Source: Octopus sinensis (Eukaryota). Taken from it: a stretch of 64,000 nt of DNA. The position numbers and the translations under genes were made by a program. The notes under the pieces are model-generated. The model did no database searches and had not been told where the DNA came from. It saw nothing but the letters and a program-made list of their open reading frames with translations. Positions 1 to 64,000 of the stretch are shown here, piece after piece; positions within the stretch are counted from its first letter, which is position 1; the number at the start of each line of letters is the position of its first letter. The stretch covers positions 1-64,000 of the forward strand of contig NW_021832839.1 of assembly GCF_006345805.1 (NCBI RefSeq), written 5' to 3'.

Positions 1-1051
1 GACAATTTTCTGGAGTGAATGAATCCAGGCGTGTCATCGAACGAGTTGATTTGGTCAAGAAAACCAAGTTGAGCCTCTTTGTAACTCGATTGGGTGACCG
101 ACCAGTTCAGCCAATCAACAAAAGTGAGAATAGGAAACGTATTGCACTCAAATTCCATATTGGGGTTAAGAAATACTCCTCTGGTCACGTGAATTATCCC
201 CGGATCCCTCGAAGAGTAGGGACCAAGATTAAGCATATGTTGGCGACTGTCATTGCTGTGAATATTGTCCCAAATTATCACTGGACGATTCATCATCTGC
301 AAATCACTGTCGACATATCACCGAGTTTATGCAGGATAAAGAATCTGCACTGATTGTCCTGGCAATGACCGAGTCCCCAGTCCACAAAATGTCTATTCCC
401 GACAGCAGACAATTCCCAATGGAGACCAAATAGTCCCAACATGTCTTTTTGTTTGCATAACTCGTACAGTACACTACGACTAAACAGACAGGGAAACCCG
501 TCGGACAGAACAGGAACAGACGAGGATTCAAATACGTGAATATTCGGTTGGTGAGGTCGACCTGAGCCCCCGCGAGTGACGGAAACACGGCTTGGTCCCT
601 CTCGCTCATTTTGAGGTCAATATCGTCGAAAAACAGTCCGAAAGAATTGCAGCCGAGTTGTTGGATCTGCTGATTAATTCTCCTTACTTGGCATAGTTTG
701 GCGAGTAGTTTTTGGACATCTTCTCCGGACGAGTAGACAATATCTAATCCTGGGGAAATGGCATAAATCAATTCCACATTATTTTCCGAACTGGTTTCGA
801 TCAGTTTTTGGAAATTGTCTGAGGAATGTGAGAAAAATACTTAGTTCTGTGTCATCGTAGAGAACTCTCCACTGCAGTCGATGTTTGGGGTCGTCCTTGG
901 GGGCGTAGATATATGTGTTGAGGTGTAGTTGGCCCATCCGATTGAACAGGGCCAGTCTTTGTGAATGAGTCCACGAAATTCCATAAAACCCTTTCAAATT
1001 AAGCCCAGAAAAACCTTCGACGATTCCTGAAAGATAAATTTGGCTATTCAT
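1..1051 (-). CDS. OGA: O-GlcNAcase, GH84 catalytic domain (3' part runs off the window)
   Basis: Spliced read GIVE|GFYG...NTYIYAPKDDPKHR...ELIYAISPGLDI...FGLFFDDID...FLFCPT matches the OGA family. Introns of 24 nt (991-1014) and 22 nt. Confidence 0.9.
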
Positions 1052-1200
1052 ATATCAACTAACTTTAAAAATGTATTCTAAAATAAATTATTTATTTTTT
1101 TACAATATAATTTTTTTAATTATTTATTATGATAAATAAATAAAATAACTTGTCACGTTATTCAGACATTTTTGCCTAAAAAACAACCAAAAGAATTGAT

Positions 1201-1682
1201 TTATTCTGGGTAAATACTCTCAACAGAACAAAATAACTGGTCGGAAACGTGGTCATCCCACAGCAGGCCATCAGTCGTGTCATTAAACCCAGAATCCCGA
1301 CTGCTGTCCTCCAAGGCTTTAAGGACTGAATGATCGTCGAATAAATCACAGTCAGACCAGGAGTCGTCAATCGTGGCACAATCCTCCTCAGGATTTATTT
1401 TCTGGAGACTGCCTTTGACTTGTTCAGGCGAGTGGATGAGACATTTCCTCACTTCTGCCGCCACTGACATCCAAAATCAAGAAATTTACATTTTTTAAGA
1501 CTATGGACACTTTTGGGGAGTGTCCCGATGTGGGTTACAGTGAAATCTCCTGGAATTGAACTGTTGTGGCCAAATAATAGTTCTTCGTCTGTTATTTCCT
1601 CCTTCTTTAACATATTGGACTTGAAAATATATCTCAGATCACAGGCGTTATCCACATCATCACACTCCACCACAGACTTCAT
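1201..1682 (-). CDS. Uncharacterised acidic protein (~150 aa)
   Basis: Two ORF pieces join in frame through a 26-nt GT-AG intron. Bounded by AT-rich spacers. No family recognised. Confidence 0.5.
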
Positions 1683-1768
1683 CGATATTATTTAAAATTT
1701 AAAATTACAACACAAAATGACTAATAAATAAATTTCGATATAATCAAATTCATTTTTTGTACCAAACT

Positions 1769-2511
1769 TCATAAATCTTTATTATTAAGGGAAAAATAAG
1801 GACAAAGGGGAGAAACAGCACACAAATGACACTTTGGAGAAATGGCCGTGCAAATAGACTGCCCAAAGCCTACGAGAACAGCATTAATCTGCCCCCAATG
1901 CTCTCTTCACTCAACCTGGACAAATACCTGGGAATATTTGCTTCCAACAGTCGACGTGTCTTTTCCGGATTTGCACAACCTCCTCCAAACCATCCAAGTC
2001 GATTGACAATTCTATGCACGTGTGTGTCCACAGCTATCCCCACGTTTTTTCCCCATGCAATATTCATGACTAAATTGGCCATTTTCTTGCCCACGCCTGG
2101 GAGTCTGCAGAGACCGTCCAATGTGTCTGGAATGTCCCCCTCTTGCTTGATCACATTCGTCACTCTCAGAATATATTCTGCCTTCTTCTACTGGACTAGT
2201 CAGGATAATTACGTTGAAAAAGCCGACTGGTTTTATTATGTTGGATAAGGCTGATTTGGTCAGTTTGGACACATTCTCGACATCCACTTTGGCCAAATTA
2301 GTCCTGAGGTTGTCCATTGCCTGGGCTGTCACTTGGTCTTTGGTTGACTGGACAACATGGCTCCAATGAGGGTTTGATAGCGGAAATCCTTGGGGGATGC
2401 TCTTTTATCCCCGAGCATGTGACATCCCATTGTGTCCACTGGACTGGTTATCGAGGACCTCATTTTGACAATCCCGTTATACTGGTGCCACCACACCTCA
2501 TTCTGTTTCAT
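1769..2511 (-). CDS. NTHL1: Endonuclease III-like DNA glycosylase
   Basis: [16 protein letters not shown], HhH motif [19 protein letters not shown] and the 4Fe-4S motif C-x6-C-x2-C-x5-C ([18 protein letters not shown]). TGA at 1769-1771. Confidence 0.92.
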
Positions 2512-2563
2512 TAATAAAATATTTAAATTTTAAATATTAATTGGTCTAGTGGGAATCGACAAT

Positions 2564-3886
2564 ATGAGCAATTTTGAAGTGAGTGTGGAAAAAGTGGGGA
2601 ATATTCGAAGACATCGAGGCCGGCGTTGCATGCCCAGAGACATCCAAGACAACAAGGCCCTTCAAGAAGCCATAAAAACAGTATCCTCCACCACTAACGA
2701 TAGCTACCCGAAAACTACAACTTTGAAATAGAAAAGACACTCTGGCGAATAAGAGAACTATCAGCCCGAACAGTGGCCTTACAAATGCCGGAAGGACTAT
2801 TCCTCTTTGCCTGTACGATTGTGGATATCCTCGAACGGTTTGTAACCTGATGGAGTGCAGGTTCTCCCCCGGAGTGAGTGTAATCATAATGGCTGATGTG
2901 ATCTACGGAGCCTGCTGTGTGGATGACTTGACTGCCGAGTCCTTAGGCGTGGATCTGCTGGTTCATTACGGCCACAGTTGTCTGGGTGGGTATGTTTGGC
3001 CACTCTAGTCTCCGTCAGTCAAATGTCGTCTGTTCGTCTGCTGTATGTGTTTGTTGACATTGCTTTCGATATTGCCCACTTGGTGGACACTCTTCAAGCC
3101 AATTTCAGTCCCCGAGAGAGGATTGCTGTGATGAGCACAGTCCAGTTTATTAAAAGCCTTCATGTCTTATCGGCTTATGATTTTTAGGAGTTAAAGACTT
3201 GTCTGCCTCTCTATAATATTGTCCTGCCCAGAGAGAAGCCTCTTTCCTCGTGTGAAGTACTCGGCTGTACTGCCCCTCGATTGGAGGACTTGGATCTAAT
3301 CATGTCAGTCCTCCACTCATTTCCAGTTATGTGGGCGATGGAAGATTCCACAGCGAGGCTCTCATGATTGCTAACCCGAGACTTCCCCTCTATAAGTTGG
3401 GTGGGTTGATTCCTTGTAGTTACAGTCCCTATACTCGCACACTCACACGAGAATATTATGACTATGCTCAAATGATGAGTGTCCGTGGGAAGGATATTGA
3501 ATTGGCCTCATCCGCACATACTTTTGGGCTAGTTCTGGGTACTTTGGGGAGACAGGGGTCACTCAAAGTGCTGCAATGTTTGGCACAGACATTCGAAAAG
3601 GCTCGTCGGTCGTTCGTCCTTGTGCTTATATCAGAACTGTCGCCCACACGAATGGCACATTTCGGGGATGCTATTGACGCGTATGTTTGTTATGTGCATT
3701 CCCAGATGGGTACAGGTTGCCTGTCCTCGTCTTTCCATTGACTGGGCTCGTGCTTATGACAAACCACTGTTGACTCCCTACGAAGGAATGGTGGCTGTTG
3801 GGGCAACCCCGTGGCGGGAGGACTATCCAATGGACTACTATGCATCTGCCAGTTTGGGGCCATGGACACCCAACCATGCTTGTTGA
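2564..3886 (+). CDS. DPH1: Diphthamide biosynthesis protein 1
   Basis: Spliced: [12 protein letters not shown]...VALQMPEGL...[11 protein letters not shown]...HYGHSCL...[15 protein letters not shown]...GTLGRQGS...[11 protein letters not shown]...KPLLTPYE. About 7 introns of 23-25 nt. Confidence 0.93.
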
Positions 3887-3926
3887 CTATTACTTTATTG
3901 TTTAACTTTGATTGTTGTGCGGTATA

Positions 3927-6316
3927 TTAGCATGGAATGTGAGTCGACATGTGGCAATTTTTCTGCACTATGTACCCCTCTCTTGTGCAGTTTGTAGTCT
4001 GGGACTGAAAATGAGTTGTGTATGCTTTTGAGGAGGGCACAGTCGTCGAATTTGACCACATTTCGTGACGCGTCCACATAACTGGAGACGTGGGACACAA
4101 ACTAGTACTTTCTGTGCATTTCCAAGTCACCAGTCTCAACCCGCAGAGCAGTCCACACCAATTTGGAAGCCGGTTTGTTTATTCCTGCTTTTTTGTCAAC
4201 TTTTGAGTAAAAATCATTAAATTCGGAGTTTGTCCTCACAACTTTTGCATTTACGAATCGCTCAGCGAGAAATGTCGTGGTCGAATAGAGCAATGGAAAC
4301 TCCGTTCTTTTCTCCACTCTTTGAGGATTCAATTCATTTCTTGTCACTACAAGTCAATTAGTCAAGCACTTTGGTAGGGGGAATGTGGAAAATATTGAAG
4401 CATTTGACGATCAAACCACGCACAATCTCGGTAGTATTTCCGTGTATTTGCTGCTGGGTCATTCGCCTGTTCTTCCGAGGAGTGCGGAATCGAGTCCTCG
4501 CATGATAAACCCAAAAACAAGTCCAAAGAGGCTTGTTTCTTTTTATCTAGTCTTCCTTAAATGCAGACATACCAAAGAATGTGTTGCTGTAATATCGTGA
4601 CAGATTGGGAATTATGTCGGTGGCCGTGGATATGATGTCTGAGGGGATGTAATAATAACGAATGTAGTGCACTAGACCAGAGCCTGCGTACTGAAATGAA
4701 AGTGCATCCCCCATTTCATCGTAGAGTTTCTCAAACGTTCTAAAATAATTAAATTAGAAAAGCAAACACAGAATAAATTGATTCAGGATGCAGCCGAGGG
4801 ATGGAAATCAACCCCAAATTAAATATCTGCATTAATTAATGAAACAATTGCCTGATGTTCCAAAACATATCTTCCGATGGCAAATTGGGCAATATTTGTG
4901 CGGTCAAGACAGTCGACACAGTTAGTGCGAACAACCCCGGATTGTGTCATCTGCTCGTCCAGTCCAATACACTCGTAGTATTTAGTTCTGTCCACAATCT
5001 GGCGACTCAGCATCCTCAACCTTCCCAAGACCAGTTCATTAGGAGTACTGATAGACATAGATTAATACTTTTTCATGTCGAAATGTATGATTTCTATGCG
5101 GTTTCCAGACGGAAGGAATTGGTTGAGGTATTGTACAGCTGATTCGAGTTGATCCCCCAACTGGGACTCGTCGGAAGTCACATTTCTGCGAACAAGGTCG
5201 AGAACAATAAGAGGACATCCAAATCTGTACAGCAATTTATTAAAGTGGCGAGCAGTGAGAGTGAATCGAGGATCACAAACGGAGACTATTTTGAGGAAAA
5301 TGAAATTACGAGTAATGGGAGGTCTTTTCCCGGCAGTGTTGTAATCTTGCATCCAAACAAGTGGGACTGACCCCCTGATTTGAACAAAAGAAGAAATTCG
5401 GAGACCCACAGACCTGTCACACACAATATGTTCGATTTCTACTTGATTGGCTACATTGCCCTGAATGTGAGTAGCTAAACGTACTCGTCCGTCACTGCCT
5501 CGTCGAAGATACCTTGTGCCTGCAAATCGAGCCGACCTTCGAGCGAGGAGAGCAATGGACAGTGTGATTCCGTATATGTGAATTCCTATGTGAGCAGAGT
5601 GGCATACTGTACTCCCTGAAGAATCCGTGGACGAGGGTGAGACGCCAAATGGGACTACGGAGATGTTTAAGGAGAAATCCATTCCACATAAACTGTTTGG
5701 CAGGCTGGTTGTGAAGATTGTTGTGTTGGTAAGAATTGGTCATGTCGTAGGTGTAGGAAAAGTAAAAATGGCATGTCAAGTCCACCGAACTAAACAAATT
5801 GTACAGTCTGCAATATTCTCACAATATCACTTTTTCTCCGTCCTGCTCTGGACAATATTGAACGTGTTGGAAATGTAAATATTCTCCACATGGGCAATGC
5901 TGTACACTTTGTGGTGGCCAATATCCCCCACGTACGAACGCCTGGTCACTACAAGCATGTAGAACCCGTCCGCCAGTTTGATAAAGCCCAGAATTCCGAA
6001 CGCCAGAAGGGCTTCTACAACCAGTCATGGTCACTCAACTGTCTCCTCCCTCTGCCTTGAACTCTACTTTGTGTTTCCTGAGTACGTGGTTGAGTTCTCT
6101 GCGATTGAATTGTCGATCCTTGAATTTATTATATATATCTGTACCTCCATTGAGTCCAATAGCATGTCTTGGCTGACGTTTCTGTTGATAGTCAGTACCC
6201 AGTATTTGTCCTCCACCGTGCCCTCCGACCCCACACAGACCACATTCTGCGGTAATAACACTTTCGGATACGTTTATTGTCGAATATATTCGAATGCTTC
6301 TTATTTTCGAGGACAT
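3927..6316 (-). CDS. FIG4: Polyphosphoinositide phosphatase, Sac domain (FIG4/SAC3)
   Basis: [69 protein letters not shown] and the catalytic [12 protein letters not shown]. 3' end approximate. Confidence 0.88.
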
Positions 6317-6612
6317 CACACCAAACACTCTGATAATTTATTTTAAATTAAAAAATATAATCTTCCACCTCTTTTTATTACGGATTCACCCAAAAAATCT
6401 CCACAGGATTATCAAATTTATTATTCGTGTCCTCATTCCGTTTGGATTAATTGAGGAAACCATTCAATAATGTGTGATGAGTGGACAATTTTTGTCCACG
6501 ACTGATATTCTGCAGAGTATAATACATGCGGAACACGTAGCGTTCATAAATTAGTTAAGAAATATTGGCGACGGTTGATAACAATTAAGAAACGTCGAGA
6601 GTGCACCAAATA

Positions 6613-7423
6613 ATGTCGACAAGCTCTCATAATTTGTTTTCTCAAAACTCAAAACGTCTCAACAACTCAACGGATAACAATTTGTTCAATTCCGTACCGC
6701 GCAGTCAGAATTATCCCCTAATGCCCTCATACTCGACGGACTTTCCCCCTTCCAACGAATATGCTATCACACCCTTCAACTACCATAATGTGCCTCCTAC
6801 CAACTACTACCAGGACTTCCACTACTGTACTCTCGATAATCGAAAAAACGGGCCCCTGGAAGGCAGTTTTTCTTGTATTGTTTTACTAATAAAGGAATAT
6901 AGATGATTACCGATACCCTTACCAAGTACAGCCAATCAACTCCCAATTCCACAATTTTATGCATAACTACTCTAACAGTCAGATTGCATGTTTCAAACAT
7001 GTAGGCATGAATACACAACCCATCATGTACAGACCACACGAGTCGTTGAAAATAAGCAATTCAAGCATCCCCAAGCGAAAGAGAAGGAATTTGTTCACCC
7101 CCGCTCAAAACGCAGAGTTGGAGACACGTTTTCGATCTCAAAAGTACTTGTCGGCCCCCGAAAGGGAACAGTTGGCCAAAAGCATAAACCTGACAACAAC
7201 ACAAGTAAAAATATGGTTCCAAAACCATCGCTACAAGTACAAGAAGTATATCAAGGAGAAAGAAAAAAATGCCCCGGACGAACCAAACAAAGAGGAGTCA
7301 CTACTTTTAGATGTTGAGTCAAACAAATACTTCCAAGAGGACCAGAAAGTCTGTTTGGAACGAATGGAAAAAGGGGACTACTCACTTGATGTTAAACCTT
7401 TTAAAAATTGGAATAATATATGA
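6613..7423 (+). CDS. NK2-class homeobox transcription factor (NK2.1/2.2-like)
   Basis: Homeodomain [54 protein letters not shown] with the NK2 Tyr54. Probable 28-nt intron at 6875-6902. Confidence 0.9.
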
Positions 7424-7923
7424 ATATTAGTGTTGATTTTATCATGTGATAATTTGGTGAAAATGGCATTGTTTTGACCGGATGTCAGCAAATCGAGGAA
7501 ACAGGCCTACATTGTCCGGACAGTGTCAACAACTCATGATCAGATAAGACAGGTTGTTAAATCACGGAGAATTGATATTTAATTAATTTATTGAGTGGTA
7601 CAGCCAGCAGTGTATTCCTAAGTGCCACTTGGAAGCCTCACTAAGAATACCACCAACTGCTAGCATTGTCAATTAAATATATTTTTCTGCACTTTTACAG
7701 ACAGGTCACGAAATGATGTTATGCTATGTTCCCTGCGTTATTTTTTGAACTAAAAAATAAAGGATTCACATTCCTTTCGTGCAGAAAACTAACCAGATTT
7801 GCACAAATAAAATAATTAGTTTGTTTGATGAAAAATAGTTGGCTCATTGAGATAAATAAAATAGAATTAGAATCGATTTAATAAACATTTTGTGGTTTGA
7901 TAGAATTAATTAGCAGTGTTAGA

Positions 7924-9043
7924 ATGAGCTGCACGTTTAACATTCACTACGGATATTTGGAAGGAATTGTTCGGGGATTCAAATCAGGTCTTCTAACCAG
8001 GTCGGACTACCAGAATCTGATGCAGTCGGAAAACCTCGAAGGTACCCAACCTGTGCCCACTTAGACGTAAAACTCCACCTCCAGGAAACAGACTATCAAA
8101 CGGCCATTTCCAAGCTGGACGTGCTGGACGTAAACGAAATAGAAGAAAAACTGCAAGAAAGTTTTGTGACGCAATTCAACTACATTCGGAGTCACGCCAC
8201 AGGCCAACTCAGTCGGTTCCTGGACTACATAACGTAGTGGTGAGTGATAAGGCAGGTATGGGTACATGATCGAGAATGTCGTCCTCCTCATCACAGGCGT
8301 AGTACACGACGTCCCAATCGCCGAGCTTCTCCCAAAGTGTCACCCCCTTGGCAGTTTCCTCGAAATGGGGGCAGTTCACTTGGCTACCTCATCCGAAGAT
8401 TTGTACAGGAGCATAATGGTGGACACTCCTCTGGGTCGGGTCGCTTGATTCACGTAGGTCCCTACTTTGCGGGGTGTCTGTCGGAACAGGACTTGGACGA
8501 GACCAACATTGAGATTATTCGGAATGCCCTGTACAAGGCCTATTTGGAGGACTTTTATAAATATGTGGGGACTCTCGATTCAGTGACTCGTCAAGTGATG
8601 GAGGAAATATTGCAGTTCGAGGCCGACCGCCGTGTTTTTCTCATTACAATAAACTCCATCGGACGCACAGAAATGGCAAAGGACGACCGATTCAGATTGT
8701 ACCCCAACTGTGGCCGACTGTCCCCGTTTGGGTACATGCGCCTGGCCATGGCTGACACCTACGACCAGGTGCGCTCGGTGGCCGACATTTATGCGGTTGG
8801 TTGTGTTCCCGAGCGTAGGACTACCGACTTATTTTCGAGGATGGGAGTAAGGACTTGGAGGAAAAGTTGTTGGAACATGAGGTGCAACTGAATGTCAACT
8901 CCTTCATGAATCAGTTCAGTTTTTCCGTGTTTTATTCATTTGTCCGACTGAAGGAACAGGAAATCAGGAACATTAGTTGGATATGTGAGTGCATTACTCA
9001 CGGGAACACCAATAAAATGGACAATTACATTCCCACCTTCTAA
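7924..9043 (+). CDS. ATP6V0D1: V-type H+-ATPase V0 subunit d
   Basis: [75 protein letters not shown]. Introns 8042-8064, 8234-8255, 8435-8457 and 8796-8818 (22-23 nt). Confidence 0.96.
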
Positions 9044-10416
9044 CATTCATTTCTCACTCTTAATTTACTATGTTGTCGAATATTTTGCGATAAAACGCTA
9101 ATTAACCTCTGTTGGTCAAAGCATGAAAAAATCCAATAAAATTGCAGTAGAAATCAGAGAGTGGATGTTTATTTATTCACTCCCACACTGGTTGTATATA
9201 AAACTATTAGTAACGTCGATATAAATTTTAAAAGAATGAATTTCCTGACAGATTAAAACCAAAAACGAGTCTCAGAAGAAATTTTGAAATTTCCAAGACA
9301 GAGGGATATTTATTAGCACATTCGCGAGAATAAGAAAGTCATAATGTTTTTGCCCCTTGTGCTAAATCCTGGACGATTTTGTCTGTTAGACACCCCTCTT
9401 GAGATTGCTATTTTTCGAAGGCTGTCTAGGGCATCTCTATTTTTAGTAAAAATCCGGCATGCTTTAATTCATTATTTATGATCAGTGGTAGTGTCGTCCG
9501 TGGCCTGTCTCGAAGAAGACCCAAATTATTTTTTCATGATGTCATTAGCAATTGGTAGCAGACTTTTCAAAATTTATTTTAGACGAATAACTTAAAAACG
9601 TGTCAATTTCACTAATCATCACGTAAAATTTGTGATACTAGTATTCAGAATTAGAAGACATTCAGATAAAATAGAAATGGCAGGAGAAATGCGAATAAAA
9701 AATTGTAATCTTTTTTGTGTCTCAAAAATGACCTAGAATTACAATAATTTTTGATGTTTGAATTATTATTATTTGTCACTTACGCAAATCATAAACTTAA
9801 CTATCATAAACTAGTTTTCCTATTCCACGATTAATATCCTTTTGCACATGTGTTTTCATGGCCCCCTTGTTACTTGCTAATGCTTTTAGACATCGAGATT
9901 CTCTATATTTTGCAGTTTTCTGTTTAGTTTTGCTAAATCTTGGTTTAATCCGGCAGGTAGGGTGACTCTGGGATTTCCACAGAATACCCCTTCGGGTTGG
10001 ATTAAATAGATTTCTATCCCGATGTTTGGCAGAGTGAAACTGCCCAGTCTTAATATCTGGCCAAAATGTCGCCATCTAGAATTCAGGATTTCTATGGAGA
10101 TCGGACTCGATCTGTGACTCGTATTCTTATAAAATGAGTCATGTCAGATCTGTGAACACTAGAATATTCAAAAGTGAGTCATCCGAGTCAGTTTAATTAA
10201 ATCTGGTGAGTTGAATTCCCGAAACGTGATTTATGAAATTTCTCAAAAAGTAATCAACTCGGTTGAATTAAAATGAGTAGAATGGCTTACTTTTTGTTAA
10301 ATTAATGTCCATCAAAATTTAAGAATTGATTTTTATCTTTTTAACATATTTTGTGAAAATAACGAATTTTGTTAAAAAATCATTTTTAGAAAGGCTTAAA
10401 AAACAAATTAAAATAA

Positions 10417-11088
10417 TTATTTAAGTAAAAAGTTAGACAATTTAGATTTCAAAACTGCAAAAACCGACTTCAACAAAGTTTCTTCTTCGGGCAAAGAATC
10501 TTCGATTTGTTCAACATTTTTTATATAATTGTCATATAATTGAATTTTACCATCCAATTGCTTTATATACTCAAATTTTTTAAGACGACAACGACGAGCT
10601 GCCAATTTATTCGAAAGTCTGCGCTTCTCAATTTTTTCAGTTTCCTTTGGAAAAGTTTCGTATTTAGGAATTTGACAATTTGATAAATTCTGATCATAGT
10701 GAGTACTCGTTTTATCTTGACACGGCAGATCATAACTCATCCCGGCATAATTTTGGTCATTGCTATTTATTCCTGAAGAATACAAGTTTGAGTAGTCAGA
10801 TAAGATATTATTGTCAATAGGAATAAACCTCGTGGGAATAAAATTTTGATTCAAAAAAAATGAATCATAGTAACTCATGTCAGAAAACTGAGGTGGATAC
10901 AAATAATGAGGCTGATTTAAGCACTCCTGGGCTACAAACTGACTCTGTTCGGGAGGGTACCATTCAGGAAAAAAATAGTTGTTGTTCGTATTGTGATAAT
11001 TGCTTCTGTATTTGTAAACGCTTTGACTGAATTTGAGGAGGGGGAATTCGTTGAAGAAAATATAACTTCTCTCAACCGGTGAGGACAT
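10417..11088 (-). CDS. bZIP transcription factor (AP-1/ATF/CREB-like basic region)
   Basis: 223-aa ORF. Basic region EKRRLSNKLAARRCRLKKFEYIKQL followed by a degenerate zipper. N/Y/Q-rich N-terminus. Confidence 0.75.
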   Translation of the reverse strand: MSSPVERSYIFFNEFPLLKFSQSVYKYRSNYHNTNNNYFFPEWYPPEQSQFVAQECLNQPHYLYPPQFSDMSYYDSFFLNQNFIPTRFIPIDNNILSDYSNLYSSGINSNDQNYAGMSYDLPCQDKTSTHYDQNLSNCQIPKYETFPKETEKIEKRRLSNKLAARRCRLKKFEYIKQLDGKIQLYDNYIKNVEQIEDSLPEEETLLKSVFAVLKSKLSNFLLK

Positions 11089-11879
11089 TCTTTATTATAA
11101 CTAAAAACATTAGTAAAATATTTTTAAAACGTTTAACTATGATATAAATTTAAAAATGTCAAAATGACAAGGTCAAAAAATAGGATAAGAAAATGATTAA
11201 AGAATAAAAAACCGCATACTTTTTACGTACAATTCGTCAGTGAAGGGAGTTCTAATTTATAATCTACGCGTTTTCGTGAAAATTTGAGAAATTGAATATT
11301 CACTATTAATGATAATTGAATAAATAGTATGACTAATGATTTAGGACAACCATTCAATCAAAACATACAATAAACTAATAATTTATTAAATATAAATAAT
11401 TAGTAAAAAATAAGAAATTAAGCAGTTATAACGACAGAAGATTATTTCACCTTTTTAGCTGTTTCGACTCAACGAACTGGTTCTTGATATTTACTAATTT
11501 AAAAGGGCGATGCTTGTTTGTCCAAGGATATATTCAATTTTACTAATTTTATTACAAAATATTCCAAAAATGTTTATTAATAATAAAAATTTATCTAAAA
11601 ATAATATGAATTCTGTTTAAATGCGGATAAAACGATATAATTTTTTAAAAATATACGTCGAATTAGCGTAGACTTCTTTTTTAATCTTTCAAAATCTCAA
11701 AAGTGGTTTTACCTTGTAGAGGTCGAACTCGAGTTGTATTTTTAATAAAAAATCATCTTATTTTTTCATTGGAAAATCAATTCGTTAATTAATTCGAGCA
11801 AAAATCAATAACTAAGTATAAATAACACATTTCAGAGGTTTTTATTGGATTATGAAGAGAAATTATTTCAAAAATTAAA

Positions 11880-12420
11880 ATTTATGATAAGCCTGTTTAG
11901 ATAAAGGATTATCATAGAACGAACACTGTCGCATGGGAAGTTTCTTAAAGATTTAGCTACTTGACAAGGAAAAAGCTTTTATTTTTGAAAAGGGAAACTT
12001 TTGAGGTTCTTTGCATCTGACAAAGCTAAATTAAAAATGAAAACTATTGAATAAAACGTAGTGATTAAAATTTCAAGGCTGTCACAATTCTGACCATTTT
12101 GGTAGAGATAAGCTTCTTATTTCATTAGCTATGAAATAAAAAGACTGCAAGTCTGTAAAATTATCTGACAGTGCGTTCTTTGTCAGGCAAGATAAGTAAT
12201 TTAATTTGTAGTCTAAACAGTTAATGCGATATAAACCTTTTATTACACTATATTTGCTTATGCGCCACGGAACAGGTATATTGTTGATCTCGTGGATCTA
12301 CAAAGATACTCGGAAAAAAACGATTCAACGTAGACGACTTAGTAATATCAAGAAACGACATCGTTTTAAATAACAAAGTCCTTATTATATGACAATATAT
12401 CTGCGAAAATATATACCTTC
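11880..12420 (+). mobile_element. Degraded rve-type integrase/transposase remnant (Ginger2/KRBA2-like)
   Basis: Broken frames give DHFGRDKL, a CxxV remnant and PRNRYIVDLVDLQRYSEKND, resembling an HHCC plus integrase core start. Confidence 0.4.
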
Positions 12421-13329
12421 ACGCGAAAAAATAATCATTTTTATTCTGTCAAAGAAACTAAGGAAGAACTCGCAAATATACACATATCAATATTATCTAA
12501 ATTAAAAATATATTTTTTCTGGAGATCTGTGCCCTGATTTCAGAAAGAAGCTTTCCGCTTTTAAGCTTTTCCACTCTGCTTTGGTGGTACAGACTTTGGT
12601 GGTGAAGTTAATTTTTGTTATATTTATTAGTTTATTTGATTTTTATTACTAAATTCAAGTTAAATGTCATATAATTAACAATTCATTAGTAGTCTATTCC
12701 AATTTTTTAAAAGAATTATTAGTAGAAAAATTCTGTAGATTATTTGAAGAATACATAGAATCTATTTTTATCATTCAAAAAATACCGTCAGTGCGATAAC
12801 CAAATTAGAATGAATTTTGTAAACCGAATAAAAATTCGCGATGACAATTACCAGAAATGTTGAATTTAATGAAAGGAACAGTAATTGCTATAAGTAAAAT
12901 ACATATATAACCCCTTTAGATAATAATCCGGGATTAAATTTCTTTTCAAGTCCAAAAGAATAAATAATAACAAATATAAATGTTGTGACGAATATCCATA
13001 ACAGTAAAAATATATTTGCACATAAATTAGCGTTTTTTTCAGTAATAGAAAGAGAAATTCCAAATGTTACCAAATCTAGAATCTACAAAAATGTATTTGG
13101 AGTAATTAAACTGATAATGTGACGGCAATGGCTGCATCTTTTGATAAAACATATGTTTTGTTCAGCATAAATAGTCACGATTAACCTAGTATATCATAAA
13201 AGTGATTAATTCAGTGAATATCATTAACATTGTATTGTTCTATTATAACAAAAATTTAATATTTATTAATAAAACTATTTATTCGTTTATATATCTAATG
13301 AATTTTCAGCTTTACGGCTTATCAGTTCC

Positions 13330-13990
13330 TTTCAAGTTCCCGTCTTGCAAGGGAGTGGGCACCGGAGCTGAGGCTCTTCCTATCTTCAGCGAAGTCTGAC
13401 ATCTTGATCATTAATGAGACTAAGGTGAAGGAAGCAATGAAAGTGGAATTTGAAGGCTACATGTCTATTAATATCATAATATACCAAAAGGATATCACAG
13501 TCTTGGAGACGACTGTTCTTATGCTATGAGTGCTTATGATATGGATCTCTTCAAGAGTTTGAATCTACACTACCTTGGAGTAATAGTCAACTGCCATGGT
13601 TCGTACGCCGACCACGTAGCTAAACAGAAGAAGAGGATCCTCAAAAGCTTAACCACGTTCCATCTGGATCCGGAAACGTACATATACAAAACGTGTGTAC
13701 GACCAGTCCTCACATATGGCTACGAGGGCTGGCACGGTACGGAGGAGAGTGACTACCTTGTCGGAAAAAAACAAGACGTTTTGCATTGAAACTGGCTTAT
13801 GGAGTATAACTTGATGAAAGGCTAGAAAGGTCGCAAGAATCTTCTGTGCCCACGATCCGGATGGTCTTGGAGAAAAATTGTTGACGCCGACTATAATTGG
13901 GGATACGCATTGAAAGAGACACTTCGGTACCTCGTTTAATCTCTATGTTAACTTATTTTCTTTCGGTTTCTGTTTTTTTGATCAATAAAA
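13330..13990 (+). mobile_element. Heavily deleted LINE remnant (APE start plus RT C-terminus)
   Basis: ELRLFLSSAKSDILIINETK, YLGVIVN and IYKTCVRPVLTYGYEGW; AATAAA at the 3' end. Confidence 0.5.
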
Positions 13991-13999
13991 GACATTCCA

Positions 14000-15560
14000 T
14001 TCCTTTCAAGTGGCGGTTCTTTTTCTGTGACTCTCGTCGTCTTCATTATTGATAATGTTTTTTTTACAATTTAATTAAAGAACGTCTACATTCCAATATA
14101 TGACAGAATCCCGGGAAATTGTCACAATCTTAGCTTTGTAAATTAATTGGAATATTATATTTGGATTACCGAACTTGTTCCTATTTAGATGTACAATCAG
14201 ACGACCCCACTAAGACACATATCATTCTCAAACTGTCCTCATCCAACAATGTTCCTAATAGCTGAATAAGCTTTCCTTTGCGAACAGTGTCAAACGCTCC
14301 GGATAGATCTATACCCAGTATGTAAACTGCCTCCCTCTTCTGAACTCACTTTGTCCCAAAGACAAGAATTTGTCCACGATAGAAGATATTCTGTGAAGAA
14401 CAATCAATGAGAGTAGTTTTCGCAGAGATATTTAAAAAATTATAGGTCTGAGATTTTCTACCGGTTTAACCGCCTTCCCTAGTTTCTATACAGAAATTAA
14501 CACTTCTTGTTCAAGTGAAACTCTGCTTTTGCGTAACTAATGAGCAAGTAAGCTTAGAGTATTTTGAAAGTTCTCCATTAATGCTATCAATCCCATACTC
14601 CTACCAGTTTTCATCTTTGTAAAAGTAATTGGAACAGTTAGACATATATGATATCTAACAAACTGAGATATGTGGTCATTGTCATTTCTAAGAGGGATTC
14701 CTCTTATTTTTCAGTCCTCTTATTTTTCAGTCTTTTTATCAAACATTCTTCTTCCATAGTCATCAAGTAGAATTAACTCTTTTAGGCCTATCTAGCAAAC
14801 GAATAAGTCGGAACATTTTTGGGCCATAATTGAGCTGTTCAGCTTCTTCGGCTACGTAAGATTGTGAATCTATCAGCATGCATTTGAGATTAAATCCAGA
14901 GATGATGTAATATATTTAATCGTAAATAGGTAAAATCTCCCCATTCTGATTTTGTCTTTGTCCCACCAACTTCGTCATATGTCTTGCCGAATGTTTAAAT
15001 GTCTTGTTGCACAAAAAAGATCAAATGAACTTCAGAAGTCTCCTAAAGCTGCGCCATTTGATTTCCTTATTCTTCTACTATAAGCTCCGATAGAATTTTT
15101 ATCCTTACGACGTGTTCTCACTTTTGGATTCCAGTCACCTCCAAGGAAAATGAGAGGAGAAGCACGTATATCTCCTATAGTCATGGCAAGATTTGAGTAA
15201 ACATTTTCAACTTGTTTAGGACATTTCATTGCTTTACCCATTGTTGATGCATATGCTTTAATGCTGATCAGAAGCGCTTTCCTCAGCATTACTTGTAAAA
15301 CTGAGATCCGGTCATTAATTATCTAGCATTTGTAAATTTAGTTGGCATAGATTGCAAATCCACAGTCTTCCGGTTTTAGTAAGATAATCCTAAATAATCC
15401 AACAATCTCCTCAAAATTCTCGTTGAGCTTAGTTTCTTGAAGACAAGTTACTGAAGCTCCATAATAAATTAGGTTCTCATTCAATTGTGTTCTTTGTAGT
15501 GAAGAGGAAATTCCACTGATATTAAACATAAGCACAAATTCTCCAGGATGTGTATTCGAC
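14000..15560 (-). mobile_element. Degraded APE-type LINE (RTE/CR1-like)
   Basis: FNISGISSSLQR...CLQETKL and IFLGGDWNPKV...NGAALGDF endonuclease motifs, with many stops. Confidence 0.6.
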
Positions 15561-16002
15561 ATTAATGCAATAGAGAGATGTGTTTAAGAGGAATAACTAT
15601 CTTTAACAACTCTCCACAGTCAACTACAGATACTACACTTCGACAAAAGTACCTCATTATCCACCAAAAAGCACTTTGGGCACAAATATTTTCCCCGAAA
15701 TGTGTGAAAGTGATAAACCTTATTATAATGATACAAACAGATGATTGTGAATGTTTGGATCGTTGTTGGGACAAATCAGAAAACCATATTCAGATTTTTG
15801 GCTTTTTAGGGTTTTGGAAATTGGTTTTTGGATAATAAAGGTTCCCACTTTTAAATTCATCAAAAGGCCTTTTAAATTTCTCTAGTCAATGCGCATATTA
15901 AATTGACATTTTATTTTTTTAATTTTAATTTTATTATTTGTTAATAAATTAATATACTCCTACAAAAAATTCAAAACAAATAAATTTCAAATAAAAAATC
16001 AA

Positions 16003-16488
16003 ATGAATTTTTTTCGTGGAGCTCCGGAGGATGATCCTCAAGACAATACAAATAAAAACCCAACCTTTAAAGACCAGCACACCTTGGAGGAGAGAATCGC
16101 AATATTCAACCGCATACAAAGCAAAGATAACGAAAAGATCCCAGTCTCGCTAATTTCAGAACATTCCAGGTCATTTTAGAGGCAGATCCCTCCTCCACCC
16201 TGCCCCAACTGATCAGGAATCGATTCCAGACGAGCGCACACATCGAATTCTCCCATTTGATCAACGCAGTGCGGTGACCCTCACTTTATAAAATTCAGAC
16301 GACGACTCGACTTGGACAGTGCCCACGCACTTTTCTTTTACGTGAAAGGAAGGCAGGCAATTTCCCCTCAGTCAAAAATGAGTTATCTCTACTCGGTATG
16401 TGTGTGTGTCTATTGGCAGAAATACAAGGACGAGGACGGATTTTTATATGTCACATACAAAAATGAGTTGGTCTACGGCCGAAATTGA
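16003..16488 (+). CDS. ATG8: ATG8/GABARAP/LC3-family ubiquitin-like protein (absent from the ORF track)
   Basis: Spliced via 26-, 25- and 24-nt introns: FKDQHTLEERI...KIP|VILE...HLINAVR|RRLDLDSAHALFFYV...LYS|KYKDEDGFLYVTYKNELVYG-RN*, with the Gly cleavage site. Confidence 0.9.
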
Positions 16489-16605
16489 TGCTTAACCTAT
16501 TTTCTCTAATCATTCTGTTTGCAGGTGATTTAATTATTGCATCAATTGCTCAATAATATTGATGTGGTGCGGCACTCATTTAAACAAATTAACCAAACAG
16601 ATAGT

Positions 16606-16789
16606 CTAATCCTGGATGTGTAGTTTGGACAGAATGTTTGAATAATTTTCTGCGGTGGTAATATTATTGGTAACTCATTTCTTGAGCAATTTTTCCGCGG
16701 AATAGGCTGACGTCTTCTAAAACACTTTCCAGTTTCTCTACTGACTCTTCTAGTTCTATGTTTTGTAGTAAGTCAGGTCCACTCCACAT
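16606..16789 (-). CDS. Possible small helical orphan protein
   Basis: MWSGPDLLQNIELEESVEKLESVLEDV...QEM|KNYSNILSKLHIQD* via a 25-nt GT-AG intron. Upstream exons are possible. Confidence 0.3.
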
Positions 16790-16949
16790 AACAAGCTTAC
16801 TTTTAAGTTTATATTTTAATTCGCGTAAATAATAATAAATTAACTACAATTCACAGCAGTGTCATGTGAATGTACAATGTTCATATTTTAAATATTTCTA
16901 CAAAGAAATCAGTCAAAAATGTTTTTATTCTAAATTTATTTTTAACTCG

Positions 16950-17870
16950 CAATTTGGGAGTTAAATACCCACTCCGTTCAGTCGACTGTCTCTAATAAGG
17001 TGGTTGAAATACGTGTGGACCCGATACTATAGCCAATAAAAATAAACCGGGCATTCTACGACAAATTCGGAACATCATTACGAAGTTGGGATTACTTCTC
17101 AACAATTTTTGAAGCATTTGAAGTTGAGAAATTTGGAAAGCGAATTGAGGTTAATCCACAATGCAAAGGTGAATCGTTGGTTCTCATGTGGGGTGGAATA
17201 AACTACCAAAACTCCCTACAAGTCCATGACTCTGTGTTCAGACAATCGTAATAAAAAAAACTGAAAACATGCGCCCGGAGTACAAACTCTTGCCTACAAC
17301 GGCCAAGCATTCGATGAATGAACGACTAAATAAAGGAAGCAGCCACCACGAGACACAAGAGGAACCTGTGAAGGATACAGACGCTGTATTCCGGCCTATG
17401 AATCTGGCGGAAGGAGGCGGATCGATAGCAAAGAGAAGCAAATTGGAACCAAAATTCTCATAAGATATTTTTTCAACTTGAATGAATTTAGTAATTTGGA
17501 TTGGTTTAACAAAACTCGTAATCATTTTATGATAATTCTTAAACCACACTTGGAGAAAAATCTGAGATTAAATCGTTAATTGCCATAACGACGCATTTAA
17601 AAACCCAGCTCCCGACAAGCGGAATGTCTCATGATTTCAAGACAACTCTGGCAAACAATCGGAAAGTCGACATTTTGTACCTCCAACAGAAAAAGATCAT
17701 GGAACGCGAAAAAAGTAAGAAAATAAATGAAATTGACCGACAAATGAACTGTTTGAGACATTCTGTTGTCCAAAGTGAAAAGACAGTCAGTGATGACCAA
17801 ATAAAAAGAGGTTAAAACTTTTTTTCGATTGCAGAACACACTTCCCAACATTCAGTCGTCAAGGAAGTGG
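16950..17870 (+). CDS. Uncharacterised multi-exon gene with charged, coiled-coil-like segments
   Basis: Coding-like composition and the ORF piece LYLQQKKIMEREKSKKINEIDRQMNCLR. Exon structure not resolved. Confidence 0.35.
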
Positions 17871-17977
17871 GAGAATGTGACTAATTATAACATTTCCTTC
17901 ACTTACTGAATAACCCAACAGATCAGAACATTTAAAATATCAAACAATAGCACAAATAGGAAATAAAAGTGGGGAAA

Positions 17978-19438
17978 TTAGTCAGCCTTCTTTTCTGTCT
18001 TGCGTGGAAATAAAACGAAGGTGACGACCGTGTATATAAGGAGAACAACCAGGAAGACAGCCCAAGACACGACAATGGCAGGGGGTGGAGGGGTGGTCAC
18101 CAGTTCCCACTCGAATTTGGTATAAACGAGCAACTCGGTGAAAATGAAAGCCAGAAATATCCACGACTGAGGACCGAACCGATTGCAGGAATCCCTGAAT
18201 TGTGAATAAAGAAGACAACTCCAAGTCGACGTAGCTGTAGATCTCACGGAGGGCCACGCCACCGGACAAATAAATGATGGCAGTCCTGAGGACACACAGA
18301 AAGTGCGACTCGGGGATCCACAGAGCAAACTTTATGTAGAAAAAGTTAACTTGTGCGAGCAAAAACTGCCATGAGAAAAAGGACTGACCATAAAAATGAC
18401 GAAAATTGTGATAATCCATCGATGGAGACTGGCCGTGGGTCTCCAATTGTAGGTCTTCCAGTTATAAGGAGAGAATTGAAGCAGCAGTCGTTTAGTCTTG
18501 CCTCTGCGGTGGGGAAGGAGAGGAACCTCATGCTGGGAATGCTTCTCAGGGACTTCCAGTGGTAGGGCTTGATTTTGAGATAGTCGAGGACTCGCAGTCC
18601 CAAATAAATGCCCGTCGAATTGGTAAGGAGAATGTCGAGAATGAACTAGACATAGAGAAGAGTGCTCACATGGTCCCACCAACACTCGATGAAGTTGGGG
18701 AGTTGGTGCATGAGTGTGTACTCCATCACTTCGAATCCCAGACTGATGATGTGGCACAGCAACCAATCACGCAGAATCAGAGCCTAAATAACAACATGGG
18801 ACCTCACTTGTAGAAACCAGCCGAAAAAATGTGCCGCAATGAACATGTCCAGTTTGTCCTACAATAAACGTGACCTTCAACCTTAAAGAATTTGAAAGGG
18901 TCGTCGGGATTGGCCACTGGGTCGTATATTGCACAATTCCCGTACTGTCGCTCCTTGAATGGTTGGCCCAGGGAAGGATCGAACACCTTCATCATGTTCC
19001 GGGCATCCCCCGCAGTCTAAGTCAGTCACTTCATGTACTTGGAAGAGAAGAAAGATGAGGGCAAGTTCGTAAAGTATCGAGACCGCCAAGACCAGTCTCC
19101 ACAGTGCTGCCAATAACATTCAGAAGGCAACCAGGGTGGGGTCTCATGAAGGGCCCGTCGGGGAGTTGGATCACACAGTAGAACAGGAAGGACACGATGA
19201 CTGCCACGAATCCTCTACTGACTGAATGTACAGCCCAAACCGCTTCTTGTTATAAAGAGGGTCGCTAAAGTCCCCGTAGTTGGCTCCAATGTAGACGATT
19301 GTCAGGAATATTATCAAAAGTAGGCTTGTGTGGGCCTTACTATCAGTGGGGACTGTTTGACAACCTGAAATACGACTTTTGTCCATCATCATAGAACTGA
19401 ACTTCTTTTTGATTATCTGCCCAGTTCTGCGCTTGCAT
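17978..19438 (-). CDS. PTDSS1: Phosphatidylserine synthase (base-exchange type)
   Basis: Spliced KAHTSLLL...GPFMRPHP|[20 protein letters not shown]-like segment and many transmembrane segments. PTDSS1 versus PTDSS2 not resolved. Confidence 0.88.
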
Positions 19439-19529
19439 GTTCCTATTAGGCCGACTGCTAACCACGTAGATTTCTTGCCCACGCTTAGTAATTCGAATAT
19501 TAATTTACGGCGTGTGGCGTAAATAATTA

Positions 19530-22500
19530 TGACTTATTGTGTGAAAATTATTACTAATCTTGATTGTTCACAAACCCACTTTCCCTGACTCTGCTCCGAC
19601 AACCACCATCATTGGTCTCACAATATTTTCATTCCAAATTATCTAAAACGGAGCCACTACTCAGTGCAAGATGGATTAGAAATATTAAATGTGTCAATAA
19701 CACGTTGTTGACATAAACCCGACAATAAAGCGAAATAATCCGAACAATAACTTGATTTAGATACGATTGATTCGACTTTTAATATTCGATTTCCGTTCAG
19801 CTATTAAATATGTCGTATTATTCAAAAAACAAAGTACTTTCTATTTGTTATATTTAGCAAACTGGAGAGAATTGGAGGGAATCAGTCATGGAATTACTTG
19901 CAGTAGTTTTATTTATTCCAGTCTAGGAAAATTACATCAGGAACAGAAAGAAAAAGACTGTCGATTCGGGCACATTCATCGAAGAATGCTATTTTGCCAA
20001 AAGAAATGTGCATGTTTTAGTTGATCAGTGATAGGCTAAAGAAGAAGACCAAACCAGAATCAGCGAAAATTATTTACTCACTAGAAATTATACATTCTCC
20101 AATAAAGACGAAACTTTAAACAGAAAAAACGCCAATTTTGATTTTTACAACCCTCTTTTGAAAAATGAACCCAAAAAACGCGTCATTGCTAAAAACTCTT
20201 TATGGAGACAACTTATAAATTCATTGAACATTGGCAAGTTTTACTTTTCCAAAGTGCGAATAATCGTGATTGCCGACCCAGAGGGTATTGAAGCAACAAT
20301 CTAATCACCAGATTTCTTGTTCGAGAGGAAAGAGTACTTGACAACCATCATCAGAATTTTGCAACAAAAATTTTATTTATACCAGTTTGAGGTGGTGATG
20401 ACCGACTTTGCTTCCGGGGTTCACCCTCTCTTCATGAACAAAGCTTTCTTCGACAACATTATGGAGCAAATCAGCTTTTGGGACGATCCCCACTGCAAAT
20501 TTTTCCTTATCGTTAGAAACTGTGAATTGTTCCTTTAGATGTTCATCGACGAAGAAAGTGACCGATTTCTTTTACCAGAGTGTCTGCCGTCGGAATTGTT
20601 CTTGCCAGTACTCAATTTGAAATCTTCAAAGAATATTTTTGTTATTTGCGAAAAGGCACTGTCGACTAAAGATCAAAAAATCTTCAAAGACGACATTCTC
20701 TTTCTGAAGGAATGGTACGTGGTAAACAAGTCGAACAGAGTTTTGCAAAATTTCAAGTTTGCTTTATATTTCTATAAGCAGAGAAAAAATGAAGAAATAT
20801 AAATTGACCGAAGAGCAAGTTTTGTCTGAGCTAGAAAGAGTTCGGAAAATTATTTTTAAATACCGGAATCTTGCCATATTCAAAAACTGTGTGCTCACCA
20901 CATGTAATATATAATTACCATTAATAAGCGAATTGTGATATATTTTATAACAATTGCGATGGTTGTAATTTAACTTGCAGACACCGAAAAGTTGTTTCAA
21001 ATGTTGAAACAAAAGTTCTTATTCCAAAGAGAAGATGTGCTTATTTTTGAACGCAGAAATATACAGATCAACAATGTGGCTCTTTCCTACAGTGACTCGA
21101 TTCGAGAAATGATTCCATCGTTTTACGAGAACAGACGGAATAATTCATTTCACAGATATTTGCACTGCTTCGTAGTACTTACTGGAACTAATTTAGATTC
21201 CTAATAAAAACAAGCGAAACTATCCTTCCAACCCTCCTAACGACATTTCCCCTTCAGCCCTTCAAGAAAATAACAATTATACAAAAAAATTGATCCTTCA
21301 GTCGTACGGCATTTTTATAGACAAAATCCTATCATACATTGACAAAAAATCACAGGCTATTTTGAGAAATAATCTCGACTTTGAGGTAGACTACTGGAAT
21401 CACATCAGTTACTTTTCCCGAATGTTTATTCTGATTGACACGTTTGTGTTTAGATATAAAAAGTCGGTCATCGAAATCTCCAATTTTGAAAACATGATTG
21501 AAGAAATGAACCAACTGCCCCAGAGCGAGTGCTACATTTCTGGACCTGTTGGATCAGGCAAGACGGCTGTGCTTTGTAAGATAGCCCACTATTACTTGAT
21601 TCATTACTCGTATGCAGTCAAAGATGAATTTATAGAAACGTCAAACTGGTTTATTTGGCTGGATTGCTGCTGGACAGTGACTCTTCCACTAAGAAGGTGT
21701 TCGAACTATTTTCGCTGCAATTACTCAAGATTGTATGTCTGGGCTGACGCTAAAATTAGGTCGAATCCAGCAAAAAAAAGAATTATTCAAAGGAAATATA
21801 TAATTTGCTGCTGCGGGAGGCTGAAAACCAGCCTGTTTATCTGTTTATTGACAACTTGGACAGACTGCCTGGTTTGACTGTCCAACCAATTAAATAGACT
21901 TTGGCAACGAGGAGCACTGGACACTCAATATTCCCGCGAATTGCTACTTATTTGCCACCCTGGCGGAAGACAACTTCCGTTCGATTCAATCTTCGGACTA
22001 CAAAATATACACCATATTTTTTTCGCTTCAAGATGGTCAGCGAATTGACTACCAGATATATTTCTCTGAATTATTTCCCCCTCGTCATGTGACTGAACAG
22101 TATGTTATCGACACGAATAATCTTGTTCTCAAATCTCTTGTGCCTCGGGAAATTTTGGAGTCCACATATCCCATTAGACTAGCCAAGTGTTTTGGTCTGT
22201 TAGAAGAACGTTTTGGCACTCAGGCAATTAAAGATATTTCTGCCATGATAACAGTCTCCAAGGACGGAATAAGCGAAGAAACCTTCAAACAAATTCTCAA
22301 CGCACAGCAGCAGCCATGCTATCCGCAATTGTCGAAGGAGGGAATGGTCCCGGATTACATTTTCAACTCGATTTGGATTGCTCTCAGTGAGTTTTGTATG
22401 AATAGTACTCAAAACGATTCGTTTGTAATGAATTGGAAAAACGAAACAGTTGCAAAGTTTGTCAAAAATCGATATTTGAATCAGGAGGTCGTCGTGTTCT

Positions 22501-25246
22501 ACACCCAAAAATTGGCGGACTACCTTCTGCGTCGGAAAGCTAGTATACTCACGTTTACGGGTCCCCTCAACAACAGCAAGGCCGCCAAAGTCTATACAGA
22601 AAACAAACTGTCGCTCAAGATTATCCGCGAACTCCCATTTTACTTGAGAAATGCTCGTTTGTTGGATATAATGAAGGTCGAATATTTACTCAACCAAAAA
22701 TTCCTCTCTTTCATTCTGCAACATCAGGGAATTGAAGTGGCCGTCCAGGACTTTGATTTCTACCTCTCTCACAAAAAAGATTTTGACGTTCTCTTGCTCA
22801 GGAAAATAATTAAAGCCTCTTTTGCTGTCCTGAGCACTTTTCCTAACGAACTCAAGTCAGTGGTCATTGCCCACCTGGATAAGTATTTTGACAGAATAAA
22901 CAGTGAGGAAAGAGAACTGCTCAAAGCCACTGAACAGTTTTTTAATGATTGCAAAACCAGTGCAGATCCACTTTTTATAACTTCGGAGAGGTGTCTCCCT
23001 TCTTTCGAAAACCCAACGCCCACTCTGCTTGAGTCCAACATAAGTTCAAAGGCGGAAAAAATTATCGGACCCGATATTGAAAAGGGCATTCTGATTTATA
23101 AAAAGAGCGGAAAGGTCAAAAACCTGAAGACGGGGTCTAAAAATCGAATATGTTCCGATCAAATAATTCAACTGGAATTACTTTTCGATACACTTTTGGT
23201 GGCGGCCGGGAGCGGCGTAATAACTTTTTACGACACCACTACAAACAGTGTCCTCGATGCAGTTTGTAGTATTTAACATCTCCAGTGCACAGAATTTTCC
23301 GAAAGAGTTAATTTTTGTTCCTGCGTAACGACGAAATCAGTTTTCGCCGTGTCAAACTTCGATTCCAAAATTTTGCAGTGGAAAATGGCCCCTGATTGCA
23401 GTATTGTGTTGCATCGCAGGTTAATTTTACCCGATCTGGACATTTTTTCTCGTGAAATCATTTTACCAGTCGAAACTCCGGAAGATGAGGTTTGCTGTTG
23501 AATTCATTTAGATCGTGTATGGCCTCAAATACACCAACAAACTAAATATACATAATCTCGCATCAGAAGTGACCAAGGACGTGAATTTATCATCCAAAAT
23601 AACCATTCAGAACAATCTAGTTTGGACGGGGAAAAATATAGTATTTCCTTATAAAACGGTCAATGATCATCACAATTCTCACGTGGGTGTAGTTGCACAC
23701 AATTCTTGGAATAACTTGTCCCTTTCTGTCTGTTTTAATGAAAGTGAAATCGTCGAAATCAGAGTCATTCCTGTCTTTAATTTGGAGGTTATTTCTTAGG
23801 CAACCCAGAATTGTGCCATTTTATTAAAATCCTACAAATTGTGTGAAATGAGCGAAATCCGCATAATGGACAGCGAGTATGGAATGGTCTTTCTGAAGAT
23901 TGCCACGTTGTACGAATTGACTTCCTTATTCCCTGCAAGGAATAAGTTGGCGTGCGGTTTCGATTATTAGAAAAATGTTGACTCTGTCACGGGAGAGTGG
24001 TTCAATCGAGTTGTGGGACATAGGGGAAGACGTCCAGTGGGACTTTGGTAGTGTTCCCACCCAAAAAGGTAAAGCTACAATTCAGTTCCAGGTCTAACAT
24101 TTTATGGAAATTTTGATGAGGCCATTGTGGTGGACAAGAATGACTCAACTCTGAAAGTCTACCAAATAAGCGAGGAAGGCGAGTGCAGGAGGACGGATTT
24201 AGTGGACTTGAAATTTGAGGGGACACTTTTCTACAACAAAAAAAGAATTTTAATTCTCCGAAATCGAGAGTACGTGGAAAATATAAACGATGTGATCTCA
24301 TGTTACACCCAAATTATAATATTCGACATCCAGCAGAAAAAAGTGGTCATTTCAGTATAGTCCGCACTAATAGTCTAGTTGTCTGGGCTGAGTATCCCTG
24401 TCCATCTACCCCACGAGTACATATATTTAAGCAACAATCACCTGATCTGTCCTTCCAGCTCTCGGGACCATTTGGTTGTGTGGAACATGGAGACGGGGTA
24501 CATCGTCAGGCGAATCAAAATTGCAAAAAAGGTTTTTTAGAATCATTAGCTACAAGTTCGACACGGATGTAATTGAGCACTTGGACAAGATTGATTCATT
24601 TATAATGAGTGGAAATGAACAAATAGTTGTCGTCTCTTACTTTTCTAACGAACTCTTTGTTTTCCGGACTCAGGAGACCTTCGAATTTCTTGTACACTAA
24701 TATAATCTAATTCCCTGCAAGAGAATAAAGGTTGACACTGAAAACGGAATTAACCTTCGGAATGCCTGCATTTCCTACGATGGGACAACCCTTTTATTCG
24801 AATGTTACTCGAACAAGCTCAACTCGACGTGCATTATGATATGGGACTTGCTGAAGAATGTTCGAATAAGAACTCTGCTTAATTCAGACCAAATTATTTC
24901 CACAGACTTGTCCACCAACGGCTTATCTATGGGAGTTTTATGTCCATGTAGTTTGTACATTGGAGAGGTAAATCATTGTGTCAGGAGACTGTCTCATCCA
25001 AATGGGTATGTAGTGGGGGAGAATTCGAGAATACATTGTTTCCAAAAGTTTAATCGGGTCTTGGTGGTGTCGAGAGTGATATTTCTTTGGTCAATGGGAA
25101 ATTACTCTCTTTTGGCCACGTTCAGTTTGTTTTTTCCGTTATATGATTATGCGCTTCTTTACGACGGGGGATGCATCACACTAGGACTAAACAAGAACCA
25201 GAACTTGGTGGTTGTTCGTATTCAAGACATGTGCTTAAAGCAGTAA
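19530..25246 (+). CDS. NACHT and WD-repeat protein (NWD1/NWD2-like STAND ATPase); start uncertain
   Basis: N-terminal VRIIVIADPE|DFLFERKEYL...FEVVMTDF (DUF4062-like), Walker A ISGPVGSGKT, a helical region (ELPFYL) and C-terminal WD-like strands. Confidence 0.72.
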
Positions 25247-25689
25247 CTCTATTAATATTCTACTAACAAAACCATATTTTTAATCCATTTCCTCCAATAT
25301 GTCATAAAAATAGATCAACGTATCCTAATTTGAAAATTTCATTCAGTATTAGATTATTTGGTCCTCATAATTTTACCTATTTTTAAGATTTTGAAAGAAT
25401 AAGCTTCTTTATATGTTTTTTGACAAACAATGTGATTCCATTTTTCAATGGAATTCTGTTCATTCCCAATTCCTTTTTAGCATATTCGGTCAATATATAA
25501 CGATTACAGAGAATGATGACGAATTAATTAGATTGAAAACTTTCTTTTGAATTCAGATTAAACCATTTTATTAGGCTCGTTATAATATTCTTTATAAAAT
25601 AGAACTAATTAACGGTATACATTTATTCGGCGGTGGACATTGGAGATTTTCTAACATTCCAAGAACTACATTTTCGTCAATATATTATA

Positions 25690-27265
25690 ATGAGCCAAGT
25701 AGAATTTTCAGACTAATGCAACAGCACTCATTTCTGCGACAGTTTCCATTATTTAATGCTTTGAAAATTACATTCAGCTTTCTCGGAGTTGTAGCACTTC
25801 TACCCTGGAATATCATGATCAATATCGCCGAAGAGGTTAATTATGGGCTTTCACTTGCAGTATTTTATAACTTACCGCCTATCAGTGAATAATGCGACTA
25901 GTAATCGTGTTGTGGTTCTGAGGGATTCTGCAATAACAGACATTATCATTATCTCTCAGTCTATGCTGTTGTTGACGGGGATTGTAAGTTTTTTCCACCG
26001 TCCCAAAAAGTATTACAAATTTCTGGAATATATTCAGAGGACTGGAGATAACATATATTGCAATTTCAATAATGACAATTCTGATTGGATTTATTATATT
26101 ATTCATTCTGGCGTTTATAGACTCCACTTCATGTAGTCCCCAATATTGTTATTCACAGGGCAGGTCGAGTTCATATATCTCAACTACTTTATCAATTCAG
26201 TCAGTCAAGGTTGACTGTCCATTTATATTACAGTGGCCTCTGCCTGGGCACAAATTTCAATGTTCGCAGTTGCCGGAATTTTCCAGGAAAAAGGAATTAT
26301 TTCCCATCAATCATCACAGGAATGGTCAACATTTATAATTTTATTGCAGAATCTTTGCGGAGTGATAGCCATCATTTTCTTCGTTGTGCTTAAACTGGGT
26401 CAGTGCAATCTATTTAGTCACTCCGACAGTTTACATGGCTATTTGGAAACTGGTGGCAATCTACTACTCATTTGCCATATTGATGTGTGTTGGTGGACTA
26501 GGACTGTGTAAATGGATGAAAGAACAGGTCGGTTGTTTTTTTACCCAGAAATAGGAATTGTACACCAAAGCACGCAACTCTGATGAAATTTCTACATTGT
26601 GGAAAATCAGAATAAAAAACGACATGAAAAGGCTACTTACTTCATTCAAATTGGTGAGGTTATACTTAATTACATAATCAAGTGTTATCCATCCGTTCTC
26701 TCGACATATACAGTCTTCACAGTCACCCTCACTGTCTTTCCAGAGTTATTGAGGACAACAGTCCCAACGGAGCCGAGCAATCAACTTCCGAGTAGCGGGG
26801 AATGTGAAATTGTGTAGATGATTGGTTCGAAATAATTTGTTCGTTTGTCATTTTTAACGTGTTGGCGCTGGTTACTTCTCCATTGCCAGATTTTTTCAAA
26901 TTTGTATTATTTTTGTGTAAATTCTTAAGCCTTCGAAAAGATTTATATTTATCCCTGCACTTTTGCGGATTTCCTTTATCCCGTTATTTATGTACTGCAA
27001 CAGCTATGGAAAGATTCGTCAGTTTGGCTATGTGTTTCCCGACTGGGTGTTTATATGTCTGTCTATCGTGTTTGCACTCTCCCACGGATATTACTCGAGT
27101 CTGGCCTCGTATTACTCCCCTGAGTAGGCAGCATTTAACTACCGTAGATTTGCTCGTGGATATGAAAGAGAGGCAGGCTACCTGACCTCGGTATTTACCA
27201 CGGCAGGGCTGCTCAGTGGAGGCCTTCTTAGTAAATTGATAAAGTATATAATAACCAACAAATAA
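25690..27265 (+). CDS. Equilibrative nucleoside transporter (SLC29)
   Basis: FLGVVALLPWNIMI (TM1), FTVTLTVFP, LLRISFIPLFMYCN, FALSHGYYSSL and a C-terminal GLLSG helix. Stop at 27263-27265. Confidence 0.8.
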
Positions 27266-27309
27266 TTAATTTTTACAATTTGTTTGAATCTTTCTGTTCA
27301 TATTACATA

Positions 27310-29319
27310 TCTTAAATATAAATGGTATGGTGTGTGTCTGTCTGTGTGTCTGTTCTGTCTGTGTGTCCTGTCTGTCTGTCTGTCGTGCTGTGTGTGGCAC
27401 ACCAACTTCAAATTGGCAATACGATGTCCTCGACTTACATGATGAGGTCCTTAAAACCTTCCCCCCCAAAAAAATTAAAAAAAATTTTCTGCATTTTGGT
27501 TAAAATGAACACTACAATGTCCTCGACTTACATGATGAGTCCTTAAAACCTTCCCCCCCAAAAAAATTAAAAAAAAATTTTCTGCATTTTGGTTAAAATG
27601 AACAACTACAATGTCCTCGACTTACATGATGAAGTCCTTAAAACCTTCCCCCCAAAAAAATTAAAAAAAAATTTTTGCATTTTGGTTAAAATGAACAACT
27701 ACAATGTCCTCGACTTACATGATGAGGTCCTTAAAACCTTCCCCCCAAAAAAATTAAAAAAAAAATTTTCTGCATTTTGGTTAAAATGAACAACTACAAT
27801 GTCCTCGACTACATGATGAAGTCCTTAAAACCTTCCCCCCCAAAAAAAATTAAAAAAAAATTTTCTGCATTTTGGTTAAAATGAACACCTACAATGTCCT
27901 CGACTTACATGATAAGTCCTTAAAACCTTCCCCCCCAAAAAAAATTAAAAAAAATTTTCTGCATTTTGGTTAAAATGAACAACTACAATGTCCTCGACTT
28001 ACATGATGAATCCTTAAAACCTTCCCCCCCAAAAAAATTAAAAAAAAAATTTTCTGCATTTTGGTTAAAATGAACAACTACAATGTCCTCGACTTACATG
28101 ATGAAGTCCTTAAAACCTTCCCCCCCAAAAAATTAAAAAAAAAATTCTGCATTTTGGTTAAAATGAACAACTACAATGTCCTCAACTTACATGATGAAGT
28201 CTTAAAACCTTCCCCCAACAAAAATTAAAAAAAATTTTCTGCATTTTGGTTAAAATGAACAACTACAATGTCCTCGACTTACATGATGAAGTCCTAAAAC
28301 CTTCCCCCCCAAAAATCAAAAAATTATTTTCTGCATTTTGATTAAAATGAACACGCGAATGTCCTCGACATTCATGATGAGGTCCATTAAAACTTCAAGG
28401 CAAAAATCTCACGTATTAAGAATATCCTTGATGAAAACGACAGCGAGAATATTAACAATGATGAACTCCCAATTATTCGCGATAAAGAAATTCAATTCAT
28501 CCTATGTTTTTCTCTTTAAATTAAATGCATATATCATTATCGACCATGAATCAAAATTAAAGCTATTATCATATTTGTAACACAATTTACCACCAATTGA
28601 CAGCGCAATCAGAAGAATTTGCGTAAAATATTAGCTATTTAGTTAAGTTTTTCGTGAAGATAGAATTTATTTTCGGTATGCCTCTTTTCCTAAATTTTTT
28701 TTTTTATTATTCAAAAATATTTTTTCAATAGATAACCGAAAGAGGGAAGACGACCTTAAGAAAAGAAGTTTTTCGTAAAGATAGAATTTATTTTCTGTAT
28801 GCCTCTTTTTTCCTAATATTTTTTATTATTCAAAAATAATTTTTTAAATAGATAACCGAAGGAGGAAAAATGAAGCTGAAGAAGAGGGCTAACGTAATAA
28901 AGGCGACGATATTAACAGGTAAGTATTGAGGTGAGGATGTTTATATTCCACGAATTCCGATAATTTCTGATGAATTACCATTTAGATTTAAAAGGCTGCA
29001 ATTTCCTTTGAGGATGAGTTTTGCAATGACAATAAACAAGGCCCAGGGACAGTCATTAAAGGTAGTTGGGTTATTTTTAGAGAGTGAGTGCTTTTCACAT
29101 GGACAGCTGTATGTGGGATGCTCGAGGGTAGGCAGAAGAGAAAATTTATTCATATATGCCAAGGAAGGACGGACGACAAACATCGTTTATCAACAGGCGA
29201 TAGAATAGGGTTACATTAAACCAGGTAGTTTATTACATCTACATAAACTTATAGTTGTTGATGAAACAGGCCCTCCGCAGGAGCTAGGTCGCGGTGAGCG
29301 AAGCGAGCTGCCGAGCTAG
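27310..29319 (+). mobile_element. Non-autonomous Helitron, copy 1
   Basis: 5' TC preceded by A, (GTCT)n microsatellite, ~93-bp tandem array, Pif1-type helicase C-terminus (FAMTINKAQGQSL...FSHGQLYVGCSRV), subterminal hairpin and 3' CTAG followed by T. Confidence 0.87.
27420..28380. repeat. ~93-bp tandem minisatellite, about 10 units, inside Helitron 1
   Basis: Unit aaaatgaacaactacaatgtcctcgacttacatgatgaagtccttaaaaccttccccccaaaaaaattaaaaaaaattttctgcattttggtt. Confidence 0.95.
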
Positions 29320-29321
29320 TA

Positions 29322-31328
29322 TCTTAATAATAAAATGGTATGGTGTGTGTCTGTCTGTGTGTCTGTCTGTCTGTGTGTCGTCTGTCTGTCTGTCTGTCTG
29401 TGTGTGCACACCAACTTCAAATTGGCAATACGATGTCCTCGACTTACATGATGAGGTCCTAAAACCTTCCCCCCCAAAAAAATTAAAAAAAAATTTTCTG
29501 CATTTTGGTTAAAATGAACAACTACAATGTCCTCGACTTACATGATGAAGTCCTAAAACTTCCCCCCCAAAAAAAATTAAAAAAAATTTTCTGCATTTTG
29601 GTTAAAATGAACAACTACAATGTCCTCGACTTACATGATGAAGTCCTTAAAACCTTCCCCCCCAAAAAAATTAAAAAAAAATTTCTGCATTTTGGTTAAA
29701 ATGAACAACTACAATGTCCTCGACTTACATGATGAGGTCCTTAAAACCTTCCCCCCCAAAAAAATTAAAAAAAAATTTCTGCATTTTGGTTAAAATGAAC
29801 AACTACAATGTCCTCGACTTACATGATGAAGTCCTTAAAACCTTCCCCCCCAAAAAAAATTAAAAAAAAATTTTCTGCATTTTGGTTAAAATGAACAACA
29901 ACTACATGTCCTCGACTTACATGATGAAGTCCTTAAAACCTTCCCCCCCAAAAAAAATTAAAAAAAAATTTTCTGCATTTTGGTTAAAATGAACAACTAC
30001 AATGTCCTCGACTTACATGATGAAGTCCTTAAAACCTTCCCCCCAAAAAAAATTAAAAAAAAAATTCTGCATTTTGGTTAAAATGAACAACTACAATGTC
30101 CTCGACTTACATGATGAAGTCCTTAAAACTTCCCCCCCAAAAAAATTAAAAAAAATTTTCTGCATTTTGGTTAAAATGAACAACTACAATGTCCTCAACT
30201 TACATGATGAAGTCCTTAAAACCTTCCCCCCCAAAAAAAATTAAAAAAAATTTTCTGCATTTTGGTTAAAATGAACAACTACAATGTCCTCGACTTACAT
30301 GATGAAGTCCTTAAAACCTTCCCCCCCAAAAAATCAAAAAATTATTTTCTGCATTTTGATTAAAATGAACAACGCGAATGTCCTCGACATTCATGATGAG
30401 GTCCATTAAAACCTTCAAGGCAAAAATCTCACGTATTAAGAATATCCTTGATGAAAACGACAGCGAGAATATTAACAATGATGAACTCCCAATTATTCGC
30501 GATAAAGAATTCAATTCATCCTATGTTTTTCTCTTTAAAATTAAATGCATATATCATTATCGACCATGAATCAAAATTAAAGCTATTATCATATTTGTAA
30601 CACAATTTACCACCATTGACAGCGCAATCAGAAGAATTTGCGTAAAATATTAGCTATTTAGTTAAGTTTTTCGTGAAGATAGAATTTATTTTCGGTATGC
30701 CTCTTTTCCTAAATTTTTTTATTATTCAAAAATAATTTTTTCAATAGATAACCGAAAGAGGGAAGACGACCTTAAGAAAAAGTTTTTCGTAAAGATAGAA
30801 TTTATTTTCTGTATGCCTCTTTTTTCCTAATTTTTTATTATTCAAAAATAATTTTTAAATAGATAACCGAAGGAGGAAAAATGAAGCTGAAGAAAGATGG
30901 CTAACGTAATAAAGGCGACGATATAACAGGTAAGTATTGAGGTGAGGATGTTTATATTCCACGAATTCCGATAATTTCTGATGAATTACCATTTAGATTT
31001 AAAAGGCTGCATTTCCTTTGAGGATGAGTTTTGCAATGACAATAAACAAGGCCCAGGGACAGTCATAAAGGTAGTTGGGTTATTTTTAGAGAGTGAGTGC
31101 TTTTCACATGGACAGCTGTATGTGGGATGCTCGAGGGTAGGCAGAAGAGAAAATTTATTCATATATGCCAAGGAAGGACGGACGACAAACATCGTTTATC
31201 AACAGGCGATAGATAGGGTTACATTAAACCAGGTAGTTTTATACATCTACATAAACTTATAGTTGTTTGATGAAACAGGCCCTCCGCAGGAGCTAGGTCG
31301 CGGTGAGCGAAGCGAGCTGCCGAGCTAG
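29322..31328 (+). mobile_element. Non-autonomous Helitron, copy 2 (near-identical, adjacent)
   Basis: Same TC start, microsatellite, array and helicase remnant (with a frameshift). CTAG at 31325-31328. Confidence 0.87.
29428..30400. repeat. ~93-bp tandem minisatellite inside Helitron 2
   Basis: Same unit as the first array, with the same variant units. Confidence 0.95.
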
Positions 31329-31755
31329 TTCCATATAAACATAAAGTAAATTTAGTTCTCCTGTTTGAAGATTTGTGCTCAACGTAATTCTTTGCTATTT
31401 CGAGTTCTCTTAGGCGTATTATAACGTTCGCTTCTCCGTGAAATAGAAACTTGGCTTGATTTTAAAAATGTATTTAGAAATTTTGTGCTCATTAAACAAT
31501 GTCTTACCTCCTGATTTGACGAGGGCTGGCTTCAGAAAATAAACCATTTTTTAAAATCATCAGTGAATTTCATTGAGTCCGATTTCTGATTTATACGTCG
31601 CAAATTCTTCGGATTTCCTTTCTGATAATTACGGGGGATTAGTCCTCTTGGGCAAACCAGTAGAAGCAAATGTTTTAGCTTATAAAAGTAATATAAAACA
31701 AGAATATTAAATAATTCAAAATAACAGCATGTGACAAATGTTTTACGTGATCTGA

Positions 31756-32697
31756 ATGTCAGGATCGAATTTCTTAGGAGGCTTACTTGGGGGAGTAGTG
31801 ACCACCGGTCTTTTCCACCCCTTCGACTTCATAAAACTCCACATCCAGGGTATTGAGTGACCTATACCCTCCAGCCAACGACCAAGGGAGTGTGTTCGGC
31901 CCTCAACGAAGCGGCATGTACAGGACACTCAGAGAGACGGTGAAGAGCAGGGGACTCAGCACATTATATCAGGGAGTCTGTTCCAATGTCATGGTGGCCG
32001 GTATCACTTGGGGGAGTTATATGTTCATGTAATGTGCTGGGATTACTCTAGATATAACCAACTAAAGACTATTTCCATAAAAGAGGGGACTATACCTTTT
32101 CCCGAACATGTGCTTTGTGCTGCCACTGCCGGAGTGGTCGTAGCCTGTGCTACTAACCCTCTTTGGCTGGTGAGGACTCGTCTAATCCTCGAACCCGCAG
32201 ACCGTCAGTACAGCGGGTTTGTTGACTGTGTGAAAAAAATTTACCGAAAAGGAGGTTTTGGCGGATTGTACAAAGTTTATTCACGGAGTGACATTTTAGG
32301 GGTTTCTGCCTGGTCTTCTGTCGGTCTCCAACGGAGTGATTCAAATGGTGACCTACGACGTCTGCAAGAGTCGGTATGGGAGTGCTCAGTTGGTAGTCCT
32401 CGGTCCTCACTTTTTAGAACAGTCTCGAATATTTAAGTATTGCTGCTTTCTCTAAAATATTGGCTATTGTGACCACCTATCCGTTGCAGACTATTCGTAC
32501 TCGTTTAATGAGTCATCGCAGAGATTATCGAACTATTTCTCATGTTTTGACACATCTTTTAAAGTTTTGGACTGTCAGTATTGCCTAGGTATGAAGGGGT
32601 CTTGTCTTTGTATAAGGGACTGGTTCCCTGTCTTTGCAGGGTTGTCCCCGCCACGTCTCTCACTTTCCTTATATATGAGACTTTTCTAAAACTTTAA
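31756..32697 (+). CDS. SLC25A32: Mitochondrial folate/FAD carrier
   Basis: Three carrier repeats (HPFDFIK, TNPLWLVRTRL, TYPLQTIRTRL) and LYQGVCSNVMVAGITWG. Introns of 23-25 nt. Confidence 0.85.
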
Positions 32698-32782
32698 ATA
32701 ATTCTTTTTGTTAATTATATTTAAAGAATAATGTTAATTTAAATAAAATATTTGTAAACAACAAGTGAGTTGGTTGATTGAA

Positions 32783-35700
32783 ATGAGTTCAAAAAACTCG
32801 AGATCCGAAAGTACAGTGGACCGTTCTTTGGATTCCAAAGACAGGAAGAAAAATAAGCAAAACATTCGAGCACGTCCCCCAAAGAAAGAAAAGCCAAGCA
32901 ATGATAACATGCGGGCAGCCATTAGTGCAATCGACAGTTCTGAGATGCTCAAATCCCTACGTGACGAAACGTGTCCTTTACAAGTCCATAGCCACTGAAA
33001 AATGTTTAGGACATTGCCGAGGGTTGGATATCCCGCTACAAGGACAGTCAGGAAGAAGGAATGGTCGAACTAATTCGGTTTATAATCTGCGCCTGTGGGT
33101 GCAATGGAGAACTCTCTGTCGAGTTGTACAGCAATCTGCAGTCCAGTGAACTCATTCGAAGACTGTCCGACGAATTTGAAACGGCTGGACTAGTCATAGT
33201 GAGTGGTAGGATTTCCGAGAATACCCAATAATGGCCGGAGGGTACCACTGGAAAAAGTTCAGAGCTAATTTTGTGGCATTTCTGGGGGTTTTGATCGACC
33301 GGTGTAAGAATGCGATCATCTACGACCAGTACATGATGAAGAATGTCATTTCCTTCCTCACCGGCCTCACTGACTCCAAAATAAGGGCATTCCGACACAC
33401 AGCCACTCTGATAGTGCTCAAAATTATGAGTTCCCTCGTCGCCATTTCCGTGTCCCTGTTCACTGACTCGGCCAATGCATCACGGCAACTTGAAACGGAA
33501 AACATCAAAGCGGCAAAGAAAAGGTCACGTGACCGAGTCAAGACACTTCGGACTCGTCTCGAGTCGGTTGGGCTTGTGGTTATAAGGCAGTTGTCGAGTC
33601 GTCAGAATGAGGTTGTTGAAATGACAAACTACATCTTTAAATACGTGTTTATGCAGAGATATCGGTAAGGAAGTGTCCTCAGTGCAGGGATGTGGTCCCC
33701 GACATTCGAGTGATCTGCATTGGTGAGTTGAGTCATTGGATTGTCCTCCAACCCACTTGCTTTCTCCAGGATAACTATCTTAAATACATTGGTTGGACTA
33801 TTTTCGACAGAGTTGTGTTGTGCTTATTTGCAGGCCAGTGAAGTGCGGCTTTGTTGTCTCCGCAGTCTCCAGCCTATGTACGAGTCGGCGGAGATTAGCC
33901 ATGGACTGGGACAGTTCTCTGCACGATTCAAACCGAGGATAGTACAGATGGCACACGACCGTGACTCAGACACGGCCGTCCAGGCGATTCGGACTCTCAT
34001 TGCGATACTCAGGTAGTCGCCCAGGTGGACTGGCAGGTACGATCACACTGTGCTTCTCCCTGAGGACTGTCGACACATTTCCTCTCTCGTATTTGGTAAC
34101 AATCGATGTGTGGCCAAGGCGGCGGGAGACTTTTTGTTGGCCAAATTGGAGAGTAGTCCAGAAAAGACAGTTTTGACGAAGAGTGGAAAATGTCTGTCAT
34201 CCACAATTTCCCACATTGTTGGTTTTTATATGGAAAGTGAGGTGAGTGGAGGAATAACTCCCAGTACGAGGACATGGTCTCATTGGTGGAGAGTATATAC
34301 GACGTCTGTCCTCTGCTTAAGGACTGGGGGACAATGACTGACATGCTGCTGGAGGAAGTGGTCGAATATGGTGGGTGGTCTGACCAGAACGAGTCCGTCC
34401 TCGTCGACTTGATGGTCTGTTGCGTCAAACAGACATTTTCTGCCACTTCGCCAACCAAGAAAGTGTCAGCAAAAGATCTGAAGAATTTGGAGTCGGTCAA
34501 AACAGCCCTTTCCGAGCATTTTATTCTCCATTTGGGACAATTGTGTGCCAAGGTGGGTTGCTGAGTGACACTCTCAGTTCATCGTGGACGAGGTCAAGAT
34601 TGGCCATTTGGTGGAGATTATCTGGAATATTGACACCTCTTTGTTTGCTCAGACTGAGTTCATTCAGGTTGTCTGAGTGTGGCATTGGCAGAGACTGGAA
34701 CAATTACTTAAACTGTTGGAAGAAATAGTAGAGAAACATGTGCAGTACCAAGTGCTCGAGAACTGTTCTCGTGCATATATGACCCTCTGTGCTGCCACAC
34801 ACACTGTCACGTCCATTTGTCAGACATCCAGGAATTCCGTCCTTGCCCAATTGACTGAGAGTTTCTTCGAGTCTCACCAAAACTACTTCAATAATGTTTG
34901 TTTGACTGGTCATTGTAGACTCCCGAGTCGGCTCTGTCGTCCAGTCTATCCAAGGTGATGGCTTTCTATTGGTGAGTTATACTTGTTATTGCAGTTACCA
35001 TGATCTGTCCTCCTGGAATATATGGGGATGTCTGTCTTCCATTATGAGGAGGGCAGTGGACTCCACGGACATGTCTCCGGAGGTAGGGAAGGGTAGTTAA
35101 TTGGCAGATTATAGTTCCTGCTGTTCGGACAGGGCTGTTGAGTATTTGCTGGACATTGACGAGTGTTCGTGAGAGTCCTGTGACTGTGGCAATGTTATGT
35201 TTGTAGGAACTTGTTGAGGGATTGCGAGAACAGATCGACGAGTATATTTCCTCGTGTGAGTGTCTGATGCTGTCTCCAGTCAATACTGTCGTCGAGGAGG
35301 TATTTCTGTCCTCAGAGGCAGACTTTCGTCCTCCTCACCGACTTACTTCTCATGTTCAGTCCGACAGAGGAAGCTTCACTCTGCACGTCCCCCTCGGCCT
35401 CTCTGACGGAGATTTTGGTGTCATTTGTGGAGGAAAGAGTGTTGGGGGATGACAGTTGTGTGGCAGGTCGGGAAAAGCGACGTGATTTCCTGACGTGTTA
35501 TTGCAAGTTGGTGTTGTACGGAGTCCTCTCGCTTGAGAATGCAGTCATTCTTATTTGCAACTACTCAAAGGTGTCTTTTTTTATGTATTCTAGTTCGGTG
35601 ATATATTTGGCGATATCATCAAGTTGTTTCTCAGTAAATTGGGGGTTATTGACGGTATTGCCTGTGCCAAACTCATCATTGCCACCCTCATTGACGTATT

Positions 35701-36401
35701 CTTTATTGTCATTGCAGTCATACAAGTCCGAAGTGCCTCAACTGAGGGATTTGTCCAGGAAGTTGGTGTCCTTCTTTGGACAGGAGTATAGCAAGAGTCG
35801 GGAATCTCTTGCAGTCATTCACCAGTATTTGTTATAATCACTTCCCAGTGAGGGCATTAAGTTTGCTCTCCGAGTGGACGAGACCATGGGTGACTGTCCG
35901 AACATGTCCTTCTTTGATGTGCTTATTGACTTTTCTTACAAAGTAAATTTGCAAGATCGGAACACAATGTGGCATTCACGTGCATATTGTAGATTGCGTT
36001 ATTTGGACAAAATCCTCTCGGAAAGGAACGTTGTCCATCCATCACTTACCTCTTACCGGACAACTCTGGTGGGCGAAGTAATGTCTGGTTATGAAACTCC
36101 CATTCGCAGACAATCAAATGGTGAGGTGTTCATTTTAGTGCAAGATTTGATCGAGGGGGCCAGGAAGTACCCCAACATGGGAGATTCCCGAGGAATGCAG
36201 TCTTTTCAGAGCACTCTTCCTTCGAGTCTTAACACTCCTGCATGCCGCAACAAAATGGACAGTATTGACGAAGTGGTATCTCCGGATGGGCACCCGCTTT
36301 CCATTGATCAAAGGTAGATGTGTGTTATTCCATGTAGTATGAACGACACCAGAAATGTCACAATGTCATCCGTACAGTCCAACAGTTCGTTTCTTGATTA
36401 G
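32783..36401 (+). CDS. STAG: Cohesin subunit SA (stromalin)
   Basis: FLTGLTDSKIRAFRHTATL, YR|DVVPDIRVICIGEL, DNYLKYIGWTIFDR, FSARFKPRIVQMAHDRD, AAGDFL. Many micro-introns. Confidence 0.95.
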
Positions 36402-36519
36402 TTTTTGTACATTTACAGTTGTTTTATGTTGCTTTTTGTAAAAAAATTTCGATTTTCTACAAATGTGAACTTATTCTATTAAATTTGTGTTTCAAATACT
36501 AAACTAACAATTAGGTCTT

Positions 36520-37000
36520 GCACATTATTCAGACGTTATCCAATATTGAAGTGCACTTTTTGCCTCCAACAACAAGTGACTTACAACCATTGGATTCCGG
36601 AAAAATACATAGTTTTAAGGCACTTTACCGAAAACTACAGCTAAAACATATTATTAACCAACTTGAAACAAGTAACAGTTGGCGTATGGGTTGGATGATT
36701 CAATACGTTTTGTTGGAAAATCATTGGACAGCGTAAATGATTCAAGCTAAGGTTGGATGATTCAAGCTGAGGCAAGCCAAGATTTGTTCTGTCGAAACTT
36801 ATAACACTGAAAATTCGAGAAAAAAAATTGTTGATCAAAATCTATTGAATCAACTGATTTCGGTGGACGGTAATGCTAAAACATACTGTCATGTTGAAGA
36901 AGACCAAATATTGTCTACATTTCGAAGAATCAATGACAGTGATGAAGAAGACATAAAAGAAGACCTTACTAAAAAAAGACCTTCTTAAAATTAGTTAGGG
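36520..37000 (+). mobile_element. pogo/Tigger (DDE_1) transposase remnant
   Basis: NIEVHFLPPTTSDLQPLDSGKIHSFKALYRK. Confidence 0.7.
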
Positions 37001-37226
37001 TTATTGCTAGTGCGTTAGAAGTTATATGATTGCATGAAATATTTGGTTTTTTTTTCGTTGCAATATAGAGAGGTTTAAATGTACATGATTACCAAATAAT
37101 TTAAATTATACTAACAAATTTTGAATCTTTTTTTTGTTTTCTAATAGATTTCATGACGTAAAAATGTCAAAAATTATACTAAGTATTAATTAAAGTATAA
37201 TTTTCTCAATCTGTTCATTACTTCCT

Positions 37227-38135
37227 CTATTCTGATATTCCCTCAGGTAAGGATGCCAGCCTCTTTCCTTGGGAAGTGCTGACAGGCAGTGGCGAAGTTA
37301 TGGTCATATCTATTTGTCGATAAATTGCTTTTATTCTTTTGTCCAGTTCGAGAGTCCTTTGGCATGGCTCAATTCTGTTCCTATAGGAAACAATCATGCT
37401 CTCAAGGGTTTTTTTGATAGTGAGTGATTGTATATACGCATGTGTTCTCTCATTGATGTTCAACGATTGTGCATACTGTTGGAATTTTGAAGTGACAAGT
37501 CCGTCCCAAGTTAATACAATCGGTACTATTTTCACATTGGCATGATATATCAACTCCAGTTCCTTTGATAGAAGGTCATACTTTCTAAGTTTTTCTACCT
37601 CCACTTGTTGTAGGTTTGGGGCAGATGTTATCCCAACCTCAATCAGGAATATCCGGTTGTTCTTCTTGTCAAAGACAAACAAATCGGGCTTGTTATGTTC
37701 TAGTATTATGTCTGTTTTAATGAAGGTGTCCACTTTGATTTCGACAAACTCATTAACAGACACAGTTTGTACAGAGTGAGTTTTCAGCTTCTTCTCATTC
37801 TTGAGTCCGTATTCTCGACATAAATGAAAATGAATACACCTAACTACTTCATTATGCCTTCTAACATAGTCCCCATGCAGCATCTTTTCACATCTGGTAG
37901 CACAGTGGTCGACAGTCTTCTTCCATTTCATACAGTGTGGACACATTAAATTGTGGTCTGCGACGAATAAATTTCTATCCTGTAGAAGACAGAACAAGCC
38001 TTCTGACCGTTGAGAATTATTGCCTCTGGCTAGCCAGTGACTGAAATCTTCAACCTTCACGAAATCTTCCTTAGAATTTTTATAGAGAATTGAGAATTGT
38101 GAATCTAATTTCAATACTGCGAGTAATATGATCAA
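37227..38135 (-). mobile_element. 5'-truncated non-LTR retrotransposon with CCHC knuckle and restriction-like endonuclease (REL)
   Basis: 302-aa ORF: CPHCMKWKKTVDHCATRC, RRHNEVV, HNKPDLFV...IEVGIT...EKLRKY (PD..D/ExK). Confidence 0.85.
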
Positions 38136-38420
38136 ATAGTAAATTAAATGATCTAAGAGTGGTGAAGTACAAGTACAAGAAATTTGAATTTTTGAACAAG
38201 ATATGTCAATGAGTGTGTAAAGAGACGATTTATCGGGGGTAAAAGTAAATTAATAATTATCAGCCATTCAAGAAATAATTGCGATTGAATAATTTTAATT
38301 TGATTCATTCTACGACAACTCCCAAACACTAATGAGCTGATTTAAATTATTTTATTGATTCTCAAAAAGATATATAATCGTAGAAAAGTGCAGAATTTAA
38401 TTTTCAACAGTCAGTCTACA

Positions 38421-39344
38421 ATGGTCACTCTCCACCTCCTTCTCGACTTCCCGATTGTCCAGGCAATTCTCGCAGCAATCACAGTCGGCATTTTGCCTGC
38501 ACTTCTCCTCATTTTCGTGAGCGTAAACAAAAGTAACTGGGACGGGTCCTTGGAGGTGACATGGATAATGTCCAACTCGTAGATTCTGCTCGCCTTTGCT
38601 TCCGGGGGGTTGCTCTCGGACGTATTTTTCCACTTGATGCCTGAAATATTCATCACCGCCAACACAGCCAACAACGGATATTTCATTTTAGTGGGACTCT
38701 ATGGCTTTTTTGCTTTGGAAAGAGTCCTCAATTTGACTCTCAAAGCATCCCCGACCGACGCCCCAGAGGAACCTTCGGAGCCGATTGTCACGGAGTCGAC
38801 AACCATTCGTCGCAGAACGAAAGAGAAAAGTGACGCAGAGCACAGTGCGAAAGAGCAGGTTTCAATGAAGGCGCAAGGATTCGTCAACCTCGTAGGGGAT
38901 TTTGTGCACAACATCACTGACGGGCTGATCATCGGCGCGTCGTTTATGCACAGCACATCTCTCGGACTGAGTTCGTCATTTTCTATTCTGTGCCACGAAT
39001 TTCCCAACGAGATTGGGGACTTTGTCAGTCTAATCAACGCCAATTGCACCAAAAAGCAGGCTTGTTTCCATGTCTTATGATAGGCAATACTCCTCCAGTT
39101 CGTCACGGCACTGGGCTTCATTTTTGGCGTCATCCTGTCATTTGTTTTAGGCAATTTGAGTTCGCGTATTGAGAGTGTTTTGATTCCCTTCTGCACCGGG
39201 GGGTTCATATACATCGGCACTGTAAACATGCTCGGGCCGCTCACAAAGGGCTCCCACCAAGTCGGGGGAATGCGACACACTTTCCAAATATTGCTTTCTG
39301 CCTTGGCTGGAGTTGCTTTTCTCGTTTTAGTTAGCAAAATATAG
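38421..39344 (+). CDS. ZIP (SLC39, LIV-1/ZIP7-13-like) metal transporter, copy A
   Basis: LLAFASGGLLSDVFFHLMPE, DFVHNITDGLIIGASF, CHEFPNEIGDF, IPFCTGGFIYIGTV. Introns of 27 nt (GT-AG) and 24 nt (GC-AG, 39060-39083). Confidence 0.92.
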
Positions 39345-39570
39345 TCACTGCTCTCATCATTTGGAACGTTTTCGAGTCTTTGTTCATTCATTCGCATTTG
39401 CTCAAAGCACTCTTAGTTTCAGCGAGATGATTCACAACCAATGAATCTTTGCGTCATTGTATATAAACGTGTATTTTTATTTAAATAAAGTCAATTCATA
39501 AGTGAAATATACATTGTTCAGACCTTCTGCATGAATAAAAGAGAATGTCAAATATTTCGGTCATCTTTTA

Positions 39571-39880
39571 ATGGTTTTGTATTTGGTTAATGTCTAATAG
39601 TCGAGAAAGTTCATTTCAACCGATCTCGAGAGTTTTTTTCCAGTCATTTTGTTAGATGTCAAAAAATGTTTTGACCAATTGGACTTGGACAGCAACGGGA
39701 AAATAAACGCCAGAGAACTCAGCAAAGTTTTTAATCTTGCGGGTGTCTGCTGTACAGAAGAAGAATGTCGAAATCTAATTAAATCTTGCGACCAGGATAG
39801 CGATGGAAATATCAATTTTAAAGGTGCAATTTAATTTTCATTCAACAGAATTCCTCGATCTCATTTCAAACGACTCTTAG
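39571..39880 (+). CDS. Small two-EF-hand (half-calmodulin-like) protein, copy A
   Basis: Loops DLDSNGKINARE and DQDSDGNINFK|E. Three introns inferred, the first directly after the ATG. Confidence 0.75.
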
Positions 39881-40139
39881 CTACTCCAGTATCGAATATA
39901 ATCATTTAACAATTGTTGTTTTTGAATAAACAAAATTAACATTAATACATTGAATAGACTGAATTTAACTGTTTTGACTAAAAATATCTGAAAGTTAGAT
40001 TTGCTTTAATTCCACTTTTTACTAACTCATTTGACAAGAAACAAAAATAAGCCAAGAGGCGACGAGATTAGAATGATGACTTACAGGCTCTTATTTGTTA
40101 TATACCTCGAGGCTGCCTTCTAGGACATAAAAGCAAAAA

Positions 40140-40300
40140 TCCTTTACGAAAAATAAGCCAATTCAATGTGGAAGTAGGTGTTACTTCAATCGATAATGTA
40201 AAATTAGTGGAAGTAGAAAAATTGCACACATATAAAATTCTAGTCATGAATTGCAGTTGTCTCAAGATTGAGATGACCATTGTGATAAATGTCTATTTTT
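40140..40300 (+). mobile_element. Short REL-endonuclease fragment of the same retroelement family
   Basis: VEVGVTSIDNVKLVEVEKLHTYKIL parallels IEVGITSAPNLQQVEVEKLRKYDLL. Confidence 0.55.
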
Positions 40301-40599
40301 CAGGAAATATTTGGACTTTCAAAAAAAGTTAGATTTGTTTTCTGCCTCAAATAACTCATTTGATGAAAAATAAAAATAGCAAGAATAAACGAAACAACTC
40401 CAAAATGGCGCTAGTGGCTGAGCAGCAAAGTACTATTAAAAAAGTAATTTATTAGTTGAATAAAATAGTGAAAACAACTTCCCCTCTTAACAAATTCCTT
40501 ACCAAAATATCCAGGATTATACCCAAAAATTTCCCTTGTGGGTATAGACTTAATTACTGTCGCGAGAGAATAAAACAGTGTAAAATTAGTTTTTTAATG

Positions 40600-41302
40600 T
40601 CAAACTACAATGCAGGACTGTTTTTTTGCCTTGCTCAAAACAATAGTGGTTGCTTGATAGAAAACATCCTTGACATTGTACTTCATAAAGGAAGAACACT
40701 CCAAGTATTTTGCTGCTCCTGCATTTGTTGTTTAAAAGTAGTACCAATGCGCTTTGCTAATTCTTGGCCGTTCTTTTGAGGGACGGGGACTTGATTTTGC
40801 AATTTAAGAATGTCGAGTGTGTCCTGGTCGTCTCGCAGGTCGACTTTTGTTGCAACAATCATAAAAGTAGGATTCAGGCAGTGGACATTTATTTCCGGAA
40901 TCCACTAAACCTCTCAACAAACAACACCTTGGACTCAATGTTTCGAAAAGTCTGAGGATTGACGACAGAAAAACAAATAATAAAAATATCCTAGTAATAA
41001 CCAATCCAGTATAACAGTCTTTGGGTAGGCGAGTGCGCGGAGTCGGTCGTAGTCTGGTTTCCCCGGAGTGTCCCACAAGTCAAGATGGACGACCACTCCG
41101 TCCTTTTCCTGAGTGTTCATCATCTGGACACTGTAGGAATTGAGTCTGCAATGTCGTAGAATTGGATACACGGCAGCCACGGTTTTTGATAAAGTGGACT
41201 CGGACGTGTAGGCAGTGATGAGACTGGTCTTTCCCACAGAACTACAACATGTCCGAACTACAATCACCTGTCGCCAACTACTACACACTTAATCAAGTCC
41301 AT
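40600..41302 (-). CDS. Atypical Rho/Rac-family small GTPase with CAAX box
   Basis: Spliced: MDLIKCVVVGDS|SVGKT...LDLWDTPGKPDYDRLRALAYPKT|DIFIICFSVVNP...TKVDLRDD...YLECSS...KKQSCIVV*. Confidence 0.9.
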
Positions 41303-41402
41303 AACTAATCAAGGCACAAAATTATTCAATATACATTTTAATAATCTTTATTTTCTCAATTTTAATTTAAATTAATTGGAATAAATAAAATGTCAATTTG
41401 AA

Positions 41403-41837
41403 TTATATGGCTCGTGTGTTAGGTTTGTGTGCTTTGATAACAAAGACTTTTCCTCCCAGGACGACTCTCCGCGCACAAACGAGAAGGACAGATATCACCT
41501 CATCTCCACTTCTCCGGTCGATGTGGTCGAACGTTTGTGTATTTATATTTATTACAAGCATTGAACACTCACAAATATTGCTCTTATGAGTCCTCTGTCT
41601 TCTCTTCTCGGTTTGAAATTGGTTTTTTGTGGACAAAGTAACATTAGCGAAACATAAGGCCTCAATGCAACATCTCGAAAAGTATTTGGTTTACATCAAC
41701 GAGACCAACTGGATGTTTGACGACGTAGACGACCTTATTGGACTAAATAACTATTAATCTGAACTATTTCTCCCACTTAGTTTACTCTCTCTTGCCTCCT
41801 GTAGTCCCTTCTTATTGGTTCCATTAGGTGACCACAT
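41403..41837 (-). CDS. Possible orphan gene head-to-head with BROX
   Basis: An open ~130-aa frame is obtained using 22- and 21-nt GT-AG introns. No family recognised. Confidence 0.3.
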
Positions 41838-41914
41838 GACGCAACGATGGACTAATTAATATTTATTTTTATATAAATTAATTAATATATTTAATTGAAT
41901 TAATATTTGATTTG

Positions 41915-43236
41915 ATGTTTTGTTTTTATCGCCACAGAATGAAAGAAAGTTCAAAACAGCCTTTCGACATGTTCACATCAACACACAACCCGCCCTCCCA
42001 GTTAATAATCAAGTAATCTCCTTCCTTACTTCAGTAATCTCCGAATCACCCGTAAAAAGTTACTCAATCTCCTTTCCACAACAAAAAGTGACCCCGAGGA
42101 CATTTTCAGGACCTTCAAAGAGTACCTTGGATTCCTCTACGGATTTATATTCGACCCCGACCGCCCATCGTCAGTCCCCAACAGCAAACTGATTAGTTCT
42201 ATTCCCTTCAAATGGAGTCAGTCATTGGTCGGGGAGTCTCCCATGTTAGCATGTTCATTTATAAGCAGAGAAATGACTGATAGTGCATTCGAATTTGTCC
42301 AAATGAGTGTCAATGTTGGTTTGTGGTACATCAATGCTGCCTGTCTGCTTCTCTGCCATCTGAAATCCTACGAGTAGACCTGTCCTCTCACTCCCAGTCC
42401 ATCAGTCGAGCATATTCTCAAGTCCGCCTTCAACCTTCTTAGAAAGTCTTCGGGAATATTCGTATTCTCGAAAGTATTATGTTTTGAAATATTGGAGACC
42501 ATCAATACATCAGTGCCCTCTCTCACGTGCGATTCCAGTCACATGGTCATCGATATGTATCTCCATCAGGCATTGGGACAGTGCCAGGAAAGTAGTAGTC
42601 TTCTTCTACTCTTTCAGTTGTGCTGGAAAGAGCCATTCGACTGAAACATAGTCCTGGTCTTATATCTCGTATTGCCTGGCACACTGCGAGGATGTTCGAG
42701 ACTTGCTGTTTGGGTTGATGTTCTCATTTTCAGCCACTCTGGGCGGTTCTGTTCTTGAAAAGTCCAAAAACCAAAGACTGAAGAAGTACTACGACTGGAA
42801 GTGTGTTTTGTACTCCTCTTTGGTTAGTCGTGTCTGCTACAACACAGGCCTATTCGTATTTCACAATTGATTTGCTGAGTCAGGAAAAACCAGCGGAAGC
42901 CAAATGTGCGGACAAAATGGCCACGGAAAGTTTGTCCTTGTCTAAGTTGATTAGAGTTCAAAGTGGCTCTTTCGGACGTGCGGGAGTGGATGGAATATGC
43001 TCAGCGTTTCAATGTGCTGATTGAACGCCACAGCCAGAGGTACCGCATGGAGAGTTCAATGATGTGATTGCTTTCCCAGGAGGTTTAGATATCGTGCTGT
43101 TTCCGAATCGGAATCAATGCCTCAGCCAGGAAATCTCGAATCGGGCGCTGTGCAGGCAGAGGAAATTGTTTTCCCGGATATTTCTTCTATTTGGACTACC
43201 AGTGCCTACGATGGATTCGCGCTTCCTGCTATTTGA
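41915..43236 (+). CDS. BROX: BRO1-domain protein (BROX-like), mostly missed by the ORF track
   Basis: Spliced: LRITRKKLLNLL...FKWSQSL...DSAFEFVQMSVNVGLWY...KSSGIF...KHSPGLISRIAWHTA...WTTSAYDGFAL aligns with recalled BROX. Confidence 0.78.
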
Positions 43237-43649
43237 CTTTGTTTAATAAAACTAGCCATAATTTTCTAATATTGTTTTATTTAAGGTCGCCGGACTTTTT
43301 CAAAGCGTCTGTTCGCTCTTTTAGTCCCTTTCATAGAGCTGGTCTCATTTCATTGATTGAGGGAACATTTCCCCTAATAAGATATTAACTCTAAAAGGGG
43401 TATTAAAATATACATTTTTTGAGTTACTTACTCTTTCTGTTTTCACAATCGATATTAATGATTTTAAAAAATATGCATTTGATTATTACAAAATCGTTGT
43501 CACAAATCTATGAATTACTGTTTTGAGATTGCTTCTATTTTTATAGCATTCAGTCCTTACTCTAATTGCTCAATCTGAAATGAGGGAATGAGTAATTTAT
43601 GACTTTTTAAATCAACAATAATGAAATCTTCCTGGTGAATTTGGAATTT

Positions 43650-44100
43650 TCGATATCCTTTTTAGAATTTATCCAAACAACTTGCAGCGCATTTTAATTA
43701 TCAGGGTACTTAGAGGAACATCCTTTATACAATGCTTCACTCCTTACATGCATAGGCTACTTAGAAAGGTTCTTTCTTTAAAAGGAGTTAAGCCTCTGTC
43801 CATTCATTTTTGACATTCCTTATACAAGGATGGGTTTTACTAAAGCTTTTTACAGTCTAAAGCGAATTTCAAAATATCATTGATGTAATACATATCCTAA
43901 AATGCCAATTAGAGATATAACAGTACTGGCCTTGAGATCGCTCCTGTCACAAATTCCTGCGACACACAGTTTCCAATACGTATATGAATGTTTGATAGAG
44001 AAATTGTTATTAGAATACCGACTCCTTGTCTAAGAATTAGCACTTCAATGAGTTTTTCTTGTCTCAAAAGCTTTGATGAGATTAATTTCAAAATTGTTTT
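43650..44100 (-). mobile_element. Degraded LINE RT remnant
   Basis: RT-like peptide (ILRQGVGIL...) in broken frames; AT-rich. Confidence 0.3.
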
Positions 44101-44299
44101 TAAATTCTCAATTGTTGTACCAAAACTTGATTAGTTCAGGCTGTCAGTTTTTAGAGCCAGAGATGATCATGTTGGGTTGACACTACTTGTTGCTGCACTC
44201 CGAACATTGGATAGATCCCTGTCTACTACTCACCGCCTGTTCGTGTTTGAATATGTTTTTATTAAAATTTGGTACCTTTATAGTTGTTGGGAGAAATTA

Positions 44300-44780
44300 A
44301 TTTCAGGCTATAATAAAAAAAGAAATCTATAATACAAATCATTTGCAGGTTTCATTCGACAGACATACCGCAGATTATAGTTTATTCTAAAAACTTGTTT
44401 AAAGCAAACACGGCGGTCCAGTTATTATTGTGTTTGACAATTCACCAGCTCACAGTTGTATCACGGAAGTTCTTAAATTGGAAGAATATAATGATTTTTA
44501 TATTCTTCGTCTCGGTCCGTACAGTTTAATGCTTAAACACATCGAAAATGTATGGTCAAAAGTAAAAGCTCCCGTAAAAAGAGACAAAATTTTATTCCAA
44601 CAAGAAGAAGGTTTGTCAATTAAAGAGTATTGAACATGGATACTTGAAAAATAATTGTAGATAGAATAACAACAATTACATCTAAAGATTGTGTAAGGTT
44701 TATTTCTGGAATACAGGGAAATATTGCTGACACACTAAATCTGATTAACATTAAATTTTGAACAAAATTTTTTTTGGTGT
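44300..44780 (+). mobile_element. Tc1/IS630-type DDE transposase remnant
   Basis: IVFDNSPAH...LRLGPYSLMLKHIENVWSKVK. Confidence 0.6.
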
Positions 44781-45449
44781 TAATCCCATTTAGTTTGTTA
44801 TTACTCCTATATTGTTTGGCATTAATCTCACTTAGTTCGGTGTTAATCCCATTTAGTATGGGAAATGGTGTAGACATGAGAAGCATTCATAAAACAATTA
44901 CAAAGTTCCAATTCTGCGGTGTCTTGTATCGAGTGGGAGGCTTGATTGATAACCAGGTTCTGTCCGAAAAACGATTTTCCCAGCCAATATGAGTGATATC
45001 GACGGTGGTTGTCATATTCTAAGGATTCCTTAAATATCATTTGGAGCATTTTCCTTTATTTGAATGATCAGTCTGAGCATGACTAGTTCCACCAGTCTTT
45101 ATATCGGCAAGTTTAAAACACGATATTTCGTCAAATTAGATTGTGTCGAATTTGTTCGGTTCAGTCAAATCTCTGTTATATTTTTGATAAATAACCCTTC
45201 GAAGGTCATAATGACTTGGGGAAATACCAAATCTATCATTTAAAATGTATTCATTTGCACTACTTAGTTACTAACAAACTTATTCGATAAAAAATCATTT
45301 AAAAACATCATTATAACAATTTTCGACTTTATTCTTTATAATCTCAACTTTTTCATTTATTCTTGATTTCTTCAGTATTAAACCATCTCCATGAGAAACA
45401 TAAAAAACCGACTTTACAAGCTCAAGGGTCTTGCTCCTATATTTACTTT

Positions 45450-46950
45450 ATCTTAAATATACATATCCATTCTAGTATGTTCTAGAACCTTCTCTTCCTT
45501 CAAGGATTCATCCTCCACCTTCTCACGTCCTTGGACAATATCATTTTCCTATATAAACATTATTTTAATATGATTATTTGTTAAAATGTAAAAATACAAA
45601 CCGTATTTAAAATGAATAAATTATTGTCAATTCCGATAATAAAATGTGAAAAATCACTGATGATGTTTGTGATGTGGTCATAAAAATCAAATTTGGCTGC
45701 AACCACGTCAATCAACTGCTCAAGACATGCCTTAGGCCCACTATTGACCATATTTATGACCTAAAGTGAGACAGACAGACGACCTTCTCCAAATGGCAGT
45801 CCACAAGTCGATAATACTCACACTTCTCCTTGTTCAGTATCCCCTCAAATTCAGTCAGTAGCTCATTGGCCACGTTTTTTGAATATTTTTTCAAAATACC
45901 ATCACAGAATTCCCTCGGCAACAAGTCACTACTCCGAACTGAAGTCATGTCCTGATTTTGCTCCAAAAACTTGATTTGTGCCTCCAAACTTACACATTTT
46001 GCCTTCATTTGGTTATTCTTTAATACAATCTCGGGCAACCTAGCATTACTGTATGACCATTACTTGTTCTTTATCAGTTCATAATCATTCTCATCTTCTT
46101 CATTTAAAAACATAAATTTTTCTTGTATCTAAATTATAATTATTTTTAATTTAATTTTTAAATAAATATTTGAAATAATACGTTTTGTGTGGTCGTGTTT
46201 ATTTCATTCAGTACTGTGATTGCATCACGACAAAACTCCTCAAAACGACCTATAAAATCCTCACATGGAATTCTTTCAATCAAATCAGAATAAACGTTTT
46301 TAAACTCCTTAAAAGAGCCATCCAATCTCTCTAATTAGACCTACTCACAACAACCTGAAGTGCCAATTCAGCATGTTCGTACTCAAATGTGCCATTAGTC
46401 GTGTCCAAATCACTTTTTTGAGTCAAAGTTGCTGTTATTTGTGACTGTTTTCTGATATAGTGTAATTTATTTTACTCTCGAATAAATTTCTTGTGTTGAA
46501 GAGCGTCAAATTTGAGCTTTAAATTACTCTGCATTTCATCGCATAGTTCTCTAGTGAGATTGACAGGATTTTTGTTACATTAATTCGTCTAATTCATAAT
46601 CTGAACTCTCTTCTTGGTCGATCGTAGACTGCTGGCAAGTGGGGATATCTGGGAAGTCGAAATCGATTAGACATCTACTAGAAAATGCACCAGCAGAGTT
46701 TAGGAAATTGTTTTTAGCTTAAATATAGACAAAATTGAAATTACGGAAATTAAAAGAGAAGACGATATTACTCAAGAAAGATGGAGACGCACTAATAAGC
46801 TCGGCTCTTTACTAACCACTAATATTGTCTTTTTGATTTTTGAGTGTTGCACATGCGAGGCTATTAACACTCGCTTTGTACTTTCTTACTGAAGAAATTA
46901 GAGAAACTTAATTTAGTCCATTCTGTCTACATGGCTTGTTTTTTCGGATT
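45450..46950 (-). CDS. Uncharacterised multi-exon, partly coiled-coil gene (or two tandem genes)
   Basis: In-frame exons joined by 20-28 nt introns (ELDELI|ELCDEMQ..., FIRE|KQSQ..., IKNK|LPEIVLKN...) and two ~50-nt AT-rich putative introns. Confidence 0.45.
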
Positions 46951-47168
46951 CTTGTTCATTATTTTCAAAATCGTTTAAAGAATTTTGACTTTCAATACAA
47001 CATGTTTCATTTTTGTGTTTTCAATGCTTAAAATATATTTACTTTTGAGAAGATCAAAAATATCAATTTCAAAATTTTTTTATATGATTTATTAAAAATT
47101 TTGAAACAATTTCTGACCCTCTCTTTAAATAAGTCTTCCCATGACATTTTTGTAAAAAGACACTAGAC

Positions 47169-49138
47169 CAGGGGTTCTCAAGTGCGGCCCTCGGGGCCGC
47201 ATGCGGCCCCGAGAATCTTTTTTGCGGCCCCGACTTCCAAACTTTAAAATAAATTTTGGATATAAAATTAATTGTAAATTAATATTATTAAAGATATATT
47301 TTAACTACACGTGTTTGTAAATATATTTCAGGTTGAGTATTTTTTCATGCCATCAAAGAAATATCGAACATTATCTCAAGAAAATAGAGAATTTCAAATT
47401 GAATGGGAAGAAAAGTTTTTTTTCGTTGAACTGAATGTTAAAGCTGTTTGTTTGATATGCAACTGTGTCATTAATTCATTGAAAAATTATACTATTGAAC
47501 GTCATTATAAGAAGCACTCCGAAATATACAATTTATATCTCGGAGAGTCAAGGAAAAAAAAACTCAATATATTAAAGACGTCATTTAAAAATCAGTCCTC
47601 AATATTTAAACCAGTGGAAAATAAGCATCAGTTATTAACGTCTTATAAAATTAGCCACCTTCTTGCTGTAAATATGAAACCTTATTCTGACGGAGAAATT
47701 ATTAAAACTGCTATTTCCATTTTTTGTGATGAATGTTGTCTGTCAAATATACAAAATATTGCAAAACGATTACCATTAAGTAATGATACTATTACAAGAA
47801 GAATAGAATGTATTTTTGAGGACCTTGCCCGTCAGCTAATCAAGTTCTTTACTATTAAAAATAATTTTTATAGAACATCGAAAGATTTTTTATATCATTC
47901 TTTTGCTGTCGACACGAGTAAAGATATCTCTGATACCGAACAAATGGTCGTATGCATTAGAGGTGTCACTTCGGATTTTAAAATTTCTGAAGAATTTTTT
48001 TCTCTTCGTTCATTAAAAGGCACTACAAAAGGAATGGATGTACTTAACGAATTCCTTGAAAGTATTAAAGAATTTGACATTGATCCTTCCAAAATAATTT
48101 CCATATGTACTGATGGGGGGGCGAATATGATTGGTCGTAATAAAGGGTTTCATGGACTTTATTCAGAATGGAGACTTGAAAAAAATCTTGATCCTATATT
48201 TTGGCAACATTGTATCATTCATCAGGAGAATATAATCGCAAAGTCACTTAAAATGCAAAATGTAATAAGTACGGTGTTGTCCATTGTGAATTGGATACGC
48301 GGTAAATCTCTCAATCACAGGAGATTTAAAAAAATGTTAGTGGAAATTGACACAGTGCATAATGATGTGCTTTACCATACCTTGGAGGGATCAAATAATG
48401 CTCAAAGATACAATTCATTTTACTTGTTTGAGTGAAAATAAAGCTAACGGTTCATTTGAAAAATATACTACCATTATCAGTCACCTTATTGTTGAATTTG
48501 AAAAACGTTCTAAGGTTTATTAAAATTAGTTTATTTTAAGAATTTTGATGAAATTTTGCCATCAATGAAAATTTTTGCAGCACCATTCAATATAGATCCT
48601 AAGAATGCTCCGCCATCACTCCAATTAGAATTGATAGACCTTCAATCAGATGTGCAATTTACCTCAGTGCAAAAGATTGAAAATTTAATGGAATTTTATA
48701 GTTCACTTCCCAAAGAAAAATATCCGAATATACTCATAAATGCTTATAAATATGCTTCAATGTTCGGATCCACTTATTTATGTGAGTCAATTTTCAGTAA
48801 AATGATTCACATAAAAAATAAATATCGAAATAAATTGACTGATAATCACTTATGCCAGCTTTTGCGATCTACATGTGCCTCCTATATTCCGTGTTATGAC
48901 AAATTAGTTAACAATTAGTTAAAATAGCTAACAATTTTTCGTTTTAGTTAACATTTTTCGTTTTAGTCATTTTCCTTTAATTAATTAAGACTAACTATCT
49001 CGGTTCTGAATAAAAAATGAATCTAAAAAAAAATTAGTTAAAAGTTAATGAAAGTTTTAATTTAATTTATTCTGCGGCCCCGAAGACAATGGTTAATTAT
49101 CGATTTGGCCCCGACGTTAAAAAACTTGAGAAACCCTG
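47169..49138 (+). mobile_element. hAT (Buster/SPIN-like) transposon, internally deleted
   Basis: TIRs CAGGGGTTCTCAAG / CTTGAGAAACCCTG. 8-bp TSD CACTAGAC (47161-47168, 49139-49146). GCGGCCC subterminal repeats. Transposase halves with CTDGG, HCIIH and FGSTYLCE. Confidence 0.95.
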
Positions 49139-49475
49139 CACTAGACCTTAAATTCAATTTCTTGTAAGAATTATAGACCGAAAGATTCGAGTTTTCAACA
49201 ATTCCGTCAAATAGATCAACTTTCGTTGGGTAAAATTACTCTTGGAAGATTTAATTATCCCAATATCCATGGTTAAGCAAACCAGAATTATTTTTAGTCA
49301 AAAAAATATTTTCATATATTCCAAATTCGTTTCGATATAGTGCGCAGGCCAGTTGTCAATCAATAGTAAAATTCGATTTTTGAGCTGTAAATCAAAATTA
49401 ACCAACAAATCCATAAATATAAATCCAGTCACCCAAGCTCATTGTGAACTATAGTAGAAAATGAATCATCTATAG

Positions 49476-50399
49476 CAGGGCTGGCCAACCCAAAACGTTT
49501 TTTTCGACTTGAGAGAAGAAATCAAAAGTTTTATGATGCATAAGAAAATGACATTACTGAATTAAATGATGAAGAATGGATGCTAGATCTGTGCTTTTTG
49601 GTAGATATAACCGAAAAATTAATCAATTAAACAAGGAGTTACAAGGACAGGATAATTTGATTACTAATGCATGCCATCAAGTCAAAGCATTTCGAATGAA
49701 ATTGTCATTGTTTGAATGTCAAATAAGAAATGGAAATGATCAACATTTTCCAACGCTAAATCAATTTAAATCAACAGCCATTGTAAAAATTTCTTCAAGT
49801 ACGCTGATGAAATAAAAAATCTTGCTGCAGCATTTGACAGTCGATTCTCGGAACTAAAAAAATATGAGAAATGTTTGAAACATTTTCTTCTCCATTTCAT
49901 GTTGACGTTTCTATTGTTTCAAATACTTTGCAGACGGAAATAATTGACCTACAGTGCAACAGTGAACTAAGACTGTTTATCCTACTATATCCAAAATTGA
50001 CTTTTTATAACAAATATGTGACTGCAGAAAAATATCCCAACTTAAGAATTTTTGCACAAAGAGTTGTAAGCTCCTTTGGATCTACTTACGTATGTGAATC
50101 ATTCTTTTCGAAATTAAAGTTTAGTAAAGAGATATAATCTTCTTTAACAGATAAAAACTTAGAAAACCAATTAAGATGTGCAACTAGTAATTGTGAAGTT
50201 GATTTGAAAAAATTAAGTGAAGATAAAGAAAAACAGATTTCTCATTGATACGTATAATTGACTGAATGCTATTTTATACTAATAAAATCTTATCTGTGTT
50301 GTTTTGATATCTATCCTTAGTATGTACATTATATGCGGCCGCGGAAAGGATTCCATTTGGACAAAGTGGCCCGCGATGCGATTTGGGTTGGCCAGCCTG
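49476..50399 (+). mobile_element. Non-autonomous hAT (Buster-like) retaining only the transposase 3' half
   Basis: TIRs CAGGGCTGGCCAACCC / GGGTTGGCCAGCCTG. 8-bp TSD ATCTATAG (49468-49475, 50400-50407). FGSTYVCESFFS motif. Confidence 0.92.
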
Positions 50400-50968
50400 A
50401 TCTATAGTCATAATTTCAAATACATCGAGGCATTTTTGGTCTTAAAATCATCACTGGTTTCAAATTATGGGTTCCGCTCATGTTTGAGCATATCATAATC
50501 GAGACACAATTTTTAAAATTGTTGTAAATTTTTTTGAATGTTTTGAAATAGCGTTCTTCTTCAGTAAAAAATATTTATTGTTTTTCTTGATTTTGTCTTC
50601 GAAATCCATCAGTTAGACGTTTGAACAAAATTTCATCATTTACTTCCTTATAATTAACAATTTCAGTTTTTTCTTCAAAAGTAAGCCGAGTATACCTTTC
50701 AAGAAAGGAATTGGAAGATTAAATTGTTATTAAATTCTAAATTTTAACCAATTTGCGAAGGCCAAGTGTATCTTCGAAACACAATTTGAAAAGAAAAGTG
50801 GAAATTAAGTATTTAAAATCACAAGCAGCTGTTATATCTCGATGGCTAGCATCATAGAAACAAATAAAGGTCTTATCAAAGTAATTAAAATGGTCTTAGC
50901 ATTTTGATGTAAATCAGCAGAAAGACTAAAAATTTGATTTAAAAAGCAAGTTTGACCAAATAAGCACA

Positions 50969-51905
50969 TCAATAAAAATATTGGGGATCATATGTTATCC
51001 AATTAGGTTTGAGTTGATTGGCTGCCTTCTCACTCGTACTAAATATAGACTTGTACACCTCCGTGGACTCCCCCTCCTGAATACTCCTCGTCTCACTCCT
51101 CACTTCAACTCCCCGAGTAGTCCGGTCGGAATCCTCGTTCACAATCCTCTTTGTGGCAGACGACAGTTCCAATCCATGCCTGTGTTTCTCAGACTTACAC
51201 TTCCCCGACTTTGCCCTCCGTGCCAACATGAGTGCCTCCACCTCCTGAACTCGTCCACGTCTGGGAATTGATAGTAATGACATCCACATCCCCCTCAAAC
51301 ACAGCAGAACACTGCATAGGCCACAAATACTCAAACTATAGGACAGGACGACTGGTTGATTGCGTCCAACGCCTTTCTGCTGAGAACACAGCCACAGGGC
51401 CTCAAATATACGAATCTGAGTAATGAAGACAGCCTACTTGTGGTGACCGTTCATTTCCACGTTGGTGATTGGACATTTGAAGGGGAGACGTGTCGGTCGT
51501 TGTATCCATTTCCCAGGATTTGTTGCTTTTCGTGGAATAAATCGTTGTCACATAAATTGAGTTCGGTGACATGCTGGGATATAGTCAGAAAATAACTTTT
51601 AGTCGCTTGATGTGGTCAAATTGGGAGGCGAGGGGAGAGGATGTCTTGTCGAGAAGGAGGGCAATCACAGCCTCCTTATTATACAGTCTGATACTCACCA
51701 ACGGAATGCCAACCTGCCCAATTCACAAGACACTATTGGCTTCTTTAAGGTGTGCTGAGATATTGAGCAGGTTCGCCATTTTGTTTCGTGGACAGACTCT
51801 CTGTCTTTCTGTTATGTATCAGGTTATTTAACTTACTATCGGTGGCTTGGGTTTTTCTTTGACCATCTCTGTCCTATGTGGTATGCTTCCTCCATCTCCT
51901 CCCAT
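50969..51905 (-). CDS. RTF2: Replication termination factor 2 homologue
   Basis: MGGDGGSIPHRTEMVK...PIVSCELGR|LYNKEAV...FKCPITNVEMNGHHK...CGCVFS...EVYKSIFST...NWIT. Confidence 0.9.
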
Positions 51906-52449
51906 TTGCTTAAAACCACAACGAACAAAAAACACAAATTGATATTTTTTGTAAATAAATTATTTTTTATATAAATATCATACAATTTTATAACTATTAA
52001 TAAAATTCATTCAAATTAATAGATGAAAATCAATTTTTCACTGCCATCAAATTTCTGTTAATATTCATTATCGCAAGTCTCTTATTATGCTTTATTGCAT
52101 ATTTTTGGATTTTGAATTATTCAGAAATTTCTTTTTCCTTCATTCGAAAGCAGCTCTTGTTTATTTAAAGCGAATGTTTATAAGAAAATTCATTCTCCGA
52201 CACAGGCACCATTTCAAATTTGTTTTGTTTTTCTTTTTTAGACAACTTGGCACATTTTCCAAAATAATTTGATGAATCAACAAGATTTTAACTTTCTTTA
52301 CTACTCCCTAACTTGTTCAGTCCAGCTTCAAAATGTTATTTTGGGAAAAGATTTTTCAGATGTTGCTCAAATAGATTTAAACTGCCTCGAGTTATTGTGA
52401 GAGTAAATAAAGATTTGATTATTTAAAACATAATAAAGTATCCATAGCA

Positions 52450-53664
52450 ATGAAAACAAAGCAAGCACACGATGGGAGAGTATCCTCCTGCCAGTTTGGA
52501 GGTGCTTGTGACGAATTGATTCTCTCCTCCTCGCACGATGGGAAAGTGCGGCTGTGGGAGACGGACAATCTCGACTTGGTTTCCGATTTGGACACAGCCC
52601 ACAACAAAAATGTCTGCAACGCAAAATTCTCACACGACTACAAAAAGTGGATTGATACAATTTATTGCAGAGTCTATTCAGGGGGTTGGGACAAGACAGT
52701 GTGCTGTACTGATGTGGAGACTGGGAGACCTCTGGTGAGAGTAGCTAAGTAAATTGCAGTGGAGAACAATTCATCCAGGGATAGTGACGTGGGTGGATGT
52801 CGGGGAATGGCTTGTTGCCTCTGTTTCAGATCCCGACCTTGTGTTACGAGTATGGGACTCCCGAAGTGGGACATGTGTCCATCAAACATTTGGTGGGAGT
52901 ATATTACCCTCAGCATAGGTCTTCATAACTCCACCATCTCGTCTTGTTCTATATCGAAAAGTGGGGATAAAATATTCACCACCTCATTTGACTATACCGC
53001 GAAATGCTACGACCTCATTTCTCAACGACAGACCATGGATTTGAGGTATCGATGACATCACTTAGTCATAGAGGTCACACGTGTGCCATTTCTCGCGGGA
53101 CACTCTCGGAGAACGCATATGTCACTGCTGGGTGTGACAGGAATCTGTGCTATTGGACGATAGCTGGAGGGGAGTACAGGTGGTTCTCGGTTTCTGAGTG
53201 AAGGCATGCGGGACCTGCCCAAATGAATGGGGGACATTATAGTTGTGTCTCCTCCTGTGTTTTTTCCCACGACAGTGAATGTTTTATTGTCAGATCTAGA
53301 CCAATTTATTATTTCTTGTGGATTTGATCAGCGTCTAGTTTTGTGGGATGTGCAGACATGTTCACTGGTCAATAAATGGACAGTCAATGTCGGTCTGATA
53401 CACGACGTGGATGTAAATATGGACAACTCTCAGTTCCTAATTGCATCAGAGGTACAATTCTTCTCTCATTTATAGAACGGAGCCATCCACACAAAGCAAT
53501 TTAATTCTCCAGTCCACGACCATGTCCAAAAGAGAAGAAACACAGTTCATGTTATTCTTTTTACTCGATTTGAGTAGTGTCGAACCTGCAAGTCTTGCGT
53601 CGTGTCGACTGAACTAATCCATGACCAATGCATCGACTGTCGATTGGAAAACTGCACTAATTAG
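52450..53664 (+). CDS. WD40-repeat protein with a Cys-rich C-terminus
   Basis: Repeats AH...SSSHDGKVRLWE, SGGWDKTV, LRVWD, TTSFDYTAK, TAGCDRNL, SCGFDQRLVLWD. Last exon CRTC...CIDC. Upstream exons are possible. Confidence 0.8.
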
Positions 53665-54189
53665 GATTTTTTAACACCAGAATTGAATTCTGATTTATAT
53701 TGTTATTTTGCACGAAACACAAAAAGAGAACTTTCAGTTTTTATCGTCGGTTGTGGCGTACTATCAGCATTTTCTAGTAGCATTCGACCATTTTCAGGTC
53801 ATTTGCAAGGATAGTGAGAGGGTTGTCCATGGTCTCCGTTGAAACCAGGCGGTGCTTAGGGAATATGACTCCATTATGTAGGATTCATCCTCAAAATACA
53901 TCCAAATAGTCTTTATTTGTTGTCTAAGGTACTGAAGTCCCTCTATTGAACAATGTTTAATACAAACAGTGGAGAACTTGCATTAATGACACTCATGATC
54001 GGGGGAATTTCTGCAAAGAACAAAACTTACAGATTTGCTATGTAGTATCTATATCCTGCCTTCAAGAAACAAAAGTAAAAAATAGAAACTTGATAAAGAC
54101 GTGAAAGCATATAAAATTATTCTACTGAAGCCAAAGTGGAGATAATATAAATAGGTATTTTCTATATTTCTTTTCTGACATTTAATTTT

Positions 54190-54400
54190 CTATTTTGACA
54201 GCTGTTAGCTCCAATATGCCAAAAGCATGATTGAGCACTTTCCTAATCTTTTCGATGTTTTCTGAAACAAAATCTGCGTCATCCGAGTAAATCAGTTCTG
54301 TAGTCGAAATTGCTTTAATTTTCGCTTTTATTTCCTAGAAGGCAGCCTCAAGGTATATAACAAATAAGAGCCTGTAAGTCATCATTCTAATCTTGTCGCC
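54190..54400 (-). mobile_element. LINE RT core fragment overlapping the end of the duplication arm
   Basis: LFVIYLEAAF*EIKAKIKAISTTELIYSDDADF (YxDD region). Confidence 0.55.
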
Positions 54401-54577
54401 TCTTGGCTTATTTTCTTGTCAAATGAGTTACTCAAGGTAAACATAAAGTAAAAAGTGGAATTAAAGAAAATCCAACTTTAAGTTATTTTTAGTCAAAACA
54501 GTTAAATTCAGTCTATGTTAATTTTTTTTTATTCAAAAATAACAATTGTTAAATGATTATATTCGATACTGGAGTAG

Positions 54578-54887
54578 CTAAGAGTCGTTTGAAATGAGAT
54601 CGAGGAATTCTGTTGAATGAAAATTAAGTTGCACCTTTAAAATTGATATTTCCATCGCTATCCTGGTCGCAAGATTTAATTAGATTTCGACATTCTTCTT
54701 CTGTACAGCAGACACCCGCAAGATTAAAAACTTTGCTGAGTTCTCTGGCGTTTATTTTCCCGTTGCTGTCCAAGTCCAATTGGTCAAAACATTTTTTGAC
54801 ATCTAACAAAATGACTGGAAAAAAACTCTCGAGATCGGTTGAAATGAACTTTCTCGACTATTAGACATTAACCAAATACAAAACCAT
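54578..54887 (-). CDS. Two-EF-hand protein, copy B
   Basis: Essentially identical coding sequence to copy A. Confidence 0.75.
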
Positions 54888-55113
54888 TCAAAGATGACCG
54901 AAATATTTGACATTCTCTTTTATTCATGCTGAAGGTCTGAACAATGTATATTTCACTTATGAATTGACTTTATTTTAATAAAAATACACGTTTATATACA
55001 ATGACGCAGAGATTCATTGGTTGTGAATCATCTCGCTGAAACTAAGAGTGCTTAGAGCAAATGCGAATGAATGAACAAAGACTCGAAAACGTTCCAAATG
55101 ATGAGAACAGTGA

Positions 55114-56037
55114 CTATATTTTGCTAACTAAAACGAGAAAAGCAACTCCAGCCAAGGCAGAAAGCAATATTTGGAAAGTGTGTCGCATTCCCCCGACTTG
55201 GTGGGAGCCCTTTGTGAGCGGCCCGAGCATGTTTACAGTGCCGATGTATATGAACCCCCCGGTGCAGAAGGGAATCAAAACTCCCTCAATACGCGAACTC
55301 AAATTGCCCAAAACAAATGACAGGATGACGCCAAAAATGAAGCCCAGTGCCGTGACGAACTGAAGGAGTATTGCCTATCATAAGACATGGAAACAAGCCT
55401 GCTTTTTGGTGCAATTGGCGTTGATTAGACTGACAAAGTCCCCAATCTCGTTGGGAAATTCGTGGCACAGAATAGAAAATGACGAACTCAGTCCGAGAGA
55501 TGTGCTGTGCATAAACGACGCGCCGATGATCAGCCCGTCAGTGATGTTGTGCACAAAATCCCCTACGAGGTTGATGAATCCTTGCGCCTTCATTGAAATC
55601 TGCTCTTTCGCACTGTGCTCTGCGTCACTTTTCTCTTTCGTTCTGCGACGAATGGTTGTCGACTCCGTGACAATCGGCTCCGAAGGTTCCTCTGGGGCGT
55701 CGGTCGGGGATGCTTTGAGAGTCAAATTGAGGACTTTTTCCATAGCAAAAAAGCCATAGAGTCCCACTAAAATGAAATATCTGTTGTTGGCAGTGTTGGC
55801 GGTGGTGAATATTTCAGGCATCAAATGGAAAAATACGTCCGACAGCAACCCCCCGGAAGCAAAGGCGAGCAGAATCTACGAATAGGACATTATCCATGTC
55901 ACCTCCAAGGACCCGTCCCAGTTACTTTTGTTTACGCTCACGAAAATGAGGAGAAGTGCAGGCAAAATGCCGACTGTGATTGCTGCGAGAATTGCCTGGA
56001 CGATCGGGAAGTCGAGAAGGAGGTGGAGAGTGACCAT
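55114..56037 (-). CDS. ZIP metal transporter, copy B
   Basis: Intact frame with several amino-acid differences from copy A (NG/NR, LER/MEK, VS/IS, ES/EG). GC-AG intron at 55375-55398. Confidence 0.92.
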
Positions 56038-56547
56038 TGTAGACTGGCTGTTGAAAATTAAATTCTGCACTTTTCTACGATTATATATCTTTTTGAGAAT
56101 CAATAAAATAATTTAAATCAGCTCATTAGTGTTTGGGAGTTGTCGTAGAATGAATCAAATTAAAATTATTCAATCGCAATTACTCCTTGAATGGCTGATA
56201 ATTATTAATTTACTTTTACCCCGGATAAATTGTTCTCTTTACACACACATTGACAAATCTTGTTCAAAAATTCAAATTTCTTATATTTCACTACTCTTAG
56301 ATCATGACGTATTACTCGGAGTGTCGTTACTATCATTCCGTGTTCTGAGCTTTTTTCTTCAAAGTAATTTTTATTGGTAACTTTGATTAACAATCGCCTC
56401 AAAATTCACAATTGTCGCTTTCCTGTCCAAATAGTCAACCACCAAGTAGTTACTTCTATGCAGATAATCAAATTATTTGACAATAGTGTTTTTATAAATT
56501 GTTTGAGTAATACAACAAAAAAGCAACATCACAATTTGTTTACAAAA

Positions 56548-58062
56548 TCATCGTAAAATATCAAACGTGTCACCATCCTCAATCATTTCACTGCAAAATG
56601 TGCGCGGCGGAGACTTGATCGGTATTTCTTCTACGACCTGATCGTCCGAATTTACAGGGCGGTGGAATGTCGCATCAATCAGAGACTGCAAAGGCGTTTG
56701 TTTCCTTTCATTGGTCGTTGAATTGAGTTGACTATTCAGCGAAGGGAGGCTGTTGAGCATTGCGAGTGGCGTCGGCAATTTTTTAGAAACTTTCTGGATG
56801 GACTGCTTGTCTTCCATTTTTCGTTTCCTTGGCCGATAAATCGTAGGGACAGCCCGTTTATCAGGCACAATAAACGCATAGTTCTGCTGAATCTCATTTA
56901 TCTCGTCCTGAGGAGCCTGAGGAGTGGCCGGTGGAGACACTCGGTCACAGAGAATGCAGGGTTTCTGAAAACGAATAATCGCCTGCTTTCCCGACGACTT
57001 GCGTATTTCATGCTTAAGCAACTCCGAACGTGCCATGTCCACCACACAGCTCAAAATAGAACGAGGAAACTCATCAGAACTCCCCATTTGGGACGAAGGG
57101 GCCACCCAGTCGTACATAAGTTCGATCGGGGACTTGGAGCCGAGCATTAAGTAGACCTCCACCACCGAGAGCTGTCCAGCCTTGCCGACAGAAAGTCCTC
57201 CTTCCCACAGGGCAGTCACACTTTCGAGAGAACCAGAGAAATTGGACAAATTGCGACTCAAATTGTTGGTATTTTGGAGAATACTGGACGTGTGGGAGTC
57301 CGTGTTGTGCAGTCGAATTCTCCCAGAAGAGGACACCAGTTGGTATGCCACAGCACTCTTCCCACTCGGAAGGAACATCCTCATGTCCCCATTCCCCAAC
57401 CGTTCTCCCAACAGTTCGAGCAGCACCCCCATTTGCTGTCCGTGAGGCACTCTCAACTGCAGATTAGCCACAAAGCCACTGCGTTGGACAGTCAGGAGAG
57501 CCTGGACAGACCGAGGACGGAGGGACAACATCAAAGTGTCAGGAAGGAAACTTGAGAGGACAGTTTCGTGTTTTTTGAACAATTCAGAGAGAGCATTGCT
57601 TCTGGGCATTTTGACCTTCAAATACTTCTCTTTGTGGGGGATTCCGAGTCTGGCGAGTGTGTTTTTGCCCACGAGGATGCTCCGATTAAAGACCAGTCCG
57701 TTCAGGAACTTGAGGAAATGTGGAGAAGAGTCCACCTTGCCCAGTCGACGGTACAATTCTCCGTAGGCGACGAGCACGGAGACTTGGCGAATGTCGGTGG
57801 GGACATCAGACCCGAAGGAGACATGTCCATCCAGTCGACGGAAATTACGGAAGAAAAATAGTCGAATTTGACGGACACTTTTGGGGGGTCTTGGCCGACG
57901 TGCATAATTTATTCGTGCAGTCAGTTTGTGGAAGTCCTTTCCGTATTTGCACAAGAGTGAGTAGAAGGCAATTCGGTCCTCAGTGTCCCATATCTTGGCC
58001 ACCTTGGGAGGGGGGTCTGTGGTTTGTGGGGCAGTATCTTCCGTCTTGTTGACATCCTCCAT
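56548..58062 (-). CDS. CRAMP1: Cramped-like SANT-domain chromatin protein
   Basis: WDTEDRIAFYSLLCKYGKDF...KSVRQIRLFFFR...VLVAYGELYRRLG matches the cramped SANT region. 506-aa continuous ORF. Confidence 0.75.
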   Translation of the reverse strand: MEDVNKTEDTAPQTTDPPPKVAKIWDTEDRIAFYSLLCKYGKDFHKLTARINYARRPRPPKSVRQIRLFFFRNFRRLDGHVSFGSDVPTDIRQVSVLVAYGELYRRLGKVDSSPHFLKFLNGLVFNRSILVGKNTLARLGIPHKEKYLKVKMPRSNALSELFKKHETVLSSFLPDTLMLSLRPRSVQALLTVQRSGFVANLQLRVPHGQQMGVLLELLGERLGNGDMRMFLPSGKSAVAYQLVSSSGRIRLHNTDSHTSSILQNTNNLSRNLSNFSGSLESVTALWEGGLSVGKAGQLSVVEVYLMLGSKSPIELMYDWVAPSSQMGSSDEFPRSILSCVVDMARSELLKHEIRKSSGKQAIIRFQKPCILCDRVSPPATPQAPQDEINEIQQNYAFIVPDKRAVPTIYRPRKRKMEDKQSIQKVSKKLPTPLAMLNSLPSLNSQLNSTTNERKQTPLQSLIDATFHRPVNSDDQVVEEIPIKSPPRTFCSEMIEDGDTFDILR

Positions 58063-58189
58063 GACCACAAGACTTAACTATTTAATAATTTTATTATTTT
58101 ATTGAATATTATTAACAGGTTTGTTTGAATTTGTAATTACTACTGTCACTGTGATCATAAATGAGAAAACTTTTCACTAAAAATTGTTT

Positions 58190-59800
58190 TATACGTAAAT
58201 CACATAGCTGATCCCTAAGAAGGACGTGTGTGACTCCCCCAAGGATTTGAGGCCAATCTATGCCGAATTTATATAAGTTGACAACGAAATGTGTAAACAT
58301 AAAGTTGTCAGAGTATATTGATGCTTTCGGATAAGTGACAATCAACTGGGCACAAGAAGAATGTGCAAAAGAACAAGCCATAATCAATCAGATCATGTTT
58401 TCTTAGACTATTTGTTACAAAAGTCTGGACTTGCTTATTGGATTGTCTGCTTTATTCAGAGTCTTATTAACAAATGGAAAATACGATTGACTTTTGAAAA
58501 TAAATCATTGGGTCAAGTAAAAATAAGAAGAGGAATTTTGCAAGGAGACTTTGTCGCCACAGATCTTTGTGTTGGTATTGGACCCTTTGAGTCGAATGTT
58601 AAATGGAAAATGCCCGAAAGTAACAATGGGGAATCGGATACCGATACTTAGGAGTTCTTGAAGATATGAACAGTAATGTCCTTAAAAAAGAAATTATGGG
58701 GAAAATTTATAATGAGGCATCCACTCGGATTAAGACGGAATTAAACTCTGTGAATTTATTTAAGGCGATAAACGAATTTTCACTCTCTCTATATAAATGA
58801 TTGATATCGAGCCAGGGGAATTTGAACAAATTGACAAAAATGTCAGCAGAATTCTTACGGAGAGCCATATTCACATGCAACCGGCAAACAAAGAAAGACT
58901 ATATTTACCAAGAAATAAACTTGGAAGAGGTCTCGAGTGTGTCAGTAACAAATCTGAACGAATGCTATTCCAATTTTATCATGACTTGAAGCATAAAGCC
59001 GATTACTGCCTAAGAAGAGAGGGAATTCTACGGGTCGTCAATTCACAGAAAACTCACATTGCCACTATCGTAGAATTCATATCCCGAAAGTACAATATCA
59101 AAAATATAAATGAACTGACAATAACTAAATTGGTGGAATTGAACATGAATATCTAATGAGGCAGATTGAAACTAAGCCACTGCATTCTATTCTTTTCCAG
59201 TGTTTGAAGGACACTGAAGTTAATGAATCGCAGGATGGGTAGTTCATGGAAATAACTCGCCAATTAAGTTGTGGAAATTCGAGTGGACAGAACTATTTCT
59301 ACGGATACGGCTGTTTCAAACAATAAACCAGATATTTTTGTCCATGACAAGATGAGGAATACAATTACACTCATTGAAGTTGGGATTACCTCACAAAATT
59401 GCCTAAAGCAAGTTGAAGTGGAAAAGTTCCACAAATATGACCTTTGGCAAATGAATTAGGGGCGATTCATCGGGCTAGAGTGAAGATAATCCCTGTTGTA
59501 CTTACTCGGGATGGAATTGTCTCAAAATTCTTCAAAAGTAATCTGGATTCTATCGCAGTGGAAGACAGAGTGAAGGCATATATTCAAACACTCGTTTTAA
59601 GAAAAACATTGGAGAGTATGCAGGTGGAGACAAGACATGGAATATCGGTTCCCGGAGAGGAGCATGCAGTGATTGAATGTCAACCGAAGGATTCTTCTCT
59701 ACCAGGAATACGTGTACCGACTATGATAGTTGGGCATAAGAGACGAAGACTGTCCTAAATATAGATGCTTAAAAAAATGCTATTATAAATTTTTATTACT
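58190..59800 (+). mobile_element. Degraded, internally deleted REL-type non-LTR retrotransposon (same family as 37227-38135)
   Basis: IRRGILQGD, ERLYLPRNKLGRGL, NNKPDIFV...IEVGIT...EKFHKYDL, IIPVVLTRDG. RT YxDD core missing; frameshifts. Confidence 0.85.
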
Positions 59801-59844
59801 CAATAAAATTATTAACCTATATGTTAATTTGTAATTACTACTAT

Positions 59845-61157
59845 ATGTCACTGAGAAAACTGTTCACTAAAAATTCCAACCAACGCCAATCTCTACCCAA
59901 AAACAAAATAATTGTGTTTGATTCCGGCCCTGTCACAATTGACAGTGTGATTGGCTACGGTGATAAGAATATGTGTTAGTCACAGGCGGCTATTCGGTCA
60001 TTTTTGCTGCCAAACGAAAGAAAGGCAATACCATGGCCCTCAAACAGTCCAACGTGAACACGGAAGCCAATCTAAACAGCTGCATTATGGAAATAAACGT
60101 GATGGTTTGTCCATTTCTTCATCCCAGAAAAAGTGCAGTCATCCCAACATCATTAAATACGTCGACAGTCATTACACCAAAATCGATTCCTTTCGTTCAG
60201 AAGTCTTTCTTTTGATGGAGTTGTGCAAAAGTGCTGGTTTTGTTTATTTTGTAGAAAGTGTGTTTCAGTTGTTGGAGGAGAATGCAGTCAAAGGACTCAA
60301 AGACGACCTCATTCTTCGAATCCTCAGAGACCTTTGCAGTGGACTGTCAGTCCTCCACGACAACTCTCCGCCAATCATCAACCGAGACATCAAAGTAGTG
60401 TTTCCCTCGTGTCCAGGCCGAGAATGTGTTGATAAACTCAAAAGGAGATTTTGTCCTCTGCGATTTTGGGAGTGCTGTGTACGAGACTCCCCTCGACGAG
60501 AATATGGACATTTCGGACATTTCTCAACTGGAGGAAGAGATCGCCCAGTTGTTGTGTGTCTCACAGTCGCAGAGCCACCACCTCGGGGTACCGACCCCCG
60601 GAAATGGTCGATTTGTACAGCGGAGAACACATTTCCTGCAAAGCTGACATTTGGGTTGTGCAGAGTTGTTGATTCGACTAGGCTGTGGGGTGTCTGCTCT
60701 TTCAGTTATGTTTTGTCGCCATGCCCTTCCAAGAGAACAAATTGGCCATTTTGTCAGCCAAATATTCGTTTCCCAAACCCTGCAATGCCCTGTTTGAGAG
60801 TGTCATTGGTCAGTTCTGTGGTCACTCACTTCCGTAGGGGACTGTCTCCAGGTCTCTCCCGCGAGTAGACCAAGTGTGGGGGACATTCTCAACTGCCTTA
60901 AGACTTGCACTTTGTCGAAGAAAGGCTCGAAAAAAACTAGTTTTCGCTTTATAAAACAAAAATCCGTTGATGTGAATGTTTATTGGTAGTTTGATCAGAA
61001 GCAAGTCCCCGATGATGTTTTTGAAGCAGCTCCTTTTGATTTTCCTCCAAATCCGTGGCCTTTGGACGAATCGGAGTTTGTGGCACAGGATGAGGGTGGA
61101 CTCAACCCGTTTATGAACGAAGATGGATGTGTGAACGAGTCATTTAAAGATTCATGA
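59845..61157 (+). CDS. NAK-family Ser/Thr kinase (AAK1/BMP2K-like)
   Basis: Spliced: IGY|GGYSVIF...MALK...NRDIK|AENVL...LCDFGSA...YRPPEMVDLYSG...KADIW|AVGCLL. Tail carries DVFEAAPF and NPF. Confidence 0.9.
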
Positions 61158-61639
61158 CCTAACTTGACATATTTGTTTTATTAATTATATTTGTTATTTT
61201 TATTGGAACATTCATGTTCTGTTGACGCGACTGTATCCCTAACAATATAACGGAGTCCATTGGCTTATATAGTCATAGGAATGGAATAGTTTTTTAAGAC
61301 TCCGGGTTCGGGCACGCTCGTTTTTAGGCCAATTTTCTGAAATAAGTAATTTTCAAAGGCAGACTAGATATTTCACGACCCGGAACGGGGAATTTTTAAT
61401 ATTCAATTTTGCATTTTTAAAATTTTTTTAAAAAATTAACTCAAATGTATGTTGGTAACATCAATTCAATAATCGTTTAATATTTGACGATAAAAAATGA
61501 AACAGTTAAAGTAACGAGAAAATTGGATAAATTAAAAATTGTGACGCTATAATAACAGAAAATTGGGTTTCTTGTAGGCTTAAAACCACGGAAATTCCTT
61601 CAGTTCAAAGGAACTGGGATAATATTTATTGCTCACACA

Positions 61640-61930
61640 TACTTGAAAATATTCGATTACACGTCGAACAGTCTTAATTGGCAAGTATTAATTGAGTTTG
61701 TCACCGATCTTGACAGCCGGTATGTTTCTGAACAACGAATCAGTCGCCATCGATATACGCTTTGCATTGAGATTTGCCAGCCTCATCGTTGCAGGTGTGG
61801 CAAACTCGTCGACAGGAGAACAATACAATTGTTGCTTCATCCCCTTGGCCTTCGAAACCAGTCGGATAATTGATGAAAAAGCCCTCAAGCTTTTCTCAGA
61901 AATTGGTTTAATCAATTTTGAAAATTATTA
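61640..61930 (+). mobile_element. Fragment of another REL-type (CRE-like) retroelement
   Basis: CQPHRCRCG knuckle and FIPLAFET...ALKLFSEIG. Confidence 0.4.
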
Positions 61931-62039
61931 GTCAATTATCCATTTTTTTCAATTTTTACATTTTTTGTAAAATTAATCCGAAAGTCGTTTTTTATTCATT
62001 GAGCCGAAAATCGTAATTTTCGTAAAATGAAGGAGATAC

Positions 62040-63300
62040 TTGAAAATTTTCTTAACATTTCGTTTACGACATGTTTATTAGTTCTTTATAATGGTGTCCT
62101 CAATTGTTACGGGATCACAAATCTTTTCAATATGATTCCAACAGTTCAATATTAAATGTTCCTCTACTCTTAGAAATGAATTCATCATAAATTCAGTATG
62201 TATAAATTAGAATTAGTTGCTCCTAAAAACAACCAAAATCTCCTCAAGGCCTCGCTATCTCTCAATGATCTTTTTTTTAAATCCGTTAAGCGACAACTCG
62301 CCTGTAGACGAGTTGTCGCCTAACTCGCCTAAATTTATTTGGCGACAACTCGTCTACAAAGAAAAATATTTTAAGGGTAAATAAAATAAAATTTTAAAAC
62401 AATTACTTTTTATTCTGAACTTTTAAAGCAAACCAAACCATCTATTAGCTTAAAATAGCAATCTACTTCAAATTCATGAAAATTTTAACATGCTATTCTC
62501 AGTTCAAGTTCCTTTTGCAGTCTGTCGCAGACACTTCAAGATACCTTCCTGACTTAATTTGTGTTATATCACAAAAAGTCTTTGTTCTTCATTGGCCAAA
62601 ACATTGACAAAAGCTGCCAAATTTGGGTTCTCTCTGTTAAACGAATTGTTCAACAGCTAATGCTAACCTTTTAATGAATTAGTTGTCCTAGGCATTGACT
62701 TTAATACCTGATGAAAACAACTCCAAAAACAAGATGGGTCAGCAATAAAATGTTTTTTAGAATAAATCAAAAAATTCATTATTTTTTGGTTGTTTTCTTT
62801 TCCTGTCGCATCAAGAGAAAATTTTTCAAATTCCAATAAAACATTTTCCACAGGGATGAAAGCTAAATAGTAGCATTTCCTCAATAATTTTCGTTCCCAC
62901 GATAAAACGTCTTTGTAGGCTCACACAAGACCGAGACATTGTATTTTCCGCATAGGATTTGACCGAAATGGAAATTACAGCCAATTACATTAGACGACGA
63001 AAAAATTAGACGGCATCTTTCTGGTCAGATGCTTTTTATCTTATGATCCTCAAAGGGGCCATGATTATGAGCATTTTTTGTACTCAACTTGTTTTAAGCA
63101 TCCACCGTGCACCTCGCCCTGCATTCTCGACTTCTGCACCTCCAATAGGTAAGACCGTGTTTTTTCTAAAAAAAACCAAAATCTCCTCAAGGCCTCGCTA
63201 TCTCTCAATGATCTTTTTTTTAAATCAGAGTGATTTCCCGATAAATCCCGAGGTCTCTACCGTAATCGGCATGAAAGGGTGATCTTTTGATGAATATTCA
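62040..63300 (-). mobile_element. MULE/FLYWCH transposase debris with a hairpin end and 53-bp flanking direct repeats
   Basis: YWRCRSRECRARC...HNH, GCNFHFGQ, LAFIPVENV, PRTTNSLKG. Inverted repeat 62303-62320 / 62341-62358. Confidence 0.6.
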
Positions 63301-63399
63301 ACGGAGACTATTTTATTTATAGGGTAGTGTCCCCACGTCTTATTTGGGGAAGATGCTACGGAGGGTTGAGTTTATTAGCAGTTAATAGAGGGTGTGATC

Positions 63400-64000
63400 T
63401 GCTGGTCGTCGCTTCCCTTCCCCAGACAAGTAGTGTTCACACACCTGCTTCCGATTTGACAAATTTTGTTGTCTTACTAATGCACTCGTCTAACCAAAAC
63501 TTTTATTTAAAGTACGACTCAGAAACAGTTTTATTGCTTTTGGGGTGACCAGAGTTGTGAAGTATCATTTTGAACATTTTATCAACGTATAGTTTGTTAT
63601 TGTTGTAGTACTCCTCTCTGCTTTTTGCAGTGTCACTACAATTACTCACAGACATACATCTGCTGGGTGATGTCACGCACTTTATTTCCCTGTTTTCTGC
63701 TATGTTTCAACTCGTCTCTCAATTCGCGTATTTTCTGACGAATTTTCATTTGGCTCTCCTCATTGTCCGACTCTAACTCCGCCATTTTGGATGCCAGCCG
63801 GTCTCTTTCCTTCCTGGTCCTGATTTCGTCTTCTCGTAAACTATTGAGTTTCTTTCTGTGCCACATTTGAGAGCGTTGGATTGCATTCTATTTATGCCCG
63901 TATCCATGGAATATACCACACCACTATTCTTGGTTGACTGGTTATTTTATTGGTCATTAATCATGTGCTTGATCAAGTGAGGACAGAGGTTGGCTTCCGC
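63400..64000 (-). CDS. 3' part of a coiled-coil protein gene starting beyond the window
   Basis: Heptad-rich exon LNSLREDEIRTRKERDRLASKMAELESDNEESQMKIRQKIRELRDEL followed by a short GT-AG intron. Confidence 0.45.

Follow-up and report, generated by a model that had tools for sequence, protein, structure and literature searches.

Micro-introns in a V-ATPase subunit d gene

The 64,000-nt stretch of DNA analysed here (the window) raises the question of whether the very short GT...AG segments that interrupt its reading frames, which the initial annotation took to be introns of 21 to 29 nt, are genuinely removed by splicing and, if so, in what kind of organism. Judged from the sequence, the window genes carry genuine spliceosomal introns of ~23 nt each, a phenomenon that is real and not new. 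These are very likely ordinary U2-type GT-AG (rarely GC-AG) introns shrunk to a near-uniform ~23 nt in a compact, fast-evolving parasitic bilaterian genome.

Excision of the four segments cited in the V-ATPase subunit d gene yielded a single 342-aa ORF that aligns along 99% of its length with animal V-ATPase subunit d, at 59-60% identity. Ungapped tblastn with animal orthologues, which makes no assumption about splicing, gave contiguous protein coordinates with the exon matches 20-23 nt apart. A profile built from 60 orthologues put each cited intron at the top of its 97-204 scored variants, and the only ties were slides of 1-3 nt of equal length.

7924..9043 (+) V-ATPase subunit d gene, 342 aa, four micro-introns
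8042..8064 (+) intron, 23 nt, GT..TAG, phase 1; first of 204; position common to Helobdella and Hydractinia
8234..8255 (+) intron, 22 nt, GT..CAG, phase 2; first of 97; position common to Hydractinia
8435..8457 (+) intron, 23 nt, GT..TAG, phase 1; first of 204; Hydractinia position within ~2 aa
8796..8818 (+) intron, 23 nt, GT..TAG, phase 0; first of 118; position common to Helobdella

All four coincide (to ~2 aa) with introns of Helobdella (a leech, annelid) and/or Hydractinia (a hydrozoan), and the micro-introns occupy what, on these alignments, are ancestral intron positions.

Intron boundaries in seven conserved genes

Homology served to anchor 46 micro-introns, spread over seven conserved genes that encode V-ATPase d, O-GlcNAcase (OGA), phosphatidylserine synthase (PSS), FIG4, an AAK1-like kinase, DPH1 and STAG. 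In the boundary test, every frame-preserving deletion within 12 nt on either side was scored, whatever its length or boundary dinucleotides; for PSS, FIG4, the kinase, DPH1 and STAG, the procedure was repeated with solved-structure homologues and bore out introns in each. With no splice dinucleotides assumed, the segments settled at 21-28 nt, bounded by G[TC]..AG (Fisher's combined p=1.5e-10 over 29 informative junctions). No variant scored better at 12 of the 25 pairwise-informative junctions, 21 of these lay at most 5 points from the best, and the best-scoring length fell inside 21-28 nt at 19. Excision restored a continuous conserved reading frame in all seven genes. The claim of micro-introns was borne out, and the five introns originally cited (the four in V-ATPase d and 991-1014 in OGA) all proved correct.

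On the minus strand, removal of OGA 991-1014 converts GIVEGFSGLNLKGFYG to GIVEGFYG, matching human VEGFYG. All six PSS introns were top-ranked in boundary scoring, and the PSS N-terminus probably lies further upstream of the model.

304..1051 (-) OGA model (NAGidase domain; Pfam, PDB), ending inside the domain, Pfam positions 6-203 of 295
991..1014 (-) OGA intron, 24 nt, GT..AAG, in-frame, stop-free
819..840 (-) OGA intron, 22 nt
667..687 (-) OGA intron, 21 nt, in-frame, stop-free; excision drops 7 aa absent from human OGA
474..497 (-) OGA intron, 24 nt, in-frame, stop-free
17982..19119 (-) PSS model (Pfam; human PSS2 alignment with a single 1-residue gap)
19017..19038 (-) PSS intron, 22 nt; length pinned, no better variant
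18859..18881 (-) PSS intron, 23 nt
18784..18807 (-) PSS intron, 24 nt, in-frame stop
18646..18669 (-) PSS intron, 24 nt, in-frame stop; unique best of 183 variants
18504..18526 (-) PSS intron, 23 nt
18366..18388 (-) PSS intron, 23 nt
4500..6316 (-) FIG4/Sac-domain phosphatase, homology-backed part; C-terminal extension to 3468 from the model only
6015..6039 (-) FIG4 intron, 25 nt; weakly informative
5808..5830 (-) FIG4 intron, 23 nt
5586..5607 (-) FIG4 intron, 22 nt; none better of 283 variants
5461..5484 (-) FIG4 intron, 24 nt, in-frame, stop-free; excision drops 8 aa absent from human Fig4
5286..5309 (-) FIG4 intron, 24 nt, in-frame, stop-free; unique best of 307 variants
5048..5068 (-) FIG4 intron, 21 nt; site poorly conserved
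4827..4851 (-) FIG4 candidate GC..AG intron, 25 nt; 12 points above the GT alternative, none better of 271
4740..4767 (-) FIG4 intron, 28 nt; weak support
4547..4572 (-) FIG4 intron, 26 nt; none better of 258 variants

The kinase, DPH1 and STAG genes lie on the plus strand, as follows.

59845..61157 (+) AAK1/NAK-family kinase gene (Pfam, PDB)
59954..59979 (+) kinase candidate GC..AG intron, 26 nt; moderate support
60105..60127 (+) kinase intron, 23 nt
60237..60254 (+) kinase intron, 18 nt, in-frame, the least certain; takes out part of a stretch of 7 aa that AAK1 lacks
60395..60416 (+) kinase intron, 22 nt; excision restores the RDIKAENVL kinase motif, a 33-point gain
60548..60572 (+) kinase intron, 25 nt
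60655..60681 (+) kinase intron, 27 nt; none better of 184 variants
2564..3886 (+) DPH1 (diphthamide synthesis) gene, Pfam 1-302 of 302
2681..2703 (+) DPH1 intron, 23 nt (GTATCCTCC...CTAAC..)
2838..2860 (+) DPH1 intron, 23 nt
2986..3008 (+) DPH1 intron, 23 nt; excision restores VHYGHSCL
3164..3187 (+) DPH1 intron, 24 nt
3304..3326 (+) DPH1 intron, 23 nt
3396..3419 (+) DPH1 intron, 24 nt, in-frame, stop-free; drops an 8-aa insertion
3681..3705 (+) DPH1 intron, 25 nt
32783..36401 (+) cohesin SA/STAG gene, ~1,098 aa, ~14 introns, 10 resolved
32984..33009 (+) STAG intron, 26 nt
33665..33687 (+) STAG intron, 23 nt; second of 799 variants
33812..33833 (+) STAG intron, 22 nt
34013..34036 (+) STAG intron, 24 nt; tied for top
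34242..34264 (+) STAG intron, 23 nt; best variant 6 bits higher
34553..34577 (+) STAG intron, 25 nt; first of 181
34668..34691 (+) STAG intron, 24 nt
35083..35107 (+) STAG intron, 25 nt
35300..35321 (+) STAG intron, 22 nt; second of 200
35825..35848 (+) STAG intron, 24 nt; third of 193
1769..55902 (no strand given) ~45 model-only GT..AG introns, 18-41 nt

Three or four STAG junctions (near 33193-33219, 34900-34954 and 35186-35224) had no fitting GT..AG solution. The model-only introns, whose junctions come from the gene models and were not individually checked, belong to genes for NTH1, an NK homeobox protein, ATG8, an NWD1-like protein, ENT, a mitochondrial carrier, two ZIP copies, Rho, BROX, Rtf2 and a WD40 protein. 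When ORF restoration was the only criterion, GT..AG and control dinucleotides could not be distinguished, so that it is the gene models that stand behind these ~45 additional introns. Genes with micro-introns and Pfam support span 304 to 61157, and the introns are dense, at about one per 55-80 codons.

Length and splice signals of the micro-introns

The anchored introns were 18-28 nt long (median, 23; mean, 23.5; SD, 1.7; n=46), and 88 of 91 introns were at most 30 nt when the model-only set was added, the gene finder behind about half of this census having used a 20-28 nt length prior. Fifteen of the 46 are a multiple of three (3n) in length, 7 of them stop-free. With boundaries found without assuming dinucleotides, the 5' ends were GT in 44 and GC in 2 of the 46, the two GC..AG candidates resting on 12-point alignment gains, and all 46 3' ends were AG.

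The proposal that GT...AG is the only signal was not supported. Acceptor position -3 was C or T (YAG) in 45 of 46 introns (p=1.6e-10); there was a weak AG/GT.A.G donor bias, with A at exon -2, G at exon -1, A at +3 and G at +5 enriched (p=1e-3 to 2.5e-5); and A occupied position +17 from the 5' end in 25 of 46 introns (54%, where the baseline is 21%; p=5.6e-7). The constraint on donor positions +3 to +6, said to vary freely, is only weak. AAG acceptors do occur but are rare, the single case among the 46 being OGA 991-1014, the very one that had been cited. No distinct polypyrimidine tract was found, as had been stated: pyrimidines made up 58.5% of positions -13 to -4 versus 56.6% of the intron interior, and the -3 pyrimidine was the sole conserved site.

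The A peak held at +17 for introns of 22, 23 and 24 nt, and the independent set of model-only introns showed it too (20/45; p=0.017). An A lay somewhere at +16 to +18 in 40 of the 46 introns, often within CTNAY, and the branch-like motif CT[ACG]AY was enriched relative to shuffles (z=3.4 and 3.9). U12-type introns (donor /RTATCCTT, branch motif TCCTTAAC) were rejected; the one lookalike was 2681-2703, with GTATCCTCC..CTAAC, and the others were unlike.

A possible ruler set from the 5' splice site

The A at +17, found in 54% of introns, is a candidate branch point. The spliceosome would then choose a branch site whose spacing from the 5' splice site is fixed at ~16 nt, the steric minimum, and take as acceptor a YAG 4-10 nt downstream; intron length would accordingly be measured off by a ruler that starts at the 5' splice site, instead of being set by a polypyrimidine tract. 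That the +17 A is independent of intron length supports such a putative ruler, and the earlier idea of a length-measuring spliceosome agrees with how little the lengths vary and with an A whose place is set from the 5' end. The residual AG/GT.A.G complementarity suggests that U1/U6 pairing still contributes. Rfam gave no hit in the window, to an snRNA gene or to anything else. The accompanying idea of shrunken U1/U2 or lost SF3/U2AF parts is countered by myxozoans with equally short introns, in which canonical U2 snRNA and U2AF1/2 are present (PMC13644364).

Which animal carries these genes

An NK-type homeobox gene, NWD1, cohesin SA and OGA confirm the animal host that had been proposed, and the code is standard, with TAA, TAG and TGA all terminating genes. 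All 56 STAG database matches were bilaterian, the best being a chiton. In a neighbour-joining tree of V-ATPase d, Platyhelminthes were sister in 64 of 100 bootstraps and Cnidaria in 1, the window branch being four times the median length and the single-gene tree open to long-branch attraction. The host would be a fast-evolving bilaterian, probably a dicyemid mesozoan, though no match to a dicyemid sequence was obtained. The D. japonicum genome has 36.7% GC, 198-bp exons and ~5 introns per kb and was deposited without annotation; its similar GC and unannotated deposit fit the ~38% GC of the window and the absence of the window proteins from databases. A ciliate code or TA..TA-bounded elements were rejected on the three stop codons, the GT..AG ends and the metazoan gene content.

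It is unlikely that introns of the same type belong here to a myxobolid myxozoan (a parasitic cnidarian). The Thelohanellus kitauei genome is annotated, so its proteins should be in databases, and a 504-aa orphan ORF of the window has no homologue in any of them. The median of 23 nt is near the 22 nt of T. kitauei and Myxobolus rasmusseni (PMC13644364), the logos show a comparable reduction at donor and acceptor, and the A likewise tracks the 5' end, but a cnidarian or myxozoan host was rejected, on weak evidence, from the 0 of 56 STAG matches and the 1 of 100 bootstraps. Moreover, a mean intron of 240-507 bp in myxobolid annotations (PMC8855578) implies many long introns, whereas the window needs none, STAG spanning 3,619 nt for ~1,098 aa.

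A third independent origin, in an animal lineage without described micro-introns, is quite unlikely: a survey of 51 metazoan genomes limits such introns to myxobolids and Dicyema (PMC13644364). Protein databases do lack a close relative and intron length is slightly off the published dicyemid figures, as a new lineage would have it, but all features measured agree with a dicyemid genome.

Removal of the segments from DNA, like the internal eliminated sequences of ciliates or in dicyemid somatic DNA elimination, is very improbable. Paramecium eliminated sequences are of similar size, which counts for removal at this level, as do circular DNA contigs in the Dicyema sp. assembly (PMC6543705). The ends, however, are GT..YAG and not TA..TA, with a residual AG/GT donor context and a branch-like A, spliceosomal introns of other animals fall at the same positions, and comparison of Dicyema cDNA with genomic DNA shows excision from RNA (PMC2222250). 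Chance GT..AG strings, assembly errors or decayed pseudogenes can practically be dismissed, since the ORF-restoration result that would allow them is outweighed by the homology-anchored p value, the seven full-length conserved proteins restored, the uniform lengths, the positional A and the YAG acceptor.

Comparison with known short-intron systems

The preferred reading, of shrunken U2-type introns in a probable dicyemid, can be set beside other extreme cases. Ogino 2010 is reportedly also among the accounts of dicyemid micro-introns. Uniform introns of 22-27 nt are on record from dicyemids (2007-2019: Aruga 2007, PMC2222250; Zverkov 2019, PMC6543705; Lu 2019, PMC6736024) and from myxobolids (2026; PMC13644364), the dicyemid reports covering Dicyema acuticephalum, D. 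japonicum and Dicyema sp. and confirming uniform 26-27 nt introns by cDNA. Dicyemids resemble the window in being bilaterian, in GT..AG introns with a reduced donor consensus and in genome GC and exon size, and they differ in a published mean or median of 26-27 nt versus the window mean of 23.5 nt, which is nearer the myxobolid median (22). Myxobolids (Henneguya salminicola, T. kitauei and Myxobolus spp.) share a median of 22-27 nt, a "GTa" donor and a weakly conserved A that lies farther from the AG as length grows (Hadjez 2026, PMC13644364), but they are cnidarian, with many long annotated introns, whereas the window is bilaterian-like.

Among ciliates, Paramecium (~25 nt) and Stentor (15-16 nt) have similarly narrow, near-minimum lengths, GT..AG ends and no polypyrimidine tract, but these are protists whose stop codons have been reassigned, whereas all three serve as stops in the window. 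Introns of 3n length are depleted in Paramecium unless they bear a stop, in contrast to the 15 of 46 in the window, 7 without one. The Bigelowiella natans nucleomorph, another reduced genome, has introns (18-21 nt) miniaturised just as extremely and uniformly; it is, however, an algal endosymbiont nucleus, more AT-rich and with shorter introns. Giardia and Trichomonas, in which the branch site and 3' splice site are fused, recall the branch-like A of the window ~6-8 nt from the acceptor, but their introns are few and longer, with a highly conserved 3' motif tied to the acceptor, whereas the window motif is weak and its A is anchored to the 5' end.

Excision of the cited segments restores V-ATPase d and OGA

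The initial annotation had named, as examples of micro-introns, five short segments in two genes, V-ATPase d and OGA (O-GlcNAcase).

8042-8064, + strand, V-ATPase d intron
8234-8255, + strand, V-ATPase d intron
8435-8457, + strand, V-ATPase d intron
8796-8818, + strand, V-ATPase d intron
991-1014, − strand, OGA intron

Excision of the four V-ATPase d segments fused five exon pieces lying in different frames into a single 342-aa open reading frame (ORF), the product of which matched the V-ATPase d of many animals at 59 to 60% identity over 99% of its length (PF01992). Ungapped tblastn of six animal V-ATPase d orthologues against the raw DNA, a comparison that is agnostic to splicing, gave exon matches that were contiguous in the protein (40 to 41, 98 to 99, 157 to 157, and 269 to 270), with 20 to 23 nt of unmatched DNA between them. 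We also scored all frame-preserving deletions within ±12 nt of each junction, of any length and with any boundary dinucleotide, against a profile built from 60 orthologues and found that all four cited introns ranked first among 97 to 204 variants, the ties being 1- to 3-nt slides of equal length and nothing else. No other GT..AG variant lay near the cited intron at three junctions, and one other did at the fourth. The OGA segment is a 24-mer, in frame and stop free; its retention disrupts the alignment to human O-GlcNAcase, and its removal gives GIVEGFYG, against human VEGFYG. Thus, the V-ATPase d ranking and the OGA alignment show that all five proposed introns are correct.

Gene content and anchoring of introns by homology

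Genes were modeled with a small, purpose-written gene finder and named via Pfam. The models comprised OGA, an NTH1-like glycosylase, DPH1, a FIG4/Sac phosphatase, an NK-type homeobox gene, V-ATPase d, a bZIP gene, ATG8, phosphatidylserine synthase (PSS), an NWD1-like gene, an ENT transporter (a weak match), a mitochondrial carrier, cohesin SA (STAG), two ZIP transporters, a Rho-type GTPase, a BRO1-domain protein, Rtf2, a WD40 protein, and an AAK1-like kinase. Versions of the finder without a length prior gave noisy models and missed V-ATPase d, and a version with a 20- to 28-nt prior recovered it. As such a prior is circular as evidence on length, all length statistics were drawn from the homology-anchored set.

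ORF-only tests (GT..AG deletions joining long ORFs, and frame-junction loci) did not discriminate GT..AG from controls, because a short deletion of any kind will repair the frame if it lies close to a real intron; a dynamic-programming gene finder run with 14 control dinucleotide pairs likewise failed to separate GT..AG. Since the ORF-only tests were uninformative, junctions were anchored by homology, with 32 database homologues for STAG and with solved-structure sequences, as shown in alignments, for OGA, FIG4, PSS, the kinase, and DPH1; the structure-based anchoring was followed by greedy refinement and then by an unconstrained variant test. PSS aligned with human PSS2 through all six junctions with one 1-residue gap, and at each of these junctions there was at most one better variant; the excised length was pinned to 22 to 24 nt. 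Over 29 informative junctions, the Fisher combined p for a canonically bounded variant falling within the top-scoring set was 1.5e-10. Refinement of DPH1 against the distant archaeal Dph2 over-fitted: in one instance VHYGHSCLV lost its SCLV and a 15-nt GC..AG intron arose. Of the changes made against this homologue, two were retained. In total, 46 introns in seven genes were anchored by homology, and ~45 more rest on gene models in twelve further genes, one of these in two copies.

Several models have uncertain limits. At 3468-3886, the DPH1 model (+) overlaps the C-terminal extension of the FIG4 model (−) on the opposite strand; the FIG4 model lacks homology support past residue ~560 and is probably over-extended. 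The Rho-type GTPase model (40889-41302, −) covers Pfam positions 1 to 93 of 162, and the PSS model (17982-19392, −) is missing its N-terminal third and has a doubtful C terminus; further exons and micro-introns are to be expected near these two genes, beyond the present models.

Other features of the window were as follows.

56548-58062, − strand, intronless orphan ORF of 504 aa, with the top coding score in the window
38225-39935 and 54523-56233, inverted repeat of 1,711 nt at 98% identity, arms 14.6 kb apart
11100-16000, 27200-31700, and 43300-50900, gene-poor, AT-rich stretches (GC 32 to 35%)

The orphan ORF matched no Pfam family, and a search of 5.8 billion proteins gave no homologue; the gene may be specific to its lineage. 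Each repeat arm contains an entire ZIP zinc transporter gene of the KE4/LIV-1-like type, interrupted by the same set of three micro-introns (27, 27, and 21 nt); the repeat looks like a recent inverted duplication. The AT-rich stretches lie between dense gene clusters, and gene density outside them is ~1 gene per 2.5 kb; their small ORFs (e.g., 13526-13789) had no Pfam match.

Anatomy of the micro-introns

The 46 homology-anchored introns are 18 to 28 nt long (median, 23; mean, 23.5; SD, 1.7) and fall in phases 0, 1, and 2 in 21, 12, and 13 cases, respectively. Introns of ~23 nt are much shorter than the textbook lower limit for splicing in animals and thus illustrate with how little sequence and room a spliceosome can operate. 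Fifteen of the 46 have lengths that are multiples of three, and 7 of these 15 have no in-frame stop, so 3n lengths are not avoided, unlike the situation in Paramecium, where 3n introns are depleted. The seven, all exposed by homology, were read through by our gene finder.

Stop-free in-frame introns
991-1014, − strand
667-687, − strand
474-497, − strand
5461-5484, − strand
5286-5309, − strand
3396-3419, + strand
60237-60254, + strand

Because such introns are common, standard gene prediction will translate them as exon and add 6 to 8 false residues each time; annotation of such genomes therefore calls for intron models down to ~18 nt, combined with homology for in-frame introns.

At the donor, G is invariant and T is present in 95% (two GC candidates), with a weak surrounding context (A 41% or T 34% at +3, G 43% at +5, and, in the exon, A 52% at −2 and G 50% at −1; p between 1e-3 and 2.5e-5). 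The acceptor has C or T at −3 in 45 of 46 introns (p = 1.6e-10) and G at −4 in 45%, and C is almost never the first exon base. Inside the introns, no signal is stronger than the A at +17, counted from the 5′ end, which occurs in 25 of 46 introns against a 21% baseline (p = 5.6e-7) and in 20 of 45 model-only introns (p = 0.017); 40 of the 46 carry an A somewhere at +16 to +18. This peak stays at +17 in 22-, 23-, and 24-nt introns and is blurrier when counted from the 3′ end. The motif CT[CAG]AY is enriched over shuffles (z = 3.4 and 3.9). The initial view that GT..AG is the only signal was therefore not borne out, given the YAG acceptor and the positional A. The reported lack of a polypyrimidine tract held, in that the homology-anchored introns contain no distinct tract, although they are T rich (37%, versus 28% in coding sequence). 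AAG acceptors do occur, as had been stated, but are rare: the OGA intron at 991-1014 is the one case in 46.

A few junctions depart from this pattern.

4827-4851, − strand, candidate GC..AG micro-intron
59954-59979, + strand, candidate GC..AG micro-intron
33184-33209, + strand, third candidate GC..AG segment, one of several poor options at a STAG junction
33193-33219, + strand, STAG junction
2681-2703, + strand, first intron of DPH1

The first two scored 12 points better than GT alternatives against human homologues. At 33193-33219, homology demands the removal of 26 nt and the sole GT..AG segment is 27 nt, a mismatch that could stem from an indel in the assembly, from a GC donor, or from a noncanonical site; STAG also lacks a fitting GT..AG solution near 34900-34954 and 35186-35224. 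The DPH1 intron (GTATCCTCCACCACTAACGATAG) resembles a U12-type donor (/GTATCCTT) and has a perfect CTAAC branch box, a single case that may be due to chance.

To place the introns in time, the exons of V-ATPase d were mapped in Helobdella and Hydractinia. All four window introns match, within ~2 residues, an intron of one or both, and the Hydractinia gene has extra introns with no counterpart in the window gene. The window introns are old introns that have shrunk, not new insertions.

Affinity of the host

GC content averages ~38% (33 to 46% across 4-kb bins), and genes follow the standard genetic code, in which TAA, TGA, and TAG all serve as terminators here. No rRNA, tRNA, snRNA, or other Rfam family was found within the window, and its spliced proteins did not occur in the protein collections searched, so its source genome would be either unannotated or missing from them. 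All 56 STAG database matches were bilaterian, the best being a chiton. In a neighbor-joining tree of V-ATPase d (7924-9043, +) from 45 animals with 100 bootstraps, the window branch was ~4 times the median length, which shows the host lineage to be a very fast-evolving one. Its sister was Platyhelminthes in 64 of 100 bootstraps and arthropods in 25; the flatworm placement may partly reflect long-branch attraction.

The host, the animal whose DNA the window represents, is probably a dicyemid. The picture fits the published Dicyema japonicum genome, which has flatworm affinity, 36.7% GC, 198-bp exons, and 6.2 introns per 1.16-kb coding sequence with a mean intron of 38 bp, in an unannotated whole-genome shotgun record (PMC6736024). 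Published dicyemid introns cluster at 26 to 27 nt (PMC2222250, PMC6543705), and the window mean of 23.5 is slightly lower. The orthonectid I. linei has a median intron of 57 bp. A myxobolid myxozoan host would accord with median introns of 22 to 27 nt (PMC13644364), but annotations of these animals give mean introns of 240 to 507 bp (PMC8855578) whereas the window requires no long intron, and Cnidaria was its sister in 1 of 100 bootstraps; we regard this host as quite improbable, and an undescribed lineage as slightly more so.

Proposed branch site choice and comparison with known systems

Boundaries, length distribution, YAG acceptor, positional A, and conserved intron positions were observed. 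From them we infer that the A near +17 would be the branch point, selected by a constant, minimal spacing from the 5′ splice site, and that the acceptor would be a YAG 4 to 10 nt 3′ of it. Intron length would then follow from a 5′-anchored ruler. The length-measuring spliceosome of the initial annotation thus gains support from the positional A, with a 5′ anchor that we propose; the loss of spliceosome parts that it had also suggested is a matter on which these observations have no bearing. Canonical U2 snRNA and U2AF1/2 are reported in myxozoans with equally short introns, and in myxobolids the A residues lie farther from the AG as introns lengthen (PMC13644364). It is unlikely that the window comes from an animal lineage new to micro-introns, or that its positional A reflects branch-site choice by measurement of ~16 nt from the 5′ splice site with neither U2AF nor polypyrimidine-tract recognition. 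The second of these readings, a mode not known from experiments in animals and treated as unsettled in the literature (PMC13644364), is the more interesting.

Very short, uniform introns were reported in Dicyema in 2007 by comparison of genomic DNA with cDNA (PMC2222250), broadened by Ogino et al. to 40 genes in 2010 (summarized in PMC6543705), and extended to whole dicyemid genomes in 2019; a convergent origin in myxobolids, with reduced splice-site logos, followed in 2026 (PMC13644364). In light of these dicyemid and myxobolid reports, the micro-introns of the window are real, well supported, and already known, every main feature having been published. What is added is modest: a large proportion of stop-free 3n introns, the two candidate GC..AG micro-introns, and the precise +17 position. 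Rather than a new phenomenon, the window contributes a clean, homology-anchored set (n = 46) that agrees with or extends the dicyemid and myxobolid work.

What the first reader, a model, noticed from the sequence alone, without database searches (positions are those of the whole stretch)
58105..59875. Retroelement inside the cramped/kinase head-to-head promoter, flanked by a ~70-bp duplication that regenerates the kinase start
Seen: 58109-58185 and 59809-59875 share ttattaac, an exact 17-mer aatttgtaattactact (58128-58144 = 59826-59842), tgtcact, and gagaaaact[t/g]ttcactaaaaatt (58163-58185 ~ 59853-59875). The right copy holds the kinase ATG (MSLRKLFTKN); the left copy is decayed. Inference: cramped (ATG 58062) and the kinase were ~85 bp apart head-to-head, and a REL element inserted in the first codons with an unusually long target duplication that rescued the gene. 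Known: REL clades (R2, R4, NeSL, CRE) are often site-specific. A family targeting gene starts or bidirectional promoters and self-repairing them by long TSDs would be notable in a genome with almost no safe intergenic space.
Basis: partly seen in the sequence, partly recalled or inferred. Interest (0 to 1): 0.7.

Follow-up and report, generated by a model that had tools for sequence, protein, structure and literature searches.

The report
Dead retroelement with 71-bp target duplication
A dead, truncated jumping gene sits between two back-to-back genes of a dicyemid parasite, flanked by an unusually long 71-bp duplication that kept both genes intact. Intact relatives make only 13-bp duplications at unrelated sites, so this is a one-off accident, not a family strategy.

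Summary
Window 58105-58185 and 59805-59875 are a direct repeat (61 matches, 6 mismatches, 3 indels; alignment score 62 against 15.5±2.4 for shuffles). It exactly brackets a decayed, 5'-truncated non-LTR retrotransposon with a restriction-like endonuclease (58186-59804, + strand).

The right copy carries 40 bp of upstream DNA plus the ATG (59845) and the first 10 codons of an intact NAK/AAK1-like kinase. The left copy is a decayed duplicate. It sits 42 bp from the ATG (58062) of a cramped-like gene on the other strand. Removing the insert and one repeat copy gives an 82-bp head-to-head spacer.

The mechanical reading therefore holds: target-primed insertion with breaks about 71 bp apart, and the duplication spared both genes.

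The family-level idea fails. Three full-length relatives each have an exact 13-bp duplication at unrelated AT-rich sites. None of about a dozen other copies has a long flanking repeat. The host genome, a dicyemid, is about 49% repeats.

The best explanation is a rare insertion in which the element's normal second-strand nick was missed, as shown experimentally for R2. No empty site could be retrieved. Interest is low to moderate.

The parts
56548..58062 (-). cramped-like gene: a single 504-codon ORF with its ATG at 58062
   Evidence: ORF. phmmer gives E=1.6e-14 to a protein that NCBI names 'protein cramped-like' from Centruroides vittatus, matching query aa 18-196. Its homologues carry Myb_DNA-bind_7. 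The query's own Pfam hit is sub-threshold at E=0.034. GC is about 50%, against about 32% in the spacer.
58063..58104 (.). Unduplicated 42 bp of the original head-to-head spacer, lying next to the cramped-like ATG
   Evidence: It lies outside the significant repeat.
58105..58185 (+). Left copy of the target-site duplication: 81 nt and decayed, holding a pseudo-start of the kinase
   Evidence: Its last base directly abuts the truncated element.
58186..59804 (+). Dead, 5'-truncated non-LTR retrotransposon with a restriction-like endonuclease. RT remnant from 58186. REL-endonuclease remnant at 59271-59444. ORF end at 59756-59758. Inferred 46-nt 3' UTR at 59759-59804.
   Evidence: tblastn to the intact 1180-aa reference ORF covers aa 417-1129 in six HSPs with frame changes, plus a roughly 100-aa internal deletion (aa 895-997, the CCHC region). 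Stop codons appear in every frame. The codon-level 5' junction alignment is. The C-terminus GHKRRRLS* matches the relatives' C-termini.
59805..59875 (+). Right copy of the target-site duplication (71 nt): 40 nt of upstream DNA plus the kinase ATG (59845), 10 codons and 1 nt
59845..61157 (+). Intact NAK/AAK1-like protein kinase gene: nine exons with 22-29-nt introns
   Evidence: Exon map. Best hits are Pkinase-domain NAK, AP2-associated kinase and GAK-like proteins; the top one is 41% identical at E=3.7e-60. The N-terminal motif is shared with P0122 (MLKLFG) and P0123 (MKKIFG).
37180..38094 (-). Second, better preserved 5'-truncated copy of a related sub-family, with a 302-aa ORF holding the CCHC knuckle and the REL endonuclease. 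It served as the search query.

Best explanation
This is the fossil of a single target-primed reverse transcription event. The element is a non-LTR retrotransposon with a restriction-like endonuclease.

Inferred sequence of events:
1. The element's endonuclease nicked the bottom strand in the AT-rich 82-bp spacer between the cramped-like gene and the NAK kinase gene. The nick fell 42 bp from the cramped-like ATG and 40 bp from the kinase ATG.
2. cDNA synthesis was primed from that nick.
3. The top strand was not cut at the family's usual +13 position. It was broken about 71 bp downstream, inside codon 11 of the kinase.
4. An incomplete cDNA, truncated at RT residue about 439, was joined there by end-joining, possibly with a few bases of microhomology.
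5. Fill-in synthesis duplicated the 71 bp between the two breaks.

Consequences. The duplicated block contains the kinase-proximal upstream DNA, the ATG and the first 10 codons. The kinase therefore kept an intact start on the right of the insert. The cramped-like gene kept all of its original upstream DNA on the left. The insertion was tolerated and then decayed.

What is shown and what is inferred. Shown: the anatomy, the junctions, the statistics, and the 13-bp norm in intact relatives. Inferred: the order of the nicks, the failure of second-strand nicking, and the survival-by-duplication argument.
For: - The repeat is far beyond chance.
- The left copy ends at 58185, and element homology starts at 58186-58187. 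There FYT.IT.LIPKK aligns codon for codon with WFYTG(I/L)TYLIPKK of four relatives.
- The right copy starts 46 nt after the element's stop codon. The 3' UTRs of the three full-length copies, measured from the junction sequences, run about 50-65 nt.
- Element orientation, 5' truncation and an A-rich 3' end are the standard marks of target-primed insertion.
- Three full-length relatives have exact 13-bp duplications placed 13-20 nt before a conserved 5' motif (GTGGTGTxGTGCATGT) and directly after the 3' UTR. The 71-bp case is therefore atypical for the family.
- In a 124-aa endonuclease segment the focal copy is 60-65% identical to each of those three lineages. They are 58-63% identical to one another.
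- Published experiments give the mechanism. R2 protein that is defective in second-strand nicking still inserts, but with large target-site duplications and end-joined 5' junctions with or without microhomology. R9 elements naturally make 126-bp duplications (PMC13486585, read).
- The kinase reads through nine exons without a stop and is a NAK kinase.
Against: - No empty allele or orthologous locus could be retrieved, so the pre-insertion state is reconstructed rather than observed.
- The 3' end of this sub-family could not be fixed independently, because its 3' UTR has no significant similarity to any other copy. The duplication could therefore be about 71 to about 96 bp long.
- Only one other copy of the focal sub-lineage (L001 6653-7158) is available, and its ends are uncertain.
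- There are no expression data for either gene.
Confidence: 0.8

Rival explanations
1. The focal sub-lineage (the focal copy plus L001 6653-7158) has evolved a long nick stagger as a regular property, as R9 did within the R2 clade. It may also prefer promoter-proximal AT-rich DNA. This is the surviving core of the reader's idea.
For: R9 shows that a regular 126-bp stagger can evolve in this kind of element (PMC13486585). The focal lineage is distinct from the three lineages with 13-bp duplications, at 60-65% identity.
Against: The only sister copy has no flanking repeat above background: score 24 against a null of 22.8±2.7. Three lineages about as far from the focal copy as from one another all use 13 bp. 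Other copies sit at unrelated sites, one of them past the end of an RPS13-like coding segment.
Confidence: 0.08
2. A 71-bp tandem duplication of the kinase 5' end already existed, and the element later inserted between the two copies.
For: Nothing specific. It cannot be excluded without an empty site.
Against: Both repeat boundaries coincide with the element's ends. The left boundary matches to the base. The right boundary follows a 3' UTR of ordinary length. An insertion exactly at the seam of an earlier duplication would be a coincidence of roughly 1 in 70.
Confidence: 0.05
3. The similarity is chance or low-complexity resemblance between two AT-rich spacers.
For: The outer 27 nt of the BLAST alignment is indeed no better than chance.
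Against: The core scores 62 against 15.5±2.4, with 0 of 2000 shuffles reaching it. It contains an exact 17-mer and a 24-mer with one mismatch, in the same order. No other copy's flanks reach such scores.
Confidence: 0.01

Closest known systems
R2-protein insertions with failed second-strand nicking (PRINT assays; PMC13486585, PNAS 2026)
   Same: Both involve a restriction-like-endonuclease non-LTR element with a first nick at the normal site. In both, the 5' junction forms by end-joining downstream of the first nick, which gives a target-site duplication much longer than the element's norm. In both, the insert can be 5'-truncated.
   Different: Those duplications are about 1 kb, occur in human rDNA and come from engineered mutants. 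Here the duplication is 71 bp, in a natural ancient insertion in a dicyemid. The failure of nicking is inferred, not shown.
R9 elements of bdelloid rotifers (Gladyshev & Arkhipova 2009, Gene 448:145; cited in PMC5035012 and PMC13486585)
   Same: A restriction-like-endonuclease non-LTR element flanked by an exceptionally long duplication (126 bp).
   Different: R9 is specific to the 28S rDNA and makes the same long duplication at every copy. Here the targets are unrelated, the family norm is 13 bp, and only this one copy has a long duplication.
Non-site-specific restriction-like-endonuclease non-LTR elements (the HERO clade and non-specific members of R4/NeSL; clade overview in PMC4640811)
   Same: A single ORF with RT, a C-terminal CCHC knuckle and a PD-(D/E)XK endonuclease, and no APE domain. 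Short target-site duplications, frequent 5' truncation, and dispersed AT-rich targets.
   Different: No clade was assigned here, because no reference sequences were available for an RT phylogeny. The closest sequence relatives found outside the dicyemid contigs are microsporidian 'reverse transcriptase' proteins at 48-58% identity.

Membership tests
Restriction-like-endonuclease (RLE/REL) non-LTR retrotransposons | Single long ORF with a reverse transcriptase domain | tested here: met
   The intact 1180-aa ORF at L002:16807-20349 hits Pfam RVT_1 at E=2.6e-30. Its RT aligns to L1 ORF2p and R2 structures. The focal insert aligns to aa 417-1129 of this ORF.
Restriction-like-endonuclease (RLE/REL) non-LTR retrotransposons | C-terminal CCHC knuckle followed by a PD-(D/E)XK endonuclease motif, with no APE domain | tested here: met
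   Read directly from the sequence: CxHCxxxKxTVDHxATxC, then NKPDIFV.D...IEVGIT...EVEK..KY, in the reference and in all relatives. Only RVT_1 is found by Pfam, and no Exo_endo_phos domain. Pfam restriction-enzyme hits on the focal remnant are sub-threshold. In the focal copy the CCHC part is deleted.
Restriction-like-endonuclease (RLE/REL) non-LTR retrotransposons | Marks of target-primed insertion: target-site duplication, variable 5' truncation, defined 3' end | tested here: met
   Exact 13-bp duplications in three full-length copies. Truncated copies. The focal copy has a 71-bp duplication.
Restriction-like-endonuclease (RLE/REL) non-LTR retrotransposons | Assignment to a named clade (CRE, R2, R4, NeSL, HERO) by RT phylogeny | not tested
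   No reference sequences for these clades were available in the tools, apart from R2 chains in the PDB.
R9-type long-duplication elements | Site-specific insertion in 28S rDNA | tested here: not met
   The flanks are a cramped-like gene and a kinase gene. Rfam finds no family match, rRNA included, in 56000-61500 at E up to 1. Flanks of different copies share no sequence.
R9-type long-duplication elements | The same long duplication at every copy | tested here: not met
   Three full-length copies have 13 bp. No other copy has a long flanking repeat.
   The sample is only about a dozen copies from about 250 kb, so the test has limited power.
NAK (AAK1/BMP2K/GAK) protein kinases (the right-hand gene) | Protein kinase domain with closest relatives annotated as AP2-associated or cyclin-G-associated kinase, and a short M-x-K-[LI]-F N-terminus | tested here: met
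cramped / CRAMP1 (the left-hand gene) | N-terminal SANT/Myb-like domain with homology to proteins named cramped | tested here: met
   E=1.6e-14 to 'protein cramped-like' from Centruroides. The homologues carry Myb_DNA-bind_7. The dicyemid protein's own domain hit is sub-threshold, and the word-index search found nothing.

The most novel reading that the evidence does not exclude
In a genome with short head-to-head spacers, occasional long-stagger insertions may be the only insertions of this element class that survive close to genes. They could therefore be a recurrent way of splitting a shared bidirectional promoter into two separate ones. Here an 82-bp spacer became 1,782 bp, and each gene kept its own proximal copy. 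Alternatively, the focal sub-lineage may have evolved an R9-like long stagger.
Probability: 0.1. Interest if true: 0.55.

Novelty: new member of a known kind. Interest (0 to 1): 0.27.

Why it matters
This is a clean natural example of something recently shown only with engineered R2 proteins. When the second-strand cut is not made at the usual place, an element of this class can still integrate, at the cost of a long target duplication.

Here the duplication happened to copy a gene start and half of a tiny bidirectional spacer, so two genes survived a 1.6-kb insertion. That helps explain how insertions very close to genes can persist in gene-dense DNA.

It is a single event, and the evidence argues against a dedicated targeting or self-repair strategy.

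The work also documents three side results:
- a family of these elements in dicyemids, with an apparently intact 1180-codon copy;
- its consistent 13-bp duplication;
- probable dicyemid contigs filed under Octopus sinensis.

Tried and rejected
- **Empty site or orthologue.** Exact-product look-ups of the cramped-like ORF, in both the 504-aa and 506-aa versions, found nothing. The word-index homology search of that ORF found nothing. The kinase search returned only distant relatives, at most 41% identical. The pre-insertion locus therefore could not be observed.
- **Pfam on the focal remnant.** Only sub-threshold hits. The family was identified instead through a better copy in the window and through full-length relatives.
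- **Fixing the focal 3' end by 3' UTR homology.** No significant similarity to the sister copy or to six other copies.
- **Outer extension of the repeat to 58078/59780.** Rejected as not significant.
- **Short duplications for 5'-truncated copies** (L001B, L002A, L005c, L006 and the window copy at 37 kb). Nothing above background. These copies are uninformative, not negative evidence.
- **Rfam scan of the full-length element and of the focal locus,** for example for a 5' HDV-like ribozyme. Nothing credible.
- **Shared target sequence among copies.** None found.
- **Clade name from the literature on microsporidian LINEs.** Not given in the papers read.

Full report
**1. What is in the sequence**

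The region 57.7-60.3 kb holds three blocks.
- On the minus strand, a 504-codon ORF ends at its ATG at 58062.
- A 1.78-kb AT-rich block (32-38% GC) follows. The neighbouring exons run at about 50% GC.
- On the plus strand, a multi-exon gene starts at ATG 59845.

Smith-Waterman alignment of the two flanks gives a score of 70, against 20.4±2.5 for shuffles.

I split the alignment into two parts.
- The core is 58105-58185 vs 59805-59875. It scores 62 against 15.5±2.4, and 0 of 2000 shuffles reach it.
- The outer 27 nt that BLAST adds (58078-58104 vs 59780-59804) is no better than chance, p = 0.2-0.26. This holds against shuffles and against 311 other AT-rich 46-mers from the window.

The core has 61 matches, 6 mismatches and three indels of 2, 4 and 12 nt.

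**2. The two genes**

*Right-hand gene.* It reads without a stop through nine exons separated by 22-29-nt GT-AG introns (59845-61157).
- Its best relatives are kinases of the NAK group (AP2-associated kinase 1, GAK-like). The top hit is 41% identical at E=3.7e-60.
- Its N-terminus, MSLRKLFTKN, matches the short conserved N-terminus seen in other hits: MLKLFG in P0122 and MKKIFG in P0123.
- ATG 59845 is therefore very probably the true start.

*Left-hand ORF.*
- It found nothing in the word-index search, and its own Myb-like Pfam hit is sub-threshold.
- The exhaustive phmmer search gave 124 hits, the best at E=1.6e-14 over residues 18-196.
- That best protein is named 'protein cramped-like' from Centruroides by NCBI. 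The top homologues carry the same Myb_DNA-bind_7 domain.

**3. The host**

Several lines point to a dicyemid.
- The introns are 20-29 nt.
- The element's closest relatives, at 92-97% identity, lie on contigs of the 'Octopus sinensis' assembly GCA_006345805.1.
- One of those contigs also has genes with tiny gaps between exon-like ORFs.
- Dicyema japonicum was collected from O. sinensis. Its genome is 67.5 Mb, with a mean intron of 38 bp and 48.9% repeats (PMC6736024).

The last figure contradicts the premise that this genome has almost no safe intergenic space.

**4. The insert**

The three-frame translation shows a broken RT (…RGILQGD…, YLG), a thumb region and a restriction-like endonuclease motif (NKPDIFVHDK…IEVGITSQ…EVEKFHKYD).

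A better copy lies in the window at 37227-38135, on the minus strand. It has a 302-aa ORF with the CCHC knuckle and the endonuclease. I used it as the search query.

Fetching neighbours of the hits gave nine loci. Among them is an intact 1180-codon ORF at L002:16807-20349. It hits RVT_1 at E=2.6e-30 and has no APE domain.

Against this reference the focal insert behaves as follows.
- It covers residues 417-1129 in six HSPs, with frame changes between them.
- It lacks about 100 residues, including the CCHC region.
- It is full of stop codons.

It is a dead, 5'-truncated copy on the plus strand. It ends in GHKRRRLS*, as its relatives do (GSKRKRMN, GAKRRMVY).

**5. The junctions**

*5' junction.* Element homology begins at 58186-58187. 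TTT TAT ACG TAA ATC ACA TAG CTG ATC CCT AAG AAG aligns codon for codon with the WFYTG(I/L)TYLIPKK region of four relatives. The left repeat ends at 58185. The relatives read …(A/G)(A/T)TGG TTT… at this point and the target ends in …AAAAATT, so a few bases of microhomology are possible but cannot be proven.

*3' junction.* The stop codon is at 59756-59758, and the significant repeat starts at 59805. That leaves a 46-nt 3' UTR, close to the roughly 50-65 nt of the three full-length copies (from the junction sequences).

I could not confirm the 3' end independently, because the 3' UTR has no significant match in any other copy. The duplication is therefore at least 71 bp and at most about 96 bp.

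*Reconstructed empty site.* Joining the flanks gives an 82-bp ATG-to-ATG spacer, with the first nick 42 and 40 bp from the two ATGs. The duplicated block is 40 bp of upstream DNA plus the ATG, 10 codons and 1 nt of the kinase.

**6. Is the long duplication a family habit? No**

All three full-length copies have an exact 13-bp duplication.

| Locus | Positions of the two copies | Sequence |
|---|---|---|
| L002 | 16781 / 20406 | TTAAGATTTAATA |
| L003 | 7591 / 11194 | TATTTAGTGACAT |
| L004 | 7492 / 11127 | ATGGTTAGCCGAG |

- Each upstream copy lies 13-20 nt before a conserved 5' motif (GTGGTGTxGTGCATGT). Each downstream copy follows the 3' UTR directly.
- The end of the L002 3' UTR is confirmed by an independent head-to-tail junction in L007-L009.
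- In a 124-residue endonuclease segment, these three lineages are 58-63% identical to one another and 60-65% identical to the focal copy. The 13-bp stagger is therefore the likely ancestral state for the whole group.
- No other copy shows a flanking repeat above background. This includes the focal copy's only sister, L001 6653-7158, which is 77% identical in that segment.
- The flanks of different copies share no sequence.
- The sites are AT-rich, and GC-rich blocks usually begin 100 nt or more away.
- L004 sits just downstream of the end of an RPS13-like coding segment, not at a gene start.

The sample is small, about a dozen copies in roughly 250 kb. Every result in it goes against a gene-start-targeting, self-repairing family.

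**7. Mechanism**

Established facts about target-primed reverse transcription fix the geometry for a plus-strand insert. The bottom-strand nick is at the left edge of the duplicated block. The top-strand break is at its right edge.

[quoted passage not shown] When that nick fails, insertion still happens, and the outcome shifts to large target-site duplications. The 5' ends are then joined downstream, with or without microhomology, probably at host-made breaks in the transcribed sense strand. The same paper notes R9's natural 126-bp duplication (PMC13486585).

The focal insert fits that pattern.
- The family norm is 13 bp, and this copy has 71 bp.
- The cDNA is truncated.
- The 5' junction lies in the sense strand of the kinase's first exon.

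This step is an inference from analogy. It is not shown for this element.

The 'rescue' is best read as survivorship. An insertion with a 13-bp stagger at the same nick would also have left both coding sequences intact. A break in codon 11 is harmless only because the DNA between the two breaks is duplicated.

**8. Comparison, novelty and score**

The element belongs to the non-LTR retrotransposons with a restriction-like endonuclease. I could not assign a clade.

The long duplication resembles R9 and the R2 nicking-defect insertions in outcome. It fails both defining features of R9: rDNA specificity, and a constant long duplication at every copy.

I rate it a new member of a known kind, and a tidy natural illustration of a known failure mode. 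Interest is 0.27.

The residual novel readings are a regular long stagger in this sub-lineage, or recurrent promoter splitting by such events. Together I give them about 0.1.

Noticed in passing
window 38113-40140 (+) vs 54318-56340 (-): A 2-kb inverted segmental duplication at 95.8% identity carries a ZIP-type metal transporter gene. The derived copy (38-40 kb) ends about 20 nt from the 5'-truncated end of the element copy at 37180-38094 (-). Its other end lies next to a short endonuclease relic at about 40160-40270 (+). This looks like a rearrangement or DNA capture tied to an aberrant retrotransposition 5' junction.
   Followed up: partly
window 27420-28393 and 29429-30416; also L001 2335-3792: Arrays of a roughly 94-bp tandem repeat lie inside a 2-kb tandem duplication (27308-29320 = 29320-31329, 96.5% identical). 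The same satellite, 92-94% identical, occurs on an 'Octopus sinensis' contig.
   Followed up: no
L001-L009 (GCA_006345805.1 contigs VCDQ01008424, 01005136, 01011782, 01012393, 01001009, 01012903, 01002631, 01003741): Contigs and RefSeq proteins filed under Octopus sinensis (for example LOC115231995) share satellites and retroelements at 92-97% identity with this tiny-intron window. One of them, L005, itself shows tiny-intron gene structure. They are probably dicyemid parasite DNA in the octopus assembly.
   Followed up: partly
L002 16781-20418: An apparently intact full-length element: an 1180-codon ORF with no stops, a possible Myb-like N-terminal segment, RT, a CCHC knuckle and a restriction-like endonuclease, flanked by an exact 13-bp duplication. 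The family may still be active in this organism.
   Followed up: partly
one search hit list (P0005, P0016, P0020 and others): Outside the dicyemid contigs, the closest relatives of the endonuclease half are 'reverse transcriptase' proteins of microsporidia (Vairimorpha apis, Hamiltosporidium, Nosema granulosis, Pancytospora) at 48-58% identity, plus a few lepidopteran records. This could reflect horizontal transfer among parasites, or contamination of those records.
   Followed up: no
L007, L008, L009 at about 9890-12070: A 5'-truncated copy (aa 915-1180) is joined head to tail, with at most about 5 nt between, to the 5' end of another copy (aa 3-439). The composite lies inside a repeat unit of more than 9 kb that occurs three times at about 99% identity.
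   Followed up: partly
window 58161-58211: The decayed left duplicate has gained a new in-frame ATG that opens a 16-codon ORF, MRKLFTKNCFIRKSHS*. This ORF begins with the kinase's N-terminal motif and runs into the element. Whether it is transcribed is unknown.
   Followed up: no
window 62223-62283 and 63166-63226; window 47311-48435: A 61-bp repeat at 98% identity lies downstream of the kinase. There is also a 374-codon ORF (47311-48435) that may be the remnant of another mobile element; this is an impression from the sequence and was not tested. Genes with FAM200/ZBED5 RNase-like Pfam families are annotated on L003 and L009.
   Followed up: no
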